Part shown: positions 1 through 64,000 of the stretch, piece by piece | Layout of the letters: each line of letters starts with the position of its first letter | How positions within the stretch are numbered: position 1 is the stretch's first letter | Source of the DNA: Patescibacteria group bacterium | GTDB taxonomy: Bacteria > Patescibacteriota > WWE3 > JAUXAW01 > JAYEID01 | Assembly: GCA_034659915.1 (NCBI GenBank) | Contig: JAYEID010000002.1 | Coordinates: 2,089-66,088, forward strand | Reading direction: 5' to 3' | DNA length: 64,000 nt | Program-made: the position numbers and the translations under genes | The notes under the pieces: model-generated | Databases searched by the model: none | The model's input: the letters and a program-made list of their open reading frames with translations, nothing else | What the model was told of the DNA's origin: nothing

Positions 1-357
1 TCTTTTCTTTGGTATTGTGTTATTGGGGAAATGTCCAGCACGGATTAATTCTATAAGAAGATCTTCAGCAATTTGGTGTGGATCTAACTTGGCGTTGAAT
101 CGGAAACCTAGTTCGGAAAGGAACCTTCTTTTTAAATTGCGTTCAATTGCTGTTCTCCGGATAAGATGCTCATCTTTCCAATCAATAATAATACGTAGCC
201 TTTCGTAAAAAGCAGCAACTTTAGAAGCTATAGTATCCACATGGATAGTTTGGAGAGATTCCTCTTCCTTTTTTTCATCTAGCTTTTGCTGATACTCTTC
301 TATAAATTGAAGAGTGTTTTGAGAAAAGCTCCTATCTTTCTGGTTATTTTTTGCCAT
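1..357 (-). CDS. hypothetical protein; N-terminus in window (ATG at 357), gene continues past position 1
   Basis: Open minus-strand frame from ATG at 357 (MAKNNQKDRSFSQNTLQFIEEYQQKLDEKK...) with no stop before the window edge. It is absent from the ORF track because no stop is reached. Translation was done by eye. Confidence 0.35.
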   Translation of the reverse strand, partial: MAKNNQKDRSFSQNTLQFIEEYQQKLDEKKEEESLQTIHVDTIASKVAAFYERLRIIIDWKDEHLIRRTAIERNLKRRFLSELGFRFNAKLDPHQIAEDLLIELIRAGHFPNNTIPKKR

Positions 358-1175
358 AGTAGTGTAGATTATACAGCAAAAATTAAGGTTAGTCTAACCC
401 AGATTAAAAATCCTGTAGTATTATAGACTTAAATTTGGCTGGAAAAAAGAAAAAAGCACCCCAATGGGATAGAGAAATCTATTCCCGCTTAGGGTGCTTG
501 GTGATGTGCAGTTATAGTGCCAGCACAATCAGTGGTGCTAGTGCATAGATGCTGAGTGTGAGCACTGTGAAACCTGAGATTAATAGGAACTTTCCCAAGT
601 TCCACGCTTTGCGCTGTTTCCAGAGCTCGGTGAGTATCCTTATGGTAAGTGCAAAGTAAGCCCCGGCTACTACTAGGTACGTTAGTCCTAGAGATAACCC
701 TAAGGGAACAATGACTATTTCTGGATTTATTCCGAGTTCAAACATCGAGCCCCTCCTAGACTTCTACAGGCTTTAACCGAAGTGATGCTGGAACCATTCC
801 TGTGATTTTTTGCAAGGTGCTTGGTTTTGGGTCAGTGTATAGAGTGGGCGAGGGACACGTGGCGGGTTTTTCCCATCCTTTTAGTAGAGAACTTCTCTTG
901 CAGTTACGGTGGCTACAACTAGCATAATTACAAACATGCGCTGATTGCTAGCTAACAGACCGTAAATAATAGCTGCTAAGTTCTCCTTGGCTTCTTTGGT
1001 AGGTTTCTTTGCTTGGCTTGCCAAGCAAGGTAGATAGCTAAACCCGTAAGCATAATTATTAGTACAACTACTTCATACAGGGGTGAAAAACCGTAAGGGA
1101 CTTTTGTAACGTCTTCCAAACTTTTGCCTGCGAGAAATCTAAGCTCCTTGTTGAGCATATGCTTGAAACTCCTTT

Positions 1176-1997
1176 CTAAAAAGCTACTGTTTCCAAGAGT
1201 TTTCTCACTTTTCGGAGTGATTTTCCCAACTCTTTTGGCTTTAACATAACTCTTGGTTCCCACAGAGTAGGCGGAATTTCAATAACCAAATCCCCTTCGA
1301 AACTCTCTAGGTAGCTAAGCATTCGCCACAGCTCTGTCTGATAGCCATCTAGGGTTCTTGTGAGTTCTTCTCTGCTCAAAGGTTGGATGTGTACTGCTTG
1401 GGAAATAGGGAACAGGGTTTCCCAAAATACTTCCCAAGGTTGAAGTGGGCTAGGTATCCCCTCTCGGTGCTCCCGCCGCATGTGTTTGGTGTCTAGAACA
1501 TAGGGCTTATCTGTTTCCAGACAAGATGCAGCTGCAAGATTTAAGTTTCCCGGAGGCATATCCAGCTCGGGGTGAATTTCCGTCAAGTAATTCCAAGACT
1601 TGTAACTTGCACTGGGGATTTCGTGCTTGATTAGCACTGCTTCGGGGAATGTTAACAGAAATTCCGAAGTCCGCAGAGTTGAAATTCGCGGATGTGGGAA
1701 AAGCAGAATGTCTTGCCACATGCTGGGCGTTCCCGCGTTTCCTTCTTCTCCGCGGAGGTGACGCCAGAGCGTGGTTCCGTTCCAGGCAAGCTCTGCGTAG
1801 CGTACAGGAATTTCTGCTTTTTCTAGAGCTGCTGCCGTTACGCCTTTGAATGGCAATACTTGCCAGAAGCTCGCACCAATTTCCTTGGTCATGGCCGCTG
1901 CAATGGGTATGGCGAAGGATCTTGCCAAAAAATCCCACAGCGGAAAAGCGCACCAAGGCAATAAACTTCCCAACGAAATTCCAATCTTTTCCTGCAC
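1176..1997 (-). CDS. hypothetical protein (273 aa), compositionally GC-richer than neighbours
   Basis: Long minus ORF with no recognisable motifs. Alternative overlapping frames (1507..1956, 1649..1849) are shorter. Start is uncertain. Confidence 0.3.
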   Translation of the reverse strand: MQEKIGISLGSLLPWCAFPLWDFLARSFAIPIAAAMTKEIGASFWQVLPFKGVTAAALEKAEIPVRYAELAWNGTTLWRHLRGEEGNAGTPSMWQDILLFPHPRISTLRTSEFLLTFPEAVLIKHEIPSASYKSWNYLTEIHPELDMPPGNLNLAAASCLETDKPYVLDTKHMRREHREGIPSPLQPWEVFWETLFPISQAVHIQPLSREELTRTLDGYQTELWRMLSYLESFEGDLVIEIPPTLWEPRVMLKPKELGKSLRKVRKLLETVAF

Positions 1998-2183
1998 TTT
2001 CTACCTACTATTTTCTTTGTGCTGCTTTTTAACGTGCTTCTGGTCTCTCTAAATGTAATTTTTATTATACCAGAGAAGAACTACAAATTAAACCTTATAA
2101 AATCCGGATAACCGTTCCTCCTTTTTTTTTCTCCTCTAGTGATTTTTAGTGTGCAACATATAGCATATAATACATAATATGTA

Positions 2184-2250
2184 ATATACAGTGTACAGTG
2201 TATAGTATACAGTATACAGTATACAGTATACAGTGCACTGTATATTGTAC
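2184..2250. repeat. tandem microsatellite, unit ~TATACAGT (about 6 units)
   Basis: Direct reading: tacagtgtacagtgtatagtatacagtatacagtatacagtatacagtgcactgtata. Confidence 0.8.
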
Positions 2251-2329
2251 ATTGGAGTTTGGGGTGTGCGTTGTTTTAGTGGTTTATGCTTTTATAATCT
2301 CATATAATCTCACGCTTCTGAGCGTAATT

Positions 2330-2660
2330 TCTCCTAATTTTAGCCGTAGGCTAAATTCTCTCTGCTATTTGTTATTTGTAATTTGGTATTTGTTGTTTAT
2401 TATTTCTTATCTCTTGTGTATCCACTGTGTTTCCTTTCTCTTTTCTTCAATTTCACGGGTCTGCCCGTAATTTTTAATTTCATGCCTCTGGGCTAATTTC
2501 TCTCCGCAATCCGCTCTCCGCTTTTGTAATTTGATATTTGTCATTTGTAATTTATTATCTCTTATCTCCTATCCCTTATCCCATATTCACTATTTCTTAT
2601 TCCATATCCCGTATCCAATATCTATTATTTCTTATTCACTTCCTAGTGTTGTGCTAAAAT
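2330..2660. repeat. pyrimidine-rich degenerate repeat block (TTATTTCTTATCC / TATCCCTTATCCC units), non-coding leader upstream of 2670 CDS
   Basis: Strong CT strand skew and short degenerate tandem units. Mirror-image AG-rich blocks occur at 27970-28140 and 28530-28610. Track ORF 2198..2470 is a low-complexity artefact. Confidence 0.6.
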
Positions 2661-2669
2661 ACGTCTGCA

Positions 2670-4283
2670 ATGAAAGTAGCAATTGGCTACCCTCCTTTTG
2701 ACAATCCCAAAGGTCGTGCGTTTTTGGCACAAAACAGGCAGTTTCAGTGGGGTACATCTCCTTGGACTGCTTACCCCGTTGTTCCCGCGTATGCCGCGTC
2801 TTTCCTGCAAGAGAAGGGTTATGAAGTATATTGGCTGGACGGGATTTGGGGTATGCAAACATACGCCGAATGGGAAAAAGATCTTTTGGAAATTAATCCC
2901 GATGTTTTGATGTTGGAGACCAAAACCCCGGTTATCAAACGCCATTGGGAGATTATTGATAGGTTGAAGGACATAACTTGCCCGCATTCCCTAGCCCCTG
3001 GGGCTGCGGCCAAAGAAGCCCCAGGGGCTTCTCCTGCGGGCAGTGGTCTAAGTATTGTTCTTGTTGGTGACCATGTGACTGCTTTGCCGGAGGAATCAAT
3101 GCAAAACAGCAAGGTGGATTATATCCTTACCGGTGGGGATTACGACTTTTTGCTTCTTAATCTTTGCAATCATCTTTCTAAAGGGGAAGATCTTGAACCC
3201 GGAATTTGGTATAGAAAGCCCGCTGCAGGGAAAGCCCCAGGGGCTGGACCTGCCTTGCCGGCAGGCAGGTCTGCAGAAGCCCCTGGGGCTGAGGAATGCA
3301 GCGGATCATCTCCTTCGGCCGACTATTCCTCCACCGGCCATTTTGTCCTCAACCACGACCTTAACGAACTCCCTTTTATTGACCGCGACCTTACCCAGTG
3401 GGAGCTTTACGCCTACCAAAATTCCAACTACGCGCGCACTCCCGGAACTTATACCATGTTTGGCCGTGACTGTTGGTGGGGTAAGTGCACATTTTGCAGC
3501 TGGACGACTTTGTATCCCGGAGAGCACTTTAGGGTAATGAGTGTTGAAAGGGCTTTGGACGAGGTAGGCCACATCCTTGAAAATTACCCAGTTCGTGAAA
3601 TTATGGATGATTCGGGTACTTTTCCAGTAGGCGAGTGGCTCACCGATTTTTGCCGCGGCATGATTGAGCGCGGGTATAATGAAAAAGTGCGGATTAGTTG
3701 TAATATGCGTTTTAATGCCGGATTGGACAAGGAGGATTACGAGCTGATGCGGGAGGCGGGTTTTCGCTTTTTGCTTTACGGTTTGGAATCTTACAACCAA
3801 GAAACTTTGGATAGAATTCAGAAAAACCTTAAAGTGGAGCAAATTGAGCCCCAACTCAAGTGGGCAAAAGAGGCGGGCTTAAACCCCCACCCTACGGCAA
3901 TGGTTGGCTACCCTTGGGAAAGTAAAGAGGAGGCAAAGCGCACCCTGAACTTTGCCCGGGAAATGTTTAAAAAAGGCTATAGCGATACTTTGCAAGCAAC
4001 CATTGTTACTCCCTACCCCGGTACACCGCTGTTCCGCGAGGCGGAGGAAAAAGGCTGGCTCAAAACTAAAGATTGGGATCGTTATGACATGCGCGAACCA
4101 ATTTTAAAAACAGAAATGAGTGACGAAGAAATAAAAGGCTTGGTGCAAGGCTTGTATAAATCTGTACTTACGCCGAAATTTATTGCGCGCAAAGCATGGG
4201 AAGCTCTAACTGACTGGGAAACTTTTAAATACTACTTCCGCATGATGCGAAAGTTTTTTAGCAAACTGGTGGACTTCCGCTGA
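2670..4283 (+). CDS. B12-binding-domain/radical-SAM-like protein (C-x4-C-x2-C cysteine cluster) carrying two in-frame REP-like inserts
   Basis: N-terminal Rossmann-like segment (VAIGYPPFDNPKGRAF...KGYEVYWLDG). Cys cluster CWWGKCTFCSW followed by YGLESYNQETLDRI, typical of class-B radical SAM enzymes. Family-A palindromic elements at 2982-3040 and 3222-3303 are translated as ...APGAAAKEAPGASPAGSG... and ...AGKAPGAGPALPAGRSAEAPGAEECSGSS. Confidence 0.5.
   Translation: MKVAIGYPPFDNPKGRAFLAQNRQFQWGTSPWTAYPVVPAYAASFLQEKGYEVYWLDGIWGMQTYAEWEKDLLEINPDVLMLETKTPVIKRHWEIIDRLKDITCPHSLAPGAAAKEAPGASPAGSGLSIVLVGDHVTALPEESMQNSKVDYILTGGDYDFLLLNLCNHLSKGEDLEPGIWYRKPAAGKAPGAGPALPAGRSAEAPGAEECSGSSPSADYSSTGHFVLNHDLNELPFIDRDLTQWELYAYQNSNYARTPGTYTMFGRDCWWGKCTFCSWTTLYPGEHFRVMSVERALDEVGHILENYPVREIMDDSGTFPVGEWLTDFCRGMIERGYNEKVRISCNMRFNAGLDKEDYELMREAGFRFLLYGLESYNQETLDRIQKNLKVEQIEPQLKWAKEAGLNPHPTAMVGYPWESKEEAKRTLNFAREMFKKGYSDTLQATIVTPYPGTPLFREAEEKGWLKTKDWDRYDMREPILKTEMSDEEIKGLVQGLYKSVLTPKFIARKAWEALTDWETFKYYFRMMRKFFSKLVDFR
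2982..3040. repeat. family-A GC-rich double palindrome (AGCCCCWGGGGCT cores), in-frame inside CDS 2670..4283
   Basis: ccgcattccctagcccctggggctgcggccaaagaagccccaggggcttctcctgcggg. The core GAAGCCCCWGGGGCTTC is self-complementary except for the centre base. Confidence 0.85.
3222..3303. repeat. family-A element (opposite orientation) with nested family-D hairpin CCTGCCTTGCCGGCAGGCAGG, in-frame inside CDS 2670..4283
   Basis: gctgcagggaaagccccaggggctggacctgccttgccggcaggcaggtctgcagaagcccctggggctgaggaatgcagcgg. Confidence 0.85.
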
Positions 4284-4329
4284 AACTAGGAAAATTCAAA
4301 CGAAGTGAAGAGTTTTCCTTCAGTTGAAG

Positions 4330-4375
4330 CGGCCCCGTACCGTATCCCGACTTGTCGGGATTCTGGTTCGGGGTC
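4330..4375. repeat. nested cruciform-type hairpin (family F core ATCCCGACTTGTCGGGAT inside CCCCGTACC/GGTTCGGGG stem) in GC-rich spacer between radical-SAM-like gene and uxs-like gene
   Basis: ggccccgtaccgtatcccgacttgtcgggattctggttcggggtc. The same CCCGAC..GTCGGG core recurs at 29568-29586 and 29628-29648 inside CDS 29007..30950. Confidence 0.6.
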
Positions 4376-4513
4376 AATGGGGAGTAGCGACGTTTACGCT
4401 GCACTCCACAATCCGCGGGAATCCAGTACAAATCAGCGAAAATCCGTAACAACTGCGGAATGCGGAAAGCTGTGTGCGGATAACCGAAACCACAATAGTT
4501 AACTAGTACAATT

Positions 4514-5467
4514 ATGAACAACAGAAAGAAAATTTTAATAACCGGAGTGACCGGGTTTATTGGGACTAATTTGGTTAAAGAATTACTTTCCCGCGGGCAT
4601 AAGGTTGTCGGTATAGACAATTTTTACGCTAGCTCGCGGGAGCGCTTGCAGCTTTTTGCGGATGAAGAAAATTTCCGCTTTCTGGAAGCGGATATCCGCA
4701 ATCCGTTGGAAATAGAAGGGGAAATTGACCAAATTTATAACCTCGCCTGCCCAGCTTCCCCACCTGTTTACCAAAAAGAGCCCCTTTACACTCTAGAAAC
4801 AAATATTATGGGGATGAAAAATGTGTTGGAACTGGCAGAGGAAAAGGGGGCAAAAGTTTTGCAAGCTAGCACATCCGAAGTTTACGGCGACCCAAAAAAA
4901 CACCCGCAAAAAGAGACTTACTGGGGAAATGTAAACCCGGTGGGACCGCGCAGCTGTTATGATGAGGGCAAGCGGGCAGCAGAGACTTTTTGCCTTGAAT
5001 ATTTTAACCGCGGGGTGGATGTGCGCGTCGCGCGCATTTTTAATACTTACGGGCCGTATATGAGTCCGGACGACGGGCGAGTGGTAACCAATTTTATTAC
5101 TCAGGCGTTAAATGATGAGGATTTAACAATTTACGGTGACGGGGAGCAAACGCGGAGCTTTTGTTTTGTAGATGATTTGGTGCGCGGTTTGGTTAAATTT
5201 ATGAATTATGAGGGGGAGCTTTTTGGACCCTTGAATTTGGGTAATCCGGTGGAATACACCATTTTGGAACTGGCGGACAAGGTGCTTGCGCTCCTGCCGG
5301 AAAGCTCCAGTGAACTTACCTACGAACCTTTGCCGGAGGACGACCCGCAAAAACGCCGCCCGGATATCTCCCGCGCAAAACAAAAACTCTCCTGGCAGCC
5401 GGAGGTTGGGTTGGAGGAAGGTTTGAAAAAGACGCTTCAGTATATAAAATATAAATGTTCGGAATAG
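4514..5467 (+). CDS. UDP-glucuronate decarboxylase (UDP-xylose synthase), SDR family NAD-dependent epimerase/dehydratase
   Basis: GVTGFIGTNLV Rossmann motif, catalytic YDEGKR (YxxxK), and STSEVYGDP, a strong match to the UXS/ArnA-decarboxylase family. RBS-like sequence upstream. Confidence 0.85.
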   Translation: MNNRKKILITGVTGFIGTNLVKELLSRGHKVVGIDNFYASSRERLQLFADEENFRFLEADIRNPLEIEGEIDQIYNLACPASPPVYQKEPLYTLETNIMGMKNVLELAEEKGAKVLQASTSEVYGDPKKHPQKETYWGNVNPVGPRSCYDEGKRAAETFCLEYFNRGVDVRVARIFNTYGPYMSPDDGRVVTNFITQALNDEDLTIYGDGEQTRSFCFVDDLVRGLVKFMNYEGELFGPLNLGNPVEYTILELADKVLALLPESSSELTYEPLPEDDPQKRRPDISRAKQKLSWQPEVGLEEGLKKTLQYIKYKCSE

Positions 5468-5507
5468 GTTGTACCCATACCTATAAGAAGACCAACTAAT
5501 TTTTATC

Positions 5508-7763
5508 ATGATTGCAGATCTTTTGAAGAAAAATTATTTTGATAAAGTTCTCAAATATGCTTTCTTAGTACTTCTTTCTTTTACTTCTCTTTATCCTTTC
5601 TTGTCAAAGTATCTTTTTGACTTTTCTCTCAGCAATCGTCTCAAAATATGTTTAATTGCAGTAACAAGTCTGCTCGGCATCGGCTTGTTTTGGAGAGATA
5701 GAAAGGAAATAGTAAAGAAAGTACATTCAGAAAAGGAACAAGAAAAAAGAGCAGAAGAAAAGAGAAAAGAAGAATTCAAAAACAAATATCCCAAAATAAA
5801 TAATATTCCAATTGTTAAAAATATTTTTGGATGGATGTATAAAGAGGGTTGGGTTTTTTCTTTGGGGTTAGGTTTGATTATTTTAACAGGTTGCCTTGTT
5901 TACACTCACAATATCAATTATGAATTTAGGGAAGATGAGTACCAAGTTATTGGTTCTGCTGCAGGTTATTACTACACTTCAGAGTTTTATGTTTGGGACT
6001 GGCTAAAAGGGGCGCAAGGTAGTAGACATTACGACCGGGCGTGGCCCCATACATGGTTTGTTGCCCAGTCGTACAGAATTTTTGGTATTTCTGAATTTTC
6101 TTCGCGCATAGTTTCCGTTTTATTTGGGTTGATATTTTTAGTTAGTGTTTATTTTGTGACTAAATATTTTTGGGAGAGTAAAAAATTAGCTCTTCTTACT
6201 ACAGTGTCATTTGTATTTTATTCGCGGTTTATAGATATTTTTAGATACACACGGATGTATGCCGTTTTAATTCCTATTTTCTTACTCCTGTTTTACTTTA
6301 TTTATAGGAGTATTACCGAGAGCAGGAAAGTAAATATAAAATTAAAGCCCCTGGGAAGATTTATAGAAAACAATCTAGATTTTAATTGGAAGGCTTCGTT
6401 CCTTGCTTTGCTCTTTCTGATTCTAAATTATTTTATCCACATTAATTCACTCGTACTGTTACCAGTATTATTGTTGTTTATTATTTACTTAGCAATAGTG
6501 AAAAAAGAGCGCAAGTATATTTTTGTAGGTTTCTTGGGGCTTGTCATTACCTTTTCTGTATTTTTACTTTATTATTTCGGTTTTACGGAACGATTTTTGC
6601 ATCATATTTCTTTTTTCGGAAGAAATAATCGTATTTACTTAAAATATCTAACCAGTTTCCCTTTTATTAAGGAAGCCGGAATTACACTTCTTTTAGTAGG
6701 ATTAATATATCCCTTAATTTTTAGCAAGGAAAAAAGATCGAAGTTGGTATATTCCTATCTAACTGTATCTCTATCCTTAGTTTTCTTTATATGGATCGCT
6801 GATCGGTATTCCCATTTTTATTACATTTCTCACATTGTGCCAATCTCGATTATTCTGATTCTTTTTTCTTATTATCTCGTTATCAAACTCTTTGATTTAA
6901 AAGTAATAAAAATATTCTTGTATTGTCTTCCTGGTTTTTTAATCCTTTTTAATTTTTATAATAGTTTAGAAACTCTTTATGCTGATGAACACAGTTACGG
7001 ACGGTTTCGCGAGGCGTATAGAGTGATTGTTGAAAATTACAACCCCGAGGAAGATGTTTTGTTTGGGCAATACCTTAGAACATATTATTTAAGAGAACTT
7101 GGGGATGATCTTACAGCTATAAGTATGCGCAACAAGCGTAAGTACGATTTTTTTGAGTTTTTGGAGGATCTAGGTAAATGTAAGTCTGGTTGGGTAACTT
7201 GGGAAACTAGGAAGGGTTATCACATTCAGGAGGATATTATAGATTATATTGAAGAAAACTTTGAGAAATATCACGGTCAGGGAGTGGATAATACTAATGT
7301 CGAAGTTTATTATTTTAATCAGGACATGGTTAAAGAGTTTAGGAGTATGGCTTCTTACAGTGGAAAAGAGCTAGTGGAAGAGGCGTCGGATACAAAAGGG
7401 GTTATTTACAATAATGACTATGATTTTGTCCAACCTGCTGAATACAATCAGCCAGGGTACTTGGAGTATGAGATTGACATACTGGAGCCTGTGGCCAATC
7501 TTAGTATATGGTGGAATGCTTTTGTTCTTTACGAGGGTAATTATATAAAACTGTGGTATTCTAACGATGCAAAAAATTACGAATTGCTAGAACGTCTTGA
7601 AGGGTCGAAGAAAGGTTTGCGGAGAAAAGGCTTTTTGGATATTCCTTGGGATGAGGAGTACCCAGCTCTTTACTTAAGGGTGGAGTTGTTTGCAAACCAA
7701 GAAACAAGTGCGGTTAAATTTGATTCTCGTATTACGGAGTTTAAGGTCTATTCTACCTTTTGA
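5508..7763 (+). CDS. multi-pass membrane protein (GT-C/PMT-ArnT-like architecture) with conserved ~130-aa C-terminal soluble domain shared with CDS 14849..16891
   Basis: More than 10 predicted TM helices. The C-terminus YSGKELVEEASDTKGVIYNNDYDFVQPAEYNQPGYLEYE...LYLRVELFANQETSAVKFDSR aligns almost residue-for-residue with the C-terminus of the 680-aa protein at 14849..16891. Confidence 0.5.
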   Translation: MIADLLKKNYFDKVLKYAFLVLLSFTSLYPFLSKYLFDFSLSNRLKICLIAVTSLLGIGLFWRDRKEIVKKVHSEKEQEKRAEEKRKEEFKNKYPKINNIPIVKNIFGWMYKEGWVFSLGLGLIILTGCLVYTHNINYEFREDEYQVIGSAAGYYYTSEFYVWDWLKGAQGSRHYDRAWPHTWFVAQSYRIFGISEFSSRIVSVLFGLIFLVSVYFVTKYFWESKKLALLTTVSFVFYSRFIDIFRYTRMYAVLIPIFLLLFYFIYRSITESRKVNIKLKPLGRFIENNLDFNWKASFLALLFLILNYFIHINSLVLLPVLLLFIIYLAIVKKERKYIFVGFLGLVITFSVFLLYYFGFTERFLHHISFFGRNNRIYLKYLTSFPFIKEAGITLLLVGLIYPLIFSKEKRSKLVYSYLTVSLSLVFFIWIADRYSHFYYISHIVPISIILILFSYYLVIKLFDLKVIKIFLYCLPGFLILFNFYNSLETLYADEHSYGRFREAYRVIVENYNPEEDVLFGQYLRTYYLRELGDDLTAISMRNKRKYDFFEFLEDLGKCKSGWVTWETRKGYHIQEDIIDYIEENFEKYHGQGVDNTNVEVYYFNQDMVKEFRSMASYSGKELVEEASDTKGVIYNNDYDFVQPAEYNQPGYLEYEIDILEPVANLSIWWNAFVLYEGNYIKLWYSNDAKNYELLERLEGSKKGLRRKGFLDIPWDEEYPALYLRVELFANQETSAVKFDSRITEFKVYSTF

Positions 7764-7804
7764 GTTAGCCCCGGTTTAACTACGGGTCAGAAGGTGATAT
7801 TGAG

Positions 7805-9001
7805 CTATAGTAACTTTTTAACTTCTCTCCAATTCAAAAATACATAGGGAATGTAGGAGGCAGAGGTTGCAACAGCCGCACCTCCGGCCCCGTAGCTAGG
7901 AATTAACAGAAGATTAAGAGCTAAATTGAGAACAGCTGCTATGCTGAGGTTCGCTGCTCTCTTGTTTGCTAATCCTTGGTAGTCTAAAAGAGATGATAAA
8001 AATACCGAATAAGAACTTAGTAACATATAAGGTGTAAGTAAAATTAGGATGGTTGTTGATTTGCTGTAATCCGCTCCGAAAATCAAGGGAATGAAATACC
8101 AACCCAGCGTTAAAATTCCCAGTGTTATTACCCCAAATATAGCAGTATTGTATTTAAGTAATTTATAAAAAGTTTTTCTCAACTTTCTCCTGTTACTATT
8201 GTTTAATTTTGCAAATATAGGCATTGTGCCGGTGGCGATTGCCAAAGAAATATGCGGTAAGTTTGTAACAACTTGTTTGGCAACTGAAAACACCCCGACC
8301 TCCGTGTCTGTGCTAAGAAAACCCAACATTGTTGTGTCTAATTCTGTCATTACTATAAATCCTAAGTTGATGAGGAACAAGGGAAAACTATATTTCAAAA
8401 TTTTCTTTTCAAATTTCTTTTTTGATGGTTGTCTCCGTTTGTAAAATTTAAGAAATAAAAGTACTAATCCAATTACAGAAGTTAGTAAAAAAGCGAGATT
8501 AAAAGAATAAATGACATTTAAAACATTAGCCGAATAAATAAATAGTAAAAATACAAAGAGAAGTTTTAAACCATATTCTAAAAAGTTGATCATAAAATGA
8601 TATTTTAAACGGTGTAACCCTTGGAAAACACTTTTTAAATATTCTGTTAAGCCTTTAAGTATAAATAAAGGGGAAGCAAGTAAAAATAAAGTTTTCAAAT
8701 CAGGACGATTTAGGAATACTGCAATTTGTTTGTGAGCAATAAAAAAAGAAACAGCAATTATAATACTAAACAAAAACCTAAGTTTTAAGGAGGCTTTCAA
8801 TACATTCCCTAATAAATCTGTCTTATTAAATCGAGCAAGGAAAACCCTGATAGAAGGATTAATACCAAGATACGAAAATACTAATAGTATTGAAATTATG
8901 GAATAAAAATAAGACCAGGTTCCAAAAGCTTTTACTCCCAATCGGCGGGCAAGAAGTATATTTAAAGCAAAGTAAAATACAAACCCAACACCTTGGGCCA
9001 T
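7805..9001 (-). CDS. Wzx-like oligosaccharide flippase (MOP superfamily polysaccharide biosynthesis protein)
   Basis: About 12 TM helices. N-terminal region ...NILLARRLGVKAFGTWSYFYS... is typical of Wzx/RfbX flippases. Confidence 0.6.
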   Translation of the reverse strand: MAQGVGFVFYFALNILLARRLGVKAFGTWSYFYSIISILLVFSYLGINPSIRVFLARFNKTDLLGNVLKASLKLRFLFSIIIAVSFFIAHKQIAVFLNRPDLKTLFLLASPLFILKGLTEYLKSVFQGLHRLKYHFMINFLEYGLKLLFVFLLFIYSANVLNVIYSFNLAFLLTSVIGLVLLFLKFYKRRQPSKKKFEKKILKYSFPLFLINLGFIVMTELDTTMLGFLSTDTEVGVFSVAKQVVTNLPHISLAIATGTMPIFAKLNNSNRRKLRKTFYKLLKYNTAIFGVITLGILTLGWYFIPLIFGADYSKSTTILILLTPYMLLSSYSVFLSSLLDYQGLANKRAANLSIAAVLNLALNLLLIPSYGAGGAAVATSASYIPYVFLNWREVKKLL

Positions 9002-9061
9002 AAAACTCCAAATTGTCTCTTTAAACAGTTTTTTTTTTGAGAATAAATCTTTTTAATTTTT

Positions 9062-9976
9062 TTAACATTTCCAGTGTGATAAGTCTTTATTTAATAATTT
9101 CTCTAGATTTTCAATATCTTCTTGATAAAAATTTTTTAAATAATTTTCTGTTTGTGTATCGATCTTTTGATGTTTTCTTCTTTTAGTAATGAATTGCATA
9201 ATAAATTTTTTGATTCCAATGTTTTTCAATAACCTTATTAGCCAAGAAAGATTGAGACTGATTAATAACTCAGAGAATATACCCATTAGTCTGGGTATAC
9301 TTGTGGTTTTTACTGATTTAGAAGCATTTGTTCGTTTTTCCAACCCTTCCGGTTCAAAAGAGCCATCTACTTCTAAGAATTGATATACGTCTTTTATGGT
9401 TTTGTCGGGTTCATTTTTAATTTTCTTGAACAAGATTATATGCATTTGAGACTTATTAAAATATTTTAAATATCTCGTTAGTTGTTTATAATAAAGTCCT
9501 CTTTCTCTATATTCTTCTTCTACTCTTACAACTTTTTCAAAAGATCTTTCTTCGACTTTATAGTATTTATTGTATACTCGATACTGAGAATATGCCCTAT
9601 TTATAGGATTTCTTAAGCATATTATTATTTTAATGTTGGGAAAGTGTTTATAAATATTTCTTGGGGCGTATTTATCAAATAAGTAGATTGTGGAAAATTC
9701 ACCTTGTTTTTGATTTGTTTTACAATGAGCAAAACGTTTTCGATACCAATTAAATGATTTTTTGTAATTTTCATTCATTGAGTTATGAATATAGCTTCTT
9801 TTCTTATTAAAATAACAAATTTCCTTAGGTACTGAAATACAAATTTTTGGATGCTGATCTAGTTTTTCTGCTAACCAAGTTGTTCCAGACCTTTGAGCAC
9901 CAATTCCTATGAAATTCAATTTTATTTTGTTATTTAATTTTGATTTCATTATTTTTTTATTCCTATTACTATGCAC
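9062..9976 (-). CDS. sulfotransferase family protein
   Basis: PAPS 5'-phosphosulfate-binding-type motif IGAQRSGTTWL near the N-terminus. Size and context fit a carbohydrate sulfotransferase. Confidence 0.65.
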   Translation of the reverse strand: MHSNRNKKIMKSKLNNKIKLNFIGIGAQRSGTTWLAEKLDQHPKICISVPKEICYFNKKRSYIHNSMNENYKKSFNWYRKRFAHCKTNQKQGEFSTIYLFDKYAPRNIYKHFPNIKIIICLRNPINRAYSQYRVYNKYYKVEERSFEKVVRVEEEYRERGLYYKQLTRYLKYFNKSQMHIILFKKIKNEPDKTIKDVYQFLEVDGSFEPEGLEKRTNASKSVKTTSIPRLMGIFSELLISLNLSWLIRLLKNIGIKKFIMQFITKRRKHQKIDTQTENYLKNFYQEDIENLEKLLNKDLSHWKC

Positions 9977-10653
9977 GAGGCATGTGCCAGATTTTTTATT
10001 TTATAAGATTTATTTTTAAAAATTAGTTTTGTTATGTTCAATTTATAAAGCAATTCTGATATTAAATCAATAAATTTTGTAGGAAAAGTTCCTTTAAAGC
10101 ATAAAGCTCGAATATTTGTATATTTAATTTTAAAGTCAAAATCGACAAAGATTTGTTTCAGACTATATAAAGATAAAGGGAAATCATGAGTATAATCACA
10201 TCCAAAAAAATCTTCCTTAAAATATCTTATGTCTGGAACTGCAATGAACAAAAGACCTTGGTTATTTAGATGCTCTTTACACTCTTCGATTAATTTTAAA
10301 GCCTGGTCTCTGTTTTCCATATGTTCAAAAACTTGGTCCATGAAAATGATGTCAAAGGTTCCCTTCAAATTTAAAGGTGGCACCATTTTATTATATACTT
10401 TGATGCCTTTTTCTTTTAACTTTTTACACATAAAATCATTACCTTCGATTGCGGTATAGTTTATATTTTGTTTAACGCATTCTTGGGCAAAATAACCCTT
10501 ACCAGGTCCTATTTCTAATATTTTTAAATTTTCCTTATCTTTCTTTGCGAATTTTAGTATTAGTTCAAGATAAAATTTATTCTTGTTATTAACTAAAAAT
10601 TTTCCGAATCTTGTTATTTTATCCCGTTGGTAATAATTATCGTAAAAGCTCAT
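9949..10653 (-). CDS. class I SAM-dependent methyltransferase
   Basis: Motif I ILEIGPGKGYF and a downstream acidic loop (IIFMDQVFEHM). Overlaps its neighbours by 4 bp, indicating an operon. Confidence 0.65.
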   Translation of the reverse strand: MSFYDNYYQRDKITRFGKFLVNNKNKFYLELILKFAKKDKENLKILEIGPGKGYFAQECVKQNINYTAIEGNDFMCKKLKEKGIKVYNKMVPPLNLKGTFDIIFMDQVFEHMENRDQALKLIEECKEHLNNQGLLFIAVPDIRYFKEDFFGCDYTHDFPLSLYSLKQIFVDFDFKIKYTNIRALCFKGTFPTKFIDLISELLYKLNITKLIFKNKSYKIKNLAHASCIVIGIKK

Positions 10654-11477
10654 TTTAAATATTGTAAATAATCCTGAAAGAAATCACCATTCTTCAAAGA
10701 ATTTAAACTTTCCTTCCCCATTTCACTAAAAATATTTTTGAAAAAATTATAATTTAATATTTTCTTGAACATAAATTTAATTAGAGCCTTTTTATCATTT
10801 GAATGATCAAAATAACTCCAGATTTCATTAAATGTTAATTTTTCATTCCATAAATAGGATAAATTTCTTTTATCAGTTCTGACGCGACTTAAATATAGCG
10901 GTTCTTGGATATTATAAAGTAATGGTTTTTTTTTGCATAAAATATATTTCATAAAATAGGTGTCAGTTTTGTATTTCACTTTAGTATTATATTTTAATCC
11001 TTGTTTATTTCTAAAAACCAAAGAGGGATGAGCAGCAAAAGTTCCTTGTTTTTTGATTTTTACATATTTAAATGTACTGTCCTTTTCGAAATATTTACAT
11101 AAATTCGTACCGCAGCCAACAAACTTTTTGTTTTGGGATAGAAAATCCACTTGCTTGCTAATTTTTTGGGGATGATAAATATCATCGTGGTCAGTTATTG
11201 AAATGTATTTACCTTTTGCTTTATTTAGTAAAAAATTTAAGCCTCTGTAGGGTCCTAAATTTTTATCTCCCAAAAAGGTTTTAATATTACTGAATTTTTT
11301 TTCATATTCTTTTAGTATTTTCGAGGTTTTGTCTTGAGAATTATTATCTAAAATTAAAATTTCGGTATTACTATACTCCTGGTTAATTAAAGAATCAAAC
11401 GTGGGTTTTATAAACTTTTCAGCATTATATGTGACATTTAAAATCGACACCAATGGTTGATTAATACTCTTATTCAT
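10650..11477 (-). CDS. glycosyltransferase family 2
   Basis: VSILNVTYNAEKFI...ILILDNNSQDKT...ITDHDD (DxD), the GT-A fold signature. Confidence 0.8.
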   Translation of the reverse strand: MNKSINQPLVSILNVTYNAEKFIKPTFDSLINQEYSNTEILILDNNSQDKTSKILKEYEKKFSNIKTFLGDKNLGPYRGLNFLLNKAKGKYISITDHDDIYHPQKISKQVDFLSQNKKFVGCGTNLCKYFEKDSTFKYVKIKKQGTFAAHPSLVFRNKQGLKYNTKVKYKTDTYFMKYILCKKKPLLYNIQEPLYLSRVRTDKRNLSYLWNEKLTFNEIWSYFDHSNDKKALIKFMFKKILNYNFFKNIFSEMGKESLNSLKNGDFFQDYLQYLK

Positions 11478-12363
11478 AGATTTCTTTAACCTTAAATTTA
11501 TTTAATTTTGGGTAGAATTTATTATTTTCAAAATTCACACTCAATAAAGCCGATTGTCTATTTTGTTTTAGCCGGTTATCCTGGGAATGAAATATAAAAT
11601 CACCCAAAACATAAATATTGTTCTTTTCATATTTTGTTTTAACATAAACATGTGGATGATGGATAACAGTTAAATCAGCATTTAGTTGGTTTATTTTTTC
11701 TAAGTCTAATCCAAGCTGGGATTCATTTTCAGCTAGTTCTTTCCCCCCATGAATAATCAAAATAACTTTTTTATCTTTGTCTTTATACCTTTTTATCTTT
11801 TGAGATAGCTTATTATAAGTTTTATAATTTGCGCCAAAACCATTATTTGTTGCAGAATATAGATGAAAGGGGACACCAAGTTTTTTTACACCAACTAAAT
11901 TTATATTTATAAAGACAATACTATTAACTTCAAAATCCTTACATTCCTGTAAATTACTCCCTACTCCGATGTAATCAATATTGTTATTTCCTAATACTTT
12001 TAAGGTGTTTTTAAATGCATTTTTACCATAATCTTTGATATGATTGTTAGCTAAGGTAACTAACGTATTTTTATTTAGTTTTAATAAAGGAATAATTTTT
12101 TCAGTTGAATATACGTATCTTTGCTTTTTATTAAATATTTTAGAACTTAAGGTATTTAGAGAAGTAATTAAAAAGTTTTGGAACTTATTTTCACGGAATT
12201 GTAAATTCTTTTGGTATTGTCTAGGATTAATAATCGGCCCTTCAAGGTTGTAAATAACTAAATCCTGTTGCTTTATTAAGTTTAAGTATTTAGGATCAAC
12301 CTTTTCAACTGAAAAATTTTCTATATTCCGATTGGAAATGTCTCCAGTAATTAATATTTTCAT
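11470..12363 (-). CDS. CapA-family (PGA_cap/metallophosphatase-like) protein
   Basis: ANNHIKDYG and IHGGKE motifs resembling the CapA poly-gamma-glutamate/capsule synthesis family. Weak. Confidence 0.4.
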   Translation of the reverse strand: MKILITGDISNRNIENFSVEKVDPKYLNLIKQQDLVIYNLEGPIINPRQYQKNLQFRENKFQNFLITSLNTLSSKIFNKKQRYVYSTEKIIPLLKLNKNTLVTLANNHIKDYGKNAFKNTLKVLGNNNIDYIGVGSNLQECKDFEVNSIVFININLVGVKKLGVPFHLYSATNNGFGANYKTYNKLSQKIKRYKDKDKKVILIIHGGKELAENESQLGLDLEKINQLNADLTVIHHPHVYVKTKYEKNNIYVLGDFIFHSQDNRLKQNRQSALLSVNFENNKFYPKLNKFKVKEIYE

Positions 12364-13673
12364 TTAACTTTACTTATCGTATATAAATATTTCCCGCTTT
12401 TGGTTGGGGGAATTTTATCCACAAATTCCCACTTAATTTCAAACTCATTGCCCAAAAAATCAAATAATAATTTATCAATCTCCTTCATTTCTTCTTTGTT
12501 TTCTTTTCCAACAATTTTAATCAAAATTTTATTATAATTTTGCTGGATTAATTGAAACTGCTTTATCCAATCTCTAAAAAACAACTGCTGAACAATAAAA
12601 TGTGTATGTTTCAAAGAACCGTCTCTTAACTTGAAAAAACCTAAAGTTCTCCCAACCACATTTCCAATCGTTAAGTAGCTTTTAGTTTTTCCTATGGAGT
12701 AACTTTCACCTAAGGCGGCAACATCTCCTATGTCATATCTAATAAGAGGCATAGAATAATTATCAAGCGATGTTAAGATAATCTTCTTTTCTTTTGACTT
12801 GCCTTTTAATTCAAGGAACTGTCTCCAAAAGCAAACATCTAGTTCTGACTTATTTTCAAAAGCAATCCAGCCAACTTCTCTTGAGCCGTACTGATTATAA
12901 ACAGAACAACTAAAAGCTTTTTCTATCTTTTTTCTTGCTTTTTCATACAATGGCCCGATGGTAGTAACTATAATTTTGGGAGAGTACACAGAAATATTAT
13001 TTTCTAATATATAGTCGGCAAATTCTTCCATTGCATCAACATAGGCCCAATATGCAGTTGGCTGAAAGCAATTGTGCAGTTCAATTAGTTCATCGAATTT
13101 CCCTTTATCCAAATCGTAGGTATTGAAAAATCTTCGATTATATAAGAAGTTTATTATTTTGTCTTTTAAGGTAAGTGTTCCTTCAATAATATCTCTATCC
13201 GATCCCCAGAATTTTATTTCTGGCTTCCCTATGTCTTTTCCAAATTTCTTAAATAGATAGATTTTTGTTGCCTTATTTATTTCGTCATAGGTTTTATCCT
13301 GAATAAACCTAACCGGCTCTCCGGTGCTGCCACCGGATGTATTCTCGTAAAATCCTCTTTGTTTATAATCTTTTGGGTAAAGATTTTTACCTTGGGTTCT
13401 AATGATCTCCTTTGTTAAGACCGGAATATTGTCAAAATTTTCTAAATGTACTTTACTGTTAACAACCACTTTAGCCTTAGGCAAGACTTTTTTATAGTAA
13501 GGAACATTTTTCCAGGCGTGGAGAAGCAGTTTTTTAAGTTCTTCTTTTTGGTATTTTTCTTTGCCCTTTTTAGAGAAATTAGCAACCCTCTCGAACTCTT
13601 TCAAATACTTGGGTATTTTACTGCCAGATAAATGTAGGAGTGTATAAATTGCAGGTTTGCGCCAGTTTATCAT
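12360..13673 (-). CDS. adenylate-forming phenylacetate-CoA-ligase-like (CapK/F390-synthetase-like) protein
   Basis: NTSGGSTGEPVRF AMP-binding-like motif. This family is commonly found in polysaccharide loci. Confidence 0.45.
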   Translation of the reverse strand: MINWRKPAIYTLLHLSGSKIPKYLKEFERVANFSKKGKEKYQKEELKKLLLHAWKNVPYYKKVLPKAKVVVNSKVHLENFDNIPVLTKEIIRTQGKNLYPKDYKQRGFYENTSGGSTGEPVRFIQDKTYDEINKATKIYLFKKFGKDIGKPEIKFWGSDRDIIEGTLTLKDKIINFLYNRRFFNTYDLDKGKFDELIELHNCFQPTAYWAYVDAMEEFADYILENNISVYSPKIIVTTIGPLYEKARKKIEKAFSCSVYNQYGSREVGWIAFENKSELDVCFWRQFLELKGKSKEKKIILTSLDNYSMPLIRYDIGDVAALGESYSIGKTKSYLTIGNVVGRTLGFFKLRDGSLKHTHFIVQQLFFRDWIKQFQLIQQNYNKILIKIVGKENKEEMKEIDKLLFDFLGNEFEIKWEFVDKIPPTKSGKYLYTISKVK

Positions 13674-14806
13674 TTGTTCATTATCTGCTGGTAAAGTTGG
13701 TAGTAATCGTTAGTGATTTTTTCCCAGCTTAATTTTTCTGCTTTTTTCTTGCTTTCTCTGCCCATTTCCTCTAATTTCTCTTTATTGTCGTAAAGTGTTG
13801 AAAGAGCGTTGGCGATGTCTTTACTGCTTTTCTTTTTTACAATTATTCCATTGCTCGTATCAACCAGTTCGGCGGTGCCTCCGGTGTCAGTTGCAATTAC
13901 GGGGAGCTGGCAAGCCATTGCTTCCAAGAGCGAGTTGCTCATTCCCTCGTTAAGGGAAGGCAAAACAAAAACATCCGCACGTTGATATTTTTCAGGGATG
14001 TCTTCGTGGGGGACAGAGCCAGAAAATTTTATACTAGAGTTAAGACCCCGTTCTTTTGCCATTATGAAAAGTTCGCTTTTTTTATTTCCGCTGCCTACTA
14101 GGATTAGCTCGGACTCTGGTACTTTTTTGTGGAATTTTGCGAAACCTTTGATTAAGTAAGAAATTCCCTTGCGGCTGGTTAGTCTGGAGGTGGAAAGGAT
14201 TTTAAAAATACTATTATCTTTCTTTTTTTGTGCGGGGGCAAAAGTTTTGGTATCAATTCCGTTATAAATTACTTTTATTTCTTGTTTTGGTTTTGTTTTT
14301 AGGGCAAGTTTTTTTAGTCCTTCGGAGTTGGCAGTAACTGCGCTTGCTTTGCCCCAAATAATTTGGTCCAAATGGGGGAACACGTAGTTGTTTAAATTTT
14401 GGAACCGGTTGCTAAAGCCGGGGACGTCCATTCCCCGGAGGGCAACAATGTAAGGCTTACCCAAAAACATTGCCACAAAACCCGCCGGAATGCCGAACCA
14501 GGCGTGGGTAAGGTCGTAATTTTTATCTTTTTTAAGCTTTTTTGCAAAAGAGAAGCTGTTAGCAGCGTATCTTAGTAGGTCCTTGTGTTTTTGGTAATGT
14601 CCGTTTTTTGAGTTTTTGTTAATATCCAGGTGGTAGACAGTTATATTGCCGTTTAGGGTTTCCTCGTAGTAGCTGTCCGGGGAAGATGTAATTAGGTCAA
14701 TTTCTAAATCTGGTCTTTTTGCAAATTCTTTTAGCAAACTTTGGCAGGCAGTTGCGGCACCACCACCCAGCGGAGGATATTCGTAGTTTAGCATTAAGAT
14801 TTTCAT
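13670..14806 (-). CDS. glycosyltransferase family 4 (GT-B fold)
   Basis: MKILMLNYEYPPLGGGAATA N-terminus; C-terminal E-x7-E region (NEGMSNSLLEAMACQLPVIATDTGG). Confidence 0.85.
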   Translation of the reverse strand: MKILMLNYEYPPLGGGAATACQSLLKEFAKRPDLEIDLITSSPDSYYEETLNGNITVYHLDINKNSKNGHYQKHKDLLRYAANSFSFAKKLKKDKNYDLTHAWFGIPAGFVAMFLGKPYIVALRGMDVPGFSNRFQNLNNYVFPHLDQIIWGKASAVTANSEGLKKLALKTKPKQEIKVIYNGIDTKTFAPAQKKKDNSIFKILSTSRLTSRKGISYLIKGFAKFHKKVPESELILVGSGNKKSELFIMAKERGLNSSIKFSGSVPHEDIPEKYQRADVFVLPSLNEGMSNSLLEAMACQLPVIATDTGGTAELVDTSNGIIVKKKSSKDIANALSTLYDNKEKLEEMGRESKKKAEKLSWEKITNDYYQLYQQIMNK

Positions 14807-14848
14807 AGTTTATGTTCCTTCTAAGTCTCATGTTATCATAATATTTAG

Positions 14849-16891
14849 ATGATGCGTATTTTTAAACTTGAACTTGAAAAGCAGAATATTAGTGGATTTT
14901 TCCGTGAGTACGGGCTTTTGGTTTTGATTACTGCAGTGGCGACTGCATTGCGGTTTTATAGACTAGGTCGGTACGGGCTTTGGCTAGATGAGATTTTTAG
15001 CACTCTTCGAGCGGAGCAAGGTATTCGCTATGTGCTTTTTGAGAGATTTAAGCTAACTGATTTTTTTATATTTTTGGAGCTTTTCTTTGGTAATAGCGAG
15101 TTTATTATCCGGTTTTACTCGGCTCTTTTTGGAGTTCTTGGGGTGGTTGCTTTGTATCTTTGCTGTGAAAAGCTTTGGGGAAAACGGTTAGCTTTTCTTT
15201 CTTCTCTTTTGCTTACTTTTAACTATTTTCATATTTATTATTCGCAAGACGCGCGTTATTATGCGGTTGTTTTTTTCTTTTCTGTGCTTTCTATTTTTTT
15301 CCTCTTCAAATTGCTTTTGGAACGTGATTTTAAACATCTATTCTTTCTAATTGCAGTTTATTTTCTGGGTATAAAAACACACTCAACCTTTTATTTGCTT
15401 ATTGCCTCTGAACTATTATTTTTGATTTCTGTGTTTTTGTACTGGGTGGTTAGAAATAAGCTTTCCTTCGGTTCGTGGGAATTTTTTGGGAATAATATAA
15501 AAACATTGTTTTTTAAATTTAAGGAATCCAACCCAGTTTTAAAGGTGGGGGTATTTGTTTTTGCTTTGGCTGGTGGGTATTTCCTTTTTAAAAATTTTTA
15601 CAGTCCGGGTATTATATCTAGATTTGATTTTAGGTGGTTTCCTACAGATCCGGAGTTGATTCCTCTTCGGTTTAAGTTGCCCCCCCTTTTTTACTGGGAG
15701 CTTTTTGAAAGGTTCTCGGAAGTTAGTTTAATTTTTCGAAGATTTTTAGTGTTACTGTTCCTTATTGGTTTAGAGTACTCCTTCTCCCAAGAGCGTTATT
15801 ATTTGGTATTTTTAGGATTTTTAATCTTTTCTATACCTGTTCTTATGATTTGGCTACTCAATCCACACCTAGCATTTAATTACCGGTATGTGATGTTTAT
15901 GCTTCCGCTGTGGATAGTTTTTATTGCTCAAGGAATGATTGTTATTTCTGATCTTTTGTTTTTGTTGTTGGGTAGAGTTTCTAAGTTTTTTGAGGGAAAG
16001 GATTTGTTGGAGAATACTGCTGTTTTTTCTTTAGCTGTGTTTTTTTTCATTTATCCTTCTTATTCTCCGCTTTGCAATCGTTTTAGTGGGAGTCGTAGAT
16101 ATGCTTGGCGGGAAATTGCAGAGATACTGCATGAAAACTATAAAGAGGGGGATATTATTTATTCAAACCACTACGATTCTTTACAATCTGTTCCCTATTA
16201 TTTGATGAAGCTAGAAGGGGAATCTATTGCTGGGCATCCAGTTATTCAGAGATCTGTACGGTTACAGAAATTTTCGGAAAAGGAGGTAGAAGTTGGGAGA
16301 TACTGGTTTGTGTTTGATGGAGATTATCTAGCTGAGATTTTGGGTAACTTTGATGGCAAGGTTTGGGTTGCTTGGCACAGCGCTGATGTCCCTTCTATCC
16401 CGTTTCCAAAGGGACGTCAGTACCGGTTTTCAAAATTGGGAGGTACTTTAACTGAGTTTCGCATTGTACCTCCTGTAGTTTCTTATAGTGGTCGGGAACT
16501 TGTGGAAGAAGCACTTTATTCCCAAGGAATTATCTACAATGACGAGTATAATTTTGTTCAACCAGCGGCTTATGGCCAACCGGGGTATTTAGAATATGAG
16601 GTAGAAGTGTCAGCGGACTTAAGTAGGCTTAGAGTTTCTTGGAACGCTTTTGTTAAATACGAGGGTAATTATGCGAAGTTATGGTATTCTACCGATGCGG
16701 AGAATTATAAATTGATAGAGCATTTAGAAGGCTCAGATAAAGATTTAAGGAGCAAACAGTTTTTTGATATCCCTTGGGATGTTAGCGACAATACCTTGTA
16801 TTTACGGGTTGAGTTGTTTACAAACCAAGAAACAAGCGTAGTTGAGTTTGATTCCCGGTTTATGGGTATTAGTGTTCATTCTGGTCTTTGA
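14849..16891 (+). CDS. multi-pass membrane protein (ArnT/GT39-like) with the same C-terminal soluble domain as CDS 5508..7763
   Basis: N-terminal YGLWLDEIFS (ArnT/PMT-like loop-1 acidic motif) and many TM helices. C-terminus YSGRELVEEALYSQGIIYNDEYNFVQPAAYGQPGYLEYE...LYLRVELFTNQETSVVEFDSR is paralogous to 5508..7763. Confidence 0.5.
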   Translation: MMRIFKLELEKQNISGFFREYGLLVLITAVATALRFYRLGRYGLWLDEIFSTLRAEQGIRYVLFERFKLTDFFIFLELFFGNSEFIIRFYSALFGVLGVVALYLCCEKLWGKRLAFLSSLLLTFNYFHIYYSQDARYYAVVFFFSVLSIFFLFKLLLERDFKHLFFLIAVYFLGIKTHSTFYLLIASELLFLISVFLYWVVRNKLSFGSWEFFGNNIKTLFFKFKESNPVLKVGVFVFALAGGYFLFKNFYSPGIISRFDFRWFPTDPELIPLRFKLPPLFYWELFERFSEVSLIFRRFLVLLFLIGLEYSFSQERYYLVFLGFLIFSIPVLMIWLLNPHLAFNYRYVMFMLPLWIVFIAQGMIVISDLLFLLLGRVSKFFEGKDLLENTAVFSLAVFFFIYPSYSPLCNRFSGSRRYAWREIAEILHENYKEGDIIYSNHYDSLQSVPYYLMKLEGESIAGHPVIQRSVRLQKFSEKEVEVGRYWFVFDGDYLAEILGNFDGKVWVAWHSADVPSIPFPKGRQYRFSKLGGTLTEFRIVPPVVSYSGRELVEEALYSQGIIYNDEYNFVQPAAYGQPGYLEYEVEVSADLSRLRVSWNAFVKYEGNYAKLWYSTDAENYKLIEHLEGSDKDLRSKQFFDIPWDVSDNTLYLRVELFTNQETSVVEFDSRFMGISVHSGL

Positions 16892-16926
16892 TATTTATTT
16901 TATAAATTAGTGAGAGAATTCTTTTT

Positions 16927-17943
16927 ATGAAATCGCCTTTTGTAAGTGTTGTAATTCCAACTCTTAACGCCGCTTCTGTTTTGGAGGAGTGTTTGGAAGC
17001 TATTTCCAAACAGGATTATCCCGAAGATAAGGTGGAGATTGTGGTGGCGGATGGAGGATCCACAGATGGTACAGTTGCGTTGGCAGAAAAGTACGGAGCG
17101 CGGGTAGTTGAAAATAAGTTAAAAACGGGGGAGGCAGGTAAAGCTGTGGGGGTTAAGGCGGCGCAGGGCGATTTGGTCGCGCTGATTGACTCTGATAATA
17201 TTTTGCCGAGTAAGAATTGGTTTAGGAGAATGGTAGAGCCTTTTGAGGATCCAGAGATTGTGGGCAGTGAGCCTTGGAAATATACTTGGCGCACGGAAGA
17301 CGGTTTTATTGACCGTTACTGCGCGCTAATGGGAATGAACGACCCGTTTTGTTATTTTACTGGTAATTACGATCGATTGAATGTGTTGAGTGGTAAGTGG
17401 ACAGGGTTAGATTTGGAAGAGGAGGATAAAGGCAGGTGGCTCAAAGTAACTTTAAGTAAGAAGGGCATTCCTACAATTGGCGCTAATGGGACTATGCTTA
17501 GGAGAAGTTTTTTAGAAGAAGTAGGGGTTGGGGATTATCTTTTTGACATTGATCTTTTGGCTAGCGCGGTAGAGGACCGAGGAGAATTAAAATTTGCTAA
17601 GGTTAAAGTGGGGATAATTCATCTTTACTGCGGGAGTAATATTTCTAAATTTGTTCGTAAACAACGCCGGCGGGTACGGGACTTTTTGTACCATGAGAAA
17701 GTGGGAGATAGGGACTACCCTTGGCAAGAATACAACCGCGGAGGAATTATAAAGTTTGTTGCTAGTTGTGTTACTATACTTCCCCTTATTTATCAAACTG
17801 TTAAAGGATTTTTAAAGAAACCCGACTTTGCTTGGCTTTTCCACCCCTTGGCTTGTTGGGCAACGCTTTGGGTTTATGGGTGGGGTAGGGTTCGCGGGTT
17901 CTTTTCCGTTTCGGAGTTAAGTCGGGAAGGTTGGGGACAGTAA
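16927..17943 (+). CDS. glycosyltransferase family 2
   Basis: VSVVIPTLNAASVL...IVVADGGSTDGT...IDSDN (DxD). Confidence 0.8.
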   Translation: MKSPFVSVVIPTLNAASVLEECLEAISKQDYPEDKVEIVVADGGSTDGTVALAEKYGARVVENKLKTGEAGKAVGVKAAQGDLVALIDSDNILPSKNWFRRMVEPFEDPEIVGSEPWKYTWRTEDGFIDRYCALMGMNDPFCYFTGNYDRLNVLSGKWTGLDLEEEDKGRWLKVTLSKKGIPTIGANGTMLRRSFLEEVGVGDYLFDIDLLASAVEDRGELKFAKVKVGIIHLYCGSNISKFVRKQRRRVRDFLYHEKVGDRDYPWQEYNRGGIIKFVASCVTILPLIYQTVKGFLKKPDFAWLFHPLACWATLWVYGWGRVRGFFSVSELSREGWGQ

Positions 17944-17976
17944 CTTATTTTTTATCTTTCATAAATTTTTCCAAGA

Positions 17977-19110
17977 ATGAAAAACAAACCTAAATTAATT
18001 TCTTTCATGAATGCTTATTCTCAGGGTAAAAGTGGGGGGGATATGGTCTTTATAGAAGTATCTAAGCGTTTAGAGGAATACGAAAAGATTGTTGTTACAT
18101 CTTTTTTGGGTAAAAAACTTTGCCAGGATAATGGTTTGGAGGCTAATTTTTTATTGACAACGAAGGAACATCAGTTTGGTAATATTGTTTTTATTTATTT
18201 AAAGAGATTGATTTTTGCGTTACTTCTATTATTTAAGATTTCTGTGGGCAACGATGATGTTATATTGGCGACTTCGGACTTTTTTCCTGATGTGTTACCT
18301 GCTTTTATTTTGAAAAAGTTTAATTCTAATGCGCTTTGGCTTCAGCGTATATACCACTTGATACCAAGCTCGCGAAAATTACCCTACTGGTTTCAACGTA
18401 TTAGTTTTTGGTTTATTAAGCGCTGGGCCGATTTGATTACTGTGGATAATACTCTTTTGGAAGAAGAATTAGTGGGTATGGGTTTTCCCCACGATAAAAT
18501 CCGGGTTAGTTATCCGGGTATTAGGTTAGAATATCTTAAGGGTATTTCTTCAAAGGAAGTAAAAAAGTATACTGCTACATTTATGGCACGACTGCACCCT
18601 TCCAAGGGGGTTTTTGATTTACCGCAAATTTGGAAAATGGTTTGTGAGGAGCTTCCGCAGGCTAAATTGGGAATAATTGGTAAGGGAGATGAAGAAACAG
18701 TTCGTGAGCTTAGAAACGTTACTAAGGAGATGGGTTTAGAGGATAACATTGATTTGTTGGGCTTTTTACCTGACGACGAGGCTTTTTCTACTATAAAGGC
18801 AAGTAAGGTTTTTGTTTTTCCTAGTAGAGAGGAAGGTTTTGGTATTGCGCCTCTTGAAGCTCAAGCTCTAGGAACGCCTGTTGTTGCTTGGGATTTACCC
18901 GTTTTTTCAGAAGTGTTTCCTCAGGGTATGGTTTGTGTCAGCCAAAGTTCTTCCAACAGAAAATTCGCAATGTCCGTGATAAACGTTCTTAGTGACAATA
19001 ATTTACACGAAGAACTTTCACGTGAGGTGGAAAAAAACGCAGAGCGTTTTTCATGGGAAGAAACAGCACGTCGTGAGAAGTTATTATTGGAATCCTTACA
19101 GCAAAAATGA
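17977..19110 (+). CDS. glycosyltransferase family 4 (GT-B)
   Basis: C-terminal EGFGIAPLEAQALGTPVVAWDLPVFSEV (E-x7-E motif). Confidence 0.8.
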   Translation: MKNKPKLISFMNAYSQGKSGGDMVFIEVSKRLEEYEKIVVTSFLGKKLCQDNGLEANFLLTTKEHQFGNIVFIYLKRLIFALLLLFKISVGNDDVILATSDFFPDVLPAFILKKFNSNALWLQRIYHLIPSSRKLPYWFQRISFWFIKRWADLITVDNTLLEEELVGMGFPHDKIRVSYPGIRLEYLKGISSKEVKKYTATFMARLHPSKGVFDLPQIWKMVCEELPQAKLGIIGKGDEETVRELRNVTKEMGLEDNIDLLGFLPDDEAFSTIKASKVFVFPSREEGFGIAPLEAQALGTPVVAWDLPVFSEVFPQGMVCVSQSSSNRKFAMSVINVLSDNNLHEELSREVEKNAERFSWEETARREKLLLESLQQK

Positions 19111-20105
19111 AACAGCTTAAATTTAGTATCGCAATACCAACATATAATGGGTCCGAATGGATAGTCGAAACTTTGGAAAGCATTCTTTCTCAGGGTTTTC
19201 AAAATTATGAAATTGTTATTTCTGATGATTGCTCCACCGATGATACCTTAGATGTAATTAAAAGTTTCGATGAGCCCCGTATTAAGATTTTTCAGAATAA
19301 GGAGAATTTGGGATACGGGAAAAATTTAAAGACGTTGAAGAACAGGATTTCCGGGGATGTGCTGTTCCTAATGGGGCAGGATGACCTTCTTTTAAAAGGG
19401 GCCTTAGAGAAAACACACAGTGCTTTTTTTCTTGAGGATAATATTGGTGTTGTTACTCGTCCTTATTATTGGTTTGATGACGACCCGGGAACACCCGTCC
19501 GAGCTGTGCGCCCTTATAGCAAGGAACTTGATTCTGTTATGTCTGTACAGGATGGCAGGGAAGAAGTTCAGAAGATCTTTGAATCTGTAGGGCAACTTTC
19601 AGGGCTTGCTTATAGGGTAGAATATATGGAGCGAAATTTTCACGAGCATTGTTTTCCCTCTCATATCTATCCTTTTGCAGAAATAACAAAGAGACACAAG
19701 GTTGCTTTTCTTAAGGATTATACAGTTGCTGTTAGGATAGCTTCTAGCCAAACACGTTTTAAATCTAGTATTTATGATATTTCTCCGACAAAAACATGGG
19801 TTAAAATGTTTGAAACTGTTTATGCCGGGAATGAATATGAGAATGTTCGTGATTGGGGTATAGAGCAAGTAGCAACTAATTTTGTTGGACTTGTGCAATT
19901 GAAGAACTACAGTACATTTAAGAATTTAATACGCGAGATTGCATTTCTTGTTAAAATACGCCCACAAAATTTGCTTAACTTTAAGTTCTGGTTTTTTAGT
20001 TTGGGGGTTATTGTTATGCCTCGTTCTTTTTTAATTCCTATGGTAGATATGTATAAAAACACTATTAACTCCTGTACACTTACCGATATTGAGATCAATT
20101 TATGA
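19107..20105 (+). CDS. glycosyltransferase family 2
   Basis: FSIAIPTYNGSEWI...IVISDDCSTDDT. Overlaps the upstream gene by 4 bp. Confidence 0.8.
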   Translation: MKQLKFSIAIPTYNGSEWIVETLESILSQGFQNYEIVISDDCSTDDTLDVIKSFDEPRIKIFQNKENLGYGKNLKTLKNRISGDVLFLMGQDDLLLKGALEKTHSAFFLEDNIGVVTRPYYWFDDDPGTPVRAVRPYSKELDSVMSVQDGREEVQKIFESVGQLSGLAYRVEYMERNFHEHCFPSHIYPFAEITKRHKVAFLKDYTVAVRIASSQTRFKSSIYDISPTKTWVKMFETVYAGNEYENVRDWGIEQVATNFVGLVQLKNYSTFKNLIREIAFLVKIRPQNLLNFKFWFFSLGVIVMPRSFLIPMVDMYKNTINSCTLTDIEINL

Positions 20106-20761
20106 CCAATTTATTTAATAAGTTACACAGTTCCAAACTATTGGCTAGTATTTTTTCTACGCTTAATTCCTGTCTAAAGCGTGAGTTGAAGAAGTGCTCC
20201 ACAGTTTTGGATATTGGTTGTGGCCCATCATCCCCTTTACAGCACTGCGAAAGTATTGAATATAGTGTTGGGGTAGAGCCGTATAAACCATATCTACAAA
20301 AAACCAAAGAAAAGAATATTCATAATGATTATTATGATAAAAAGATTGAAAGTTTGAATTTTGAAAAAAATCAGTTTGATGCTGTGATAATGTTAGAAGT
20401 AATTGAGCATCTACCCAAAGATGCAGGATTTGAACTTTTAAAACGGTCTGAAAAATGGGCAAAGAAGAAAATTATTATTTCTACGCCCAATGGTTTTTTG
20501 GAACAGGGCGAAAGTGATGAAAACCCATTGCAAAGACATCGTTCGGGTTGGGGAGTTGAGGAACTGCATTCTTTTGGTTTAGCAGGTTTGAAGCTGCTTC
20601 GATGTGAAAATCAGGATGATAGTATGGTAGAGGGAAATTTGTTGTCTTCAATACGCTGGCAACCGAAGCCATTTTGGTTTGGTGTGGCAACATTATCCCA
20701 GGCACTAACTTATTATTTGCCGAATTTTGCATTTGAACTTTTTGGCGTTAAGGAATTATGA
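20102..20761 (+). CDS. SAM-dependent methyltransferase
   Basis: VLDIGCGPSSP motif I; ...VIMLEVIEHL motif. Confidence 0.55.
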   Translation: MTNLFNKLHSSKLLASIFSTLNSCLKRELKKCSTVLDIGCGPSSPLQHCESIEYSVGVEPYKPYLQKTKEKNIHNDYYDKKIESLNFEKNQFDAVIMLEVIEHLPKDAGFELLKRSEKWAKKKIIISTPNGFLEQGESDENPLQRHRSGWGVEELHSFGLAGLKLLRCENQDDSMVEGNLLSSIRWQPKPFWFGVATLSQALTYYLPNFAFELFGVKEL

Positions 20762-20780
20762 AAACAAAAGAAATTAAGTA

Positions 20781-23700
20781 ATGAAAAAAACGTTGTTTGT
20801 TTTTATTTTTTACGGACTGATAACTCTTTTTTTTCTAAGAGGGGTTTTGTTTTTTCCGGGACAACCTGCTGGCGGGGATTGGGGGTTTCCATTTACTCCG
20901 GCACAAGTAAGTCGTTATTTCGAAAGTAATCTTTATACCTGGACAGATACACAGCTTTTTGGGAGCCAGCAATACTTTCTTAATGGATTACCCTTTCGAT
21001 TTTTGACTTTGGTAGTGACTAGTTTGGGTATAACATGTGATATATATGCCAAGATTCTTCTAATCGTAGCGTTTGTTTTTCCTGCATTGTCAATGTATGC
21101 CCTTTGCAACTTTCTTGGTTGTGATAGGAAAGAAAGTTTTCTGGGCGGGCTTTTTTATATTACTTTTCCCTTCGTTTTTAACTATATAGCAATGGGATGG
21201 TTATTTGTTTTGTTCTCTATGGGTATATTGCCTTTGGCTGTTGTTTTTTTTATTAAATCAGTTGAAGATAAAAACATTTTTTACGCTATCTTGACAGGAG
21301 TTTTGTATTTTCTGGCAATGATCCAATCCCAAACCCTCATTTGGTATCCTTTAGTTTTTCTTTCTTTGAGTATATTTTTTGTGGGAGAAAGAGAAAGAAT
21401 TTTTTCTTACGTCAAATCATTTTTAGTTGTTCTTTTGGTCTTTTCTGCTCTCAACACGTACCTTTGGTTACCGTTATTTTTGGGTGAGGGAAGCGGTGTT
21501 GTTTCTACAAAACTTGCGTTATCGCCAGGCAGCTTGGGAACATGGGCTAGATTGAGTTATCCAAATGTTTTAAGAGCTTGGGGTAGCTTATTTAATTATC
21601 AATATGAGTCTAGCTATCCAGTAGTTTTGACACCTTTTTCTTTTTTTATTCCCGTTTTAGCGTATTCTTCACTATTTTTAGTTTTTGGCAAAAAGAAAAA
21701 AATCGTGTTGTCTTTTGCCGCGTTGTCGTTTATACCCTTATTTCTGCTTATATTAGGCCCAGATATCATTGTAAAGCTACCCTTTTCCGATATCATCCGT
21801 GATGCTGGAAGATTTTCAGTTCTTTCCTCTTTCTCCTATGTTGTTATGGCAATTTTAACTTTGCGGGTTCTGTTTAAACAGGCTAAGGGCCATTCTAATA
21901 TATTTAAAATTGGGTTGATTATTGTTCTTGCTATTAATACGTATCCATTTTGGTCAGGTGCTCTTTATGGAGAACAAGAGCATCAATATGATATTAGGTT
22001 GCGGGGTTATGAGTTTCCTCTAGGATACACTTCTCTAGAAGAAAGTTTAAAGAACAAAAGGGGGGACATTAAAGTTTTGTATCTCCCAATTGGGGGCAGT
22101 TTAAACATTGTTGACGATAAAAGGTTTTACGGTCCCTTTAAGGAAATACAGGATATTTTTGCAGCCCTTTCGCCCAAACCGGGAGTTATTACTATTAATG
22201 ACAGAGACTTAGGTGCTGCCTCAAAATTGATTTTTCATATGAGAACGGTGCTTAAGAGCCAGCATTTTAATACCTTTGATAGTTTACTTCCTTTGATGAA
22301 TGTGCGCTATATTGCAGTTAGAGAAAATGTAAAGCATTCGCCAGGCCTTCCGGGAAAAGGACAGACTATTTTATTGAGTGAAAAGACTGATTTAAATATG
22401 GAGAACCGGTGGAGCAGAATTTCGCTATTGAAAAATGAAAGATTTATTCCTCATTTTTATGTACCTAGAACAGAAAATTACGTGGTAGGTGAAGTTTCAA
22501 TCTTGTCAGATGTTTTGGATATTTTAGAATCTCCGTTACGCACTTCAATGTATATTGTTCCTTTGGAAACAATGCAAGAGGGTTTGAGTACTCCTATTTT
22601 AAAGAAAAAAAGAACAAATGTTCTAACTCGGGCAGATAGTGTTTTGGTTGAGGCTTCTTTATTTTATTTTGATAGTTTTGATGAGGTATTGGAATGGGGT
22701 GATGGCTGGGTGTGGCCGGAAGTGAGTGTGGATCCGGATAGTTGGAAATATCCTGCGGTGAAAATTAAAGAACGTTGGGTGGAGTTCCGGGCTGGGGATT
22801 CTCTGGCGGAGGCGGATGTTTTGATTTGGCATGCGAGTAAGAAGATAGCGGAGATTGAAAAGTTCAATCCAGCGAAGGCTAAAGCCGAAAAATTGCTGGA
22901 GAATTATTTGGAGAAGGCTGGGAGGTCTGTTGATGTGCTCAAGAGTGTTCCGGAGGAAGAAAGAGACGAGGATTATTGGGGGATGGTGAATAAAGTTCTG
23001 GCGTACACTGATAAAGCTGAAGAGAAGATCGCTGAGAACACTGATGGGAAATCGGAGGAGATTAGGAAATTAAGGGATGATTTTAGGGGTTGGGTGGAGG
23101 AGGAAGGTGACTTTTGGTGTCCGGAGGAGAAGTATTGTTATGAGGTGGGTGTGCCTGAGGGCGGTCTATATACGCTGTATATAGACAAGAACACCCTTCG
23201 ATCAGACTCAGGGCAGGCAGATGACACAGATAAGGGGCAGATCGAACAGATAGATGGGGAGGCAAAGAACACGGATAATACGGATAGAGGACAGATTGAA
23301 CGGATCAATGCTGAAGTTGTTAATCTAGAACCAGTAACGGAGGAAATTGATGGAGGGCCTGTCCCCCATAGCTTTAGCGACGGGGGATGGGTGAGTTATG
23401 GGGAGTATGAGTTTGAGGAAAGTGAAGGGCAGAAAATTGTTCTGGATCTGCCGGAGATGCCTAATTTGGTTGGAACTGATTTACGAGATGTATCGTTTTC
23501 CGGCTTTTTAAGTATGCGGGATAGGTTCTTGCGCGACGAGATTCAAGATTGGCAAGCCGGTGAGAATTATAAACTTTCTTTTGATTATACGACTTTAGGC
23601 GGGGGTATTGGCGTGGCGGTTTTTGAAGAAACTTTTGATTGGGAGAAGCTTGCCGAAAGTGGGGCAGGTTACGAAGAGGTAAAGGATGATCCGGAATTTT

Positions 23701-24662
23701 TTGAAATGAATACTATTTTTAGAAAAGAATTACAAAGTCCTTCTCTGTATTTTGAAGAAGAGGGGTACCTTGACAGTTGGGAAAGTTTTGAGACGGAACT
23801 TGAACCAAGTTCTTATACCCGCGGGGCAACGCTTCTTATTTATGCTGTTCCTGATGAAGATGGGTTTACTGAGGCTGGCGCTCGGGATGTTTCGGTGCAG
23901 AGAATTTTGGAGCCCAAACTGGTTCTTAGGAAAGACGCGGAGAACGCGGATATAGATACGGAGAACGCGGACGCGGACACCGATAACGCGGATAAGGAGC
24001 TGATAACGCGGGATATTCCGAACATAAAATTTATAAGGGTTAATCCGACGAAATACAAGATTCAAGTTAGTGGGGCGACGGAGGCTTATCCGTTGGTGTT
24101 TAGTGAGAGTTTTCATGATGGATGGAAGGTTTACGCGGATAATACTGACGGGGAAACGGATAACGCGGAAAGAGACGAAGGAAAAATAGGGAATAGTGAA
24201 GAAGATAAGGGATATGGAATAGGGAATAATATAACAAGAACTTTTTGGAGCGTATTGGGAAGAGGTTTAGCTTGGATTACTGATTTGTTTTTGGATAACG
24301 GGGATTATGGAGAGGAGGTTGCCAGTTATTTTGACGGGGAAATTCGTGAGGGTACGCATAGGAATACTTTTATGGAACCGGCAACTTTTGAAACTTGGGG
24401 TAAGAAGCCTATTGAAGCAGAACATATTAAAGTGAATGGCTATGCCAACTCTTGGTACATTGATCCAACACGGATTTGCGCGGATGCAGATATATGTACG
24501 GAGAACGCGGATGGGAGTTATGATATGGAGTTGGTGGTGGAGTTTTTCCCCCAGCGTCTTTTTTACCTAGGATTACTGATAAGTAGCTTAACGCTGGTTG
24601 GTTGTGTTAGCTATTTGGGATTTGCAGTAATTAAGGGCAAAAAAGACGTGAGAAATTCATAA
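20781..24662 (+). CDS. 1293-aa membrane protein: N-terminal multi-TM domain, long acidic repeat-containing extracytoplasmic region, C-terminal TM anchor
   Basis: At least 9 TM helices in the first ~400 aa. Imperfect peptide repeats DDTDKGQIEQIDGEAKNTDNTDRGQIERINAEV (about 23215-23310) and ENADIDTENADADTDNADKE (about 23935-24010), with further TDNAE/TENADG motifs built on an AACGCGGA DNA motif. C-terminal anchor PQRLFYLGLLISSLTLVGCVSYLGFAV. Confidence 0.55.
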   Translation: MKKTLFVFIFYGLITLFFLRGVLFFPGQPAGGDWGFPFTPAQVSRYFESNLYTWTDTQLFGSQQYFLNGLPFRFLTLVVTSLGITCDIYAKILLIVAFVFPALSMYALCNFLGCDRKESFLGGLFYITFPFVFNYIAMGWLFVLFSMGILPLAVVFFIKSVEDKNIFYAILTGVLYFLAMIQSQTLIWYPLVFLSLSIFFVGERERIFSYVKSFLVVLLVFSALNTYLWLPLFLGEGSGVVSTKLALSPGSLGTWARLSYPNVLRAWGSLFNYQYESSYPVVLTPFSFFIPVLAYSSLFLVFGKKKKIVLSFAALSFIPLFLLILGPDIIVKLPFSDIIRDAGRFSVLSSFSYVVMAILTLRVLFKQAKGHSNIFKIGLIIVLAINTYPFWSGALYGEQEHQYDIRLRGYEFPLGYTSLEESLKNKRGDIKVLYLPIGGSLNIVDDKRFYGPFKEIQDIFAALSPKPGVITINDRDLGAASKLIFHMRTVLKSQHFNTFDSLLPLMNVRYIAVRENVKHSPGLPGKGQTILLSEKTDLNMENRWSRISLLKNERFIPHFYVPRTENYVVGEVSILSDVLDILESPLRTSMYIVPLETMQEGLSTPILKKKRTNVLTRADSVLVEASLFYFDSFDEVLEWGDGWVWPEVSVDPDSWKYPAVKIKERWVEFRAGDSLAEADVLIWHASKKIAEIEKFNPAKAKAEKLLENYLEKAGRSVDVLKSVPEEERDEDYWGMVNKVLAYTDKAEEKIAENTDGKSEEIRKLRDDFRGWVEEEGDFWCPEEKYCYEVGVPEGGLYTLYIDKNTLRSDSGQADDTDKGQIEQIDGEAKNTDNTDRGQIERINAEVVNLEPVTEEIDGGPVPHSFSDGGWVSYGEYEFEESEGQKIVLDLPEMPNLVGTDLRDVSFSGFLSMRDRFLRDEIQDWQAGENYKLSFDYTTLGGGIGVAVFEETFDWEKLAESGAGYEEVKDDPEFFEMNTIFRKELQSPSLYFEEEGYLDSWESFETELEPSSYTRGATLLIYAVPDEDGFTEAGARDVSVQRILEPKLVLRKDAENADIDTENADADTDNADKELITRDIPNIKFIRVNPTKYKIQVSGATEAYPLVFSESFHDGWKVYADNTDGETDNAERDEGKIGNSEEDKGYGIGNNITRTFWSVLGRGLAWITDLFLDNGDYGEEVASYFDGEIREGTHRNTFMEPATFETWGKKPIEAEHIKVNGYANSWYIDPTRICADADICTENADGSYDMELVVEFFPQRLFYLGLLISSLTLVGCVSYLGFAVIKGKKDVRNS

Positions 24663-24668
24663 ACTATT

Positions 24669-24926
24669 ATGTTCTACGTTTATGTATTGCTGAGTGAAAA
24701 AGATGGTAAACGTTATATTGGTTATACCGAGGATTTGAGAAAGCGCGTTAAGGAACATAATTCAGGTAAAGTTAAATCAACCAGACATCGAAGACCTTTA
24801 CACTTGATTTATTATGAGGCTTGTCTAAATAAGAAAGATGCGAAGGCGAGAGAAAAGTATTTGAAAGGTGCGTGGGGATATAAATTTTTGGACAAACGCC
24901 TTAAGAATTTCTATGAAAGTTTATGA
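24669..24926 (+). CDS. GIY-YIG nuclease family protein (85 aa, catalytic domain only)
   Basis: FYVYVLLSEKDGKRYIGYTEDLRKRVKEHN matches the GIY...YIG...R...E...N motif set. Starts 7 bp after the stop of the 1293-aa gene. Confidence 0.8.
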   Translation: MFYVYVLLSEKDGKRYIGYTEDLRKRVKEHNSGKVKSTRHRRPLHLIYYEACLNKKDAKAREKYLKGAWGYKFLDKRLKNFYESL

Positions 24927-24965
24927 ATTTCGGGGGCAAGTATCCCCGAATTTTGGGACAAAATT

Positions 24966-25083
24966 CTTGGGGTGGCCCCAGAGGCTCTTTTATCTTGGAC
25001 TTTTAATTAGTAGTGTAACTTTGCTGGGTTGCTTGAGTTATCTAGGTTATGCTCTCGTAACTAACGCTAATAAACGCGAATGA
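24966..25083 (+). pseudogene. orphan gene fragment paralogous to the C-terminal TM anchor of CDS 20781..24662
   Basis: Encodes GWPQRLFYLGLLISSVTLLGCLSYLGYALV, against PQRLFYLGLLISSLTLVGCVSYLGFAV at the end of the 1293-aa protein. DNA differences are mostly synonymous or conservative. The upstream part of track ORF 24868..25083 overlaps the GIY-YIG gene out of frame. Confidence 0.45.
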
Positions 25084-25116
25084 CTGCGCGAATTCACGCG
25101 AAATCTATAAGCAGTA

Positions 25117-25755
25117 TTAGTTCTCCTTTTTTTCATAGAAACCGGATAGTTCGTAGAGTTTATCTAAGACAGGGAGGGAGGTGTTGATGATTTTTTGCAC
25201 ATCTTCCCGTTTTAGAACTGGGTAGTAATCCAAAGGCTTACAAATAGTAAGAATTTCGTGAACTGCCTCGTAAAGCTCGTTGGAAAGGTAGCCCTTTTCG
25301 TGCAGATGCTTGGCAACATCTTCTGCCGGTTGGTCGTGAATTTTTTCTTTGTCTTTTAACCACCGTTCTTGAATTTCATAAAGCCTTTTCTTTATTTGCT
25401 GACGAATTTTTCCAGTAGTAAGGCAGGGGTTGGTGTCATCCGTTGAATTCTTTATTTTTTCTTGCACTTGGTTTTTTACGTTTTCATTTTCCACACCGTC
25501 TTTTTGGCGCAAATTGCGTACAGCCTGGCGCGCCCGCTCCAAATCTCTTTCGAAAGAAAAGAAATAGGCAATGTTCCCTTTCTTAATAGAAGGAAGAATA
25601 AGCATAATAAAAAGAATTGCTAAAAACCAGGCGGAATGGCGATCCACATTAACTAGGTTAGGAAAAAAGGTATGGAGAATAAGGATAAGGAGGACAAGTA
25701 GAGTGTAAAGCAATGCTGGTGTAATCTTGCGAAAAATATTCTTAACAATCTCCAC
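25117..25755 (-). CDS. hypothetical membrane-anchored protein (2 N-terminal TM helices plus charged soluble domain)
   Basis: ORF only; no motifs recognised. Confidence 0.45.
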   Translation of the reverse strand: MEIVKNIFRKITPALLYTLLVLLILILHTFFPNLVNVDRHSAWFLAILFIMLILPSIKKGNIAYFFSFERDLERARQAVRNLRQKDGVENENVKNQVQEKIKNSTDDTNPCLTTGKIRQQIKKRLYEIQERWLKDKEKIHDQPAEDVAKHLHEKGYLSNELYEAVHEILTICKPLDYYPVLKREDVQKIINTSLPVLDKLYELSGFYEKKEN

Positions 25756-25793
25756 AATTACAAGTTAGCGCAGGATTTGTAGTATGTCAACTG

Positions 25794-26501
25794 TTGGACG
25801 ATTGTCCTTCAGTTCTTGACAAAATTCCATTTTTATTCCACAATTACTACCAAATGATTAGTATTTCTGGAATAAAATACCAAGAAAAACTGGAAAAATT
25901 GCCGTATTTTAATAAAAAGACGGCGGGGATGCTTATTGGCAAAAGCGGCAAGAATTTGGATAAGAAAATACAAGCCCTTTTGGATAAGGGTTACCTTGTT
26001 TCGTTAAAAAAGGGCCTCTATGTCACTTCGACGTTTGCAGAAAAGGAGAGCAGTAAATCTCGGTATTTGGAATATTTGGCCAATGTTTTGCGCTACCCTT
26101 CTTATGTTTCCTTGGAATATATTTTAGCGAAAAACGGGTTGATTCCGGAAGCTGTTTATTCAATTACCTCCATAACTCTTAAAACCACGCGCACTTACAA
26201 AAACGAGTTAGCCAGTTTTATCTACCGCAACATTAAGGAGCCTCTTTTCTGCGGTTATAATACAAAGCGTTATTTGGATAACAAGGTTAAAATAGCTGTG
26301 CCTGCCAAAGCACTTTTTGATTTTTTGTACCTTAAAAGCGGCTTAACGGACAATTTAGAATATCAACTTTTGGAGAAACTTCGTATTAATTGGGAGCAGT
26401 TGGTTAGGCAAGATGTGGAAGAGTTCCGTGCGTTCGTTAAAAAAGCGGATTCTTCAAAGATGGAGAGTATTCTTGAAGTTTTAGAAAAGGAGGTATTTTA
26501 A
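25794..26501 (+). CDS. AbiEi-like antitoxin/transcriptional regulator (type IV TA), putative
   Basis: Sits immediately upstream of, and overlaps by 1 bp (ATGA), an AbiEii-family nucleotidyltransferase gene. Size and the basic N-terminal region are consistent with the AbiEi wHTH family. Assignment rests mainly on context. Confidence 0.45.
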   Translation: MDDCPSVLDKIPFLFHNYYQMISISGIKYQEKLEKLPYFNKKTAGMLIGKSGKNLDKKIQALLDKGYLVSLKKGLYVTSTFAEKESSKSRYLEYLANVLRYPSYVSLEYILAKNGLIPEAVYSITSITLKTTRTYKNELASFIYRNIKEPLFCGYNTKRYLDNKVKIAVPAKALFDFLYLKSGLTDNLEYQLLEKLRINWEQLVRQDVEEFRAFVKKADSSKMESILEVLEKEVF

Positions 26502-27331
26502 TGCTTGTTAACAGTCTGGCTCGCACTGTAAATGAAAATCAAGATGAACCAAAAATATTTCTCCGCAATCTTTTAAAGGAGGTATTGCAGGGGTATACAT
26601 TAAATTTTATTTATACCTCTAATTACCAAGATGACTTTCTTTTTACGGGAGGGACTTGCCTGCGTTTTTGTTTTGGTTTGAACAGGCTTTCGGAAGATTT
26701 GGATTTGGATATAAAAAACGAAGATGATTTTGAACTTGATAAATTCTTAGTAGATTTGGGAGATTATTACCAGAAAGATTTGCAGTTCAAAGATTTGGAA
26801 ATAAAGACAGCGGGTAACGAAAGGCAGGTCTACCTTAAATTCCCTGTGCTGCGGGAGCTTGGTCTTGCAGAAGATGACAGTGAAAGCAATATTCTCTTTT
26901 TGCGATTGGATATTAACCCGTTACCTTCTTTGGTTTTTAGCGAGGATGTTTCTATGTATTCCAGTGCAGACTTTAGTTTTGTGATCAGGAGATATTCTTT
27001 GGAGGACATCTTTGCTTCCAAATTGGCGGCTATCCTCACACGCGAGTTTGAAAAGGGCGGGGGTTCGGCTACTTTCAAAGGAAGAGATTATTATGATTTA
27101 ATTTGGTTTTTGCAAAAAGACGTCGAACCTAACTACGAAAGGATAGAAGACCTTACGGAGTTTGACTCGCGAGAAGTTATTTTAAAGAATCTCGATGAAA
27201 AAGTGCAAGCCGTTAGTGAGCGTGCTTTGGAAGCGGATCTTTTGCCTCTTTTTGATAACCCGGATTTTGTAAAGGATTTTTCTCGTCAATTTAAAGAGCT
27301 TTATTCGGAGCTCCGCCCCCGTTTAGCTTAA
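26501..27331 (+). CDS. nucleotidyltransferase AbiEii/AbiGii toxin family protein (DUF1814)
   Basis: GGTCLRFCFGLNRLSEDLDLD matches the GGTAL...R.SeDlDf signature of AbiEii NTase toxins. Confidence 0.65.
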   Translation: MLVNSLARTVNENQDEPKIFLRNLLKEVLQGYTLNFIYTSNYQDDFLFTGGTCLRFCFGLNRLSEDLDLDIKNEDDFELDKFLVDLGDYYQKDLQFKDLEIKTAGNERQVYLKFPVLRELGLAEDDSESNILFLRLDINPLPSLVFSEDVSMYSSADFSFVIRRYSLEDIFASKLAAILTREFEKGGGSATFKGRDYYDLIWFLQKDVEPNYERIEDLTEFDSREVILKNLDEKVQAVSERALEADLLPLFDNPDFVKDFSRQFKELYSELRPRLA

Positions 27332-27401
27332 TTTTTTTTGTTATTTTCTATTCCTTATTTTCTATTTCCCATTTCCTATTGATTATGCTATAGTTACGGT
27401 A

Positions 27402-27968
27402 ATGAAGCGATTGCTGGCGGTGACATTTTTGGGGCTCTTTTTTGCTGGGGATGTGTATGCCGGGGAGATTTTGGAGGAGGCGGCGCGGGTTTCCGGGGAA
27501 TTTGGCCGTAAAGATATTAAGCTGGCGGAAGAAGCCCAGGCGGGGGGGATTTATAAACTTCCGTCCATTTCAGTAAAAAATACAGGAACCAACGAAGAAC
27601 GGTTCCAGGTTGACATTGTCTTTTTGGGTAGTGAGGGAGAAGGCTCTGGTGTTTCCTGGCTTAATGTGGAACCTTGGCGAATCACGCTTGACGCGGGAGA
27701 GGAAGCGGATGTAAAGCTGGGGCTAAAAGTTCCTGCCGGGGCGCGGGCAGGGGAATATAATTATCACTTAGAACTTAGGCGGGTATTGGAAGACGGCAAG
27801 GCGCACCCCAATCCGATGGATACTGCCGATATTCGGTTTAATGTGGAGGAGGGAAGTTTTTTTTCTGCAGTGAAGAGGAGGGTATCTTCTTACTTTAGTG
27901 CTAACCCAACGATGAGTCTTGTGGTTGCAGGGATTTTAATAGTTATTGCCATTAGTTTTCTTTGGTAA
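27402..27968 (+). CDS. secreted protein with signal peptide and C-terminal TM anchor, function unknown
   Basis: MKRLLAVTFLGLFFAGDVYA signal-like N-terminus. C-terminal hydrophobic segment MSLVVAGILIVIAISFLW. Confidence 0.45.
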   Translation: MKRLLAVTFLGLFFAGDVYAGEILEEAARVSGEFGRKDIKLAEEAQAGGIYKLPSISVKNTGTNEERFQVDIVFLGSEGEGSGVSWLNVEPWRITLDAGEEADVKLGLKVPAGARAGEYNYHLELRRVLEDGKAHPNPMDTADIRFNVEEGSFFSAVKRRVSSYFSANPTMSLVVAGILIVIAISFLW

Positions 27969-27969
27969 G

Positions 27970-28140
27970 ACGGTGTGGAAGATACTGGATAAGAAATAAG
28001 AAATAGGGAATAATGGATAATGAATAGGAAATAAGAGATAAGGAATAATAAATAAGGGATATAGGGAATAAGAAATAGGGGATAGGGAATACTAAATACT
28101 AGATACCAAATACTAAATACCAAATACTGAATACGATTTA
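27970..28140. repeat. purine-rich degenerate repeat block (GGAATAAG / AATACTAAATAC units), mirror of 2330-2660 block
   Basis: gataagaaataagaaatagggaataatggataatgaataggaaataagag... Similar blocks at 27335-27400 (CT-rich) and 28530-28610 (AG-rich). Confidence 0.6.
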
Positions 28141-28533
28141 ATGGTGAAATTTATAAAAATCATAAAGACAAAGATCAGAAGTTTGTTTGCGTTAATTAAG
28201 GGTAAGTTGGGGCCGTTTCGTTACTATCTTTTGGCATTTACAGCCCTCGGGATTTTTGTGGATACCTTCTTTTTTGACTTTACCTCTGATTTGGTTATTT
28301 TGTTTTTTATTTTTCTTTGGATTATGGCAAGCTGGCTTTTTTCTTTTGAAGGGAGGGTTTCGGTGGGGGTTGGCCTTGGGTTCTTGGTGCTTTGCCCCTT
28401 TCTTTTAATTTTTAAGGCGGATTTTATTGCAGAAAAGGCAGCTGTTTGGGCGTATATGTTTCTTTTGGTGGGTGTTGTACATGAAATCATTGAGTTTAGG
28501 GAGGAAAGAACGCAGGAAGCAAATACTAAATAG
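28141..28533 (+). CDS. small hypothetical membrane protein (130 aa)
   Basis: Three predicted TM helices. Embedded between repeat blocks. Weak. Confidence 0.3.
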   Translation: MVKFIKIIKTKIRSLFALIKGKLGPFRYYLLAFTALGIFVDTFFFDFTSDLVILFFIFLWIMASWLFSFEGRVSVGVGLGFLVLCPFLLIFKADFIAEKAAVWAYMFLLVGVVHEIIEFREERTQEANTK

Positions 28534-28639
28534 TAAATAGTAAATAATAAATAAGAAATAATGAATAAAAAATAGGGAATAATGGATAAGGAATAAGAAG
28601 ATACGTTGTTCCATTGTTCTAGGGCTCGATTGCTAGATA

Positions 28640-28922
28640 CAAACGTTAATGAACGCGAATACTACAAACACGAATCTACGCGAATCAAAAGCGAATAAAC
28701 GCGAATGTAGATTATTGGTGTACTAGTTAGCTGGGTATGAAAAGAAACCTAAGCTCCCGTCATTCTGGAACGGAGGTTGTCAAGGCGGAGTGATAGAATC
28801 TCGGCCCAAAGGGCCGGACGGGAGCGGATAAAAGGAAGACTCTATCAGGCTCGGGGGACCGAGCCTTCCAGAGTGACTGCCTTTTTGTACAAGTTACTAG
28901 TTACGAGTTGCCAGTTACTAAA
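28640..28922. repeat. intergenic composite: G-family ACGCGAAT repeats (28640-28710), hairpin-rich segment (28745-28885), H-family AGTTACTAGTTAC repeats (28888-28922)
   Basis: The same G and H repeat families recur inside CDS 29007..30950 (29826-30088, 30787-30822) and after genes at 25065-25105, 32642-32696 and 33388-33490. Confidence 0.55.
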
Positions 28923-29006
28923 TACTACATACTAAATATTAAATATTAAATATTAAATAGGGATATCAAGTAATGGGTTGCTAACTATTAACTACCAAAA
29001 AAACCA

Positions 29007-30950
29007 ATGACCTCGCAATTCAAAAAAACACTCCTTTTTATTATTATTTTTTCCTCGATTTTCCTTTTTTACTTTTCTCCGCTTGTGTTTAATGTATTTG
29101 GTTCAAGAACTTTGGGTTATTGGGGCGACAAGTTGGGGTTAATTGCCCGCTTGAGGGAAGGGCGCATCGGCTTTTTGAATCAACCTGCGTTACGCTTGAT
29201 GATTGGAATTCTTCGATCGGGTTTTTCTCCTTTTGGAGTTTATAATTTTTTGGTTCTTTTGAGTTTTCCTTTGACCTGCTTTTTTTCTTACCGGTTTTTC
29301 TGTAAAGTTCTGGGCAACGGAAAGACCCTTGAAAACAATAAGACCCGTCCTTCAGGAAAGGACGGGTCTTTCTATCTCTGTGGGGATGGGGGTTTCCTCT
29401 CTTTTCTCTCCTTTGTGCTAGCATTGATTTTTACTTTTTCCCCTTATCATATTTATAAAAGTTATAACCACGTTGACCTTGCGCAGATTTGGGTTTTTCC
29501 TCTTTTCTTTTCTGCGCTTTTGGATTTTGATTATGCAATTAGAAAACGTTTTTTGAGCAGTCATCCTGATCCCGACTTATCGGGAGAAGGATCTACTGCG
29601 AGGGACCTATACAGCAGGGGATTCTTCACCCCCGACAGGTCGGGGGTTCAGAATGACGAGGGAAATATTGTGCAAGCTACTTTGAGGCTTTCTGTTGTGA
29701 TGGCGGGGACGACGTTGATTTCTAATTATTATGGATACTTTACCTTGCTGATAATTGCGATATATTTCACTATTGAACTTTTACGAAATATTGAGAAATA
29801 TGTGCATAGATTTGAGTTATCAGCTACTGATTTACGCAGATTGATAACGGATTTACGCCGATTGTTGAAAACGAACGCTAATCAACGCGAATTGAAAACG
29901 AATATACGCGAATTGAAGAAGGATTTTCGCGGATGGATAGCTGATTTACGCCGATCAGAGGATTCACGTGGATTAATAGCTGATTCACACAGATCGGAAA
30001 ACGAAATGCCGAATGCGGATGGCGGAATGCGGATGGCGGAACGCGGTTTACAAATTACCAGTTACCTGTTACTAGTTGCAAGTTACGTTCTTTTCACCGT
30101 TCCTTTTTTGCTGCCCTATATACGCGGGATTTATTTTGGGGATACTGGTGGTGATGAAGTTGTAGCTCGGGTGGCAACTGGTGTTTCTCGGCGAGATGTG
30201 ACGGATTTTGTGGCTTTTTCCGCGCGGCCGTGGTATTACATTGTTCCCTCTATTGACCACCCTATTTTTGGCAACTTTGCTCAAGGTGTACACGACTGGT
30301 TTGAAAGCACGGGATACTTCCTTTTTGATGATTTTTTTTGGGAAGAACATTCGGCGGTCTATTTAGGAATAGTTAATTTAATTTTGACAGGTTACGCTAT
30401 ATATAAGTTATTCTGGGCAAAAAGAACCGCCGAATGCGGGGTAGAAAATAATGAATATGGAATAAGGAAAGAGGAGGAAATGGTAGATGATAAATTGCAA
30501 ATTTCGAACAATGAAAAAAATGGCAGGGGTACTAGTTACGATCCGCCAGCTGGCGGAACGAATTACATTTCTCTCTTTTTCTGGCTTGGGGTTGGTCTGT
30601 TCATTCTTTCCATGCCGCCGTTTATTTCGTTGGGTTTTGCAAAAATTTATTTACCTTCTTATCTTTTGATGAAGGTCTTTCCGATGTTTAGGACAATTTC
30701 TCGCTTGGGGCTTCCTTTGCTTCTTTGCGTTTTGGTTCTTACCGGCTACGGTTTACAGTTGTTGAAGGAGCGATTTTCTCTTTCTCGTACTAGTTACTTG
30801 TTACTAGTTACCAGTTATTGTTTCCTAGCGCTCTTCGAATTCTACTTCCCGCCGGTGATTAAAAAGGTTCCTCCCGGAGGGTGGCGAATTGATTTCGATA
30901 TTATTTCCGAAAATCCAGAGGTGCGTGAGGTGAATATTATTGAAGAGTAA
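29007..30950 (+). CDS. multi-pass membrane protein (GT-C-like) with a mosaic of in-frame repeat insertions
   Basis: TM-rich N- and C-terminal portions. The central segment is built from F-family hairpins (29568-29648), G-family 'gatttacgc/acgcgaat' repeats (ATDLRRLITDLRRLLKTNANQRELKTNIRELKK...), GCGGAATGCGGATGGCG repeats, H-family repeats, and a family-C hairpin at 29340-29372. Confidence 0.5.
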   Translation: MTSQFKKTLLFIIIFSSIFLFYFSPLVFNVFGSRTLGYWGDKLGLIARLREGRIGFLNQPALRLMIGILRSGFSPFGVYNFLVLLSFPLTCFFSYRFFCKVLGNGKTLENNKTRPSGKDGSFYLCGDGGFLSFLSFVLALIFTFSPYHIYKSYNHVDLAQIWVFPLFFSALLDFDYAIRKRFLSSHPDPDLSGEGSTARDLYSRGFFTPDRSGVQNDEGNIVQATLRLSVVMAGTTLISNYYGYFTLLIIAIYFTIELLRNIEKYVHRFELSATDLRRLITDLRRLLKTNANQRELKTNIRELKKDFRGWIADLRRSEDSRGLIADSHRSENEMPNADGGMRMAERGLQITSYLLLVASYVLFTVPFLLPYIRGIYFGDTGGDEVVARVATGVSRRDVTDFVAFSARPWYYIVPSIDHPIFGNFAQGVHDWFESTGYFLFDDFFWEEHSAVYLGIVNLILTGYAIYKLFWAKRTAECGVENNEYGIRKEEEMVDDKLQISNNEKNGRGTSYDPPAGGTNYISLFFWLGVGLFILSMPPFISLGFAKIYLPSYLLMKVFPMFRTISRLGLPLLLCVLVLTGYGLQLLKERFSLSRTSYLLLVTSYCFLALFEFYFPPVIKKVPPGGWRIDFDIISENPEVREVNIIEE

Positions 30951-30982
30951 CGAAGCGGGGAGCGGAGTGCGGAAAAGTTATT

Positions 30983-32656
30983 GTGCTAATATACATAACA
31001 ATGCGTGATTCACAGAAAGTTTTTTTATTACTTTGTTTTTTTACAGCGCTACGGATAGCTCTTTTTGATGTAAATGCTTGTGAGTGGGGAGATTCATATC
31101 GAGTTCTTGCTAGCGCAAAAAGAATTTCCGAGCTTTCCTTTCCTTTAGAAAATTTTCAATTACCTTTCTTCTCTGCTTTTATTGCTCCTTTCCTTTTCAT
31201 TTTTAAGCCTTTGGTTGCTGGAAGATTGGTTGCCGCCTTGGCTAGTTTTGTGGTTTTAATTCTTTCCTACGAGGTTTCCAAAAAAATATTTCCTGAGCGC
31301 GATTTTCACATTTGGGTACCTGTTATTTTAGCCCTATCTCCAGTTTTCTTTTATTGGTCGCTACGGATAACCTCTATCACCATTTTTACTGCGCTTGTGC
31401 TTTTAGCTTTTTACCTTTTTTATGATTGGCGGGTGGATCTAGTTCCCCGTTTAATTAAGGAAGATCCTCCCCTTCTTAACTATATTTTTATTGGGCTTGT
31501 TATTGGCTTGGCTTGTCTTACCCGGAGAGAAGGAATTTTGCTTTTACCCGGTTTTCTTTTTTATTTTCTTAGACAAAAAAGATGGGTAGAAACAATTCTT
31601 TTTATTTTTGCTTGGGCAGTTGTGGTTTTGCCTTTATTTTTTGGTGGTAGTTTTGTTTTTGCAAATTTTTCTCCTAACACTTTTCTCGCTGACTTATTTT
31701 CTTATCAAGTTGTAACTTGGAATTGGGTTTGGTTTTTTTCCCTTTCTTATCTTTTCTTGTTTATATTTCCGCCCTTTTTTGTGTTTGTTTTTAAAGGTGT
31801 GTTTTCTTTTTTGGAAACTACGCGAGATATGTTGGTGCACTTCCCTCTTTTTGCTTTTATTCTCTTGTTAGAAATTTTGGTTCTCTTGCTTTGGACTTTT
31901 TCTGTTCCCTTAGTTTTGATTCCTTTAATGCCGTTGATTTTACCCTTCTTTTTGGAAGGTGTGGAGAAAATTTTTGCAAAACAGGATGGAGTTGTATTTA
32001 GAACTTGTATTCTTGTGCCTTGGTTTTTTGTTAGTTTGGGTTTGTTTGTGCTGTATATTGTCGGACAGTATTATGTGCGTTCCTATTTTCTTGTTCTTTC
32101 TCGCGGGGGATTGGTACTTGCTTTGGCTTTTTCTGCCTTAGCTTTAATTGCCCTTTTTATTCAAAATGCTGAGAAAGGGCGTAAACTTTTCTTTGCTTCT
32201 TTAGTTGCTGCTTTATCTGTTTCTTCCTTCGTCGTGATTGGAAATCAACGCAAGGTCTATGCTACTGTAGCAAGTTTGGCAAAGAAAGCTCAGAGTTTGG
32301 AAGGTAGGGTTGCCTACTCAGATGAAACTGGTGTTTCTTGGTGGTATTTGGATATCCAAAGCGATAAGGGTGTTTATTATGAGCAAGATATGAATTATGA
32401 AGAGGATGAACAATGGCAGTGGTTGAAGGAGAACAATATTCATTATCTTTTGTGGACCACAGAGTTTAATCGGGGTAGTGTTTTAGATATTGTGAATGCA
32501 GATAATTATAAAGATAGATTTGAACTTAAATTCCAGCGCGAACAAGAGATTGCAGATGCTATTGATACCTTTTTAATTAGACAAGGTGTTTTGCCGGAGA
32601 GGGAGTATCCGGAGTTGGAGAGTAGAATATATGAAGTAAAATCGGATTTACGCTGA
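30983..32656 (+). CDS. multi-pass membrane protein, GT-C-like (PMT/ArnT-related?)
   Basis: At least 12 TM helices with a C-terminal soluble domain. No insertion elements noticed. Confidence 0.5.
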   Translation: MLIYITMRDSQKVFLLLCFFTALRIALFDVNACEWGDSYRVLASAKRISELSFPLENFQLPFFSAFIAPFLFIFKPLVAGRLVAALASFVVLILSYEVSKKIFPERDFHIWVPVILALSPVFFYWSLRITSITIFTALVLLAFYLFYDWRVDLVPRLIKEDPPLLNYIFIGLVIGLACLTRREGILLLPGFLFYFLRQKRWVETILFIFAWAVVVLPLFFGGSFVFANFSPNTFLADLFSYQVVTWNWVWFFSLSYLFLFIFPPFFVFVFKGVFSFLETTRDMLVHFPLFAFILLLEILVLLLWTFSVPLVLIPLMPLILPFFLEGVEKIFAKQDGVVFRTCILVPWFFVSLGLFVLYIVGQYYVRSYFLVLSRGGLVLALAFSALALIALFIQNAEKGRKLFFASLVAALSVSSFVVIGNQRKVYATVASLAKKAQSLEGRVAYSDETGVSWWYLDIQSDKGVYYEQDMNYEEDEQWQWLKENNIHYLLWTTEFNRGSVLDIVNADNYKDRFELKFQREQEIADAIDTFLIRQGVLPEREYPELESRIYEVKSDLR

Positions 32657-32702
32657 TCTGCCTCATCGGCAGACAAGTTGATAGCTGATTCTCGCCAATA
32701 TT

Positions 32703-33383
32703 ATGGATCTTTCTGTAGTGGTACCTGTTTATAATGAAAAAGAAACTATTGAGGAAGTTATTAGTAGGGTCCAAGCATTACCTTTGGAGAAAGAGATAAT
32801 CTTGGTTGATGATAATTCTACCGATGGTTCAACTGAGATTTTAAAAAAGTATCAGGAGGAGAGAAACATTAAGGTGGTGTTTTTTTCTGAAAATAGGGGA
32901 AAGGGTATAGCTCTTAGGGAGGGGTTTGAACACGTTTCTGGTTTGTATACTGTGGTGCAAGATGGTGATTTGGAATATGATCCCCGGGATCTAGTAAAGA
33001 TGTATGAATTTGCCAGGGAGAAAAATGCAGATGTGGTTTATGGAAACCGGTTTTGGGAAGAAGGAAAACCAGAAGGAATGGCTTGGGGAAATTATATTTT
33101 TAATTTAGTACTGGCTAAGCTGGCTACTGTTTTGTATGGTCGAAAAATTAATGACGCTGCTACCTGTTATAAAATGTTTAGGACGGAGTTTTTAAAAAGC
33201 TTGTCTTTGGAGTGTAGGGGCTTTGAGTTTTGTTCCGAAGTTACTGCCAAGTCCCGATTGCGCGGAAAAAGGATTTATGAAGTGCCTATTTCCTATACAC
33301 CGCGAACTGTCTGCGAGGGAAAGAAAATCCGCCCGTGGCATGCTCTTGATTTTTTCTGGGCATTGTTGAAATATAGGTTATGA
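32703..33383 (+). CDS. GT2 polyprenol-phosphate glycosyltransferase (Dpm1-like dolichol/undecaprenyl-phosphate mannosyl- or glucosyltransferase)
   Basis: LSVVVPVYNEKETI...ILVDDNSTDGS...VQDGDLEYDP, with no TM tail, like soluble Dpm1-type enzymes. Confidence 0.75.
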   Translation: MDLSVVVPVYNEKETIEEVISRVQALPLEKEIILVDDNSTDGSTEILKKYQEERNIKVVFFSENRGKGIALREGFEHVSGLYTVVQDGDLEYDPRDLVKMYEFAREKNADVVYGNRFWEEGKPEGMAWGNYIFNLVLAKLATVLYGRKINDAATCYKMFRTEFLKSLSLECRGFEFCSEVTAKSRLRGKRIYEVPISYTPRTVCEGKKIRPWHALDFFWALLKYRL

Positions 33384-33571
33384 GGTTAGCGAATTGGTAT
33401 GGCTAATTTACGCGAGTTTAATAGCGCGAATTAATGCGAATAATCAGTAGTAGGAAGTAGCTAGCAACTAACACCTAGTAATTAGAGACTTGGCTTGCCG
33501 GTAGGTACTGACAGTAGTGTGTTTTTATTAAGTCAGTTTACTTTATCAATTATAAAAAACTGCATGAGATA

Positions 33572-35161
33572 GTGAACAATAGCCGAAAGACACTTTTATT
33601 AACAGGATTTATTTTTTTAATTTTTTTCATTCCTCGTGTTATTTCCCTAGGTCAAAGTATGGTTTCGGATGGGGGGGCGCGTTTCTGGCAGCCGCGGTCT
33701 CGTGAGTTTAGGCAGGCGGTGTTGGAAGGTGATTGGGAATCAACCTATCGCAAATACCACCCGGGGGTAACTGTTATGTGGCTTTCTGGTTTTTCTGAGC
33801 ATCTGTTTGAGAAAGCAGCTGAGTTTAAGCTGGGACGTAATTTACGAAACGAACCTCGCTACGAACCTTATCGCCAAATTGCTTTGAAGCTGCCTTTGGT
33901 GTTTGTAATTTCAGCAGTGGCAGCTTTTTGTTTTTATTTGCTTAGAAGCGTAGTTGATACTGGATTTGCGTTTTTAGCTTTACTCTTTCTTTGTTTGGAA
34001 CCCTTTTTCCTAGGTATTAGTAGATATGTGCATGTTTCTGCTTTGGTTGGAATATTGCCTTTTGCAGTTTTAGTAGCAGCTTATCTTTATCTAAAAAAGG
34101 GGGAGTGGGTTTATCTTATTTTAGCCGGGGCATTTTTTGGCTTATCTGTGATGACTAAAATTGTTGGTGTGGTGGCGGGGGTTTCAGTTTTTGTTCTCTT
34201 TTTAATTTTGCGTAAATTTTGGGAACATTTTAAAAATAAAGATTTTTGGAAGCAGTATATTTTGGAGATGCTAGTTTTTGGTGGTATTGCACTTCTGGTT
34301 TTCTTTTTGTGTTTTCCTGCTGTGTGGATGGATGTAATTGGTGTGTGTCGGCGAATAATAAATGAGGGTGCTATGGGAGTTGCGTTTAGAGGTATTCGCC
34401 CGGATATGATTGTTGATTCAGATTTTACTTATTATTTGGAGATTTTTATTTTCCGTTCAACTCCTGTGGCTGTTTTCTTTTTCTTTTTGTCCTTCTATTA
34501 TCTTTTGAGTGCTAAAGAAAGTGAGGAAAAGAGATTTTCGCTAGCTGCGTTGATTTTTTATGCAGTGACCTGGTTTGCTCTTTCTTATCCTTCAAAGTTA
34601 AAAGATCGGTATTTGGTTGATCTTTATCCATATACTTCTGTTTTATCTGCATACGGGGTATGGGAACTTACCAAGAATTGCGGCAAAAAATTAAAAGTTG
34701 TTCTTGGTTGTGTTGCTGTGTTGTTTTATGGTTCTATTTTTGTGCGTTATCATCCTGAGTATTCTTTTTATTATAATGATGCTCTTGGCGGTGCTGCTGG
34801 GCGCGAGGAACTGGGGCTTTCAGTTAAGAACCGAGGCGAGTATTATGCTCAAGTTGCTACTTATTTAAATAGCTCGGCTCCGGAGCCCGAGATTTGTAAT
34901 AAAAATGCAGTTGTTCTTGATCGGGAAAGAATACCAAGCTTTAAAAACCATTTTATGGGTAAAACATTTTCTGATCCTTCTAATATGCCTGATGGTTATC
35001 ACGCCCACTATTTTGTGACTGATGCTAGATATATTTCTCAAGTGCCGGAGACTTGCTCTTTAATTAAAGAGTTTGGTCCCCGCTTTTATCCTCGGCATAC
35101 TGCATTGTATGTATATGATTGCGGTAAGTCTATAGACAATACTTATGATACTTCAAATTGA
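33572..35161 (+). CDS. GT-C-like membrane protein, tandem paralog A (YRKYHPGVTVMWLSG / MPDGYHAHYFVT signature)
   Basis: Shares N-terminal (HPGVT[VL]MW[LI]SG) and C-terminal (MPDGYHAHY[FI]VT) blocks with 35145..36761 and the HPGVTLMWIG block with 43204..45036. Confidence 0.5.
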   Translation: MNNSRKTLLLTGFIFLIFFIPRVISLGQSMVSDGGARFWQPRSREFRQAVLEGDWESTYRKYHPGVTVMWLSGFSEHLFEKAAEFKLGRNLRNEPRYEPYRQIALKLPLVFVISAVAAFCFYLLRSVVDTGFAFLALLFLCLEPFFLGISRYVHVSALVGILPFAVLVAAYLYLKKGEWVYLILAGAFFGLSVMTKIVGVVAGVSVFVLFLILRKFWEHFKNKDFWKQYILEMLVFGGIALLVFFLCFPAVWMDVIGVCRRIINEGAMGVAFRGIRPDMIVDSDFTYYLEIFIFRSTPVAVFFFFLSFYYLLSAKESEEKRFSLAALIFYAVTWFALSYPSKLKDRYLVDLYPYTSVLSAYGVWELTKNCGKKLKVVLGCVAVLFYGSIFVRYHPEYSFYYNDALGGAAGREELGLSVKNRGEYYAQVATYLNSSAPEPEICNKNAVVLDRERIPSFKNHFMGKTFSDPSNMPDGYHAHYFVTDARYISQVPETCSLIKEFGPRFYPRHTALYVYDCGKSIDNTYDTSN

Positions 35162-36761
35162 TAAACTTAAATCTGGGTTGGACCAAAAACGATTGCTAAT
35201 TTTGTTAGTTTTTTTAATTTTCTTTGTTCCCCGGATTGTTTCTTTGGGCTGGGATCTTACTAATATTGATGCGCACCATTGGCGGCCAAGAATGTGGAAT
35301 TTTTGGGAGGGTTTGGAAAGTGGTAACTTTGGAAAAACTTATCAAAAGTATCATCCCGGTGTTACCTTAATGTGGATTTCTGGTAGTTCTGAACGAGTTT
35401 TTGATCATCTAAGTGAATTCTTATTGGGTTACAATACTCGTAATCTTCCAAAATGGTATCCTTACCGACATTTTGCAGCTAAAGCTCCTTTAGTAATAGT
35501 TATCTCTATTTTAGGTGCCTATTGCTATTTTGTGTTAAAGAAAGCTACAACTAGCACATATGCACTTATATTTTCTATTCTTCTTTCACTTGAACCGTTT
35601 TTTCTTGGTGTTAGCCGTTATTTGCATCTTTCTGCGCTAACTTCAATGTTTATGTTTAGTTCCTTTATAACATTGTATCTTTACACTTTAGAGAAGAAGC
35701 GGTGGCAGTTTGTGCTATCCGCAGTTTTTTTGGGATTGGCAGTATTGACTAAAGTTAATGGGGTGATAGTGGCTTTTACTAATGCGCTACTTTTAGTTTC
35801 TTCTTGTTTTGATTCTCTTGATGATCTGGGCGATTTTTCCAGGTGGAAAAAGTTTTTTGTTCGGGGTTTTGGTTATGCTGCTATTTCTGTTTTTGTATTT
35901 TTTGCTCTTTGGCCCGCAATGTGGGTAGAGCCGCTTGGTGTTGTTAGAAAGATGCTGGATAAGGGTATTGGAGATACTGCTTTTGATAGTGATGGCGCGG
36001 TTATGCTTGTCCCTACCCGCTATTTGTTTTACTTTGAAACGTTTTTCTTGCGTTCCTCACCAATTACTGCTTTGTTGTTTGTTCTTTCTCTGCCTTTAGC
36101 ATTATTTTCTGATTCAGATTTAAAAAACATAAAAAAGCTGTTGCTTTTCTCCCTTTCTTTCCTTTTCTTTAGCTGGTTGTTTTTGTCTATTCCTGATAAG
36201 GTAAAGGACCGCTATTTAATTTCTATGTACCCCGCGTTTTTTGTTTATATTAGTTTTGCTTTGTATGAAATATTGCAACTAGTTCCCAAGCGTGCTGCGG
36301 TTTTAATTTTATTTTTCTTGGGGTCTTATTATGGCTTGACTATTTATAGGTATCACCCACAATATTCTTTTTACTGGAATGATGCTATTGGTGGTCAGCA
36401 CGGGTTAAAGGCTCTGGGCTTGCCAACAATTCGAAGGGGGGAGTATTTTTATCAAGCTGCTTTTTATATAAATAAACTAAGTGATGAGCCGCGAGATAAA
36501 AATACTGTTATTTTTAACTTTGGTATGGAGCCTTGTTTTAAATTTGCTTTTTATGGCAAGACTTTTACAAGTTGGGGTTTTATGCCTGATGGATATCATG
36601 CCCATTATATTGTAACCAGTCCTGAGTATTTGGATAAAGTTCCGTCTTTTTGTGAGTTTAAGAAGACGTTTGGTGTGCGTTCTCCCAATCCTTATCCAGC
36701 TGTTAGAGTTTTTGAATGCGGGAAGAAGATAGATAACACTTTCGAAGAGGAAGATACCTAA
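35145..36761 (+). CDS. GT-C-like membrane protein, tandem paralog B
   Basis: YQKYHPGVTLMWISG...MPDGYHAHYIVTSPEY. Overlaps paralog A by 17 bp. Confidence 0.5.
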   Translation: MILQIDKLKSGLDQKRLLILLVFLIFFVPRIVSLGWDLTNIDAHHWRPRMWNFWEGLESGNFGKTYQKYHPGVTLMWISGSSERVFDHLSEFLLGYNTRNLPKWYPYRHFAAKAPLVIVISILGAYCYFVLKKATTSTYALIFSILLSLEPFFLGVSRYLHLSALTSMFMFSSFITLYLYTLEKKRWQFVLSAVFLGLAVLTKVNGVIVAFTNALLLVSSCFDSLDDLGDFSRWKKFFVRGFGYAAISVFVFFALWPAMWVEPLGVVRKMLDKGIGDTAFDSDGAVMLVPTRYLFYFETFFLRSSPITALLFVLSLPLALFSDSDLKNIKKLLLFSLSFLFFSWLFLSIPDKVKDRYLISMYPAFFVYISFALYEILQLVPKRAAVLILFFLGSYYGLTIYRYHPQYSFYWNDAIGGQHGLKALGLPTIRRGEYFYQAAFYINKLSDEPRDKNTVIFNFGMEPCFKFAFYGKTFTSWGFMPDGYHAHYIVTSPEYLDKVPSFCEFKKTFGVRSPNPYPAVRVFECGKKIDNTFEEEDT

Positions 36762-36915
36762 CTAGCCTCTGTTTTTCTTCAAAAAATTTTACCGGCGAGT
36801 TTAAGAATATGTCTTTATTTTAAAGATATGTATAGGCTGGATTTATAGCGAGGGATGTCTTATAATATTAGTTACTGTCTTTGGCAAGGTTACTTGTTCA
36901 ATTAGGAGGTGGGAA

Positions 36916-37242
36916 ATGGGTACGCCGGTTGAGACCATTGGGGATTTTACCGGGCTTGTAGCGACGCCCGAGTGGAGATGGGAGATGGGGTTGTCGGAGG
37001 GCGCAGCGCTCCTTATTATCCGTGTTGTGGGTATACTTCAACGTGCGCCTTTGGATCGCTTTGGGGATAGTGTCGCTTTGAGTGCGGCACTTCCCGATAT
37101 TAGGAGCGCTGTAGAGGATTTTAAGGACCGGAGCTCGGAGGGAGATCTGCTTATGGAAAAGGTACTTTCCGCAAGTGGTGATCCGGGGGAAGAAGCTCTG
37201 GATTTTTTGGATACTTTGGAGGTGAAGAGCGCGTACTGCTAG
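36916..37242 (+). CDS. hypothetical protein (108 aa), GC-rich relative to locus
   Basis: Strong Shine-Dalgarno AGGAGGTGGGAA immediately upstream of the ATG. Composition is atypical for the window. Confidence 0.4.
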   Translation: MGTPVETIGDFTGLVATPEWRWEMGLSEGAALLIIRVVGILQRAPLDRFGDSVALSAALPDIRSAVEDFKDRSSEGDLLMEKVLSASGDPGEEALDFLDTLEVKSAYC

Positions 37243-37325
37243 TTCCGGTAGGGTAGGAGGAAAGGTGTTTGTTGTCTATTTCGAGAAGGTTAAATTAGGA
37301 ACCGGAAGGACCGGCTCACTAACAG

Positions 37326-38090
37326 ATGGAGGGAGATTCGATGAGTGCTGTAGAGGAGAGGTTCGACGTCTGTGCTGCGCTTGGGGAAAAGCAAAGGATG
37401 TTTGACCCTAACGTAGGAGAATGGTTTGAGTTTTTGGTAACTGACCCGCTTATTATATGTGCACCTGCGCAGTTTTGGTATGTGCAGAGGGTCTTTCCAC
37501 ACTGGTTGGCAGATCTCGAGGTAGCTGGTTTGCGCGTTTTGGGGTGGGAAATACCCGAACCTGGAGCTTATCTAACCGAATCGCGCCAGTTTAAACCAAG
37601 AGGTCTTTACGGGGCACGGACAGAGGTCAACTTTTCAGTTAAGTTGGCAACGCAAGGTGCAATTCGTGACATGGGCGTGGAAGACGATAATGTGGTGACA
37701 GGGGTTGTGAGCCTTGTTCGCAAGAAGTTCGCACTTTTTGTGCTAGAAAAGTACCCACTACCTTTCGATCCATTGAATCCTCTTTACGAAGCGGAGTCAA
37801 GAGTAAGTCTTTTTGGTGGGCTCCCGCGTGCTTCAGTAGAGGAGCTGGAATTGTGTAGGTTCAAGGAGTTTCTAGATGAGGAAGGCGCTGCGTTGCTTTC
37901 CTTTGAGACTAGAAAGTACAATTATTCGTCGAGTGTGATGCTCTTTGAGGGAGCTTTTACTTGGCACCATCCTTTTTCCGAGCTAGCTATTATGGGAGTT
38001 CGGAGGCGTGCGGGGGAATGGTTGGGAAGAAAGTCGCGACTTAAGCATCCGATCCGGGAGTTCCATTTGGATTTTGAGTCACCAAGGTAG
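37326..38090 (+). CDS. hypothetical protein (254 aa), GC-rich relative to locus
   Basis: Long ORF with no motifs recognised. Adjacent to RAYT-1. Confidence 0.4.
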   Translation: MEGDSMSAVEERFDVCAALGEKQRMFDPNVGEWFEFLVTDPLIICAPAQFWYVQRVFPHWLADLEVAGLRVLGWEIPEPGAYLTESRQFKPRGLYGARTEVNFSVKLATQGAIRDMGVEDDNVVTGVVSLVRKKFALFVLEKYPLPFDPLNPLYEAESRVSLFGGLPRASVEELELCRFKEFLDEEGAALLSFETRKYNYSSSVMLFEGAFTWHHPFSELAIMGVRRRAGEWLGRKSRLKHPIREFHLDFESPR

Positions 38091-38164
38091 AGCTGAGTAG
38101 CGAAGAATATATTGCCGGAGTTTTGGACGTTCGCGTCCCGGGCTCCGGCCTTTTTTTGCGATAT

Positions 38165-38198
38165 GAAAGGACGATATGAAAGGACGGGTCTTGCGAGC
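38165..38198. repeat. family-C half-site (GAAAGGACGggtcttgcgagc with local 13-bp duplication), right-hand inverted terminus flanking RAYT-1
   Basis: gaaaggacgatatgaaaggacgggtcttgcgagc. Its reverse complement matches 38883-38903 (gctcgcaagacccgtcctt). Confidence 0.75.
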
Positions 38199-38219
38199 TA
38201 CTGTTTTTATAGGAAAAAG

Positions 38220-38873
38220 TCAATCTAGCATTAAATATTTCAGATTGAGTTTTTCTGGTTCGGTTATTGGGGCTTCTGTGAATTTCTTGTATTCTACGTT
38301 TTTTGGTTCTGGGAGTTGGTCCAGTGTAGGATTGGTATTGATTAGGTTGTTGGGTTCATTGCCAATGTAAATGTGATAGCTGGACCACGGGTAATCTTCT
38401 GGGTTTCTAACTATGCCGGATTGACACGGGTTAAGATGAATATATCTGGAGAGGTTTAGTAAATCTGCATCGTCTGCTACCTCGCGTGCTTTAAATCTTC
38501 CTTGAAAAAGGGACCCGACACGCTCATATTTTTGATTGAAGTACATTACATAAGTGGTGCCAATTGTTCTCATAAAGTTACTTATGCTTTTTTCTTGGTC
38601 TAGTTGTTTGAGGATAAAGTGGAAGTGGTTGGGCATAAGTGTGTAAGCAATTAGACTAACTTTTTCTCTAAATTTGCCCAAGTTGGAAAGTCCCATCCTT
38701 GCGGAAAGGACGGGACTTTCCTTTCCCTTTTCTCTTAATATTAAATAGTATCGGAGTATGTTTGTGAAGTTTTTATAATCGGCGTAATCTACAAAAATTG
38801 TACGCTTTTCAACTCCGCGGTTGTAAATGTGGTAGTAGCCACCTTTGTGGAAAATAGTTTTTCGATAAGGCAT
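38220..38873 (-). CDS. REP-associated tyrosine transposase (RAYT; IS200/IS605-like HUH Y1 transposase)
   Basis: GYYHIYNRGVEKRTIF (TnpA_REP N-motif), HUH motif MPNHFHFIL, and C-terminal RYIHLNPCQSGIVRNPEDYPWSSY (catalytic Tyr plus NP...WSSY). It contains its own family-C hairpin at 38686-38722. Confidence 0.8.
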   Translation of the reverse strand: MPYRKTIFHKGGYYHIYNRGVEKRTIFVDYADYKNFTNILRYYLILREKGKESPVLSARMGLSNLGKFREKVSLIAYTLMPNHFHFILKQLDQEKSISNFMRTIGTTYVMYFNQKYERVGSLFQGRFKAREVADDADLLNLSRYIHLNPCQSGIVRNPEDYPWSSYHIYIGNEPNNLINTNPTLDQLPEPKNVEYKKFTEAPITEPEKLNLKYLMLD

Positions 38874-38882
38874 AAGATTAAG

Positions 38883-38918
38883 GCTCGCAAGACCCGTCCT
38901 TGCAAACGTCCTTGCAAA
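38883..38918. repeat. family-C half-site (gctcgcaagacccgtcctt plus duplicated cgtccttgcaa), left-hand inverted terminus flanking RAYT-1
   Basis: gctcgcaagacccgtccttgcaaacgtccttgcaa. Inverted relative to 38165-38198. Confidence 0.75.
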
Positions 38919-38921
38919 ATA

Positions 38922-41036
38922 CTATTCGCAGAGCGTTTTGCCGTTTGGGTATGTACTTTCTTTCCCGTAGATTTTGGTTATTGGGTGGTTAGCGATGAAG
39001 TATGTTTTTAGTTCTATGTAGCTATCCAGAGTTTTGTCTAGACTTTCGTAGTACCAGCTGATAGGAGCCTCGACTATAATTATATTATCTGCGTCTTTTT
39101 CAAAAACGTTTTCTTGGTCTGCAATTGGTTCTTTTCCAAGGTAAAAAGCGGGAATGCGAGCCTTCTCGTTGGTACTGTAGCTCCCTGTTAAACAACCGTT
39201 TTTGTAAAGCTTTGCTATCTTTTCCCAACCACGTCTGTGTGGGAAACCAAAGATTCCTTGGACTTTGTTGGCAAGATTTTTGTCAATACTAATCATTTCT
39301 CGACCAAAAACTTTTTTACTTCCCCACATATATTCGGGTCTTTTTTCGACGAAGATTTTGTGGTTGTAGGTTAGCGTTGTAGTAGTAATATAGATACCGA
39401 CTAATACTGTAATAAGTTGGACTGCCCGCCCAATTCCCCAGAACCAGGTTCTGGGACCGGTCTTAGAACCTGATTCTTTTCCTTGGCCAGCTCTAGACTT
39501 TGCGTTGAGAAGGGAAAAGGTTTTCGCAATCGTATAACCTGAAAGGATAAACAAGGGGATAAAGATAATATAAACATGGGTGCGGGGAGTTTTGTTGAAG
39601 AACAAGTAAAAACAAGAAGAAGCTAGAAACCAGGCAAAAAGGCTGGCTTTGATTTTATCAATTTTTGGGGTAAAGAAAAGAACGCCAAGGGTAATTAGGG
39701 TTAAAGTGTAAAACATTAAAGTGGATCCGCGCGGTTTGATCCATTGGGTAGAAAACCAGAAGGTGAAAATTAAGGTAACAGGTAATAGGTAATAGGTGAT
39801 AGGGATTAGTTTGCGGAAGGCGGAGAGCGGTGTGCGGAAAGCGGATGTATTTTTGAGAAGAGGGAATTGAGAATTGCGAATGATGAAATATAGAGAAAGG
39901 CAAGAAAGAATTACCAACGCAAAAATCATCTCTTTCGGCATATAGAATTTCATAAGAATTTTGCTATAAAGGGTGCGGGGCATGAAACCACTCCCTAGGA
40001 CTCTTCTTTGCAAATAGTTTGAGGTTTCTCCGGCGGTGGAGTTTAGAAAAAAGGGAACGTAGAAACTTGCTGTTAGAATTAGAAAAGGTGTGAAGAAGGC
40101 TAGGGCTTTCTTTTTCCAAAATCCAAGCTTTATAGAATTGCAGTCATTCTGAGGTCTCCCGGGCTGCTGGGAGGCCGAAGAATCCTCTGCTGTATGCTGC
40201 GTGCTTTGTTGTAGGTGGTCTTTAGTCGCGGGGGATTCTTCGTCGTTTGGAGACTCACTCCTCAGAATGACACGGGATATTAGATCTTTTCCGAAATAGA
40301 AGCAAATAAAGGCAAGGAAGGTTAGCGCGTCGTAGTGGGCGAGTACTGCAATTCCGAAGAGTAATCCGGCTAAACAAAAGTAGCCGCATTCCCCAGCCCC
40401 TGGGGCTGCAGTCAAAGAAGCCCCAGGGGCTTCTCCTGCGGCGGCCGGGGAATCGCCCGGCTTTGATTTTATATTTGCAATTCCAAACAACGATCCTGCT
40501 AGTGGAAGCTGCCCAATTCCCCAGAACCAGGTTCTGGGACCGGTCTTAGAACCTGGTTCTTTTCCTTGGCCAGCCTTTTTGTTCTCAACAGCAAGGAGAA
40601 ATAAGATAATTAAACCAAGTAACAACTGCACAAAGGCTTGGTATTGGGTAATCCTTGAAAAAGCAATGAACAGACCGTTAGTTCCTGCTAGTGCTGCACT
40701 AAGTATGCCTGCCCAATTGTTTTTTGTGAGCTTTCGTGTAACTTCGAAAAGTACATAGACAAAGGCAATACCAGCAAGGGCGTAAGGCAGGCGAATTATC
40801 CATTCTTCCCAGGTACCTGTTAAGTTATATGTCAACCAATTGATAACAAATTGTAAAGGGCCTTTATCGCGGCTCAGGAGGTATTGAATAAAGCTGCCCT
40901 GAAAGTAACGGAAGTCTAGAGTAAGAATTTCGTCACCTTGGTATTCCGCGTATCCTAAATCCTGCAACCGAACCCAGGCGGAGTAGGCGAGCGTGATGAT
41001 AAGTGTTATCTTTTGTGTTAGTTTTAGTTTTTTCAT
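38922..41036 (-). CDS. multi-pass membrane protein (GT-C-like) carrying two family-B and one family-A in-frame inserts
   Basis: TM-rich throughout. The peptide AGQGKESGSKTGPRTWFWGIG occurs twice, encoded by family-B elements at 39431-39490 and 40514-40573. AAAGEAPGASLTAAPGAGECG is encoded by a family-A element at 40384-40444. Confidence 0.5.
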   Translation of the reverse strand: MKKLKLTQKITLIITLAYSAWVRLQDLGYAEYQGDEILTLDFRYFQGSFIQYLLSRDKGPLQFVINWLTYNLTGTWEEWIIRLPYALAGIAFVYVLFEVTRKLTKNNWAGILSAALAGTNGLFIAFSRITQYQAFVQLLLGLIILFLLAVENKKAGQGKEPGSKTGPRTWFWGIGQLPLAGSLFGIANIKSKPGDSPAAAGEAPGASLTAAPGAGECGYFCLAGLLFGIAVLAHYDALTFLAFICFYFGKDLISRVILRSESPNDEESPATKDHLQQSTQHTAEDSSASQQPGRPQNDCNSIKLGFWKKKALAFFTPFLILTASFYVPFFLNSTAGETSNYLQRRVLGSGFMPRTLYSKILMKFYMPKEMIFALVILSCLSLYFIIRNSQFPLLKNTSAFRTPLSAFRKLIPITYYLLPVTLIFTFWFSTQWIKPRGSTLMFYTLTLITLGVLFFTPKIDKIKASLFAWFLASSCFYLFFNKTPRTHVYIIFIPLFILSGYTIAKTFSLLNAKSRAGQGKESGSKTGPRTWFWGIGRAVQLITVLVGIYITTTTLTYNHKIFVEKRPEYMWGSKKVFGREMISIDKNLANKVQGIFGFPHRRGWEKIAKLYKNGCLTGSYSTNEKARIPAFYLGKEPIADQENVFEKDADNIIIVEAPISWYYESLDKTLDSYIELKTYFIANHPITKIYGKESTYPNGKTLCE
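39431..39490. repeat. family-B palindromic element (CCAGGTTCTGGGACCGGTCTTAGAACCTG), in-frame in CDS 38922..41036
   Basis: caattccccagaaccaggttctgggaccggtcttagaacctgattcttttccttggccag. Copies at 40514-40573 (same gene) and 55030-55090 (plus-strand gene). Confidence 0.8.
40384..40444. repeat. family-A element in-frame in CDS 38922..41036
   Basis: ccgcattccccagcccctggggctgcagtcaaagaagccccaggggcttctcctgcggcgg. Confidence 0.85.
40514..40573. repeat. family-B element, second copy in same CDS
   Basis: caattccccagaaccaggttctgggaccggtcttagaacctggttcttttccttggccag. Confidence 0.8.
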
Positions 41037-41063
41037 TTTCTATTTCGAGTTAATTAAAAATCT

Positions 41064-41270
41064 CTTTTCCCTTTTCGAGCGATTCTTGGAGCGAGAAATC
41101 ACAGTAAGAGAATTTATTCCTATTTTGACTTAATGAGACTTTCCGCTTTGTTGGGATTCGTTCGAAATGGTCCATAGGGTTACTTACCTTTTCGAAGGAG
41201 TCCCGACTGAGGAATCACAATATAAGAAGATCCCTATTTTGATTTCTCCCCAGGCCTCGAAAAGGGAATT
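41064..41270. repeat. two tandem ~100-bp repeat units (TTTTCCCTTTTCGAGCGATTCTTGGAGCGAGAAATCACA...TTTATTCCTATTTTGATTTCTC) upstream-flanking GIY-YIG gene
   Basis: The units share a conserved TTTTCGAG...CTCGAAA inverted pair. Two further copies lie at 41590-41775. Confidence 0.7.
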
Positions 41271-41276
41271 GTAGAT

Positions 41277-41585
41277 TCAAGGTTCTTTCCAAGTTGTCTT
41301 AATTGTTTCATTCAGATGTTCTATTTGTTTTTTTCTTTCTTCTGACATATTGTCGATTAGATCTTCCTTCTTCTTTTGGCTATAGTCTTTGATTTGCCTT
41401 TCTCGTTTCAGGGCCTCTCTTTTAGTATCACACATTTCAAAATAAACTAATTTCAACGGTCTTCTTGTTTTGGTATAACTAGGGCCAAGGCCATTGTGGT
41501 GCTTCCAGAATCTTAACTTTAGATCGTTGGTCATCCCAGTATAATATCGTGCAGTTCTAAGTTTAAGTATGTAAATGAAAAACAT
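41277..41585 (-). CDS. GIY-YIG nuclease family protein (102 aa)
   Basis: FFIYILKLRTARYYTGMTNDLKLRFWKHHNG (GIY/YIG-type N-motif; R...H.N) plus a basic C-terminus. Confidence 0.7.
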   Translation of the reverse strand: MFFIYILKLRTARYYTGMTNDLKLRFWKHHNGLGPSYTKTRRPLKLVYFEMCDTKREALKRERQIKDYSQKKKEDLIDNMSEERKKQIEHLNETIKTTWKEP

Positions 41586-41589
41586 TTTA

Positions 41590-41775
41590 TTTCTTCCTTT
41601 TCGAGCGATTCTTGGAGCGAGAAATCACAATAAAAGGATTTATTCCTATTTTGATTTCTCAGAGTATTTCGAAATGGGTGATAGGTTTATTTCCCTTTTC
41701 GAGTGATTCTTAGAGCGAGAAATCACAAAAGAAAGATTTTTCCTATTTTGATTTCTCGGCAGACCTCGAAATGGA
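41590..41775. repeat. two further tandem copies of the ~100-bp repeat flanking the GIY-YIG gene
   Basis: ttccttttcgagcgattcttggagcgagaaatcacaataaaaggatttattcctattttgatttctc / tttcccttttcgagtgattcttagagcgagaaatcacaaaagaaagatttttcctattttgatttctc. Confidence 0.7.
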
Positions 41776-43167
41776 TCTGTTGCCCTGAAAAGTTTCTAGA
41801 TAAGTTTCTGCAACAGCTTCCCACCTATAACCCTTCGCCATTTCTTTCGCATTTTCTGCTAAGTTTCTGCGTAATTCTGCATTCTTTTCTAATCTTATCA
41901 TCTCTTCCGCGAGTTCCTCGGCGTTTTTAGTTTCGAAGAGAAGTGCGGTTTTTCCATCTTCAAGTATTTCGGCGAGGCCCCCAGTCTTAGAGGCAATTAT
42001 TGGTTTACCTGCTGCTGCTAACTCTAAGGCAACAATGCCGAAGGGTTCTCTGTACGAGGGGATAATTGTAAAGTTTGCGTTTTGTATGTATTGAAGCAGT
42101 TCGATCCCTGATTTGAATCCCACAAAGCTGATTTTTTCCTCTAGGTTTTTTACTTTTACTAATTTTTCTAATTCTTTGCGGCTGGTACCGTCGCCGACAA
42201 TAACTAAATTACTGTTCAACTCGTCTTCTACTTTTGCGTAGGCTTTGATTAAGGTATCCACACCTTTTTTTGGTACTAGACGGCCGAGGTAAAGAATGTA
42301 GGGGGAAAGACTCGCCAATTTTTGAGGGTCGGCTAACTTCTCAACCGCCGCACCTGCCTGCCGGCAAGGCAGGTTCCCTAGCCTCTGGGGCTGCGGAAAA
42401 GAAGCCCCAGGGGCTTCTCCTGCGGCGGCGCAGGCACCTACTTGGGCTAAGGGGCAGCCGGTGCAGGATGATTTTGTGGGTGATAAGTCCCGTCCTTTTT
42501 GTAAGGACGGGACTTTACTTTTTAAAAGGTCTCCGATTTGGAAAAATTTTTGGTCAACACCGTTAGCAATTATTTCAATTTTCTTCTCGGCTTGGGGAAA
42601 GTTATTGGTAAGGTCTTCTTTTATGTATTCGGAGTTAACAATAATTTTTCTTGCGCGGTTAATTAGTTTTTTTAGGAAGAACCGGTACCACAGCTTTTTT
42701 CCAAAAACTTGTAGATCATTGCCGTGGATGTTGAGGATTAGAGGTGCAGGGTTGGGTGAGAATAGGTCGCCGCATTCCTCAGCCCCAGGGGCTGGGTCCG
42801 CAGAAGCCCCTGGGGCTTCTCCTGCGGCTAACGCTAACCAGACATAGACCGAGGAATCGTCCGGAAAGTGGTAGTTGACAATGTCCGGGTTATATTTAGA
42901 AACAAGTCGAACGAGATTGGTTAGACCGGTTAGGAAACGAAAGGGGAACGCAAGGAAACCCAGAAGTGATCGCGGTAAGTTTAACCAGACTCGTTGAACA
43001 TCTATGCCGTCCACTTGAGCTTTTTTCTCTTTTGCCTTACCCATTTGGGAAGCAATAACTAATACTTCATGACCCTTTGCTTTAAATTCTTTTGCCAGAT
43101 TTAAAACAACATTTTCGACCCCTCCAGTAAAAGGAAAAAATCTGGAAGAAATTAAAAGTATTTTCAT
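41743..43167 (-). CDS. glycosyltransferase family 4 (GT-B) carrying two family-A inserts and one family-C insert
   Basis: MKILLISSRFFPFTGGVENVV N-terminus; C-terminal EPFGIVALELAAAGKPIIASKTGG (E-x7-E). Inserts are translated as LAAGEAPGASADPAPGAEECGDL (42769-42828), GACAAAGEAPGASFPQPQRLGNLPCRQAGAAV (42354-42428) and KVPSLQKGRDLSP (42485-42517). Confidence 0.8.
   Translation of the reverse strand: MKILLISSRFFPFTGGVENVVLNLAKEFKAKGHEVLVIASQMGKAKEKKAQVDGIDVQRVWLNLPRSLLGFLAFPFRFLTGLTNLVRLVSKYNPDIVNYHFPDDSSVYVWLALAAGEAPGASADPAPGAEECGDLFSPNPAPLILNIHGNDLQVFGKKLWYRFFLKKLINRARKIIVNSEYIKEDLTNNFPQAEKKIEIIANGVDQKFFQIGDLLKSKVPSLQKGRDLSPTKSSCTGCPLAQVGACAAAGEAPGASFPQPQRLGNLPCRQAGAAVEKLADPQKLASLSPYILYLGRLVPKKGVDTLIKAYAKVEDELNSNLVIVGDGTSRKELEKLVKVKNLEEKISFVGFKSGIELLQYIQNANFTIIPSYREPFGIVALELAAAGKPIIASKTGGLAEILEDGKTALLFETKNAEELAEEMIRLEKNAELRRNLAENAKEMAKGYRWEAVAETYLETFQGNRSISRSAEKSK
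42354..42428. repeat. composite family-D hairpin plus family-A element, in-frame in GT4 gene
   Basis: ctgcctgccggcaaggcaggttccctagcctctggggctgcggaaaagaagccccaggggcttctcctgcggcgg. Confidence 0.8.
42485..42517. repeat. family-C full hairpin (AAGTCCCGTCCTTtttgtAAGGACGGGACTT), in-frame in GT4 gene
   Basis: aagtcccgtcctttttgtaaggacgggacttta. Near-identical copies at 63758-63791, 55603-55642 and 38686-38722. Confidence 0.85.
42769..42828. repeat. family-A element in-frame in GT4 gene
   Basis: gccgcattcctcagccccaggggctgggtccgcagaagcccctggggcttctcctgcggc. Confidence 0.85.
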
Positions 43168-43203
43168 TAGGGTAAGAATAGCATATTTGGTTGGTAGTTC
43201 TAG

Positions 43204-45036
43204 TTGTGCTTTAATAGAGGTGTGAAGATAAAGAAGCTCTGGCGTGAAATTTCTATTTTTCTTTTCTCTGTTTTTTTGCGCTTGCCAAAGCTTGGCACGG
43301 GAATTTTCAACGCAGATGCTTTTCGTTGGAAAGCGCGTTCCTATAATTTTTGTAGTGGTTTGTTTGGTTTAGACTTTGCACAAACTGTCCAGTCTTCGCA
43401 TCCTGGGGTTACGCTGATGTGGATTGGAACTGTGGGGATAAAAGTGTACAACGCATTTAACAGTTTATTTCGCGGTTCTTTACCTAGCGGAGATCAGCAA
43501 GTATTTGAATTGCACTTTGTGCAGAAGTTTTTTGTTGTGTTGGTATTTGCCGCTCTTTTTAGTTTTGCTTTTTACCTTTTGCGGAGATTGACAAACACTA
43601 CCATTGCTTTTTTTGCTGTGCTGCTTTTAACTTTTGAACCTCATTTTTTGGCTCACACTAGGATTTTTCATCTTGATGGGCTACTTTCCATGTTTATGTT
43701 TGTTTCTGTGTTGGCACTCCTGTGCTATTTCGAGTTTTCGGGGAATCAAAATAGGGAGGTCAGCGGCGGTGATGAAGGCCAGCCAATTCCTCAACTCCGG
43801 AGGTTAAATCGAACTGCCGCATTCCCAAGCCCCAGGGGCTTCTGCGGACCTAGCCCCTGGGGCTTTCCATGCAGCGGTTTTCCCTTGCTAGTGTGTTTGA
43901 TGCTTTCCGCGGTGTTTGCTGGCCTGGCTTTGCTTACTAAAAGCACCGCCTTATTTCTTATTCCTTTTGTGGGTCTGTTTGTGTTATTGGAATTATTTTT
44001 AAAAAGGGTTCGTCCAGCCGCCTCTCTAATCTCCGAGGTTAAATCCGCAGAAACCTTGGAGGTTTTCCCGGCGGCCTCTTTGTGGAAGGAATATTTTTTG
44101 TCATTTGGGATTTGGATTTTGGTGCTTGCGGCAACTTTCACTGCTTTTTGGCCGGTAATGTGGGTGCAGCCTCTAAAAACTCTTCAACTTTATTATTCTG
44201 GTATTACTTTGGAAGGATTTGGCGGGCACGGAAACTACTTTTTTGGTCAACGGACTACAGATCCTGGACCCTTGTTTTATTTAATGAGCTTGTGGATTCG
44301 GTTGTCACCGTGGCTTTTGGTTCTGGTTGTTTATGAGGTTTTTTCTTGTACTGCAAAAACTCTAAGGTCTTTATGTCAAAAAGAAAAGTTGGGAGTTGTT
44401 TTAAAAAAGAAGGGTTTGACAGTGGCTTTTTCTCTTTTTGTCATTCTTTTTTACATTTTTATATCTGTTCCTTCCAAAAAGCTAGAAAGATATTCTTTGC
44501 CTTTGTACCCAGCCTTGGCTGTATTGGGTGGCGTTGGCCTGTATAATGCCAAGAAAATCTTGGTTGTTTGGCTGAAAAGGTTTGAACTCGGATTTTCAAA
44601 TCTCAAACAGGTTTTGATTTCTAGATTTAATGTAGTAGTGGCATTGTTGCTTTTTGTAGCCTTTATGGGTTCTACTCGAGGGTTGTTTCCGGATTATTTA
44701 GCTTACCGCTCGCCTTTGGCTGAGGGTTTGGAAGGTACTGTGGGTATAATACAGCCTGATTGGGTGTTTGGCGCTTCTCGAGTAGGTGAATTTTTTAATA
44801 GCTTGGAATTGGAAAAAACTCCTGTTGTTTATACTTTTAATCCTGGGCAGTTTCGACTATTTTTGCCTGGATATGTACGAGATACGCAAGATGTGGAAGG
44901 GCTGAGCACCGCAGACTTTATTATTCTTCCTGTTTGGTCGGAGCGTAATTTGGAAATAGATCCTGAGCTTTTTGATCTTGTTGAGGTGATAGAGGTTAAC
45001 AACACTCCTGTATATAATATTTACCAGGCGCGCTGA
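43204..45036 (+). CDS. GT-C-like membrane protein (HPGVTLMWIG paralog family) with a family-A insert read in an alternative frame
   Basis: FRWKARSYNF...HPGVTLMWIGTVG matches the 33572/35145 paralogs. The family-A element at 43817-43877 is translated here as RTAAFPSPRGFCGPSPWGFPCSG rather than the GEAPGAS-type peptide. Start codon is uncertain. Confidence 0.5.
   Translation: MCFNRGVKIKKLWREISIFLFSVFLRLPKLGTGIFNADAFRWKARSYNFCSGLFGLDFAQTVQSSHPGVTLMWIGTVGIKVYNAFNSLFRGSLPSGDQQVFELHFVQKFFVVLVFAALFSFAFYLLRRLTNTTIAFFAVLLLTFEPHFLAHTRIFHLDGLLSMFMFVSVLALLCYFEFSGNQNREVSGGDEGQPIPQLRRLNRTAAFPSPRGFCGPSPWGFPCSGFPLLVCLMLSAVFAGLALLTKSTALFLIPFVGLFVLLELFLKRVRPAASLISEVKSAETLEVFPAASLWKEYFLSFGIWILVLAATFTAFWPVMWVQPLKTLQLYYSGITLEGFGGHGNYFFGQRTTDPGPLFYLMSLWIRLSPWLLVLVVYEVFSCTAKTLRSLCQKEKLGVVLKKKGLTVAFSLFVILFYIFISVPSKKLERYSLPLYPALAVLGGVGLYNAKKILVVWLKRFELGFSNLKQVLISRFNVVVALLLFVAFMGSTRGLFPDYLAYRSPLAEGLEGTVGIIQPDWVFGASRVGEFFNSLELEKTPVVYTFNPGQFRLFLPGYVRDTQDVEGLSTADFIILPVWSERNLEIDPELFDLVEVIEVNNTPVYNIYQAR
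43817..43877. repeat. family-A element (variant arrangement) inside CDS 43204..45036
   Basis: ccgcattcccaagccccaggggcttctgcggacctagcccctggggctttccatgcagcgg. Confidence 0.8.
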
Positions 45037-45078
45037 GTACTTTTGGGGTGTAGCTACGAATAATAAGAATTTATTAAA

Positions 45079-47280
45079 ATGGATTTAAAATTATTTATTA
45101 GGAAAAATTTCTGGTTAATTTTGGTTTTGATTGCTGTTGGACTGCATTTGGCAGTGGCGCTCCGGTTAGCTTTTTTTTGGTACAACAATTACAATATTGG
45201 AAAGTTTGATTTGGGTAATGCTGCCCAGGTTGTTTATAACACACTTCAAGGTGACTTTTTTGTGTATACAAATGAATTTGGTGCGCAGATCAGCCGACTT
45301 TCAAACCACGCTGATTTTATCCTTCTCCTTTTTGTTCCTTTTTTTACTATTTTTAAGACTCCTTTGGTATTGGTTGTTGCTCAGTGCCTTGCTTTATCAA
45401 TAAGTGGGGTGGTTATTTATCTGCTTGCGCAGGAGTTTAATTTTTCCGAATTTGCTTCTTTTCTTTTTGCCGCTGCTTACTTGTTTAATGCAGATGTTGG
45501 TTATTTAGCTTTGGATGCTTTTCACGGTATAACTTTTGCTATTCCTTTTGTGCTGCTTAGTTTTTACTTCTTGGACAAGTACTCTAAGAGCCTGAAAAAG
45601 CGAGATTTAATTTGGTTTTTGCTCATGGCTTTTTTGGTGCTTATTTCTAAGGAGCAGACATCGCTTTTTATTGCTCTCTTGGGTTTGTACGCAGTATTTG
45701 TAAAGAAGCAAGCTAAATTGGGGTGGGGTTTATTTTCTGTGGGAGTGCTTTGGTTTGTTGGATACTTTTTTGTTGTTTCTCCTGCTTTTGGTGAGGCGCG
45801 GATTCAAAGTGCAGAAGTGTATATGCAACAGTTGGGGTTGGGAGCAGAATTGGGGGTAGATTTGCGGGAGAACCCTTTTATTTCTCGTTATGCGCACTTG
45901 GGGGATAGTTTGATTGATCTTGTTACTTTTCCTATTAGAAAGCCTTTTTTATTTCTTTCTGCAGCTTTTGATTGGAAGTATTTAAAAAGAATTTTGCTTC
46001 CTTGGGGATTTTTGCCGCTATTTGCTCCCGGTGCGCTTATTTTGGCTGTTCCCCAGTATTTGATAAATGTTCTCTCGCAGGGCGCTTTTATGACCCACCG
46101 CCACTATGGTGTTTTACATTATATTTCTTTAATCATTCCAATTGTAGCTTATGCTGCTGTTCTAGGTGCAGATAGAGTGAAAAAGTTATTACGGAAAGGT
46201 AGTTATAAGTTAGAATATTTGCCAGCTTTGGCAGTTTTTGTTTTTTCAGTTTTTGTGGCATGGAATGCAGAAAATCCTGTTGTGGTTAACCCAGTGGTAA
46301 TTGGTAGAAGCGATGTCTTGCTAGTGGTTAGGAAATGGGCAGAAGAGCAAGAATTGGAAAGGCTTGCTGCTCTGTTGGGTGGCACGAGTTCTGGTGACGG
46401 GGATCGGGAGTCTTCTGCGGCAAGTGATAAAGAACCTGTGACAGATAGCGGTGATCGGGATGAAGTTGGAGCTACTGAAGAACCTGCAAAGCAAGTATTA
46501 AAGCCGCGAAAAGCTACTAGTGTGTATATTCTAAACCCCCGTCATAGTGGTGGGTACGATTTGGTTTTTGAATATTTAAAGGATAAATCAGGATCCATAA
46601 GTGGGCCAAATTCTCTTGGGGCAAAGCTGGTATTTAGAGATAATTATAATTTTTTTCCTTTACGCTGGCGGGATTCCAAATACGCGGTTGTGGATCTTAG
46701 CGGTCCTCCTAAGTTTTCGGGAAGTAGTGAAAAAAGTATTTCTCAACTTTTGCGTAAACTGCTTTGGGATTTAGAGGAAAGCGATTCTTTTGGGGTTGGT
46801 CTTTCCGGAAATGGTTTGGTTGTATTTGAAAATGGTTTGTCAGCTAGTCTTTATCAAGAGCTTGAACCACGGGTAGAGGAGGATTATGGTTGGTTAAGTC
46901 GCGATATTGTTGTTCGTAATTTTTCTGCTCCGGAGGAAGTTATGAAGGGCGAGGAGTTTAGTTTTGAGCTAGGATGGAGATGTTCTTTTGCAGATGAAAC
47001 CAAGCCTTGTGGAAACTCTTTAGGATCTATGCCCTTTGTGGCTTTGGTTCCCAACGGAGAAAAATTTACTAGTTTTTACGATGCTGTGTACGGAATTTTC
47101 TTGCCACTTGGCAGGGATGTGCACTTATCTCGCTTTGAGCAAACATTAGAAATTCCGCAAAATGTTTCTCCGGGGATTTATAAAATTTGTCTTGGTTGGT
47201 ATGAACTTATTCCCACAGAAATGTCAGGAAATGTTAAGCTGAAGGACGCCGTAGAGTTAGGGCAGGTAATTGTGAAATAA
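45079..47280 (+). CDS. DUF2079-like multi-pass membrane protein with large C-terminal soluble domain
   Basis: N-terminal FDLGNAAQVVYNTLQGDFFVYTNEFG...SRLSNHADFILLLFVPFF resembles the DUF2079 family often found beside PMT-like GT-C genes. No inserts noticed. Confidence 0.45.
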   Translation: MDLKLFIRKNFWLILVLIAVGLHLAVALRLAFFWYNNYNIGKFDLGNAAQVVYNTLQGDFFVYTNEFGAQISRLSNHADFILLLFVPFFTIFKTPLVLVVAQCLALSISGVVIYLLAQEFNFSEFASFLFAAAYLFNADVGYLALDAFHGITFAIPFVLLSFYFLDKYSKSLKKRDLIWFLLMAFLVLISKEQTSLFIALLGLYAVFVKKQAKLGWGLFSVGVLWFVGYFFVVSPAFGEARIQSAEVYMQQLGLGAELGVDLRENPFISRYAHLGDSLIDLVTFPIRKPFLFLSAAFDWKYLKRILLPWGFLPLFAPGALILAVPQYLINVLSQGAFMTHRHYGVLHYISLIIPIVAYAAVLGADRVKKLLRKGSYKLEYLPALAVFVFSVFVAWNAENPVVVNPVVIGRSDVLLVVRKWAEEQELERLAALLGGTSSGDGDRESSAASDKEPVTDSGDRDEVGATEEPAKQVLKPRKATSVYILNPRHSGGYDLVFEYLKDKSGSISGPNSLGAKLVFRDNYNFFPLRWRDSKYAVVDLSGPPKFSGSSEKSISQLLRKLLWDLEESDSFGVGLSGNGLVVFENGLSASLYQELEPRVEEDYGWLSRDIVVRNFSAPEEVMKGEEFSFELGWRCSFADETKPCGNSLGSMPFVALVPNGEKFTSFYDAVYGIFLPLGRDVHLSRFEQTLEIPQNVSPGIYKICLGWYELIPTEMSGNVKLKDAVELGQVIVK

Positions 47281-47307
47281 GGATTTATTTTATTTTTTTC
47301 AAATGTT

Positions 47308-48813
47308 TTGTATATAGAGATGACTAAATTAGTTAAATGGCAATTTTTTAGTATGATTTCGCGCTTTGCAGCCATGGGCATTGGTATTCTGCAAAGCATT
47401 TTTGTTGTCCGTTATCTTTCCACAGCAGAGTACGGGTTGGTTGGTTTGGTTACCTCGTTGGGAAGTGTGGTTGGAATTCTTTTGCACTTGGGCTTGGTTT
47501 CGGGAACAATTAGGGAAATTGCTGCGAATGAGGACGTGCGCGAAAAATTCCAGATCTTTGTTACATCTTTTTTTATCCGGTTAAGTGTGGCTGTTTTGCT
47601 TTCTCTTGTTCTTTTCTTTTCTGCTCCCTTGGTTGCTCGGAAGTTTTACTCTCATCCAGAGATTGCTTTTCCAATTAGGATTTTTGCAGTAACACTTTTT
47701 GTTCAGTCTGTTCAGGGTATTTTTGATGCAGTGCTTTCAGGTTTTAAGAGATTTAAGCAATTGTTTGTTTTTCAAGTAGCAATTGCTTTAGTCAGCTTGG
47801 CTTTATATATTCCTTTAATTTTAAAATTTGGGTTTTACGGTTACTTTTGGGCAATGTTGGGTCTAGCCATAATTCATTCTTTTGCTCTTTTTGTTTTGGC
47901 AATTGATTGTTTCAGTAAACAGTTTGGTTATTTAGCGTTTCCTCTGAAACAGTTTCCTGCTTTGGTTCAAAAACTGTTTCGTAATTTAGGATGGAATCGG
48001 CTTATTGTTTATGGAAAACGGATCTTTTCTGTAGGTTTTTCTATTTATATTGTTAAAATTTTATTTACTCTTTGGGAAAAATTCGGGCCGTTGGCGTTAG
48101 GTAGAGTAGTTAGCGCTTCGGACTTGGGTATATTTAATTTTGGTTTGTTTTTTGCAACCAAACTTATGACTGCGTCCGATGCGGTAACTGCAGTTAATCT
48201 TCCTGTTTTTTCAGAAAGTTTTGGGGATGGGCTGGAGAAGTTTAGGCAAGAATTTGATTCTAATTTTAAGAAGATTTTTGCTTTTATTACATTTTCTGCT
48301 GCTACTGCTGTTTTTTGGTCTCCTGAGCTTTTTTACATAGTAGTAGGAAGTAAATATAATGCTACTTTGCCTCTTGTTCCTTGGTTAGTTGTTGCTTTTT
48401 GGTGTTATTCTTTTGTCAATATTATTAATTCTAGTATATTAATTCCAGCTAAGATGACTCGAGACATGATTGTTTCTTATTTAATTCTATTGGTGGGAAC
48501 TGCAGTATCGTTTTTTGTTTTACCAGACGGTCTTTATGCAATGGCATATGCGATGTTTCTGGGAAGCGATTTAGCACTACTTTGGCAAGCTTTTGCTCTT
48601 TTGCGCTATCCCGGAATTAGCATTTTTAGGCGGGAGACTGTTGTGCTAATGATTATTTCTATACCTCTTTTTGCTTTGTATCTTGTTTTTTCTAGTTTGG
48701 TTTTTAAAGCTTTGTTCTTTATCGTGATTTTTCTTGCGTTTGCTTATTTTGTGGACAGGTTTGGGATATTAAAATTTAGTAGAGTTTGCGAGCTTATAAA
48801 TAAGCGACTTTAG
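47308..48813 (+). CDS. Wzx-like flippase / polysaccharide biosynthesis protein (MOP superfamily)
   Basis: About 14 TM helices with a Wzx-like topology. Second flippase in the window. Confidence 0.55.
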   Translation: MYIEMTKLVKWQFFSMISRFAAMGIGILQSIFVVRYLSTAEYGLVGLVTSLGSVVGILLHLGLVSGTIREIAANEDVREKFQIFVTSFFIRLSVAVLLSLVLFFSAPLVARKFYSHPEIAFPIRIFAVTLFVQSVQGIFDAVLSGFKRFKQLFVFQVAIALVSLALYIPLILKFGFYGYFWAMLGLAIIHSFALFVLAIDCFSKQFGYLAFPLKQFPALVQKLFRNLGWNRLIVYGKRIFSVGFSIYIVKILFTLWEKFGPLALGRVVSASDLGIFNFGLFFATKLMTASDAVTAVNLPVFSESFGDGLEKFRQEFDSNFKKIFAFITFSAATAVFWSPELFYIVVGSKYNATLPLVPWLVVAFWCYSFVNIINSSILIPAKMTRDMIVSYLILLVGTAVSFFVLPDGLYAMAYAMFLGSDLALLWQAFALLRYPGISIFRRETVVLMIISIPLFALYLVFSSLVFKALFFIVIFLAFAYFVDRFGILKFSRVCELINKRL

Positions 48814-48914
48814 CTGGTTCTTGCCTATTTTACAGTTGGAGGTGCGCTTAGTTTATGTTATTCTTGTTTTGATGATTTCTGTAATAATACTTATTTATAA
48901 CCCCCTTCGCTAAA

Positions 48915-48935
48915 ACTGCCTGCCGGTAAGGCAGG
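48915..48935. repeat. family-D hairpin (CTGCCTGCCGGTAAGGCAGG), intergenic
   Basis: aaactgcctgccggtaaggcagggct; related copies nested in family-A elements at 3251-3270 and 42354-42374. Confidence 0.6.
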
Positions 48936-48974
48936 GCTATGGGGACATGTTCCGAGAGGAGTTAAATTTTTAAT

Positions 48975-49922
48975 ATGTTGTCAGTAGTTATACCAATTTA
49001 TAATGAAGAGAAAAGTCTCGGGAAGCTTTATGACCGTTTAACTAAGACTTTATCAAAGATAGATGAGGAGTACGAAATTATTGCTGTAAATGACGGTTCT
49101 AGCGACGATTCTTTGCGAGTTCTAAAAAAGCTTCATAAGCAGGACTCCCGCTTTAAGGTAGTTGATTTTCGCCGAAATTTTGGGCAGACTGCTGCGTTGG
49201 CTGCAGGTTTTGATTATGCGCAGGGCGACGTGGTTGTTTCTATTGATGCAGATTTAGAAAATGATCCAAATGATGTTCCAAAGCTTTTGGATAAGCTTGA
49301 TGAGGGTTATGATATTGTTTCTGGTTGGCGGCAAAACCGGTGGGTTGGAGGGTTACTTCAAAAGATTGTCCGCCGTGTTCCTTCTGAGATAGCTAATTTT
49401 CTGGTCCGAAGAGTAACAGGACTTGAACTTCATGATACAGGGTGTACTCTCAAAGCTTATCGGGCGGAAGTTTTGGAGCATGTTGAGCTTTACGGGGAAA
49501 TGCATCGGTTTGTTCCTGCAATTGCAACTCGTTACGGAGCTAAAATTGCCGAGGTCCCGGTAAACTACCAGCCGCGAGAGTTTGGTTCTTCTAAATATGG
49601 GTTTTCACGTACAGTACGTGTTCTTTTGGATTTGGTTCTTCTTAAGTTTCTTTTGGGTTATGGTACAAGACCAATTCAGTTTTTTGGACTGCTAGGTGTT
49701 GTGCTTGGAGGTTTGGGATTTGTTTTTTCGTTATATTTGACGTACGTGAAATTTGGGTTGAATCAATCAATTGGACAGAGACCCCTTCTTCTGCTAGCTG
49801 TGCTGTTGATGGTTTTGGGTGTGCAGTTTGTAACCATGGGTCTTTTGGGTGAGATAGTGATGCGGACTTATTTTGAGTCGCAAAACAAGAAAATTTATGC
49901 GGTGAGGGAGTTTTTGGATTAG
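48975..49922 (+). CDS. GT2 polyprenol-phosphate glycosyltransferase with C-terminal TM helices (GtrB/ArnC-like)
   Basis: LSVVIPIYNEEKSL...IIAVNDGSSDDS...VSIDADLEND plus two C-terminal TM helices (LLGVVLGGLGFVFSLYL...LLLLAVLLMVLGV), the classic GtrB/ArnC architecture. Confidence 0.85.
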   Translation: MLSVVIPIYNEEKSLGKLYDRLTKTLSKIDEEYEIIAVNDGSSDDSLRVLKKLHKQDSRFKVVDFRRNFGQTAALAAGFDYAQGDVVVSIDADLENDPNDVPKLLDKLDEGYDIVSGWRQNRWVGGLLQKIVRRVPSEIANFLVRRVTGLELHDTGCTLKAYRAEVLEHVELYGEMHRFVPAIATRYGAKIAEVPVNYQPREFGSSKYGFSRTVRVLLDLVLLKFLLGYGTRPIQFFGLLGVVLGGLGFVFSLYLTYVKFGLNQSIGQRPLLLLAVLLMVLGVQFVTMGLLGEIVMRTYFESQNKKIYAVREFLD

Positions 49923-49952
49923 TCGTATTAGTCCTATCGGACCTATCTTCCA

Positions 49953-50876
49953 ATGAAGAAAACAATTATAAAAGTAATAGTTAGTGTTGGGCTTTTTTTT
50001 CTGCTCTCTCGTTTGGTAGATTTTGGTGAGCTTTGGCAAACAATTGCTACTGCAAATCTTGCTTTTTTCCTTCTCGGTGCGGCTGTTGTTGCTTTCAACT
50101 ACTTTATTGGTGCTGTCCGTTGGAGTGTACTTCTTGAAGAGGACTCTCCTTCTTTTTTAACTCTTCTTAAGTTTTATTATCTAGGGGGATTTTTTAATAA
50201 TTTTATGCCTTCTAGTGTAGGAGGGGATGCGTATAAGATGTACCGCTTGGGTAAGGAGCTTGGAGACGGTGTTCAGGGCATAGCGGCTACTTTTATGGAT
50301 AGATTTGTGGGTCTTTTCGCACTTTTTTGCCTTTCTTCTTTTGGATTAATTAGTTTTTTGGGAATTAGAGGTTTGGGCGTTTTTCTTGCTTTTTTAGTTT
50401 TGGCTGCGATTGGTTTGTGGTTTTTGAAGTTTGCTTCTCCTTGGCATCCGAAAATCGCCGAGTTTCAAGGACTTATTTATGCTTATCAAAATAAGTATAG
50501 AGTTCTTTTGAAAGCTTTTTTGCTTTCTTTTGGGGTTCAGCTTTGTTCTGTAGGAGCGCAACTTTTAGCTTTTCGTGCTTTAGATCTTTACCCTCCTTTG
50601 GGCAAGGCATTTTTTGTATTGCCGCTTATTAATTTTATTGCCTTTCTTCCTATTTCTTTTAATGGTTTGGGAGTTCAGGATATTTTATTTTCGCGCGCCT
50701 TTCCTTTGCTAGGAGTTGCTGGTGAAAGCGCTGTGGCTGCTTCCCTTGTTTATCACGCAATGAGGTTTGTGATCTCCTTGGTAGGAGGTTTAATTTATGC
50801 GCTAGAAGCTTTTGGAAATGGCACCCCACCTCCAAAAGAAGTTGAGGAATCTGTTTCAACCTCCTCTCGAGTTTAA
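49953..50876 (+). CDS. UPF0104/LPG-synthase-TM 'flippase-like' membrane protein
   Basis: FFNNFMPSSVGGDAYKMYRL matches the GGDalR signature of the UPF0104 (MprF TM-domain-like) family commonly paired with GtrB-like GT2 enzymes. Confidence 0.6.
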   Translation: MKKTIIKVIVSVGLFFLLSRLVDFGELWQTIATANLAFFLLGAAVVAFNYFIGAVRWSVLLEEDSPSFLTLLKFYYLGGFFNNFMPSSVGGDAYKMYRLGKELGDGVQGIAATFMDRFVGLFALFCLSSFGLISFLGIRGLGVFLAFLVLAAIGLWFLKFASPWHPKIAEFQGLIYAYQNKYRVLLKAFLLSFGVQLCSVGAQLLAFRALDLYPPLGKAFFVLPLINFIAFLPISFNGLGVQDILFSRAFPLLGVAGESAVAASLVYHAMRFVISLVGGLIYALEAFGNGTPPPKEVEESVSTSSRV

Positions 50877-50898
50877 TTGGGTTAATTTTTTGTAGCTT

Positions 50899-52773
50899 AT
50901 GCTTAAGAAAATAAAAATAGACAGACTTCTTTTAGTCATTTTTGTTCTTGCTCTTATTCTTCGTCTTTTCGGTATCTGGCACGGTTGGCCGTTTATTTAT
51001 AATATAGATGAACCAGCTTTGGTTCGGAGTGCTATTGGGATTCGTTTTAATCCTAATCCTGGACATTTTGACTGGCCTCATTTGCATTTTTATCTTTCTT
51101 TTGGTGTTTTAGCTTTTTTTTACCTAGTTCGCGGTTTTTTTCAGATTGTGGGTTTGCAACTTCTTTTGATGCAGATAATCCCGTTCTTTTGGAAAGACCC
51201 CGCAATCTATTACTTGATTGTGCGTGTTTTTAATGCGCTTCTTGGTGCGCTGACTATTGTTCCTGTGTATCTTACAGGGAGGGTTTTGTTTGTAGGGGAG
51301 GAGGTTGTCGCAGGAGAAGCCCCTGGGGCTTCTGCAGACCCAGCCCCTGGGGCTGAGGAATGCGGCGGGGGAGATTTGGCGGGCCGTCAATCCAGCTCTC
51401 GCAAGGACGGGTCTTTCCTAGGCCGTTGGTTCGGTGATTTTAGTAATATAGCTTCTTTGCTTTCTGCTTTGGCGTTTGCGGTCTTTCCACTCCATGTAAG
51501 AGATTCTCACTTGGCAACAGTTGATGTTCCTATGGTGTTTTGGCTTGCTTGGTCCATGTATTTTGCGGCGAAAGTTTTAAAAAGTTCTGCTTGGCGCAAT
51601 TATATTTTTGCTGGAATATTTGCAGGGTTGGCTGCTTCAACTAAGTATAACGGTGTCTTTATTTTGTTAGTTATTGTTTTGGCACACTGTTTGCAAATTT
51701 GGTTAAAAAGCCAGGGAGAAGAAACAAAGTTTGTTGCGACTTTTTTCTCAAAGAAGCTTTTGAAAGTTTTTGTTTCTGGGCTCTCTGCTCTACTTGTTTT
51801 CTTTCTTGGTACTCCTTACATTCTTTTTGATTTTAAAACCTTTTGGTCTTATGAGTATGGGCGGGGTTTTCTTTGGTTGTTAGAAGAAACTGGTAGTGTT
51901 TCCAGCTGGGCGGAGTATTTTGCCAATTTTAAATATTTAAGTTCTTTACCTAAGGATCTTTCTTGGACCCTTTATTTAATAGTCCTTTTTTCAATTGGTG
52001 AGTTTTTATGTTTACTACTTAAAAAGATTATTAAGATAGAATTTAAATTACCTGTCAGAATGAATGTTTGCAAGGACGGGTCTTGCCAAAGTGCTTTTTC
52101 ATGGCAATTAGCGAGACTTGCTTTTTTGCTCTTCTTTCCTGTTTTTTATTGTTTATTTGTTATGCGGGGGAAGAAGTTTAATCCTCACTATTTCTTAGCG
52201 GTATACCCGTTTCTTGCATTGGTAGTGGGAAGATTTACAGCAAAAATCGGTCGTTTTGCTAGTTATTTATGGAATTCGGCAGAAGTACCAAGCACCAGAT
52301 CACAAAATCTAAATAAATCTCAAGTTTCAAAACGACAGATCAAAAATAGGGGCGGCGAAGGTGGGACATTTGGGATTTCCGCGCGTAGCGTACTCTTTGC
52401 ACTTATCTTGTTTGTTTTTGTAGTTCCTTTGTATCGCTCTTTTTACACTGGGTTGGTATATTCACGTGTAGATACGAGAACGCAAGCTAGTCAATGGGTA
52501 GGTGAAAATGTTTCGCTGGGATCTAGGGTTGCAATTGTAGGAACAGAAACTATTGAATTAACTGTAGAAGGTGTAAAGTATAAGACATACAAAAAGCTTA
52601 GTATTTTGGATAAGTTTGGGCAATACGATTTTGTGCTTGTTACTAATGAAAAACAAGATTATATGCTGGAAAAAATGGCTGATAATGGTTTTGAATTAGT
52701 TCAGGAGTATAGTAACGAAAAACCAACTCGCCGCGGTCCTTATGTTTGGATTTTTAAAAATATACAAGAGTGA
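50899..52773 (+). CDS. GT39/ArnT-PMT-like glycosyltransferase (GT-C) with family-A and family-C in-frame inserts
   Basis: YNIDEPALVRSAIG (DE loop-1 motif of ArnT/PMT enzymes) and many TM helices. The insert VVAGEAPGASADPAPGAEECGGGDLAGRQSSSRKDGSFLGRW is encoded by 51308-51368 plus 51399-51417. A second family-C-derived CKDGSC lies at 52069-52088. Confidence 0.6.
   Translation: MLKKIKIDRLLLVIFVLALILRLFGIWHGWPFIYNIDEPALVRSAIGIRFNPNPGHFDWPHLHFYLSFGVLAFFYLVRGFFQIVGLQLLLMQIIPFFWKDPAIYYLIVRVFNALLGALTIVPVYLTGRVLFVGEEVVAGEAPGASADPAPGAEECGGGDLAGRQSSSRKDGSFLGRWFGDFSNIASLLSALAFAVFPLHVRDSHLATVDVPMVFWLAWSMYFAAKVLKSSAWRNYIFAGIFAGLAASTKYNGVFILLVIVLAHCLQIWLKSQGEETKFVATFFSKKLLKVFVSGLSALLVFFLGTPYILFDFKTFWSYEYGRGFLWLLEETGSVSSWAEYFANFKYLSSLPKDLSWTLYLIVLFSIGEFLCLLLKKIIKIEFKLPVRMNVCKDGSCQSAFSWQLARLAFLLFFPVFYCLFVMRGKKFNPHYFLAVYPFLALVVGRFTAKIGRFASYLWNSAEVPSTRSQNLNKSQVSKRQIKNRGGEGGTFGISARSVLFALILFVFVVPLYRSFYTGLVYSRVDTRTQASQWVGENVSLGSRVAIVGTETIELTVEGVKYKTYKKLSILDKFGQYDFVLVTNEKQDYMLEKMADNGFELVQEYSNEKPTRRGPYVWIFKNIQE
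51308..51368. repeat. family-A element (canonical 'forward' copy) in-frame in GT39-like gene
   Basis: tcgcaggagaagcccctggggcttctgcagacccagcccctggggctgaggaatgcggcggg. Confidence 0.85.
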
Positions 52774-52842
52774 CCCCAAGTAAGTGCTCCACGTTTGTTT
52801 GAAGTTTGAGGAGGTGATTATCTTTGGTAAAATAGGATATAT

Positions 52843-54342
52843 ATGGATTTAAAAGACATCTTTTTTTCTAGAGCGTTTTTTGTTTTTGTAATTTCTTTTT
52901 CTATATTTTTCTTTTCCTGGTTTTTTGTTTGTAAAACGGGTATTAACGATACCGCTATTCAAAGTCACGATACATTGCCAGCATTATTTATACCTGCTTC
53001 GGTCAGTGTAGAGGGAAACCTCGATTTGGATGAGTACTTTGAGATGCTCATTTCTGAGCATCCTCATCCAGACGGGGAAAGTATTCCCTTTTATTTAAGA
53101 GTAGTTGATGGTCATTTTTATTCCGCTTTTCCTGTTATTACAGGATTACTTGCTATTCCTGTTTATTTTGTTCCTCTCCAACTAGGGTTACCAGTTACTT
53201 TTGAAACTGTAGCATTGCTTGGCCACATTTCCGCCTCTTTTATTGTTGCGCTATCTGCAGTGTTTATATATTTGATCTTTCGGCGGATGGCGGTAAGCGG
53301 AAGGCGACCTGTGATTCTTGCGTTGGTTTACGCATTAGGCACGTGCTCTTTTGCTCTTACTTCCCAGGGCTTGTGGCAGCATACTGCTAGTCAGCTTATG
53401 CTTTCTTTGGCTTTGTACTTCCTTGTTTTGGGATTTGATTCTCCAAATAAAGCACCCTGGTCGGGACTTTTTTTAAGCTTGGCAACTCTTGCTCGTCCAA
53501 CAGGAGCTGTGGCAGTTTTGTTGCTGTCTTTGTATTTTCTACTTCGTTACAGTTGGGTTAATTTTTTAAAATATGTTTCTCTTGGTCTTTTTCCTGTTGC
53601 TGTTTTTTTGGCTGTCCCTGGTATGCATAAAGGTGTTTTTGCTGGTTATGCTTCTCAAGTTGGTTCCAATTGGACAGCACCCTTTCCACAGGGGTTTTTA
53701 GGAGTTTGGTTTTCTCCAAGCAAAGGCGTGCTAATCTATTCGCCCGTTTTTCTGTTTTCGTTTGTGAGTGTATGGATTTTAGTCGCTGATGAGTTAGCTG
53801 ATAAAAATCCTAAATCCGAAACTCTAAATCCTAAACAAATACAAAATTCAAATGACAAAAATTCAAAACGTTTTGAAAATTTGAATTTAGGTAATTCGGA
53901 TTTGTTTAGGATTTCGGATTTCGTGCTTCGAATTTGCCGACGTATAGAAGCGCGGGGGAAACTTGTTTTATTTTACTTTGTGTTTCTGTGCGTGTTTGTC
54001 CATTCCTTTGTCGTCGGCAAGTGGTACCATTGGTATGGTGGTTGGGCTTTTGGATATCGGATGATGAGTGATATGATTCCTTTTCTTGCCTTTTTGTGGG
54101 TACCTTTTGTTAAATCTGAGTATTGGAATAAGTTAAAATATTGGTTTTACTTGGCAGCTGTATGGTCAGTGGGAATTCAGCTTGCAGGGATAGCTTTTTT
54201 TGATGGTGTTTGGCACAACTTGTTTGATGAGGGGCCTGATCAGCAGGCTTGGCTTTGGTCAGTCAAGAACAGCGAGATGCTTTATTACGTGCGACGGCTA
54301 ATTGCAAAACTGCAAGGAAAGCCAACCAGTTTGGTAAGATAA
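52843..54342 (+). CDS. multi-pass membrane protein with an internal long palindromic insertion
   Basis: TM-rich. Residues KNPKSETLNPKQIQNSNDKNSKRFENLNLGNSDLFRISDF are encoded by a ~125-bp inverted-repeat element at 53800-53925, which includes the perfect palindrome TTCAAAACGTTTTGAA. Confidence 0.45.
   Translation: MDLKDIFFSRAFFVFVISFSIFFFSWFFVCKTGINDTAIQSHDTLPALFIPASVSVEGNLDLDEYFEMLISEHPHPDGESIPFYLRVVDGHFYSAFPVITGLLAIPVYFVPLQLGLPVTFETVALLGHISASFIVALSAVFIYLIFRRMAVSGRRPVILALVYALGTCSFALTSQGLWQHTASQLMLSLALYFLVLGFDSPNKAPWSGLFLSLATLARPTGAVAVLLLSLYFLLRYSWVNFLKYVSLGLFPVAVFLAVPGMHKGVFAGYASQVGSNWTAPFPQGFLGVWFSPSKGVLIYSPVFLFSFVSVWILVADELADKNPKSETLNPKQIQNSNDKNSKRFENLNLGNSDLFRISDFVLRICRRIEARGKLVLFYFVFLCVFVHSFVVGKWYHWYGGWAFGYRMMSDMIPFLAFLWVPFVKSEYWNKLKYWFYLAAVWSVGIQLAGIAFFDGVWHNLFDEGPDQQAWLWSVKNSEMLYYVRRLIAKLQGKPTSLVR
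53800..53925. repeat. AT-rich long inverted repeat (AAATCCTAAATCCGAAA ... TTTAGGATTTCGGATTT around TTCAAAACGTTTTGAA) inserted in-frame in CDS 52843..54342
   Basis: Direct reading. Related CAAATTTCAAAT motifs occur at 54345-54400, 55540-55562 and 61522-61550. Confidence 0.65.
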
Positions 54343-54380
54343 GTTTTATGAAGTTCAAATTTCAAAATCCAAATATCAAA

Positions 54381-54775
54381 TGAATGACAGATGTCAAAAT
54401 TCAAAGAAGAGCTATTATGATCTTGAGGAGAGAACAGCTAAATTTGGAGAAGCTATTATTGATTTTGCTAGAAAGATTAAAGTGGAACAATAAATAGAGT
54501 GTTGGTTAGTCATGTGGTTAGAGCAGGAACGAGCATTGGGGCAAATTATATGGAGGCTGATGGTGCAGAGTCAAAAAAAGATTTCAAGCATAAAATAGCT
54601 TTGTGTAAGAAGGAAGCAAAGGAAACAAAGCATTGACTGAGAATGATTTCAAAAGCAGCGCCACGCTACTCTAAGCAATGTAAAGTTCTTTGGCAGGAGG
54701 CACAGGAATTAACTTTGATATTTTCAGCTATTTTGCTAGGTAAGAAGAAAAAGTAAGGGTTTTCTGTTTTGTAAT
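54381..54775 (+). pseudogene. degraded four-helix-bundle ('23S rRNA intervening-sequence protein') gene
   Basis: Fragments MNDRCQNSKKSYYDLEERTAKFGEAIIDFARKI (stop), then in another frame VRAGTSIGANYMEADGAESKKDFKHKIALCKKEAKETKH(TGA)LRMI...LLGKKKK. This matches the family signature GSSIGANIAEA...KDF..KL.IA.KEA.ET.YWL.L but is interrupted by a frameshift and an in-frame TGA. Confidence 0.5.
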
Positions 54776-54828
54776 TTGGGTTTTGACATTGAATTGACAT
54801 TTGAGCTTTTTAATTTGAAATTTTTCCA

Positions 54829-56178
54829 ATGAAAATTATTTTTCTTTCTAACCAACTCTTCGACTACCCTTTAAAGACCAACAAATGGCACGTGGCTACC
54901 CGGGTGGCTGAGCGGGGGCATCGAGTTCTTTTTATTGATCCTCCAATTCGTTTTCGCAAAGTAATAAAACAAATTTTCCAAGGGCGTTGGGGTTTGGGAA
55001 GGTTACTTTCAGGGTTTTACGCTCCGGTCGGCAATTCCCCAAAGCCAGGTTCTGGGACTGGTCTTAGAACCTGGCTTTTGTCCTTGCCGATCGCTACTTT
55101 AAAAGTCTTTACCCCTCTGACCTCTGTGCCTTCCGAATCACCAAACCTTACTCGTTTCAACGTTAACCGAATGAAAAGGAGGGTTCCGGAATTTTTTGAT
55201 GGCGAAGCTATCCTTTGGGTTTATAATCCAGCAATGATTGAGTATATTGAGAAGATACCACACAAGTTATTGGTCTATGATTGTGTGGATGATTATCCTT
55301 CTATGGCTAATTACCAGCGGCTGGGGCTTTCTGATGAGATTGCGAAGAAGGAGGAGCAGATTGCGAGCCGTGCTGACCTTATTTTTGCAACAACTAAAAA
55401 TTTGGCGGAGAAGCTCCGGCAGCGGAATGACAACGTTTATTACGTGGGAAATGCGGGAGACTATGCACGCTTTGCCCCTGCGGCTAAAGCGGAAATTATA
55501 ACCCGCCAGCCCGCTTCACCGAATCGAGGCGAGCCGGCGGACAAATTTCAAATTTCAAATGAAGGAGAAGAAAGAAGAACCGGCGAGGAAAAGTTGCCAA
55601 AGGAAAGTCCCGTCCTTGCGGCTCAAAGGACGGGATTTTCCGGAGTACCAAAACCAATTATCGGCTTTACCGGAGCAATTGACGATTACAAAGTGAACCT
55701 CCCTCTTCTTGTTCGAGTTGCTAAGGACCATCCGGAAAAATCTTTAGTTTTGGTAGGACCAACTGGAGTAGCGGGCGACCAGCCTGATCTTTGTGACCTT
55801 AAAGGACTTGAAAATGTTTATTTTATTGGCGAACGTCCGTATGAAGAAATGCCCGCGTTTTTTGCCCGGTTTGATGTTTACATTATTCCCTATAATCTAA
55901 ACGACTATACGGTAAAGGGTTGTTTTCCGGTTAAGTTTTTGGATGCTTTGGCGGCTGGATTGCCCACTGTGGTTACCAATCTCCCTGCCTACGAAGATTT
56001 TGCTGACGTTTCTTATATTGCTGGAGATGACGAGGAGTTTGGTAAGTTGATTCAAAAAGCATTAGACGAAAATTCCAAGGAGAAAGTAGAGAAGCGTATG
56101 CGCATTGCTCGTCAAAATTCATGGAACAATAAGGTGGAAAAAATGCTTCAGATTGTTACTTCAAAGCTTTCTTCGTAG
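54829..56178 (+). CDS. GT-B-fold glycosyltransferase (GT1/GT4-like) with family-B and family-C in-frame inserts
   Basis: C-terminal half ...LVLVGPTGVAGDQ...FDVYIIPYNLNDYTVKGCFPVKFLDALAAGLPTVVTNL is GT-B-like. GNSPKPGSGTGLRTWLLSLP comes from the family-B element at 55030-55090. PKESPVLAAQRTGFSG comes from the family-C hairpin at 55603-55642. Confidence 0.55.
   Translation: MKIIFLSNQLFDYPLKTNKWHVATRVAERGHRVLFIDPPIRFRKVIKQIFQGRWGLGRLLSGFYAPVGNSPKPGSGTGLRTWLLSLPIATLKVFTPLTSVPSESPNLTRFNVNRMKRRVPEFFDGEAILWVYNPAMIEYIEKIPHKLLVYDCVDDYPSMANYQRLGLSDEIAKKEEQIASRADLIFATTKNLAEKLRQRNDNVYYVGNAGDYARFAPAAKAEIITRQPASPNRGEPADKFQISNEGEERRTGEEKLPKESPVLAAQRTGFSGVPKPIIGFTGAIDDYKVNLPLLVRVAKDHPEKSLVLVGPTGVAGDQPDLCDLKGLENVYFIGERPYEEMPAFFARFDVYIIPYNLNDYTVKGCFPVKFLDALAAGLPTVVTNLPAYEDFADVSYIAGDDEEFGKLIQKALDENSKEKVEKRMRIARQNSWNNKVEKMLQIVTSKLSS
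55030..55090. repeat. family-B element in-frame in plus-strand GT gene
   Basis: gcaattccccaaagccaggttctgggactggtcttagaacctggcttttgtccttgccg. Same DNA orientation as the two copies that are translated on the minus strand in CDS 38922..41036. Confidence 0.8.
55603..55642. repeat. family-C full hairpin in-frame in GT gene
   Basis: gaaagtcccgtccttgcggctcaaaggacgggattttcc. Confidence 0.8.
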
Positions 56179-56245
56179 TGTATACATTGCGACCCTTTCA
56201 TATATAGGTTATAATTTGGTTTAGGTTCAGGATATATAGTTTGGT

Positions 56246-56770
56246 TTGAGATGTAGAGTACAAGAGGGGGTAATAGCGGTGAATGATGAATGGGTGGGTC
56301 GGGTAATAGGGTGTTTGGAAGATTGGGATTTTGAGTCTGCTTTGAAAGAGGCAGAGGAAGCTTTGGAGGTTGCAGATACTCCTGAGAAGAGAGGTGAGGT
56401 TTACTTGTTAATTTCAGCTGTGGCTGAGCACACAGGGGATCGAGGTAAAAGGGGAGAAGCCCTATTTAAGGCTCTAGAGATATTTAGATCCTTAGGTGAT
56501 AGAGCTAAGGAGATTCAAGTCTTGGCTCTTATTGCTGATGCTCATTTAGAAAGGGAAGCAGAGTCAGCAGTTGATGATGCGCTCAATTGCTATAGTGAGG
56601 CATTAAAAATTGCTTTGCACGATAAAGCGCTATATCGACAGCTGTTGCCTCGCATTTTGAGTGGTGTGGGCAGTGCTCTTGTAGTTAGGGATTCGGAGTT
56701 GTCGAGAGAATTTTTCAAGCTTAGTTCCCGGCTTGAAGAAAAGTACAAGGAGGAGCTAGAGAGTGACTAA
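56246..56770 (+). CDS. hypothetical all-alpha protein (174 aa), GC-richer than locus
   Basis: ORF with helical, repeat-like composition (TPR-like?). No firm motif. Confidence 0.35.
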   Translation: MRCRVQEGVIAVNDEWVGRVIGCLEDWDFESALKEAEEALEVADTPEKRGEVYLLISAVAEHTGDRGKRGEALFKALEIFRSLGDRAKEIQVLALIADAHLEREAESAVDDALNCYSEALKIALHDKALYRQLLPRILSGVGSALVVRDSELSREFFKLSSRLEEKYKEELESD

Positions 56771-57029
56771 GGCAGATCTACAGCGAGTGGTTTTTGGTTT
56801 TGTCATAATTTTCTTGTTGGGGATACATATAGTGATTGCAATGTTTATACCCTTGCCGGAAAGGTTTCCAATACTGGTGTACGCGATTCTTGCAATCTTG
56901 GCTGTTATCTGTGTAGGCTTGCTGATAATTGCATATGCGGCATTAGTAAGAAGGGAGTGGGGAACGGGATGCGGTGCTGTCGGTTTCTACTTGATTATAA
57001 TGTTGCTGGCATTAAGGCAGTATATATAG
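56763..57029 (+). CDS. small hypothetical membrane protein (88 aa, 3 TM)
   Basis: Overlaps the upstream ORF by 8 bp and is followed by a strong intrinsic terminator. Confidence 0.35.
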   Translation: MTKADLQRVVFGFVIIFLLGIHIVIAMFIPLPERFPILVYAILAILAVICVGLLIIAYAALVRREWGTGCGAVGFYLIIMLLALRQYI

Positions 57030-57042
57030 TTTTCAACATGAG

Positions 57043-57091
57043 CAGGGAAGCTCGAAGGAGTATCCCTGCTTTTTTTTTTTTTTTTTTTTTT
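57043..57091 (+). terminator. rho-independent terminator: hairpin CAGGGAAGCTCGAAGGAGTATCCCTG followed by ~22-nt T tract
   Basis: Six-bp GC-containing stem followed directly by t(22). On the opposite strand the A-tract lies just 3' of the ABC ATPase gene, so it may act bidirectionally. Confidence 0.7.
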
Positions 57092-57111
57092 GGAAGGCGA
57101 AGAACTGGGTT

Positions 57112-58086
57112 TTAATAGTTATTAAAAATCTTTCTAATAATTTCTTCTAGGTGTGGTTCATCAATAGACAAATCGTCTACAGGAAATTCAGAAAGTAGTT
57201 TTGCTGCTCTTTCCGTTGCTTCTTTTCTGGGAACTTGAATAATTGCTTTATGTGGTGTGAATTCAGTTACTTTACCTATTTTCTCGAGGTCTTTTTCTTT
57301 TACATCATTTCCAAAGATCACAACTAATATTTTGTAAGTGGCGTGATCAGTAATTAGTTTTTTAACGGGTCCATCGAAGGCAAGAGCGCCTTTGTTTATC
57401 ATAATTACCCTCTCGCATAGGCTTCTGACATCTTCCATGTAGTGGCTGGTGAGAATAATTGTTGCTTTGTATCTTTTGTTATATTCCTGAATAAAATCGC
57501 GAATTTTCTTTTGCATTACTACGTCCAAACCAATTGTTGGCTCGTCAAGAAAGAGAACTTTTGGTTGGTGGAGGAGTGAGGCGATCAGCTCGCACTTCAT
57601 TCTTTGTCCCAGGGAAAGCTTTCGAACTTGCACGTCTAAAATCTCTCCAATATCTAAAAGTTCAACAAGTTCATTCAGAGTTTCTCTATATTGTTTTTCC
57701 GGAACCTCGTAGATTTCTTTATTCAGCCGAAAAGTTTCCTGGGCCGGCAGATCCCACCAGAGTTGGTTTTTTTGTCCCATGACCAGAGAAATTTGTTTTT
57801 TAAACTCGTTTTTCCGGTCTTTTGGTTCGTAGTCTAGAACGGTCACTTCGCCTGCGGTAGGGTAGAGGAGCCCAGAAAGACATTTTAAGGTTGTTGTTTT
57901 CCCTGCGCCATTAGGACCGATAAAACCAACCAGTTCCCCCTCGTCAATTGAAAAATTGATCCCGTCCACCGCTTTTACGTTTACGTACTTTCGTTTAATT
58001 AAAGATTTTAGGGAACCCTTTAGTCCGGGTTCTTTATGAAAAACTCTGTAATATTTTTTTAAATTTTTAACTGCAATTGCCGCCAT
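57112..58086 (-). CDS. ABC transporter ATP-binding protein (ABC-2 exporter type)
   Basis: Walker A GPNGAGKTTT, signature LSLGQRMKCEL, Walker B VLFLDEPTIGLD, H-loop SHYMED. Confidence 0.9.
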   Translation of the reverse strand: MAAIAVKNLKKYYRVFHKEPGLKGSLKSLIKRKYVNVKAVDGINFSIDEGELVGFIGPNGAGKTTTLKCLSGLLYPTAGEVTVLDYEPKDRKNEFKKQISLVMGQKNQLWWDLPAQETFRLNKEIYEVPEKQYRETLNELVELLDIGEILDVQVRKLSLGQRMKCELIASLLHQPKVLFLDEPTIGLDVVMQKKIRDFIQEYNKRYKATIILTSHYMEDVRSLCERVIMINKGALAFDGPVKKLITDHATYKILVVIFGNDVKEKDLEKIGKVTEFTPHKAIIQVPRKEATERAAKLLSEFPVDDLSIDEPHLEEIIRKIFNNY

Positions 58087-58152
58087 TGGGTGAATTGTAG
58101 CATAGTCCTATTTAGTAAACCCTTTTCTTATTATGACTATTGTTACAATAAT

Positions 58153-58180
58153 ATCTAGAGGCTGCCTCTAGATAAGGTTG
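58153..58180. repeat. family-E 28-bp palindromic element (ATCTAGAGGCTGCCTCTAGATAAGGTTG), 3'-flank of RAYT-2
   Basis: TCTAGAGGC/GCCTCTAGA is a perfect 9-bp inverted repeat. An identical copy at 59012-59041 lies in direct orientation on the other side of the gene. Confidence 0.85.
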
Positions 58181-58183
58181 TTT

Positions 58184-58960
58184 TTACAGTGTGTTCTTGA
58201 ATTGTTCTCGTAAATGCTTTTTGTAAGCCTTTTTTTGAGATCTGAACTTTTGGAACCAACCAAAATCATCATCTAAGGCTACTGTTTCTAGACGTAGAGG
58301 CTCAAATTCGTCGACTTCAGCCATGACAAATTCCAAGTATTCTCTAGGGGACTTAAACAAGCTAGTTACAACTTGGGGGTTAATAAAATTGCCATAATTT
58401 TCTTCTAGGTATGTAGATAAGCTAGACCACGGGTACTCAACTAGTTTATTTTTGCTTTCCAGCCTGAGCTTACGTGGGTTAATGTGTTGATATCGAGTTA
58501 GATGTACCAACTGTTCATTTGATTCTATTAGAACACTTTTGTAAGGTCCTTCAAACAACCGGCCAGTTCTTTCTAGTCTAATATTAAAGTAGTTAGTGTA
58601 TGCAACGCCAATTTTGTGCATGAAAAAAGAAATACCATCTTTTACTCGCTGTTTAAGTGTAATGTGGTAATGATTAGGCATTAAGCAAAAGGAAATTATG
58701 TCTACTGGAGGCTTGATTCGTTTTTGTTCTAAGTGTTTTAGAATTGTCTGTTTGCTGGGCTCTGTTTGTGACTGTTTAAGTCGTTTTAGTAGGGTACTGT
58801 AAGGATAATCGTATTTTAAGTAATGCTTAAGGAGGAAAATAAAACGTTTGTAGTAACTGGGGTCAGGAAATGTTTCGCGCTTTTCTACTCCTCGGTTGTA
58901 TATGTGGTAGATTCTCCCTGTTCTTAAAGGGTTTCTATCCATCGAGTTAATGATACTCAA
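58184..58960 (-). CDS. REP-associated tyrosine transposase (RAYT-2; IS200-like HUH Y1 transposase)
   Basis: GRIYHIYNRGVEKRETF, HUH motif MPNHYHITL, C-terminal RYQHINPRKLRL...EYPWSS. About 35-40% identical to RAYT-1 by eye. Confidence 0.8.
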   Translation of the reverse strand: MSIINSMDRNPLRTGRIYHIYNRGVEKRETFPDPSYYKRFIFLLKHYLKYDYPYSTLLKRLKQSQTEPSKQTILKHLEQKRIKPPVDIISFCLMPNHYHITLKQRVKDGISFFMHKIGVAYTNYFNIRLERTGRLFEGPYKSVLIESNEQLVHLTRYQHINPRKLRLESKNKLVEYPWSSLSTYLEENYGNFINPQVVTSLFKSPREYLEFVMAEVDEFEPLRLETVALDDDFGWFQKFRSQKKAYKKHLREQFKNTL

Positions 58961-59011
58961 TCTTTTATCTTTTGTAAAGCTTTTAATTGTTTTTTTGTTG
59001 TTGGTGAAGGG

Positions 59012-59041
59012 ATATCTAGAGGCTGCCTCTAGATAAGGTTG
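59012..59041. repeat. family-E palindromic element, 5'-flank of RAYT-2
   Basis: gatatctagaggctgcctctagataaggttg. Confidence 0.85.
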
Positions 59042-59090
59042 CCCTTATAAGTAGTTTATTCAGGGTGGTGTTTTGGAAGTGTTTAGGTGG

Positions 59091-59879
59091 TTAGGAGGAG
59101 GCGGAGTTGTAGTGGCGGAGGGCAAAATGCCAGAAGCGGTTGGATAGGTAAAGGAGAATGAGGGCGGCGGTGGGGAGCCAGAAAGTTTCAAAAAGGCCGG
59201 CTTTGTTCAAGAGCACTTTTGTTGGTACGGCGGCTAGGATAAGTAGAGGTATGATAAGGGTGAAAAAAAGCATTGCCGATCTACTGAAGATTTCGGGTGG
59301 GTAGCGGGAGAAGCCGTAGAGGCTGATAAAAACTTCGTGGATTTCTCTGAGTTGAGGAAACCAGATGGCTGGCGTAACGCTAATGAACCATAGTGCATAG
59401 CACAAAATTACACTGCAGAAAATGAAAGATGCGTAGGTGAAAATGATTGGTATTGAGGGGGAAAGGTTAAGATTGCCAAGGCTATATATTATGATAAATA
59501 GGCCACTTACTAGAGGGGTTACGGTGAATAATCGAATTTCACGGGTTGAGACATAGAATTGGGATGATACGGGGAATAAGAGTGAAAAATCAAGGGTACC
59601 TTTTCGGACGTGTTGGACAACCCCGTGCATATTTTTGATGAAGGGGCCGAAGTACAATCCGCGGATAATATTAGCTGTTCCATATAGAAGCAGAATTTCC
59701 TGGTAATCCCACCCGCCTAGGGAAGTAATTTGCCCGAAAATGATGTGTAACCCGAGAACTCCAATAGTTACGTTAATCAGTTCCGCGATAGTGTGGGAGA
59801 TGAAGTTCACCCTAAACATAGATTCTTTGATAAAGGCATTTTTTATAAATTGTAAGTAGAGTTTTATGTATCTTTTCAT
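59091..59879 (-). CDS. ABC-2 family transporter permease
   Basis: Six TM helices. Adjacent to the ABC ATPase (with RAYT-2 inserted between them), the typical ABC-2 polysaccharide exporter layout. Confidence 0.55.
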   Translation of the reverse strand: MKRYIKLYLQFIKNAFIKESMFRVNFISHTIAELINVTIGVLGLHIIFGQITSLGGWDYQEILLLYGTANIIRGLYFGPFIKNMHGVVQHVRKGTLDFSLLFPVSSQFYVSTREIRLFTVTPLVSGLFIIIYSLGNLNLSPSIPIIFTYASFIFCSVILCYALWFISVTPAIWFPQLREIHEVFISLYGFSRYPPEIFSRSAMLFFTLIIPLLILAAVPTKVLLNKAGLFETFWLPTAALILLYLSNRFWHFALRHYNSASS

Positions 59880-59939
59880 GATTTTTTGATCGAAACCTTT
59901 AGGGATTGCTTCGCAAACCCTAAAGGATTCTCTGGTTTG

Positions 59940-60737
59940 CTAACTTCCGTAGGCTTCGTGGCGACGGATTCCAAAGTGCCAGATGATTTTTAAGATAATA
60001 TAGAAAGACAGTACCCAAAGTGCTTGAACAAAGAGACCCACGCCAATTTCTAGCATAGTAAGTTTTCCTAAATAGACGTCAATTGGGAAGGCATAAAGAT
60101 AACGAAATGGTAGTGCGTTGAGGACCTTTTGCCAGGAAGTGGGGAAGGCAGAGAGTGGAAGAAGGGCGCCGCCAACAAATTTGGAAATTGAGCCAATAAG
60201 ATAGAACAAACCACTGATTTCTGTTGTCCAAAAACCGGAAAGACCAATTATTGATGTGTAGAAAAGATTTAAAAAAAGAGTTAGGGGAAGGACAAGGAGA
60301 AAAATCAAAGCCAGGTGTTGAAGGGAATTTGGTGGCAGGAGATAATTTTTGTAAATCCAAGCGAGCCCGATAAATACTGGTAGGCTGAGAATTGTATCAG
60401 CAATAAGGCGGGAGCCAAAAGCTTTTAAAAAACGAAAATGCAGGTAATGGAAGGGGAGAAGAAGGTAGTTGTTAATCTCCCCCGTCCCGATGTCGTGACT
60501 TATTCTCCAATGGATTGATAAGCTGGTTCTGTTCAAAAGAAATGAGAGAAAGCTGTAGGTAACCATTTCTTGTAAGGTATAGTTGCTAATCTGTTGGTTT
60601 GCATTGTAAACTGCCTGCCAGATAAGGATGGTTGTAACCAATGAAATTGCGGAAAGAGTTAACCTGAAGATTACTTTTGAGCGGGAAATTAACGTTTGTT
60701 CTATTGCAGTTTTTATTATTGCTTTTTCTTTTTTCAT
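59940..60737 (-). CDS. ABC-2 family transporter permease (second subunit)
   Basis: Six TM helices; paralogous topology to 59091..59879. Confidence 0.55.
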   Translation of the reverse strand: MKKEKAIIKTAIEQTLISRSKVIFRLTLSAISLVTTILIWQAVYNANQQISNYTLQEMVTYSFLSFLLNRTSLSIHWRISHDIGTGEINNYLLLPFHYLHFRFLKAFGSRLIADTILSLPVFIGLAWIYKNYLLPPNSLQHLALIFLLVLPLTLFLNLFYTSIIGLSGFWTTEISGLFYLIGSISKFVGGALLPLSAFPTSWQKVLNALPFRYLYAFPIDVYLGKLTMLEIGVGLFVQALWVLSFYIILKIIWHFGIRRHEAYGS

Positions 60738-60901
60738 TGTTCTCTAGTTGTATTTAGTTCGCGGGTTAAATAACTCATCCGCCAATTCCTCAACCTTGCA
60801 GGTTCCAAAAACCTCCAAGGTTTTTCCTTGGCGGTTCTTTGCTTTAGATTTTTCAGATCTCATTTAGTTTATCATAAAGGCTGTTTCATGCTATCATTTC
60901 C

Positions 60902-62209
60902 TTGATGAAAATTTGTTATGTTTTAAATTCGGGAGACCCCGGTGGGGTGGAACAACACGTTTTGGACCTGACGCGGGGAATGGTTGAACGTGGGCACGAG
61001 GTTTATGTGGTTTGTCCTTGGGGAAAGATGGTTAATAAATATTTTGAAATTGGAGCCCAAGTGCGGATAGATAAGCCCCAACTTGATGTTGACCCCTTTT
61101 ATATTTCACGGTTGGCCCGGTTTATTAATAAGATTCAACCGGATATTTTACATGTGCATATGTTGAAGACAACGGTGAACGGGTTGATTGCGTCTAAGGT
61201 TTTTAGATTGTCTTCTCGTATTTTGGGACAGCCCGGTTCCCCAACTTCCGCAGGAGAAGCCCCTGGGGCTGAGAAATGCGGTGCCCCTTCCTTGCCGGCT
61301 TCTTCATTGCCCTATACAGTTGCGCATATCCATACACCTCTTCCTGAGTGGCAAATTCCCGGGTGGAAGAAGAAGTTAAATATTTTTGTAAATAGGATAA
61401 TTTCTAATTGGGCGGCAGATGTGGTTATTGCTCTTACCGAATCTCGGAAAAGGGTTAAGATTGAAGGGGAGGGGATAGATCCAAAAAAGATACGCGTGAT
61501 ACCAAACGGAGTGGACACAAAAAATATCAAATTACAAATTTCAAATGACAAAGCAGATTACAGAAAGAAGTTGGGAATAAGGGAGGATGCTATTTTGGTA
61601 GGGACGCTATCTCGGCTGACAGTAGAGAAGGGAATAAGTTATTTAATTGAGGCAGTTCCTAAATGGCCAACATACAAAATACAAGATACTAAATGCGAAA
61701 TACTAATTGGGGGGTCGGGGGAGTTGAGAGAGGAATTGGAGGACAGGGCGCGGGAGTTGGGATTACAAGTTTGTGTAGAAGAAAAGTCCGCTGCAGAAGA
61801 AGCCCCAGGGGCTGAAGAATGCGGCGGTTCAGGTACAACGGTTCGGTTTCTTGGTTTTGTGCCCGAAGATGAGAAGTGGGATTATCTTGCTGCTTTGGAT
61901 ATTTTTGTTTTTCCTTCCCTTGCCGAGGGTTTTGGAATTTCTCTTATTGAGGCAATGGTAACTGGGTGTGCTTGTCTGGCTTCTGATTTGGAAGTTCTTC
62001 AGGAAGTAGGCGGGGAGACAGTTGAATTTTTTAGAGCTGGTGATCCGCAGAATTTAGCAAAGAGGCTGGCTGTTTTAATTAAGGACAAGGAGAAAAGGCA
62101 AAGTCTTGGGGATCGTGCTCAAAAGAGGGTGGAAAAAAAATATTCCCTGGAGTTGGTTTTGGATAATTACGAAAATCTTTATAAAGAGTTACGTTTAAAT
62201 TTTTCTTAA
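60902..62209 (+). CDS. glycosyltransferase family 4 (GT-B) with two short family-A in-frame inserts
   Basis: MKICYVLNSGDPGGVEQHVLDL...; C-terminal FPSLAEGFGISLIEAMVTGCACLASD (E-x7-E). The inserts SAGEAPGAEKCGAPS (61249-61282) and AAEEAPGAEECGGSG (61789-61826) are single-core family-A variants. Confidence 0.8.
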   Translation: MMKICYVLNSGDPGGVEQHVLDLTRGMVERGHEVYVVCPWGKMVNKYFEIGAQVRIDKPQLDVDPFYISRLARFINKIQPDILHVHMLKTTVNGLIASKVFRLSSRILGQPGSPTSAGEAPGAEKCGAPSLPASSLPYTVAHIHTPLPEWQIPGWKKKLNIFVNRIISNWAADVVIALTESRKRVKIEGEGIDPKKIRVIPNGVDTKNIKLQISNDKADYRKKLGIREDAILVGTLSRLTVEKGISYLIEAVPKWPTYKIQDTKCEILIGGSGELREELEDRARELGLQVCVEEKSAAEEAPGAEECGGSGTTVRFLGFVPEDEKWDYLAALDIFVFPSLAEGFGISLIEAMVTGCACLASDLEVLQEVGGETVEFFRAGDPQNLAKRLAVLIKDKEKRQSLGDRAQKRVEKKYSLELVLDNYENLYKELRLNFS

Positions 62210-62210
62210 T

Positions 62211-62942
62211 ATGAATAGCAATGAGATAAGTAGGTTACATGAATTGGAGAAATATTATTGGTGGCACGTTGGCCGAAAAAGAATTTTGGAAACTTTTTTA
62301 AAGAGAATATCTTTACCGAAAGATTCTAAGATTTTAGATGTAGGTTGTGGAACTGGAGAGACAACCAAAATTTTTGAAGATTATGGGAAAGTTTGGGGTG
62401 TTGATGTTTCAGACAAAGCTTTGGAGTTTTGCCGAAAGCAAGGATTGCAAAATCTTAGGCAAAGTGGTGCTCGCCATCTTCCTTTTGAAGACAGATTTTT
62501 TGATGTTGTTGCAATGTTGGATATTTTGGAACATATAGAAGAGGATGAGGAAGCATTGCGGGAAGTTTATCGTGTGCTTAAAGGCCATGGTTATTTACTT
62601 ATAACAGTTCCAGCTTGGCAGTTTTTGTGGAGTGACCACGATGAGGCGTTAGAGCACAAACGCCGGTATATACATTTTGAGTTACGCAGCAAGTTAGAAA
62701 AAGCTGACTTTAAGATTCAAAGGTTAAGTTATGCAATTATGTTTTTATCCTTTCCAATAGTTTTCTGGCGCTTGTTTCAAAAAATTTTTGTGCAAAGTTC
62801 GTATCCTAAGACTTCTTATGTTGTTCTTCCTCCTTGGCTAAATACTTTTTTTATTTTTTTACTTAGGCTAGAAGCAAGATTGTTAAAATATATCAACTTG
62901 CCATTTGGAATTTCTTTGGTATGTTTAGTCCGTAAGAAGTGA
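62211..62942 (+). CDS. class I SAM-dependent methyltransferase
   Basis: ILDVGCGTGETT motif I, DVVAMLDILEHI, LKGHGYLLI. Confidence 0.75.
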   Translation: MNSNEISRLHELEKYYWWHVGRKRILETFLKRISLPKDSKILDVGCGTGETTKIFEDYGKVWGVDVSDKALEFCRKQGLQNLRQSGARHLPFEDRFFDVVAMLDILEHIEEDEEALREVYRVLKGHGYLLITVPAWQFLWSDHDEALEHKRRYIHFELRSKLEKADFKIQRLSYAIMFLSFPIVFWRLFQKIFVQSSYPKTSYVVLPPWLNTFFIFLLRLEARLLKYINLPFGISLVCLVRKK

Positions 62943-62997
62943 TTGTAGAGGTTCAAGGACTGTGGTTGCAGAAGGCAAATTACTGGTTATTAATTAC

Positions 62998-64000
62998 AAT
63001 GAGAGTTTTATTTCAATCTCGGATAGATTTATTTGACCGCCGTGGAGGAGATACTGTGCAAATGGAAAGGACTGCACAGGAACTTAATAAACTCAGCGTA
63101 GATGTAGATATTGATTGTTCCCCAAGAAAGAATCTGTCTCAGTATGATTTGGTTCACCTTTTTAATATTGATTGGCCAGCCAATGTTTATCTGTGTGCAA
63201 GAAATGCGAAAAAACAAGGTAAACCTATTGTTCTTTCACCTATCCACCATTCTTTTGAAGAAATAGAACGTTACGAAAGGGAATATCAGTTCGGTCTCCG
63301 GCGCATAGTTAATCTACTTTTTAGAGGGCGAGAACAACGCGAAAAATTTAAAGATTTTTATCGGGCAGTAGTTGATCCAAAGAAAATACCTTCGACGATT
63401 GTCGAATTTAAGAAGGGAGTTATGGAGGAACAGCGGGAGCTTCTGGGAATGGTGCATGCCGTTTTGGTGCAAACAGAAGCAGAGACAGCTGATATTGTGG
63501 AGGATTTTGGTGTGTGTTTTTCGATCGCCGCAGGAGAAGCCCCTGGGGCTTCCAGAGTTCTAGCCCCAGGGGCTAGGGAATGCGGGGGCCGTGTTTACAA
63601 GGTGGTAAATGGTGTGGACCAGCGTTTTGCAAACGCTATGCCCGATTGGTTTATAGAGAACTACGGGTGGGAGGATTTTGTGGTTTGCGTGGGCAGGGTT
63701 GAACCTCGTAAAAACCAGTTAGCAGTAATTGCTGCCGGTTTCCGTTTGCGGGAGAGGCAAGTCCCGTCCTTTTCGCAAGGACGGGACTTTCAAACTCCCC
63801 AACTCCTCTTTGTTGGGAAGATTTCCTGGCGTCATCCGGAATATGCCTTGCGTTTTAAGAACTTGGTTAGAAAATATAATTGGATTAAACACATTGAAAG
63901 TATCCCTTATAAAAAGATGGGTTCGGTTTATGCAGCAGCAAACACCCACGTTTCTGCTAGTTGGTTTGAAACTACTGGTTTGGTAAGCTTAGAAGCAGGG
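62998..64000 (+). CDS. glycosyltransferase family 4 (GT-B), 3' end beyond window; carries family-A and family-C in-frame inserts
   Basis: Open frame from ATG 62998 with no stop before the window end, which is why it is absent from the ORF track. VVCVGRVEPRKNQ and ...ETTGLVSLEAG (E-x7-E region). Inserts AAGEAPGASRVLAPGARECGG (63527-63586) and RQVPSFSQGRDFQT (63758-63791). Confidence 0.7.
63527..63586. repeat. family-A element in-frame in partial GT4 gene
   Basis: gccgcaggagaagcccctggggcttccagagttctagccccaggggctagggaatgcggggg. Confidence 0.85.
63758..63791. repeat. family-C full hairpin in-frame in partial GT4 gene
   Basis: caagtcccgtccttttcgcaaggacgggactttc. Confidence 0.85.

Follow-up and report, generated by a model that had tools for sequence, protein, structure and literature searches.

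Family A, a GC-rich palindromic repeat in the genome of an uncultured Patescibacteria group bacterium, belongs as a single branch to a wider superfamily of hairpins with covarying stems, and its copies have very probably been inserted secondarily into open reading frames (ORFs). Our preferred reading, to which we give a probability of about 0.55, is that family A is a REPIN-like, non-autonomous hairpin retained only where it lies in frame and in a loop of the host protein. Its distribution suggests a "selfish", mobile element.

The stretch of DNA analyzed, hereafter the window, comprises 64,000 nt of assembly GCA_034659915.1 (contig JAYEID010000002.1, positions 2,089-66,088, forward strand; GTDB lineage Bacteria; Patescibacteriota; WWE3; JAUXAW01; JAYEID01). 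Palindromic elements within genes were previously known from Rickettsia (RPEs). A preliminary description of the window likened family A to these elements while calling the lineage unrelated, which holds for a member of the Patescibacteria. The insertion within ORFs is indeed shared, but the nearest analogue is REP/REPIN-RAYT rather than RPE-1. REPs and REPINs are hairpin repeats spread by tyrosine transposases in other bacteria, of which family A is a gene-invading look-alike, and intragenic REP dimers have already been published (PMC3733652). With both kinds known before, what is new here is the variant and the lineage (CPR).

Copies of the element and their host genes

Searching the window for AGCCCCWGGGGCT with at most one mismatch gave 18 matches, whereas shuffles predict 0.05, and none of 100 shuffles reached 18. 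These matches form eight doublets, corresponding to full elements, and two singlets, corresponding to half elements, all falling exactly within the ten intervals first reported. Family A measures 65-73% GC (69.5% overall) in a window of 39.1%, a slightly wider range than the initial estimate of about 65-70%. As had been claimed, the copies are in frame on both strands, the long ORFs staying open through all ten, and the E-x7-E motifs of the glycosyltransferases are intact. The count of at least eight host genes has to be lowered to seven ORFs, since an eighth (54829-56178) counts only if the sister type B is included. Among the proposed host classes, the radical SAM gene and the three GT-C genes stand, whereas three GT-B genes (GT4) were found instead of four:

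2670-4283: radical SAM, two family A copies
38922-41036, minus strand: GT-C (PMT_2), family A and type B copies
43204-45036, plus strand: GT-C (PMT_2), family A copy 43817
50899-52773, plus strand: GT-C (PMT_2), family A copy 51308
41743-43167, minus strand: GT4, two family A copies
60902-62209, plus strand: GT4, two half copies
62945 to the window end, where it runs off: GT4, family A copy 63527

Ten copies per 64 kb agree with the reported density of about one per 6 kb, although the spread is uneven, with zero family A copies between 4.3 and 38 kb. Counting the whole superfamily, the window holds 15 copies and relatives hold about 30, two GTDB MAGs being among these relatives. The window copies are as follows, the strand being the one that carries ATTCC:

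2979..3042, plus: type A, 75.7 bits; radical SAM ORF 2670-4283, aa 105-124; outer stem TGCCCGCA/TGCGGGCA, bubble TTCCCT/TCTCC, arms AGCCCCTGGGGCT / AGCCCCAGGGGCT; missing in orthologues P0009, P0010, P0014 and L017
3220..3304, minus: type A, 52.9 bits; same radical SAM ORF, aa 185-212; family C hairpin of 21 nt (3249-3269) inside the apical loop; ssDNA fold -36.2 kcal/mol, z -7.0
39421..39494, plus: sister type B, 73.4 bits; GT-C ORF 38922-41036(-); arms AGAACCWGGTTCT, centre GGGACCGGTCTT
40383..40445, plus: type A, 72.5 bits, fold z -4.9; GT-C (PMT_2) ORF 38922-41036(-); sense strand AAAGEAPGASLTAAPGAGECG
40504..40577, plus: type B, 81.3 bits, the second in GT-C ORF 38922-41036(-)
42345..42428, plus: type A; GT4 ORF 41743-43167(-); family C hairpin of 21 nt (42353-42373) separating the 5' outer stem from the bubble
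42769..42828, plus: type A, 75.4 bits; GT4 ORF 41743-43167(-), aa 114-133
43817..43877, plus: type A, 67.6 bits; GT-C ORF 43204-45036(+); ATTCC on the sense strand
44013..44078, plus: extra superfamily copy, absent from the earlier list, 34.6 bits; GT-C ORF 43204-45036; type-A-like centre AAATCCGCAGA, arms AATCTCCGAGGTT / AACCTTGGAGGTT
51308..51368, minus: type A, 63.1 bits; GT-C ORF 50899-52773(+), aa 137-157
55022..55095, plus: type B, 77.4 bits; GT4-like ORF 54829-56178(+); hybrid arms AAAGCCAGGTTCT / AGAACCTGGCTTT
60773..60839, plus: superfamily copy, 43.4 bits, the sole intergenic one in the window, located in the spacer that precedes GT4 ORF 60902; outer stem CCGCCAA/TTGGCGG, arms AACCTTGCAGGTT / AACCTCCAAGGTT
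61249..61282, minus: half element (both flanks and one arm), 26.5 bits; GT4 ORF 60902-62209(+); corresponds to a full element lacking 24 nt (one arm and the centre)
61789..61827, minus: half element, 28.8 bits; GT4 ORF 60902-62209(+)
63527..63586, minus: type A, 67.4 bits, z -4.75; GT4 ORF 62945 to window end; reproduced in L023

A single hairpin with covarying stems

Family A had been described as a double palindrome; the palindromy is real, and the conserved unit is one long hairpin rather than two separate palindromes. Elements are 58-66 nt long, apart from copies 3222 and 42354 (3220..3304 and 42345..42428 above), which owe their extra length to the separate nested 21-nt hairpin. From the outside inward, the hairpin comprises a GC-rich outer stem of 5-10 bp, copy-specific yet complementary in every case; an unpaired, conserved bubble (5' ATTCCYY / 3' TYTCC) in which ATTCC is invariant; two arms of 13 nt each, reverse complements of one another; and a short, nearly palindromic centre that is flipped between some copies. 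Across 25 elements from at least six assemblies, 92.9% of cells are paired in the whole-element hairpin versus 64.8% when shuffled, with two-sided changes in 22 of 23 pairs and a covariation score of 0.70 versus 0.20 (0 of 500 shuffles reach 0.70). Sliding the register by 1-3 columns drops pairing to 28-56%. The two arms pair with each other at 98.8%, central base included (AU 11, UA 6, GC 4, CG 2), and three hybrid-arm copies keep this long-range pairing while losing local pairing. The minimum-free-energy fold of the single-stranded DNA is the same long hairpin (z = -4.8 to -7.0). Outer stems differ yet pair perfectly even between copies with identical 49-nt cores.

Placement in host proteins and variation among relatives

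AlphaFold models place the inserts in predicted coil between confidently predicted secondary-structure elements, consistent with the expectation that they occupy loops. In the radical SAM model, residues 108-124 and 186-216 are predicted as coil with pLDDT <50, against inserts at aa 105-124 and 185-212. In the GT4 model, blocks 121-140 average pLDDT 50-54, with values <50 only at 119-122 and 131-134, while residues 218-279 stay <50; the second cluster of inserts occupies the linker joining the two domains. Inserts in the GT-C hosts fall between hydrophobic segments or at their edges. The peptide given in the preliminary description (AGEAPGAS...APGAEECGG) occurs in eight of the ten copies; copy 2982 (2979..3042 above) encodes PHSLAPGAAAKEAPGASPAG instead, and copy 43817 encodes AAFPSPRGFCGPSPWGFPCSG. 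This use of one frame by 8/10 copies (P about 4e-4), together with a stop codon in one of the element's six frames and an arm-to-arm spacing of 24 nt, supports a selection filter.

The inserts are not ancestral peptide, as orthologues carry no conserved copies of them: insert-free radical SAM orthologues measure 482-484 aa versus 537 aa here, and insert-free GT4 orthologues 369-370 aa versus 474 aa. At the site of 42345..42428, a close relative (L019, 2.4-kb contig) has the element without the 21 nt, and in L020, also a close relative, the site is empty. The element at 42769..42828 is common to L019, is replaced by type B in L020 and is missing from P0124 and P0126-P0128. In four loops that were compared, the element found in close relatives is of another type, and in the two loops aligned base for base, register and orientation also agree between types. 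Beyond the window, the element was found in a JGI contig (L004), where the copy is intergenic, in L019, which has five superfamily copies, three of them with family A arms, and in a GTDB MAG (L015).

RAYT-like transposases and possible routes of spread

The window also contains two genes for RAYT-like Y1 (HUH) transposases, which had been overlooked. They are listed here with the associated repeats:

38180..38198, minus: 19-nt terminal inverted repeat AAGGACGGGTCTTGCGAGC (plus-strand letters), downstream of gene 1; 13 nt of it (AAGGACGGGTCTT) equal a family D arm
38220..38873, minus: RAYT-like gene 1, 217 aa; Pfam Y1_Tnp 34.6 bits, NCBIfam REP_Tyr_transpos 68.3 bits (cut-off 80)
38883..38901, plus: partner 19-nt inverted repeat GCTCGCAAGACCCGTCCTT, upstream of gene 1
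42485..42515, unstranded: family D hairpin AAGTCCCGTCCTT...AAGGACGGGACTT, in frame in GT4 ORF 41743-43167
29340-29370, 38688-38718, 55605-55637 and 63759-63789: other family D copies, all within ORFs
58184..58960, minus: RAYT-like gene 2, 258 aa, 37% identical to gene 1; Pfam Y1_Tnp 24.9 bits, NCBIfam 37.6 bits
58152-58174 and 59013-59035: identical palindromes TATCTAGAGGCTGCCTCTAGATA flanking gene 2

The HUH and Tyr motifs are conserved in both proteins, and both NCBIfam scores are under the curated RAYT cut-off. The best PDB match of gene 1 is E. coli TnpArep (4ER8), with which its HUH and YIxxNP motifs align. Gene 1 is linked to family D: its 19-nt inverted repeats are perfect and have 13 nt, AAGACCCGTCCTT, in common with the arms of family D copy 29340, while the other four copies, all in ORFs, depart from this stretch at 1-2 bases, and the gene itself carries the in-frame family D hairpin 38688-38718. 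Each orthologue of gene 2 in L015, L021 and L022 is bordered by palindromes of its own; such palindromes, perfect or nearly so, flank 6/6 RAYT-like genes examined. Those of L021 recur elsewhere on the same contig. Those of L022 have a core, AAAGCTWAGCTTT, that the type-B element of L004 has as its arms, a 13-nt identity that spans two different assemblies and could be coincidental, with an estimated probability of roughly 1-5% given the number of comparisons.

Family A may resemble REPINs in its spread, most likely as single-stranded DNA folded into a hairpin, on which a RAYT-like Y1 (HUH) tyrosine transposase would act in trans by cut-and-paste; the genome encodes at least two candidates for such an enzyme. 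That a RAYT-like enzyme mobilizes family A we propose tentatively, at a little under even odds. Most insertions would land in genes because about 89% of the small CPR genome is coding, and survivors would be those without stop codons that preserve the frame and sit in tolerant loops. They would be translated as coil segments of 11-28 residues, mostly in the frame giving small or hydrophilic residues (AAGEAPGAS..APGAEECGG). Secondary events could then include 24-nt deletions between arms, yielding in-frame half elements; nesting of the 21-nt hairpin at unpaired positions of a folded element, the family C hairpin occupying either the apical loop or the bubble when A/B elements are folded; and a switch to a sister type within the same loop. 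Counting against simple cut-and-paste, it does not predict the copy-specific, perfectly paired outer stems. E. coli-type RAYTs cleave a GTAG/CGTC tag carried by their targets, whereas this tag is not present in the elements here. Element orientation shows no leading-strand bias (10 versus 5 copies), although the GC skew is uniform, and two assemblies of the same population show no polymorphism; both points weigh against RAYT-driven mobility, as do the NCBIfam scores and the target-site and flanking-arm results given below.

We consider it unlikely that family A is instead a selfish palindrome of the RPE kind without a dedicated transposase, spread by recombination or gene conversion between elements or by template switching at replication hairpins, the RAYT-like genes serving their own palindromes only. 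Conversion would be expected to produce the type swaps in four loops, with register and orientation kept in two, and the outer stems would fit quasipalindrome correction, a template-switching mechanism. The flipped centre also fits, as do the lack of a conserved target sequence or target-site duplication at the insertion points and the lack, in the 64 kb and every fetched locus, of a RAYT-like gene flanked by AGCCCCWGGGGCT arms. However, conversion cannot place a first copy at a new site, and the empty site and insert-free orthologues show new insertions. The invariant unpaired ATTCC suggests protein recognition, and a RAYT-like gene of the same window is associated with sister family D.

A structured motif that benefits the host, either as an mRNA hairpin (ribosome pausing at domain boundaries, transcript stability) or as a protein site on DNA, appears improbable. 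The hairpins are very stable, strong covariation maintains their structure, palindromy lets them fold in either orientation, the second GT4 cluster lies between domains, and in other bacteria REPs are believed to function at the RNA level (PMC3733652). Yet presence varies among close relatives, positions are unconserved in deeper orthologues, copies are found in genes with no relation to each other, in a spacer and inside other copies, and no Rfam family matches the element.

A flexible Ala/Gly/Pro/Glu linker of glycosyltransferases with incidental DNA palindromy would explain the shared frame and the small, hydrophilic, predicted coil peptides, but the frame and orientation data come close to refuting it. 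Two window copies and many in relatives use other frames or orientations and encode unrelated peptides, sister types with other arms change the peptide and keep the base pairing, intergenic copies exist, and orthologues work without inserts.

Palindromes can in principle mislead assemblers, for instance into chimeric joins, but we found no support for such an artefact, whose probability is negligible: two independent Logan assemblies, each from another sequencing run, agree with the window over 9192 bp (99.989% identity) and 1469 bp (100%), span six copies with every element present and confirm the intact frames, the sole difference being one homopolymer indel. Assemblies from NCBI, JGI, ENA and Logan also contain related copies.

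Family A insertions in window genes

Matches to the core of the GC-rich palindromic element, AGCCCCWGGGGCT, number 18 in the window with at most one mismatch, against 0.05 expected from dinucleotide-preserving shuffles. They group into eight doublets and two singlets, reproducing exactly the ten family A intervals of the preliminary description, and the elements have 65-73% GC as compared with 39% for the window. That description counted at least eight host genes, four of them GT-B glycosyltransferases; we find seven ORFs, of which three encode GT-B glycosyltransferases (GT4), while its three GT-C membrane proteins stand.

Window ORFs carrying family A elements
2670-4283, B12-type radical SAM gene, two copies
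38922-41036, PMT_2 / GT-C membrane protein
41743-43167, GT4, two copies
43204-45036, PMT_2 / GT-C membrane protein
50899-52773, PMT_2 / GT-C membrane protein
60902-62209, GT4, two half copies
62945 to window end, GT4

As previously described, every host ORF stays open across its elements and the glycosyltransferase E-x7-E motifs are intact. The peptide ascribed to the inserts, AAGEAPGAS..APGAEECGG, accounts for eight copies, whereas the other two lie in the opposite orientation and use two further frames. Of the five open frames, a single one thereby serves eight of the ten copies (P about 4e-4); AAGEAPGASADPAPGAEECGG is an example of a peptide that the inserts are predicted to encode. Element orientation tracks the strand of the host gene rather than the genome strand, and a bias relative to the leading strand was not significant (10 versus 5 copies). 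The superfamily, which comprises family A, its sister type B with other arms, and variants, has 15 copies in the window, 14 of them intragenic, and in relatives, too, almost every copy falls within a long ORF. Since coding sequence makes up 0.89 of the window, 14 of 15 is what random insertion would yield, and the unusual feature is thus intragenic tolerance and not gene targeting. We regard removal from the RNA and translational bypass as unlikely, since all intragenic copies preserve the frame and contain no stops.

Identity to the window is 99.989% over 9192 bp and 100% over 1469 bp in Logan assemblies from two further sequencing runs. All elements within the independently assembled stretch are reproduced, the sole difference being one homopolymer indel, which shows that they are not assembly artefacts. 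At window position 57069, a single base differs from the independent assembly L023, in a poly-A run of 22-23 bases that falls in the spacer separating ORF 56246-56770 from ORF 57112-58086.

We further compared the hosts with their orthologues. Both inserts are absent from the radical SAM orthologues P0009, P0010 and P0014 (482-484 aa), site 1 is empty in the related locus L017, and in many further orthologues these two loops hold extra segments of a different kind. Similarly, GT4 orthologues of 369-370 aa lack any insert, while the window protein has 474 aa. The peptide is not conserved among the orthologues. Both GT4 copies are present as type A in the related locus L019 (NCBI GCA_964476415.1, 79% aa identity), without the precise 21-nt hairpin CCTGCCTTGCCGGCAGGCAGG that the window carries inside copy 42354, and L020 (Logan SRR7048220) has an empty site at the position of that copy. 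The elements are thus polymorphic for insertion among relatives.

Structure models bear out the suggestion that the inserts fall in loops between conserved blocks. In the radical SAM model, coil with pLDDT <50 covers residues 108-124 and 186-216, near the inserts (aa 105-124 and 185-212), and is flanked by confident helices and strands; residues 246-254 and 267-286 are also of low confidence but have no connection with the elements. In the GT4 model, mean pLDDT is 50-54 for blocks at 121-140, dropping below 50 only at 119-122 and 131-134, and residues 218-279 lie below 50 in the linker joining two Rossmann-like domains; the remainder of the fold is mostly above 85. In the GT-C hosts, inserts are located at the edges of, or between, hydrophobic segments.

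A single long hairpin with an unpaired bubble

Elements are 58-66 nt long, with no fixed length divisible by 3. Read 5' to 3' on the ATTCC strand, they consist of an outer stem, an unpaired ATTCCYY, arm 1, a centre, arm 2, an unpaired TYTCC and the stem partner. The arms are 13 nt each, arm 2 being the reverse complement of arm 1. The centre measures 10-13 nt, is close to a palindrome in its own right (TCTGCRGA in type A, GACCGGTC in type B) and may be inverted from one copy to another. The outer stem is GC-rich, 5-10 bp long and different in nearly every copy, yet complementary. ATTCC is invariant and unpaired across a 25-element alignment, in which a TNNC motif is likewise invariant. Half elements correspond to a full element minus 24 nt; this is the arm-to-arm period, so that the frame is kept.

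In the 25-element alignment, 92.9% of cells are paired (64.8% when shuffled), and 22 of 23 pairs have changed on both sides. The covariation score is 0.70, against 0.20 for shuffled alignments, and was reached by none of 500 shuffles; sliding the register by 1-3 columns lowers pairing to 28-56% of cells. Arm 1 pairs with arm 2 in 98.8% of cells, central bases included (AU 11, UA 6, GC 4, CG 2). We considered two independent local hairpins, and set them aside: three copies with hybrid arms retain arm 1:arm 2 pairing and lose local self-pairing, which, together with the arm-centre covariation, indicates that the conserved structure is one long hairpin. The minimum-free-energy fold of the single-stranded DNA is this same hairpin (-22 to -36 kcal/mol, z = -4.8 to -7.0).

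Two family A copies have a second hairpin, the 21-nt family C, nested within them (window 3249-3269 and 42353-42373). It occupies the apical loop in copy 3222 and the junction of bubble and outer stem in copy 42354, as also at position 2061 of locus L010, where it abuts a type B copy. These nesting sites are unpaired positions of the folded element. A free-standing family C copy lies in a spacer, at 48915-48935, and its flanks resemble those of the copy at 2941 in the GTDB MAG locus L015; judged from these flanks, the locus may be conserved.

The same architecture is built on other arms in relatives. In L001, the closest radical SAM relative (83% aa identity), an element sits at the same loop, in register, with arms AGAACCWGGTTCT in place of AGCCCCWGGGGCT and the compensatory change in both arms. 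The window itself holds three type B copies, and further arm variants are AAAGCCSGGCTTT, AAAGCTWAGCTTT, AACCTCGAAGGTT, AACCCTTCGGGTT and CAACCCWGGGTTG. A scan of GTDB for the exact double palindrome gave no match. When ATTCC, an arm of any sequence and the type B centre were searched for in one genome per GTDB species, eight true matches were obtained in two CPR MAGs, along with four chance matches (L005, L006, L011, L016) that have no palindromic arms and no covariance-model match. A metagenome scan gave one true match; L002 and L003, from the same scan, are unrelated tandem repeats.

We built a covariance model from 25 elements. It recovers all ten family A and three type B window copies and adds two, at 44013-44078 inside a GT-C gene and at 60773-60839 in intergenic DNA. 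In related loci it finds 30 distinct matches, about half of them outside the training alignment, including five copies in the 2.4 kb of L019. Family A is present elsewhere: in L019, in the JGI contig L004, where one copy is intergenic, and in L015 as a degenerate copy with an AGCCCC-type arm, detected by the model.

Types also differ at the same loop between sister lineages. Radical SAM site 1 and GT4 site 1 hold A versus B (alignments A1, A5), radical SAM site 2 holds A, B or another A variant, and GT4 site 2 holds family D (a further short hairpin) versus a B-like element (including L019 1619-1685). Such differences may reflect a hot spot, targeting of existing hairpins or conversion in situ.

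RAYT-like transposases and the proposed movement of family A

Two window ORFs, both on the minus strand, encode Y1 (HUH) transposases of the RAYT kind. Gene 1 scores 34.6 bits for Pfam Y1_Tnp and 68.3 bits for NCBIfam REP_Tyr_transpos, under the cut-off of 80, and among PDB entries it matches E. coli TnpArep best (4ER8, E = 0.001). Gene 2 scores 24.9 and 37.6 bits respectively, the latter again under 80. The two proteins are 37% identical, with invariant HUH and RYxHxNP tyrosine motifs. Relatives of the family number at least 8000, and those that match best are named transposases of Patescibacteria, Microgenomates and Parcubacteria.

RAYT-like genes and family D hairpins in the window
38180-38198 and 38883-38901, perfect 19-nt inverted repeats bounding gene 1
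38220-38873 (-), gene 1, RAYT-like Y1 transposase
58184-58960 (-), gene 2, RAYT-like Y1 transposase
29340-29370, family D hairpin
38688-38718, family D hairpin
42485-42515, family D hairpin
55605-55637, family D hairpin
63759-63789, family D hairpin

Family D hairpins have the form AAGWCCCGTCCTT, loop, AAGGACGGGWCTT and lie in frame in five ORFs, one copy being inside gene 1 itself. Thirteen nucleotides of the gene 1 inverted repeats, AAGACCCGTCCTT, are identical to the arms of hairpin 29340, and the arms of the other copies (38688, 42485, 55605, 63759) are 1-2 bases off. Lone family D right arms are also seen at 51403 and 52072, inside the GT-C ORF 50899-52773. On either side of gene 2 stands the same 23-nt palindrome, of which the window holds no dispersed copies. 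The gene 2 orthologues of L015, L021 (where there are two) and L022 have their own flanking palindromes, perfect or nearly so; that of L021 recurs elsewhere on the same contig, and the core of that of L022, AAAGCTWAGCTTT, equals the arms of a type B element in L004, from a different assembly. No RAYT gene flanked by family A arms was found in the window or in 24 loci.

The most likely reading is that family A consists of REPIN-type hairpin doublets that carry no gene of their own and would be moved as single-stranded DNA by a RAYT-like Y1 transposase, with selection then retaining only copies that are in frame, free of stops and in loops. The main rival dispenses with a dedicated enzyme: elements may have spread and replaced one another by recombination, conversion or template switching. 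Two observations are explained by neither model, namely the outer stems, copy-specific yet perfectly paired even around identical cores, and the different element types at four loops in sister lineages.

Movement by a RAYT-like enzyme can be extended to a CPR hairpin-transposition system specified by structure and not by sequence, although we regard this fuller version, with all its parts together, as rather improbable. Many RAYT-like paralogues may each recognise their own 13-nt palindromic arm, the common unpaired ATTCC bubble may be the catalytic site, and insertion may occur preferentially into single-stranded loops of pre-existing hairpins. Types may then succeed one another at the same codon in sister lineages, with constant remodelling of surface loops of envelope glycosylation enzymes.

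Known systems and the genomic setting

REPINs are hairpin-forming doublets of REPs with ties to RAYTs (Bertels & Rainey 2011, PMC3116915). REPs also occur inside genes, most in Opitutus terrae and in R. conorii, where they are RPE-4 and RPE-6; intragenic REP dimers encode 20-30 residues, and double insertions in one gene are known (Di Nocera et al. 2013, PMC3733652). REP units have a GTAG or CGTC tetranucleotide conserved at one end, and in TIRtrons (TIRYT) RAYT-like genes have long flanking inverted repeats that form repeat families (PMC3733652).

The elements described here similarly comprise two inverted palindromic units and a spacer that form one hairpin in single-stranded DNA or RNA, with several families per genome and palindrome-flanked Y1 (HUH) genes of RAYT type, and like REP dimers they are intragenic, in frame and sometimes present twice per gene. 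However, GTAG and CGTC are absent from the 25 elements, which conserve the unpaired ATTCC / TYTCC bubble instead, and REPs are mostly extragenic, unlike the window copies. The arms are only 13 nt, the host belongs to Patescibacteria, and in the window the dispersed repeat also borders a RAYT gene for family D (gene 1) but not for family A. The elements thus work like REP dimers but lack two defining marks of REPs, the tag and the extragenic location. The likeness to TIRtrons concerns family D, and not directly family A: gene 1 has perfect inverted repeats and joined copies are dispersed, but here they lie inside ORFs, including the transposase gene.

Rickettsia palindromic elements (RPEs) of the RPE-1 type are ~100-150 bp long and reside in Alphaproteobacteria (Rickettsia or relatives), and we know of no transposase tied to them. 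The preliminary description saw the same phenomenon here. This holds for palindromes in frame in many unrelated genes of a small AT-rich genome, tolerated in loops, with insert-free orthologues and in an unrelated lineage; the nearest system is nevertheless REP/REPIN-RAYT. As RPEs are described, size and lineage differ (58-66 nt, in CPR), and here RAYT-like genes lie next door, sister family D matching the inverted repeats of one of them. Altogether, the initial observation is confirmed with minor corrections, and its interpretation is supported and sharpened.

Other systems are more distant. Mitochondrial GC-rich hairpins (yeast GC clusters, Allomyces double-hairpin elements, sponge repetitive hairpin-forming elements) are likewise small and invade AT-rich reduced genomes, some in coding or rRNA sequence and with no evident transposase, but they are organellar and unrelated in sequence, whereas a candidate transposase family is present here. 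The SDR repeats of heterocystous cyanobacteria are reportedly palindromic units of ~21-27 nt that nest in other repeats; as so described they recall family C inside two family A copies, but they are mostly intergenic and differ in lineage and sequence. No direct repeats flank the 30 elements examined, and this absence of target-site duplication separates them from classical, DDE-derived MITEs. No base is conserved beyond the outer stems, in contrast to the fixed tetra- or pentanucleotide target of IS200/IS605-derived elements. Searches of full-text literature, mostly outside subscription journals, yielded no account of such elements or of REP/RAYT systems in CPR.

CPR/Patescibacteria genomes are ~1 Mb in size and usually called streamlined. 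Within a 26-kb stretch, in-frame repeat inserts are present in about a third of the genes and, if translated, make up as much as about 20% of one protein. While the general principle is known from RPEs and intragenic REPs, the lineage, the near-total intragenic location, the very small modular hairpin with its conserved bubble, the nesting and the succession of element types at one loop set this case apart from known ones. If the RAYT link is true, this would be a natural system with REPIN-type elements mainly inside genes, offering tractable hairpin-enzyme pairs for how HUH transposases read structure. It would also account for much of the length variation among CPR orthologues, a variation with consequences for aligning and annotating sequences of these lineages and for predicting their structures. 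Given the CPR setting, the density and the RAYT-like genes alongside, the mechanism can be tested directly.

Cell-envelope glycosylation is the theme of the window, which has numerous GT2, GT4 and GT-C genes along with flippases and sugar-modifying enzymes. Host proteins are closest to those of Patescibacteria / Microgenomates-group MAGs, and the radical SAM and GT4 hosts are identical to NCBI proteins from a Patescibacteria group bacterium, their nearest named relatives being in Shapirobacteria, Beckwithbacteria and WWE3 MAGs; an exact-protein look-up returned no record for two host proteins. The window contains no tRNA gene, no Rfam 15 match at gathering score and, among 47 ORFs over 64 kb, no DDE transposase, and a permissive Rfam scan of 40300-43000 gave chance-level matches only, far under threshold.

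At 8000-14000 lies an island of 26-33% GC with all genes on the minus strand (sulfotransferase, methyltransferase, GT2, PGA_cap, flippase) and no hairpin elements; it may be a polysaccharide cluster of recent acquisition. At 26501-27331, a gene for a nucleotidyltransferase toxin of AbiEii type adjoins small ORFs without family match and may be part of a module for abortive infection or of a toxin-antitoxin pair. The spacers 2349-2636, 27325-27387, 27954-28147, 28495-28613 and 28888-28973 are filled with AT-rich repeats of 7-nt (14-nt) period, and two large ORFs without Pfam match, 20781-24662 and 29007-30950, have internal repeats with a 7- or 21-nt period. Finally, the unusually long spacer 41037-41742 (706 nt) holds a GIY-YIG-like ORF, 41277-41585 (-), of 102 aa, ringed by four ~65-nt repeats with the hairpin GAGAAATCA...TGATTTCTC. 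A comparable hairpin lies near position 2815 of locus L008, and the repeats and ORF may together be another small mobile unit.

Follow-up and report, generated by a model that had tools for sequence, protein, structure and literature searches.

A likely homing-type GIY-YIG cassette carrying its own gene end in a Patescibacteria chromosome

Here, we report a compact GIY-YIG cassette of about 430 bp (24546-24972) at the 3' end of a large membrane-protein gene in a Patescibacteria chromosome, and we judge it likely (probability about 0.75) that the cassette is a mobile element spread by homing, with cleavage inferred. Coordinates refer to the window, the whole 64,000-nucleotide stretch of DNA that was analyzed. 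Comparison with other genomes showed the boundaries of the cassette, its horizontal sharing between diverged hosts, its presence/absence polymorphism, and its stages of decay. The role of the GIY-YIG protein as the break maker, and its cut site, are inferred without cleavage data. The locus is probably a bacterial counterpart of the "mORF" gene hybrids of fungal mitochondria, built around a minimal UPF0213-type GIY-YIG protein.

Layout of the locus and its two anchor copies

The insertion point falls exactly between the EF and WPQRLFY codons (EF|WPQRLFY) of a large GT-C-like membrane-protein gene (whole open reading frame [ORF], 20781..24662; 1,293 amino acids [aa]; from the ORF list). The parts are as follows.

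20781..24545, + strand: host gene body, large multi-pass membrane protein (ORF list)
24546..24632, + strand: anchor copy 1, FPQRLFYLGLLISSLTLVGCVSYLGFAVI, in-frame C-terminal transmembrane anchor (codon table)
24633..24668, + strand: cassette tail KGKKDVRNS with stop codon (24660-24662) and 6-nt spacer, conserved among cassettes
24669..24926, + strand: free-standing GIY-YIG nuclease gene, 85 aa (Pfam PF01541, E 2.9e-17)
24927..24972, + strand: cassette right end, stem-loop TTCGGGG..CCCCGAA, TTTT, and then AAAATTCTTGGGG; abuts anchor copy 2
24973..25083, + strand: anchor copy 2, WPQRLFYLGLLISSVTLLGCLSYLGYALVTNANKRE and stop, orphan; homology from the W codon
25060..25105, + strand: short repeats of the ACGCGAAT type, at the end of the orphan anchor and in the DNA immediately 3' of it

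An initial annotation, made from the sequence alone, had placed the gene end at 24662, a GIY-YIG gene 7 bp later, and a duplicate of the anchor downstream; all of these elements held as placed, with the GIY-YIG gene starting 7 nt downstream of the host gene's stop. Its start for the orphan (24966) held only in part, and homology really begins at the TGG codon (24973). The layout was the same in an independent Logan assembly (L001) of the same sample; because the arrangement there was identical and those in many other assemblies were analogous, an assembly artifact is excluded.

Orthologues of the host gene are 35 to 41% identical. The best host homologue reaches 40% identity over its whole length and 54% over the last 200 aa, and a close empty-site relative of this MAG was sought without success (closest hosts, only about 40 to 54% identical). 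The window host protein had no match in Pfam and NCBIfam scans; the GT-C assignment rests on precomputed Pfam matches (PF11847, GT-C_AftD) on two orthologues, the host genes of L145 and L148, and not on the window protein itself. The gene belongs to a glycosylation cluster, where a GT2 gene and a methyltransferase gene precede it.

Over 29 aligned codons, the two anchors of the window are identical at 22/29 residues (the 7 differences include F/W, L/V, V/L, F/Y, and I/V) and 64% identical in nucleotides, with a peptide match far above chance (tblastn, E 7e-14). The same codon was used in 7 of the 22 same-residue pairs, against 7.1 expected if codons were drawn independently from window codon usage; synonymous sites are therefore saturated and the peptide has been kept. 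The initial annotation had noted many third-position differences with a conserved peptide. No further anchor copies were found in the window beyond these two. Pooled across loci, anchor 1 versus anchor 2 gave pS 0.58, pN 0.19, and a dN/dS (omega) of about 0.2, and binomial tests against an in-situ-duplication null gave P values of 5e-4 (window), 7e-4 (L145), and 3e-4 (pooled). The comparison showed that both anchors were under purifying selection before being brought together. The copies are homogenized near the junction (pS, 0.36 in codons 2 to 8 versus 0.67 distally), and the codon choice CCC CAG CGN is common to anchor-1 copies, unlike empty sites. Anchor copy 1 is the functional C-terminal anchor and, by analogy with L003 and L068 (see below), is inferred to be cassette borne; orphan copy 2 is inferred, for the window, to be the displaced native 3' end.

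Reading the orphan as an independent small gene was rejected, with no conserved start. A longer independent gene, which would have refuted the initial annotation, is likewise excluded: the orphan's ORF (24868..25083) would have to begin at a GTG within the GIY-YIG gene, and relatives have a stop codon 3 to 5 codons upstream of the orphan anchor's W codon.

Deleting 24546-24972 (427 nt) would fuse ..VVEF to WPQRLFY in frame, which is the family consensus. That excision restores this consensus would also suit a group I/II intron or another spliced or bypassed insert, with the real protein being the body plus copy 2. This explanation is all but excluded. A group I/II intron with a homing ORF was rejected for lack of a flanking ribozyme (no Rfam match in 24000-25600, even at E<=1); furthermore, 427 nt could not hold both a ribozyme and the ORF, and copy 1 is itself in frame and under purifying selection.

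The GIY-YIG protein covers positions 1 to 70 of the 78 in the PF01541 profile and has the conserved residues Y3/Y5, Y16-I-G18, R24/R26, H30, and E51 (read from the sequence), meeting the criterion for GIY-YIG superfamily membership (profile, motifs, conserved Arg and Glu). Searches with phmmer against PDB sequences matched 1zg2 (BH0048; E 4e-8) and 1ywl (EF2693; E about 3e-6 [2.7e-6]), both UPF0213, and the criterion for stand-alone UPF0213/COG2827 proteins (85 aa, catalytic domain only, BH0048/EF2693 similarity) was also met. Matches to homing-endonuclease families were weak (TIGR01453, below its cut-off, and phrog_5123). No DNA-binding module is present, the catalytic domain accounting for all 85 residues. 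There were 2,583 GIY-YIG homologues at E<=1e-10; homologues of UPF0213-type mini GIY-YIG proteins number in the thousands, many of them in CPR genomes. The literature searched held no paper on mobility of UPF0213/YhbQ proteins or on an assigned function.

Recurrence, empty sites, and decay in other genomes

At least 15 other genomes carry the arrangement at this position. The full layout (gene, anchor 1, ..RN[S/L]-stop tail, GIY-YIG gene, right end, and anchor 2 from the W/PQRLFY codon) with intact elements occurs at no fewer than 10 other independent loci; identity among the host proteins at these loci is only 30 to 68%. Intact units are those of the window, L003, L011, L137, L145, L148, L150, L156, and L157; the unit takes a tandem form in L159 and L160, and tandem cassettes are also present in L157. 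In occupied loci, anchor 2 always starts at the codon before PQ, and the downstream anchor is intact in all of them.

The nearest GIY-YIG homologues had the full layout in 6/8 cases (P0027, P0028, P0034, P0039, P0040, and P0043), a count that covers only the eight nearest whose contexts were examined. The other two of the eight also adjoin the host gene family: P0045 (L157) has the full layout plus an extra GIY-less unit, and P0053 (L158) has a host-family gene about 270 nt upstream, in a sister-clade arrangement. Three more distant homologues (62 to 67% identical) were located elsewhere without flank duplication, and no flank duplication was found around the distant homologues L152 to L155. 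One of the latter four interrupts a 23S_rRNA_IVP pseudogene. The second GIY-YIG gene of the window (41277-41585, minus strand) lies among intergenic repeat units and has no coding-end duplication.

The ..RN[S/L]-stop tail was found in the window, L003, L137, L145, L148, L150, L156, L157, and L159, and its DNA is conserved in L011 and L069, though an earlier stop leaves it noncoding there. Cassettes share the DNA motif GACGTGAGAAATTCATAA in the tail/spacer region, and by inference this is the probable ribosome-binding region of the GIY-YIG gene. The tail was considered as a native variant, and this was rejected: the GIY-less carriers L068 and L027 are cassette remnants, and its occurrence in L070, which has no GIY gene, is probably a coincidence. 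The window-type right end is conserved in L003, L011, and L148, and a shorter right end, AATTTCGGGGGC, is present in L137, L145, L150, L156, and L157. The window right end folds into a nested hairpin structure whose stem has base changes on either side in L003 and L011 (judged by eye from the sequences); the short right-end hairpins folded no better than shuffled sequence. A terminator-like hairpin (24967-24981) straddles the junction of right end and anchor 2. A sigma-70 promoter scan gave nothing useful.

Empty sites, with a single anchor and no GIY-YIG gene, were found in about 104 distinct relatives, none close to this MAG; this is the comparison with relatives lacking the gene that the initial annotation had proposed. 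DNA around the insertion point in empty sites includes GARTTYTGGCCNCARMGNYTNTTYTAY, and the empty-site consensus contains ..GTNGAATTTTGGCCCCAGCGNCTTTTTTAT... One homologous site is thus polymorphic for presence and absence (at least 11 occupied loci versus 104 distinct empty alleles). A closely related pair of occupied and empty alleles was found for no locus, and no homing event was caught.

Decay was seen as a GIY pseudogene (L069), a MITE-like insertion with a truncated GIY gene (L068), internally deleted GIY genes (L159 and L160), and solo units or remnants (L134, L157, and L027, the last a remnant). The criterion of a cycle of invasion, degeneration, and loss, as expected of homing endonuclease genes, was met.

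Another rival would have the gene's 3' end duplicated in tandem in situ long ago, the GIY-YIG gene inserted afterward or by coincidence, and the whole inherited vertically with many losses. It is already contradicted and all but excluded. In its favor, double anchors without a GIY-YIG gene occur in L134 and in the second unit of L157, and the initial annotation had named such loci as a refutation. Both copies without the gene were seen only in loci that retain cassette-specific tail or right-end DNA, however, so these are GIY-deleted cassettes and not an ancient duplication. With one copy neutral from the duplication onward, the dN/dS between the copies should have been higher, and in-situ duplication followed by decay is rejected on this ground. 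The 104 distinct empty alleles, the lack of correlation between GIY and host divergence, and the L003/L068 identity step, which speaks against vertical descent (both below), count against it as well.

The orphan anchor might instead be the remnant of a deleted tandem paralogue. Several relatives do carry two or three adjacent paralogues with near-identical anchors, and tandem paralogues with homogenized anchors were found in L019, L023, L106, L107, L114, L140, and L142. This explanation is contradicted by the conserved junction and is also all but excluded: the same start codon and the same right-end DNA abut the orphan in all occupied loci, and no remnant of a paralogue body lies upstream of the orphan.

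Horizontal transfer and the native anchor

Loci L003 and L068 are identical at 148/210 positions upstream of the W codon (gene bodies, about 70% identical in DNA) and at 108/120 (90%) from the W codon through anchor 1, tail, stop, and spacer to the GIY ATG. This identity step lies exactly at the W codon (Fisher P 3e-5), and the upstream anchor therefore travels together with the nuclease gene. A weaker step (72% to 81%) was seen between L011 and L069. GIY-YIG identity (56 to 81%) was not correlated with host-body identity (30 to 68%; Spearman rho 0.09, P 0.53, 55 pairs). The criterion of incongruence between element and host (the L003/L068 step and the missing correlation) was met.

The downstream anchors of L011 and L137 are nearer than their upstream anchors to the anchors of the hosts' closest empty-site relatives, and they share a lineage-specific Q before PQ with the host lineages. 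In L003, the order was reversed or ambiguous, the upstream anchor looking slightly more like the anchors of host relatives than the downstream one. No relative was close enough for a clean test. By nearest DNA neighbor, all comparisons for the window anchors were 63 to 70% identical, and the native copy could not be assigned; that the upstream copy is the imported one in this window is inferred.

The mobile unit could alternatively consist of the GIY-YIG gene and the downstream anchor, inserted just after the host stop; the upstream anchor would then be the native one, and the downstream anchor would have been carried along from a previous host. The slightly closer upstream anchor of L003 and the unassignable window copies favor this reading, which we nonetheless regard as very unlikely. 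Against it, upstream anchor and tail are 90% identical between the 70%-identical bodies of L003 and L068, and the downstream anchors of L011 and L137 match their host lineages, including the Q before PQ. A passenger carried since the elements diverged (GIY, 56 to 81%) should also have decayed, whereas the downstream anchor is intact in all occupied loci.

The strains L150 and L151 are identical (0/487 differences) over anchor 1, the GIY gene, and the transmembrane portion of anchor 2; from the anchor-2 tail onward, they differ at 11/289 positions.

Proposed homing mechanism and related systems

Under the homing reading, the cassette would comprise, in order, its own version of the last ~30 host codons (the anchor from (W)PQRLFY), the tail and stop (..RNS-stop), the GIY-YIG gene, and a structured right end. 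The gene body would now read on into the cassette's anchor, so that the host gene would stay functional, and the original anchor (24973-25083) would stay downstream, untranslated. The nuclease, or a break provoked by it, is predicted to cut cassette-free alleles at or near the EFWPQRLFY-coding sequence. An occupied allele would then serve as the repair template from which the cassette is copied, homology being provided on the left by the conserved gene body and on the right by the displaced anchor. Later decay would turn GIY-YIG genes into pseudogenes, delete cassettes internally, or remove the orphan anchor, and sites may be reinvaded. A homing-type cassette that brings its own 3' end and displaces the original, as the initial annotation had proposed, is thus supported by the comparative data, with cleavage activity inferred. 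Its further claim of cleavage-resistant recoding is unsupported: self-immunity by recoding is not evident, because anchor-1 junctions often keep the empty-site consensus (at the body/anchor-1 junction in L003, L068, L069, and L156) and tandem cassettes exist.

The strongest rival holds that the cassette is real but is exchanged by ordinary homologous recombination after DNA uptake, with the GIY-YIG protein a passenger or cellular nuclease that does not cut the target. A point against homing, and for this rival, is the bare UPF0213-type catalytic domain without a DNA-binding domain; characterized GIY-YIG homing enzymes (I-TevI, Seg proteins) gain specificity from such a domain. Related genes in unrelated contexts without flank duplication, the target consensus kept at anchor-1 junctions, and published doubt on homing of CPR GIY-YIG ORFs (PMC11270868) also favor it. 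Against recombination alone, all of the nearest homologues checked lie at or beside the 3' end of one gene family, and the junction occupies a single, exact, and conserved position. The series of gain, decay, and loss is typical of homing endonuclease genes, GIY-less solo units look like decay products and not like the spreading form, and junction-side homogenization of the anchors (pS, 0.36 versus 0.67) is expected if breaks begin there. We consider this rival unlikely.

A bolder version of the homing reading, which we offer only as a possibility, is that some UPF0213-type mini GIY-YIG proteins are minimal homing endonucleases without a DNA-binding domain. The cassette would then compensate for the protein: the replacement gene end would keep the host gene working, and the displaced end would be a portable homology arm that, with the cassette's G-run, would form the terminator hairpin. 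Homogenization of the junction-proximal anchors would record ongoing self-cleavage and repair.

The closest known systems are the mORF gene hybrids of Allomyces macrogynus (atp6) and Glomus sp. (atp6, atp9, cox2, and nad3), with the Allomyces element's endonuclease reported as demonstrated biochemically (PMC3630166), and C-terminal duplications of fungal mitochondrial atp6 and cob flanked by GIY-YIG or LAGLIDADG ORFs (PMC6279837). The likeness criterion, namely, a gene core with an in-frame foreign C terminus, an endonuclease ORF, and a displaced native C terminus, was met. Also shared are divergent duplicated DNA (64 to 81% identity in Glomus; 64% in the window) with conserved protein, and eroded ORFs. 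A native copy nearer to relatives, as in mORF hybrids, was seen here for L011 and L137, whereas the order was reversed or ambiguous for L003 and unresolved for the window. The differences are a Patescibacteria chromosome here and an organelle there; a nuclease of 85 aa, catalytic domain only, encoded as a separate ORF 7 nt past the host stop, whereas mORFs are often fused in frame; a duplicated segment of only about 100 nt with a single transmembrane helix; common tandem and solo units; and nuclease activity that is inferred here and biochemically shown for Allomyces.

Seg genes of T4-like phages are free-standing GIY-YIG genes known for "intronless homing"; they spread by breaking both strands of the cassette-free allele, and the flanks are co-converted. 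(Free-standing homing endonuclease genes of T4-like phages have been reviewed [PMC2988022].) Like the present gene, they lie between or beside conserved genes and are sporadic among relatives. Unlike the window nuclease, Seg proteins have about 200 or more aa and DNA-binding domains, and Seg cases are not known to leave a duplicated gene end and take place in phage co-infection, not in cellular chromosomes. UPF0213/YhbQ-type proteins (1zg2, 1ywl) are directly similar and share size and single-domain form, but the clade described here shows site-specific, cassette-like behavior, for which UPF0213 proteins generally have no published counterpart in the literature searched. In Rhs/CDI loci, recombination at a conserved motif brings in a new C-terminal module and displaces the old one downstream; the displaced module is likewise an untranslated orphan starting at that motif. 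Those modules are toxins with immunity genes that serve interstrain competition, whereas the present module is a membrane anchor linked to a nuclease gene. Insertion sequences in CPR rRNA genes carry GIY-YIG ORFs at scattered, poorly conserved sites, and homing was judged unlikely (PMC11270868). They share the host group, the protein superfamily, and a non-intron nature with the present cassette, which differs in targeting one conserved protein-coding site and in carrying a replacement gene end.

In the literature searched, the replacement-end strategy is reported only from fungal mitochondria; if the homing reading is true, endonuclease cassettes with a replacement gene end extend from there to CPR bacterial chromosomes. 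The UPF0213/mini GIY-YIG clade would gain a concrete candidate activity and target (the EFWPQRLFY-coding site), and, if confirmed, a site-specific nuclease of 85 aa would be of interest to enzyme engineers. What looks like annotation noise in CPR genomes, namely, short orphan fragments of gene ends, can be cassette footprints, and the intact, decayed, solo, and tandem units form a natural series for the life cycle of a homing element in uncultured bacteria.

The repeats that the initial annotation had noted at the end of the orphan held weakly, the motif ACGCGAAT occurring 6 times in the window versus 1 expected, with one occurrence at 25074.

A nuclease gene between two anchor copies

The GT-C-like membrane-protein gene (host gene) ends in a transmembrane anchor (anchor 1) and is followed by a GIY-YIG gene and an orphan copy of the anchor (anchor 2), as listed here.

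20781..24662, forward strand: host ORF, 1293 aa, C-terminus YDMELVVEFFPQRLFYLGLLISSLTLVGCVSYLGFAVIKGKKDVRNS and stop
24546..24632: anchor 1, in frame
24669..24926, forward strand: GIY-YIG catalytic-domain ORF, 85 aa (PF01541, E 2.9e-17), beginning 7 bases past the host ORF end
24973..25083, forward strand: anchor 2, 3' of a stem-loop, in frame of ORF 24868..25083, encoding FLGWPQRLFYLGLLISSVTLLGCLSYLGYALVTNANKRE and stop

This arrangement, with a recoded second anchor, had been described in the initial annotation and is confirmed, because an independent Logan contig from the same sample as the source genome (Patescibacteria MAG, P0001) is identical at the locus. In a codon alignment starting one codon ahead of PQ, the anchors share 22/29 residues and 64% nucleotide identity; the same codon was used in 7 of the 22 same-residue pairs (7.1 expected under independent draws from window codon usage). 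Similarity begins exactly at a TGG codon (24973), the DNA upstream of which shows no resemblance to the gene body, and no further anchor copies were found in the window. The host gene follows a methyltransferase gene in a glycosylation cluster, the usual setting for its relatives. Precomputed PF11847 (GT-C_AftD) matches exist on some orthologues; Pfam scans of the protein in the window returned no match.

We fetched 143 loci (L numbers) encoding relatives of the host protein's last 200 aa, plus the contexts of the nearest GIY-YIG homologues. The full layout was also present in L003 (Shapirobacteria), L011, L137, L145-147 (Magasanikbacteria), L148/149, L150/151, L156, and L157, and in tandem form in L159 and L160; with recurrence in many independent assemblies, an assembly artefact was rejected. 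The layout opens with a large GT-C-like gene and continues with anchor 1, a tail ending RN[S/L] and stop, a 7- to 18-nt spacer, the GIY-YIG gene, a right end, and anchor 2, whose first codon is the one preceding PQ. Among the eight nearest GIY-YIG homologues with contexts examined, six had the full layout; a further one, P0045 (at L157), had it with an additional GIY-less unit, and P0053 (L158) lies ~270 nt downstream of a host-family gene and forms a sister clade together with L115. Flank duplication was absent at three more distant homologues (62-67% identical), which occupy other contexts. A single anchor without a GIY-YIG gene (empty site) was found in 104 distinct relatives.

Anatomy and turnover of the cassette

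Cassette-specific DNA was defined by aligning occupied loci. On the left, the last anchor-1 codons and stop (consensus GYNAGAAATTYATAA) are conserved as DNA, also where an earlier stop renders them non-coding (L011 and L069); the GIY-YIG gene probably, by inference, uses this region for ribosome binding. The right end has a long version, a stem-loop plus AAATTCTTGGG (window, L003, L011, L148), and a short version, AATTTCGGGGGC (L137, L145, L150, L156, L157), both abutting the [W/E/Q/G]-CCC-CAG codons of anchor 2; with this conserved junction, a tandem-paralogue remnant was ruled out. The long version folds as a nested stem-loop, and in L003 and L011 both arms of the stem carry base changes (read by eye). 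Its G-run could pair with the CCCC opening anchor 2, ahead of T-rich Leu-Phe-Tyr codons, a predicted terminator-like hairpin. Homology between the anchors stops after basic RKRK-type residues, and the duplicated segment is therefore ~100 nt, flanking a ~300- to 340-nt core.

Decayed or rearranged cassettes
L069: GIY-YIG pseudogene; anchor 2 absent
L068: GIY start, MITE-like insert of ~125 nt, 15-codon remnant, then deletion
L159, L160: two tandem units each, one unit's GIY gene internally deleted
L157: second unit GIY-less, its anchor 116/117 identical to anchor 1
L134: solo unit without GIY
L027: remnant, tail and first right-end bases only

The cassette tail (AGAAATTTATAA) and the GIY gene's 3' end (AAAAATTTATAA) are similar, and this short direct repeat may, we infer, mediate loss of the ORF. 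Over the stretch from anchor 1 through the GIY gene to the transmembrane portion of anchor 2, the strains L150 and L151 showed 0/487 differences, versus 11/289 (L150, 4369-4657) starting exactly at the orphan anchor's tail, a hint of a possible recent cassette sweep or conversion. The L068 insert (2975-3100; CATCCTGAACTTGATTCAGGATCTG) resembles a miniature inverted-repeat element and directly follows the ATGTTT start of the GIY-YIG remnant. Directly after the downstream GIY-YIG gene of the L160 tandem cassette is a gene with a weak Transposase_mut (PF00872) match (770-1459, reverse strand), which may have replaced the cassette's right end. A partial duplication of a different kind was seen ~900 nt downstream of the gene end in L009 (5200-5416), where FDGEIKGGEHKNIFLEKATLKTWE is fused directly to IEFGPQRLFY plus anchor, with no GIY-YIG gene between.

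Origin of the two anchors

The gene bodies of L003 and L068 are not close relatives, and their anchor 1 and tail are nearly the same. Identity was 148/210 (70%) over the 210 nt preceding the W codon (pairwise alignment) and rose to 108/120 (90%) from GAATTTTGG through anchor 1, tail, stop, spacer, and GIY ATG (Fisher p 3e-5 for the step); most of the GIY-YIG gene was subsequently lost from L068. A smaller step in the same direction was seen between L011 and L069 (72% to 81%). For L011 and L137, the closest empty-site relatives of the host have anchors more similar to anchor 2 than to anchor 1 (L137 versus L110, 21/26 against 14/26; versus L094, 23/26 against 16/26), and L011 anchor 2 has a lineage-specific Q-PQ in common with its host lineage. 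Assignment was ambiguous in L003, where anchor 2 appears decayed. The codon choice CCC CAG CGN is common to anchor-1 copies of very different hosts, whereas empty sites prefer CCN CAA AGA. GIY-YIG identity (56-81%) did not correlate with host-body identity (30-68%; rho 0.09, p 0.53, 55 pairs). Taken together, these observations set the left boundary of the mobile unit at the W codon, anchor 1 being probably cassette-borne and anchor 2 the displaced native end. The reversed unit, the GIY gene plus downstream anchor, was rejected on the evidence of L003/L068, L011, and L137. For the window, anchor 1 would be imported and anchor 2 native by analogy only; nearest-neighbour DNA comparison cannot separate its two copies.

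Duplication in place followed by drift of anchor 2 predicts a dominance of non-synonymous changes. Pooled over seven occupied genomes, anchor 1 versus anchor 2 gave pS 0.58 and pN 0.19 (omega ~0.2); the L145 anchors had 12 synonymous and 4 non-synonymous differences, and the window anchors had saturated synonymous sites and 7 residue differences. A one-copy-neutral null was rejected (binomial p 5e-4 for the window, 7e-4 for L145, 3e-4 pooled), and the divergence of the copies therefore took place in different genomes, with both still functional, before they were united. Ancient tandem duplication was rejected on this dN/dS, on the step in identity, on the absence of co-divergence, and on the cassette DNA in GIY-less doubles. 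An intron or bypass element was also rejected (no Rfam match; anchor copy 1 under selection).

Between the anchors, pS was 0.36 in codons 2-8, 0.61 in codons 9-16, and 0.67 beyond (0.90, 0.76, and 0.80 in random empty-allele pairs over the same intervals), and 17-36 identical nucleotides open both anchors in several genomes. This gradient possibly records short conversion tracts from the junction, fitting breaks there; hairpin selection is an alternative.

Two or three adjacent host-family paralogues occur in L023, L106, L107, and L140, also L019, L114, and L142, one subfamily ending LTLYF[KR]PQSY. Their anchors are nearly identical within a genome, and paralogue ends may undergo gene conversion independent of any GIY-YIG gene. 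Relatives of the host C-terminal domain plus anchor were found on archaeal-labelled contigs (L008, Bathyarchaeia MAG; L053, Halobacteriota MAG), and in the genome collection many contigs of CPR-like character bear names of the kind "uncultured Gammaproteobacteria"; mislabelling or inter-domain transfer are both possible.

Mechanism, precedents, and other features

It is very likely (probability ~0.85) that the cassette is mobile and its anchor imported. The initial annotation's proposal, a homing-type cassette that brought its own 3' end and displaced the original, is the best-supported model, for the window's own copies by analogy. The free-standing cassette would target the most conserved coding stretch of the gene end (GARTTYTGGCCNCARMGNYTNTTYTAY, encoding EFWPQRLFY) and supply a replacement anchor, so that the host gene survives; the displaced anchor would stay behind, and later transfers could use it as right homology arm. 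The further suggestion that the imported copy is cleavage resistant found no support in the comparisons made here, because the empty-site consensus often survives at the body/anchor-1 junction and some loci have tandem units.

The enzyme is the homing model's weak point. The 85-aa protein is a bare UPF0213-type catalytic domain (PDB 1zg2, E 4e-8) with no DNA-binding module and only weak, N-terminal matches to homing-endonuclease families. We lean, by inference and without cleavage data, towards the GIY-YIG protein itself making the initiating break. Spread by ordinary recombination, with the nuclease as passenger only, is the one rival that stays live.

The architecture is the same as that of fungal mitochondrial mORF gene hybrids (Allomyces atp6; Glomus atp6/atp9/cox2/nad3), in which a mobile endonuclease ORF imports a foreign C-terminus and the native one stays downstream (PMC3630166; also PMC6279837), with duplicates at 64-81% DNA identity (PMC3630166). 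The cassette also resembles the intronless homing of phage Seg genes, which is general background (a review is PMC2988022). The literature searched contained no such cassette from a bacterial chromosome and no account of UPF0213 protein mobility, and one survey judged CPR GIY-YIG ORFs in rRNA insertions unlikely to home (PMC11270868). On these grounds, we regard the cassette as a bacterial variant, without earlier report in that literature, of an architecture already known from fungal mitochondria.

A disrupted 23S_rRNA_IVP (four-helix-bundle) gene in L152 (2780-3700; Desulfothermus naphthae) and in L153 contains a GIY-YIG gene with 67% identity to that of the window, which splits it without duplication at a conserved motif, between NI(V)EG and GKGHSKKE; a non-CPR family member thus also interrupts a conserved site.

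A second GIY-YIG gene in the window (41277-41585, reverse strand; flanks 41040-41790) encodes a 102-aa protein that matches the first at 40% identity over 67 aa, and shows no coding-end duplication. It is embedded in an intergenic repeat array (units of ~60-70 nt; gagaaatcaaaatagg, tgatttctcgctccaagaatcgctcgaaaagg), and the upstream glycosyltransferase-like gene (474 aa) has its stop codon within one of the units. At 25794-27331, a 276-aa ORF matching PF08843 AbiEii (E 3.8e-24) overlaps by one base a 235-aa ORF without Pfam match, likely an AbiE-type toxin-antitoxin pair. Many intergenic tandem repeats (periods 7, 14, and 21 nt) lie at 27342-28960 and 30011-30046. Repeats also occur inside the host gene (~23140-23300, 23950-24020, and 24130-24240), with matching in-frame low-complexity peptides (NTDNTD, ENADADTDNAD, DNTDGETDNAE); at the same positions, orthologues carry other repeat peptides, specific to their lineages.

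Follow-up and report, generated by a model that had tools for sequence, protein, structure and literature searches.

Short repeats that occur both in spacers and, in frame, in unrelated genes are known as the RPE of Rickettsia (Ogata et al. 2000, summarized in PMC10969869). RPE (Rickettsia palindromic element) peptides are described as translated extra loops that are compatible with the protein fold, and the element itself as encoding no transposase (PMC10969869). We analyzed a 64-kb stretch of DNA (hereafter, the window) in which four repeat families, C, F, G, and H, occur in and around the gene of a membrane protein, and we conclude that the region probably consists of RPE-like debris of selfish repeats lying in frame and stop-free in protein loops. 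As with RPE, one repeat family is found in both spacers and unrelated ORFs (the G units, and the C copies in four ORFs), and intragenic copies are frame-keeping insertions relative to orthologs, although this is untrue of two H segments. Unlike RPE, which are single palindromes of 100 to 150 bp, G and H form tandem arrays with units of 10.5/21 nt and 7 nt, respectively. The G arrays of the coding sequence (CDS) and of the spacer at 28640 run forward only and contain no palindrome, whereas the C and F hairpins and the metagenome relatives of G are palindromic. In addition, a GxxExxY ORF marks a candidate full-length form of G, whereas no autonomous form is known for RPE. The lineage is also a different one, and no sequence relation is apparent (Rfam gave no match).

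Parts of the locus resemble other described systems. Cyanobacteria reportedly carry heptamer repeats (STRR) with small dispersed repeats nested inside them. The window likewise contains dispersed 7-nt tandem arrays, mainly in spacers and with many unit variants, and small hairpins lie within the arrays (28735-28885, and one in loop 4 of the membrane protein gene); phylum and units differ from those of STRR1-3 of heterocystous cyanobacteria. We know of no description of STRR arrays in frame in genes or as inverted arms around small ORFs. As in REP/REPIN-RAYT systems (PMC3116915), there is a Y1 RAYT-like gene with inverted repeat cores, and the C hairpins share this core. Unlike in those systems, the C and AGCCCCWGGGGCT copies are intragenic, G and H are not such hairpins, and the RAYT model stays below its cutoff (68 versus 80 bits). 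PF05635 ORFs between inverted repeats recall the 23S rRNA intervening sequences (IVS) with their S23p ORF, which are selfish and patchily distributed across phyla (PMC4990558); unlike IVS, the loci found here lie between or inside protein genes and not in rRNA and have heptamer arrays as arms, and in the G-armed relative a PD-(D/E)XK-like ORF takes the place of the PF05635 ORF. Finally, a nuclease-fold ORF lies in frame at loops of LepA and RecG in metagenome loci, as with inteins and free-standing homing endonucleases, but unlike an intein the insert apparently remains part of the protein, and most copies have no ORF. In Pfam scans, the host domains of LepA and RecG contained PDDEXK_3 as their sole nested domain, with no Hint/splicing domain around it, and inteins were rejected on this basis.

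The 647-aa membrane protein is encoded beside PMT_2 and GT2 genes in a conserved gene order, and its AF2 model (pTM, 0.74) gave weak Foldseek matches to AftA, ArnT, and Pmt4. Orthologs are 506 to 518 aa long, making this protein ~130 to 140 residues (about 25%) longer. Comparison with 10 orthologs located four extra or expanded blocks, which hold the C hairpin, the F hairpins, the G block, and a mosaic loop (Table 1). Inserts 1 and 2 are present in none of the 10 orthologs, and in the alignment 7 of the 10, the more distant ones (P0004 to P0011), have no G block. Low pLDDT coincides with the inserted blocks (<50 at aa 105-127 for insert 1, aa 188-215 for insert 2, and aa 477-516 for the expanded loop 4) and also occurs at aa 379-396, at aa 441-444, and at the C terminus; the core and the H helices are modeled with confidence. 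The core of insert 1, AAGGACGGGTCTT, recurs unchanged in the flanks of the RAYT-like gene, and partial copies of insert 2 lie at 4344 and 40143-40195 of the window. A preliminary description of this DNA had called the gene a mosaic, about 25% repeat derived, with repeat sequence in the reading frame. Both the ortholog comparison and the open frame support this view, and the measured share is ~22 to 27%. The C hairpin (29340-29372) and F hairpins (29568-29648), which had been counted as adding to the mosaic, indeed lie in blocks found in 0 of 10 orthologs. However, the ortholog comparison that had been suggested as a check divides the families: it shows the G, C, and F blocks to be inserted or expanded and the H segments to be ancestral. 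The inserted peptides are presumably translated and tolerated.

Table 1. Repeat features and associated genes in the window
Feature	Coordinates	Strand	Remarks
Extra G module, absent from the preliminary description	4411..4513		Reverse G2 units, then forward GCGGAAT heptamers drifting to H-like ATAGTTAACTAGTAC
G1 units	25063..25104	+	AACGCTAATAAACGCGAAT...; end of a displaced second copy of the 1293-aa gene's 3' end
AT-rich heptamer array	28521..28599	+	AAATANT; TRF period 7/14/21
Intergenic G1 array	28640..28712	+	Five CGCGAAT-type units, spacing 10 to 15 nt (21 nt per two), all forward
Hairpin-rich piece	28735..28885		Splits H-type array: GTACTAGTTAGC left, GTACAAGTTACTAGTTAC right
Drifting heptamer array	28885..28959	+	H-type TACTAGT to TATTAAA; TRF; lag-7 autocorrelation 0.74
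CDS	29007..30950	+	647-aa polytopic membrane protein, weakly GT-C-glycosyltransferase-like
Insert 1	29304..29399	+	~27 extra residues; holds C-family REP-like hairpin 29340-29372
Insert 2	29532..29672	+	~43 extra residues; holds F-family hairpins 29568-29648
G block proper	29826..29997	+	In-frame reading ATDLRRLITDLRRLLKTNANQRELKTNIRELKKDFRGWIADLRRSEDSRGLIADSHRS
G block part G2'	29826..29870		2 x 21 nt
G block part G1	29871..29918		2 x 21 nt
G block part G2	29919..29997		2 x 39 nt
11-unit heptamer array	30011..30087	+	From G3 (GAATGCG/GATGGCG) into H (AGTTACN)
Loop 4 mosaic	30430..30565	+	G-like piece, AT-rich heptamers AATAATGAATATGGAATAAGG, CAAAT-type arm fragment AAATTGCAAATTTCGAAC, H remnant, hairpin CCGCCAGCTGGCGG
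Second H array	30787..30822	+	Codes for TM helix TSYLLLVTSYCF, pLDDT 88-95
Two forward G2 units	32637..32699	+	Around hairpin CTGCCTCATCGGCAG; PWM 24.3 and 15.0 bits
G-like units, then degenerate inverted H-like heptamers	33388..33480	+	Sequence; L001 comparison
RAYT-like Y1 transposase ORF with flanks	38160..38922	-	ORF 38220-38873; inverted C-family half-sites as flanks
Four-helix-bundle (PF05635) pseudogene	54343..54828	+	Inverted CAAAT-type heptamer arrays on both sides

The G block is periodic, with a lag-21 autocorrelation of 0.52 and six PWM matches of 12 to 22 bits. Over 225 nt it contains no stop codon in the frame of the CDS; the two remaining forward frames have 8 and 4 stops, and the reverse-strand frames have 8, 1, and 1. 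The two closest orthologs (L001 and L011) have a G block, but its unit composition and length differ from those in the window: L001 has G1 plus G3 and L011 a single G2, versus two G2', two G1, two G2, and one G3 here. Between the window and L001 the DNA motif is retained and the peptide has diverged. The frame in which G DNA is read also differs by gene: the 647-aa gene yields RELKTN, and the 1293-aa gene yields NAD. Another assembly (L010) matches the window exactly, with no frameshifted allele seen, and is therefore uninformative about copy-number variation.

The preliminary description had placed a G-then-H stretch at 29826-30088 and a second H at 30787-30822, and these coordinates are correct. 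The interpretation of H changes in two respects. G3 and H, read before as two modules, form one uninterrupted 11-unit array in constant register, which L001 carries in the same register and whose H end codes for the start of a conserved TM helix. Nor is H in the CDS an inserted repeat as supposed: both segments align without gaps to TM helices of every ortholog (e.g., KSYLLLVTSYLLL in P0004), and these helices are heptamer or 21-nt periodic even in distant orthologs. Because the helices are conserved in every ortholog, H in the CDS is ancestral coding sequence, and some repeat-like stretches are therefore not insertions.

Across the window, G is an array of 21-nt period made of two units of ~10.5 nt with the core ACGCNRAT. 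It is far more frequent than expected: ACGCGAAT occurs six times versus 1.0 expected, always on the plus strand (25074, 28653, 28678, 28699, 29885, and 29906), and there are 8 clusters of G-type motifs versus 0.44 in simulated sequence. Exact copies of GATTTACGC lie at 29829, 29850, 29943, and 32645. H motifs also far exceed chance, and AGTTACTAGTTAC occurs 16 times with up to 2 mismatches versus 1.3 expected. A PWM from metagenome G arms matched the window 13 times versus 0.43 times in simulation; because the search pattern came from the window's own G units, some of these hits are circular, and those at 24465, 32637, 32679, and 4432 are independent. The units lie in spacers (28640, 32637, 33388, and 4411) and in the 647-aa, 1293-aa, and 704-aa ORFs, and the first G2 unit at 32637 overlaps the stop codon of ORF 30983-32656. 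The intergenic G1 array at 28640 was not found in the orthologous L001 spacer; the inverted H-like stretch after the GT2 gene (within 33388-33480) is conserved in position there. Neither a palindromic (forward plus reverse) G element nor a GxxExxY gene was detected in the 64-kb window, where only one-armed or fragmentary ORF-less arrays are present.

G and H had been proposed to form paired modules after genes at four sites. Only the pair at 28640-28922 is clear, with G and H separated by the 150-nt hairpin-rich piece. The sites at 25065-25105 and 32642-32696 have G units only, and that at 33388-33490 has G-like units with a degenerate inverted H-like 13-mer (33457-33469) as its only H. Under a strict definition of H, an H locus lies within 120 nt of 3 of 11 G clusters (0.22 expected; P ~0.002), only two of which are independent G-H loci, since 29835-29956 and 30015-30043 belong to one stretch of the CDS. 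The G-H association is thus real but loose. The suggestion that the modules overlap terminators found no support: 0 of 17 terminator-like sites fall on any G/H module, no hairpin-plus-T-run site was found on them, and the hairpin CTGCCTCATCGGCAG is followed by no T run. Intrinsic terminators were accordingly rejected.

Heptamer arrays are a general feature of this DNA. TRF reported 30 period-7 rows in the window versus 2.6 in simulated sequence, and such arrays make up 10.5% of intergenic DNA versus 0.74% of coding DNA. Units include TACTAGT, ATAAGAA, AATACTA, and TATACAG, and the spacers of L001, like those of the window, are rich in H-type and other heptamer arrays. Arrays outside genes show a 21-nt super-period, which the frame filter does not explain. 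The arrays in the CDS are imperfect (72 to 86% matches in TRF, with differing units); phase-variable simple sequence repeats, which would be near-perfect tandem tracts, were rejected as candidates on this ground. The array at 28521-28599 begins within the 3' end of ORF 28141-28533 and provides its stop codon. The hairpin-rich piece has folding z-scores of -3.3 (plus strand) and -4.4 (minus strand), with no Rfam match and no second copy in the window. ORF 27402-27968 is flanked by inverted arrays, and a heptamer palindrome at 53800-53935 has terminal inverted repeats. In the loci examined, inverted heptamer arms surround four-helix-bundle (23S IVS-type) ORFs across phyla, and the pseudogene at 54343-54828 of the window is one such case; a search for this family returned 7,986 hits.

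Two GATTYWCGCNGAT units placed 21 nt apart match at least 120 metagenome contigs. The commonest layout there is FFFFRRRR, with inverted arms and a length of ~88 nt, and these G2 elements have terminal inverted repeats, which are absent from the G arrays named in the preliminary description. At 10 or more loci, a GxxExxY ORF (TIGR04256, E ~1e-36; PF13366; PD-(D/E)XK-like) lies between forward and reverse units. Most metagenome copies are intergenic, and ~17% lie in frame within long ORFs, including TyrRS/TrpRS-type, IleRS, LepA, RecG, GatB, PurL, and MnmG genes. The frame N[LPQ]R[EK]SA is used by 14 of 19 in-ORF copies and accounts for only ~27% of open frames, so the frame preference exceeds stop avoidance; the copy in the CDS of the window is read in another frame and strand, which are less common. 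At the element ends (A/T-rich flanks; palindrome ends AACGC...GCGTT) there was no consistent target-site duplication, and no pair of empty and filled sites was found for G or heptamer arrays. Judged by sequence, the G units of the window belong to the same family as the arms flanking GxxExxY ORFs; as the window has neither a GxxExxY gene nor a palindromic G, the basis of this link is a short, degenerate motif together with its spacing. The GxxExxY protein may be a mobilizing nuclease, and the G and heptamer arrays are presumably mobile.

A candidate mobilizer for the C family lies within the window. The RAYT-like ORF matches PF01797 (34.6 bits; cutoff, 23) and NF047646 (E 6.5e-19, 68 bits; NCBIfam cutoff, 80), and a C hairpin interrupts its N-terminal part. 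The core AAGGACGGGWCTT is invariant between the flanks of this gene and the dispersed C copies, all four of which (29340, 38688, 42485, and 63759) lie within long ORFs, as does every copy of the AGCCCCWGGGGCT family. Sequence identity thus marks the C hairpin as a REP/REPIN-like element of the RAYT-like gene, which is the likely mobilizer of C hairpins.

We propose that the region would be a deposit of several short selfish or neutral repeat classes typical of the lineage. The G units, which elsewhere appear as inverted arms of an ~88-nt palindromic element whose full-length form carries the GxxExxY ORF, and H, as one flavor of heptamer tandem arrays, may land in, or spread into, coding DNA. 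To persist in coding DNA, a copy would have to be free of stops, measure a multiple of 3 nt, and sit in a structurally tolerant loop. Array length would change in steps of 21 or 39 nt that preserve the reading frame, presumably through slippage or unequal recombination, and the outcome would be a longer membrane protein with disordered or low-confidence loop insertions.

Conversely, an ancestral coding G/H stretch might have seeded the intergenic copies. This holds for H, in that both stretches code for TM helices of all orthologs, and an intergenic H array (28888-28920) lies just upstream of the 647-aa gene. We nevertheless consider such seeding improbable, based on the lack of the G block in 7 of 10 orthologs and its variability in the others, the presence of G-type units, mostly intergenic, on 120 or more unrelated metagenome contigs and in genomes without this gene family, the reading of one G DNA in different frames in different genes, and the abundance of heptamer arrays in the spacers of the window and L001. 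The 7-residue period of the G block (DLRRLIT/DLRRLLK/...) could also reflect a selected protein module, with an amphipathic or coiled-coil helix extending a cytoplasmic or surface loop. One long helix is predicted at aa 273-319, 21 nt equals a heptad, and in-ORF copies elsewhere prefer one frame. However, most of the G block has a pLDDT of <50, the peptides of the window, L001, and L011 diverge freely while the DNA motif persists, and seven orthologs lack a block whose frame and strand in the window are of the rarer type, making a selected module doubtful at best.

The arrays could instead act in cis, as RNase III processing stems formed when inverted arrays around a gene pair in the transcript (as in rRNA IVS), 10.5-bp helically phased protein-binding sites, or terminators. 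The 14-fold enrichment in spacers, the inverted arrays around ORF 27402-27968 and the four-helix-bundle ORFs, and the inverted H-like stretch kept in position after the GT2 gene in L001 are consistent with such a role, as is the occurrence of four-helix-bundle genes as cargo of 23S rRNA intervening sequences (PMC4990558). A cis function is still unlikely: the G/H modules have no terminator-like site, the spacer arrays of the window and L001 are not conserved except ~45 nt before the start codon, the G arrays of the window are unidirectional, and excision of copies in essential genes would break an mRNA whose frame stays open. Heptamer arrays in surface glycosyltransferase-like genes might also serve as phase-variation switches in which one 7-nt unit shifts the frame, given that 7 is not a multiple of 3, that the hosts are envelope glycosylation genes, and that heptamer repeats occur in phase-variable loci (PMC4692102). 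This is very improbable, as the H arrays code for conserved helices, no frameshifted allele was seen (L010 matches the window), and the imperfection of the CDS arrays, with their differing units, disfavors slippage.

Beyond RPE-like debris in loops, it is possible, if short of probable, that G-type and heptamer arrays are the arms of undescribed small mobile elements whose cargo is a GxxExxY PD-(D/E)XK-fold or four-helix-bundle protein. Such elements might be widespread in uncultivated bacteria, insert in loops of conserved genes (IleRS, LepA, RecG, GatB, PurL, MnmG, and this membrane protein), and stay in mRNA and protein without intron or intein splicing; their ORF-less, one-armed remnants would then constitute much of the "simple-sequence" DNA of these genomes. 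If these links reflect mobility, they would provide function and context for two very large protein families of unknown role and offer an origin for the heptamer arrays, which to our knowledge has gone unexplained since the cyanobacterial STRRs. Strong pressure against junk DNA is the usual assumption for the small, streamlined genomes found among uncultured bacteria, yet here at least three repeat systems lie in intact genes and make one protein about a quarter longer. For metagenome annotation, inserts of this kind mean inflated gene lengths, domain matches broken into pieces, and spurious "hypothetical proteins."

The membrane protein of 647 residues encoded at 29007 to 30950 carries two kinds of repeat sequence with different histories. 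One is the G array (units of ∼10.5 or 21 nt, subtypes G1, G2, G2′, and G3); the other is the H heptamer array. Ortholog alignment and codon-level comparison set the limits of four blocks in the gene (see the table). The product had 10 homologs and no Pfam match, and it exceeds orthologs P0002 and P0004 by 129 to 141 residues, so the preliminary estimate that ∼25% of it is repeat-derived is fair. In the AlphaFold model (pTM, 0.74), the core and both H helices are modeled with confidence, and stretches with a pLDDT of <50 (residues 105 to 127, 188 to 215, 286 to 304, 317 to 347, and 477 to 516) all fall on inserts; further low-confidence stretches lie outside the inserts, at residues 379 to 396, 441 to 444, and 625 to 647. 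Foldseek searches against the PDB gave weak GT-C matches only (E values, 0.08 to 0.4), so the family of the protein remains tentative. Most ORFs near the gene are envelope glycosylation genes (PMT_2 and GT2), and the order 647-residue gene, PMT_2, GT2 is common to the three homologs whose contigs reach beyond the gene (L001, L002, and L010). Records of the closest MAGs bear the title “uncultured Candidatus Saccharibacteria,” and others bear WWE3. L010, a second assembly with this gene, is 100% identical to the window at 28254 to 39457 over 11.2 kb, so no population variation can be read from it.

Feature coordinates in the window and in fetched metagenome loci (L numbers)
Feature	Position	Strand	Remarks
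Insert 1, 647-residue gene	∼29304-29399		+27 residues; holds C hairpin; missing in all orthologs
Insert 2, 647-residue gene	∼29532-29672		+43 residues; holds F hairpins; missing in all orthologs
G block, 647-residue gene	29826-30050		Missing in P0004-P0011
Loop 4, 647-residue gene	30430-30565		Varies in every lineage
Two G units around hairpin CTGCCTCATCGGCAG	32642-32696		PWM, 24.3 and 15.0 bits
G module overlooked in the preliminary description	4411-4513
LepA with nested F-GxxExxY-R	L051 4663-7092		Within GTP_EFTU domain
RecG with nested F-GxxExxY-R	L088 613-2079		Just N-terminal of matched helicase C-terminal domain
RAYT-like Y1 transposase ORF	38220-38873	minus	Flanked by inverted C-family half-sites (38160-38922)
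AGCCCCWGGGGCT double-hairpin copies	2982, 3215, 3278, 40384, 42368, 42770, 43817, 51309, 61225, 61768, 63529
Four-helix-bundle pseudogene (23S rRNA IVS-type, PF05635)	54380-54760; with arrays, 54343-54828		Interrupted by stops; inverted CAAAT-type heptamer arrays on both sides
Complete heptamer palindrome, ∼135 nt	53800-53935		AAATCCT units, spacer, AGGATTT units; in frame within ORF 52843-54342

The G block stands as an insertion, given its absence from most orthologs and its different composition in the window, L001, and L011. The loop consists of G2′ (2 × 21 nt), G1 (2 × 21 nt), G2 (2 × 39 nt), and G3 in the window, of G1 and G3 only in L001, and of one G2 unit, GCTACGGATTTTCGCGGATTAATAGCGGATTCTCGCCGATCGG, in L011, which is clearly homologous to the first unit of the window. 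Compared at the sequence level, these differences read as the pattern of an array expanding, contracting, and diversifying in frame-preserving steps. A 21-nt period, equal to two units of ∼10.5 nt, dominates the block (autocorrelation, 0.52), which has no stops in the coding frame, against 8 and 4 in the two remaining forward frames. The preliminary description had also treated the H stretches as inserted. Both align gap-free with transmembrane helices of every ortholog (e.g., KSYLLLVTSYLLL in P0004 and GYLLLMIFYLLL in P0005), so this part of the proposal fails. G3 and H make up a single unbroken array of 11 heptamers that keep one register throughout (30011 to 30087), as they do in L001; in all lineages examined, the H-stretch helices show a heptamer or 21-nt period, with differing units. 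Loops of P0003 (L011 98 to 1996) are packed with other small in-frame hairpins (e.g., CCGCCAGCTGGCGG, GGCGGGCCAGTGGCCCGC, and GCGCGGACTAAAGTCCGC), so the in-frame repeat habit is lineage-wide.

Both motifs are real and nonrandom: ACGCGAAT occurs 6 times in the window (1.0 expected), always on the plus strand; AGTTACTAGTTAC, with up to 2 mismatches allowed, occurs 16 times (1.3 expected); and G-type units form 8 clusters versus 0.44 in simulated sequence. Tandem Repeats Finder reported 30 rows of period 7, 10 of period 14, and 5 of period 21 in the window (2.6, 0.7, and 0.1 in simulated sequence, respectively), and H is just one member of a much larger heptamer-array phenomenon. Tandem arrays cover 10.5% of intergenic DNA versus 0.74% of coding DNA. 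The window (G+C, ∼39%) contains no tRNA or tmRNA and no Rfam match at the gathering threshold; relaxing the search to an E value of ≤1 across 28400 to 33600 gave nothing besides two chance miRNA matches. A low-G+C block at 8000 to 14000 (26 to 33%, versus ∼40% elsewhere) has seven consecutive minus-strand genes and is possibly a cluster of polysaccharide genes that was acquired.

Paired G and H modules had been proposed at four gene ends; a clear G followed by a clear H was present at 28640 to 28922 only. The sites at 25065 to 25105 and 32642 to 32696 hold G units only, and that at 33388 to 33490 has G-like units with a degenerate, inverted H-like stretch. At 28640 to 28922, the two arrays are parted by a 150-nt hairpin-rich piece (28735 to 28885) that is predicted to fold strongly on either strand (z-scores, −3.3 and −4.4) and has no second copy in the window and no Rfam match; it lies between two H-like fragments, as though inserted into an H-type array. 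The association of G with H is statistically real yet loose, and it is not general: a period-7 array lies within 150 nt of just 6 of 125 metagenome G2 elements. For a CTGCC..GGCAG hairpin beside G2 units the signal is weak, with recurrence in only 3 of 112 elements. No module resembles an intrinsic terminator, and we rejected that suggested role.

G elements are widespread in metagenomes, where at least 120 contigs match two GATTYWCGCNGAT units 21 nt apart; viral contigs gave no match to this G2 pattern. The 55 viral matches to a 16-base G1 pattern appear to be due to chance or to unrelated repeats in coding sequence. FFFFRRRR (n forward then n reverse units) is the layout seen most often among 112 nonredundant copies; it is a palindrome of ∼88 nt whose unit consensus is TTAACGCAGATTTACGCAGAT. 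At no fewer than 10 independent loci, an ORF matching TIGR04256 (GxxExxY; E, ∼1e−36) and Pfam PDDEXK_3 is placed exactly between the two arms, with forward units on its upstream side and reverse units on its downstream side, so the palindromes seem to derive from a longer GxxExxY-bearing element by loss of the ORF. Nineteen of the 112 copies sit within long open frames (≥60 codons on either side), with Pfam hosts that include TyrRS/TrpRS-type synthetases, IleRS, LepA, RecG, GatB, PurL, and MnmG. A single frame, giving the peptides N[LPQ]R[EK]SA, accounts for 14 of these 19, a stronger preference than stop avoidance alone predicts. In LepA and RecG, the complete F-GxxExxY-R unit sits in frame within the host gene, and Pfam detected no Hint domain there. 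We also observed an IleRS (L022 1646 to 5122) with an in-frame G2 palindrome and a nested His_Phos_1 domain (residues 494 to 670). The 64-kb window has neither a GxxExxY gene nor a palindromic G element; its G arrays are one-armed fragments. A position weight matrix built from metagenome G arms found 13 sites there (0.43 expected), those beyond the sites first described including 24465, 32637, 32679, and 4411/4432. Literature searches on the G sequences and GxxExxY found nothing relevant, and such elements go unmentioned in a paper that deals with insertions in the rRNA genes of CPR bacteria.

Elsewhere in the window, a 1,293-residue ORF (20781 to 24662) has several in-frame G-type and AT-rich heptamer stretches (23938 to 23992, 24120 to 24240, and 24465 to 24510), read as ENADIDTENADADTDNAD, ADNTDGETDNAERDEGKIGNSEEDKGYGIGNN, and CADADICTENADG in a frame different from that of the 647-residue gene. 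Between two diverged copies of its 3′ end (24530 to 25110; mean column identity in the alignment, 75%) lies an 85-residue GIY-YIG ORF (24669 to 24926). The upstream copy completes the gene and the downstream one ends in a G1 array; the arrangement resembles an insertion of the homing-endonuclease type, which would have carried in or duplicated the end of the gene.

The heptamer arrays are linked to a different ORF. The four-helix-bundle ORF with inverted arrays, the arms being of the same kind, recurs in L091 and L092 and in four of five homolog loci (MAG labels Nitrospirae, Falkowbacteria, Thermodesulfovibrionales, and Chloroflexi); a contig end truncates the fifth. The protein search gave 7,986 matches at an E value of ≤1e−10, those listed being 64 to 73% identical to the query across phyla. 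Inverted heptamer-array pairs are common in the fetched loci, and fragments of CAAAT-type arms lie in loop 4 of the 647-residue gene (KLQISNNEKN) and in a GT1 gene at 61522 to 61552 (KLQISNDKAD). In addition, an ORF of 188 residues with a signal-peptide-like N terminus (27402 to 27968) has inverted AT-rich heptamer arrays on either side (27342 to 27380 and 27989 to 28134). At 2176 to 2253, a heptamer array flips orientation at its center (from TATACAG... to ...CTGTATA); its two arms abut and make up a palindrome of 78 nt in perfect register, and L001 has a similar array at 4049 to 4168.

Among hairpins, the C family shares the REP-RAYT arrangement, in which a gene is flanked by inverted repeat copies (PMC3116915): inverted copies of AAGGACG...AAGGACGGGTCTTGCGAGC flank the RAYT-like ORF, which scores over the cutoff for PF01797 and under that for NF047646 (68 versus 80 bits). 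All C-family hairpins, that of the 647-residue gene among them, have an identical core, AAGGACGGGWCTT, and one hairpin lies in frame within the RAYT-like ORF itself (38688 to 38724). Unusually for such a system, every C copy is inside an intact ORF. All copies of the ∼58-nt AGCCCCWGGGGCT double hairpin likewise fall within long intact ORFs (radical SAM, PMT_2, and GT1/GT4 genes), and the Pfam matches of the host proteins are split in two stretches.

The preliminary observations are thus partly confirmed and their interpretation partly supported; on the best-supported reading, the repeat DNA is real, belongs to several classes, and is selfish or neutral. An origin as ancestral coding sequence holds for H only, where the helices are shared by every ortholog. 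That the G block is a selected helical module is contradicted by its low model confidence and freely diverging peptides: between the window and L001 the peptides diverge and the DNA core ACGCGAA persists. Identical G DNA is read as RELKTN in the 647-residue gene and as NAD in the 1,293-residue gene. A protein search with the 76-residue G peptide was uninformative (no match at an E value of ≤10). A role as RNA or DNA cis elements may apply to spacer copies but fails to explain open-frame copies within essential genes, and phase variation is disfavored because the arrays are imperfect. Each rival accounts for part of the data and none for the whole.

Under the repeat DNA reading, selection would filter the copies, leaving in-frame, stop-free ones in tolerant loops. 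Rickettsia palindromic elements behave likewise (PMC10969869), but those are single palindromes, whereas the repeats here are tandem-unit arrays. The tandem-unit structure is new, as are the ties of G to GxxExxY-ORF elements and of heptamer arrays to four-helix-bundle elements. We infer that the G and heptamer arrays are mobile and that GxxExxY has a role in that mobility.
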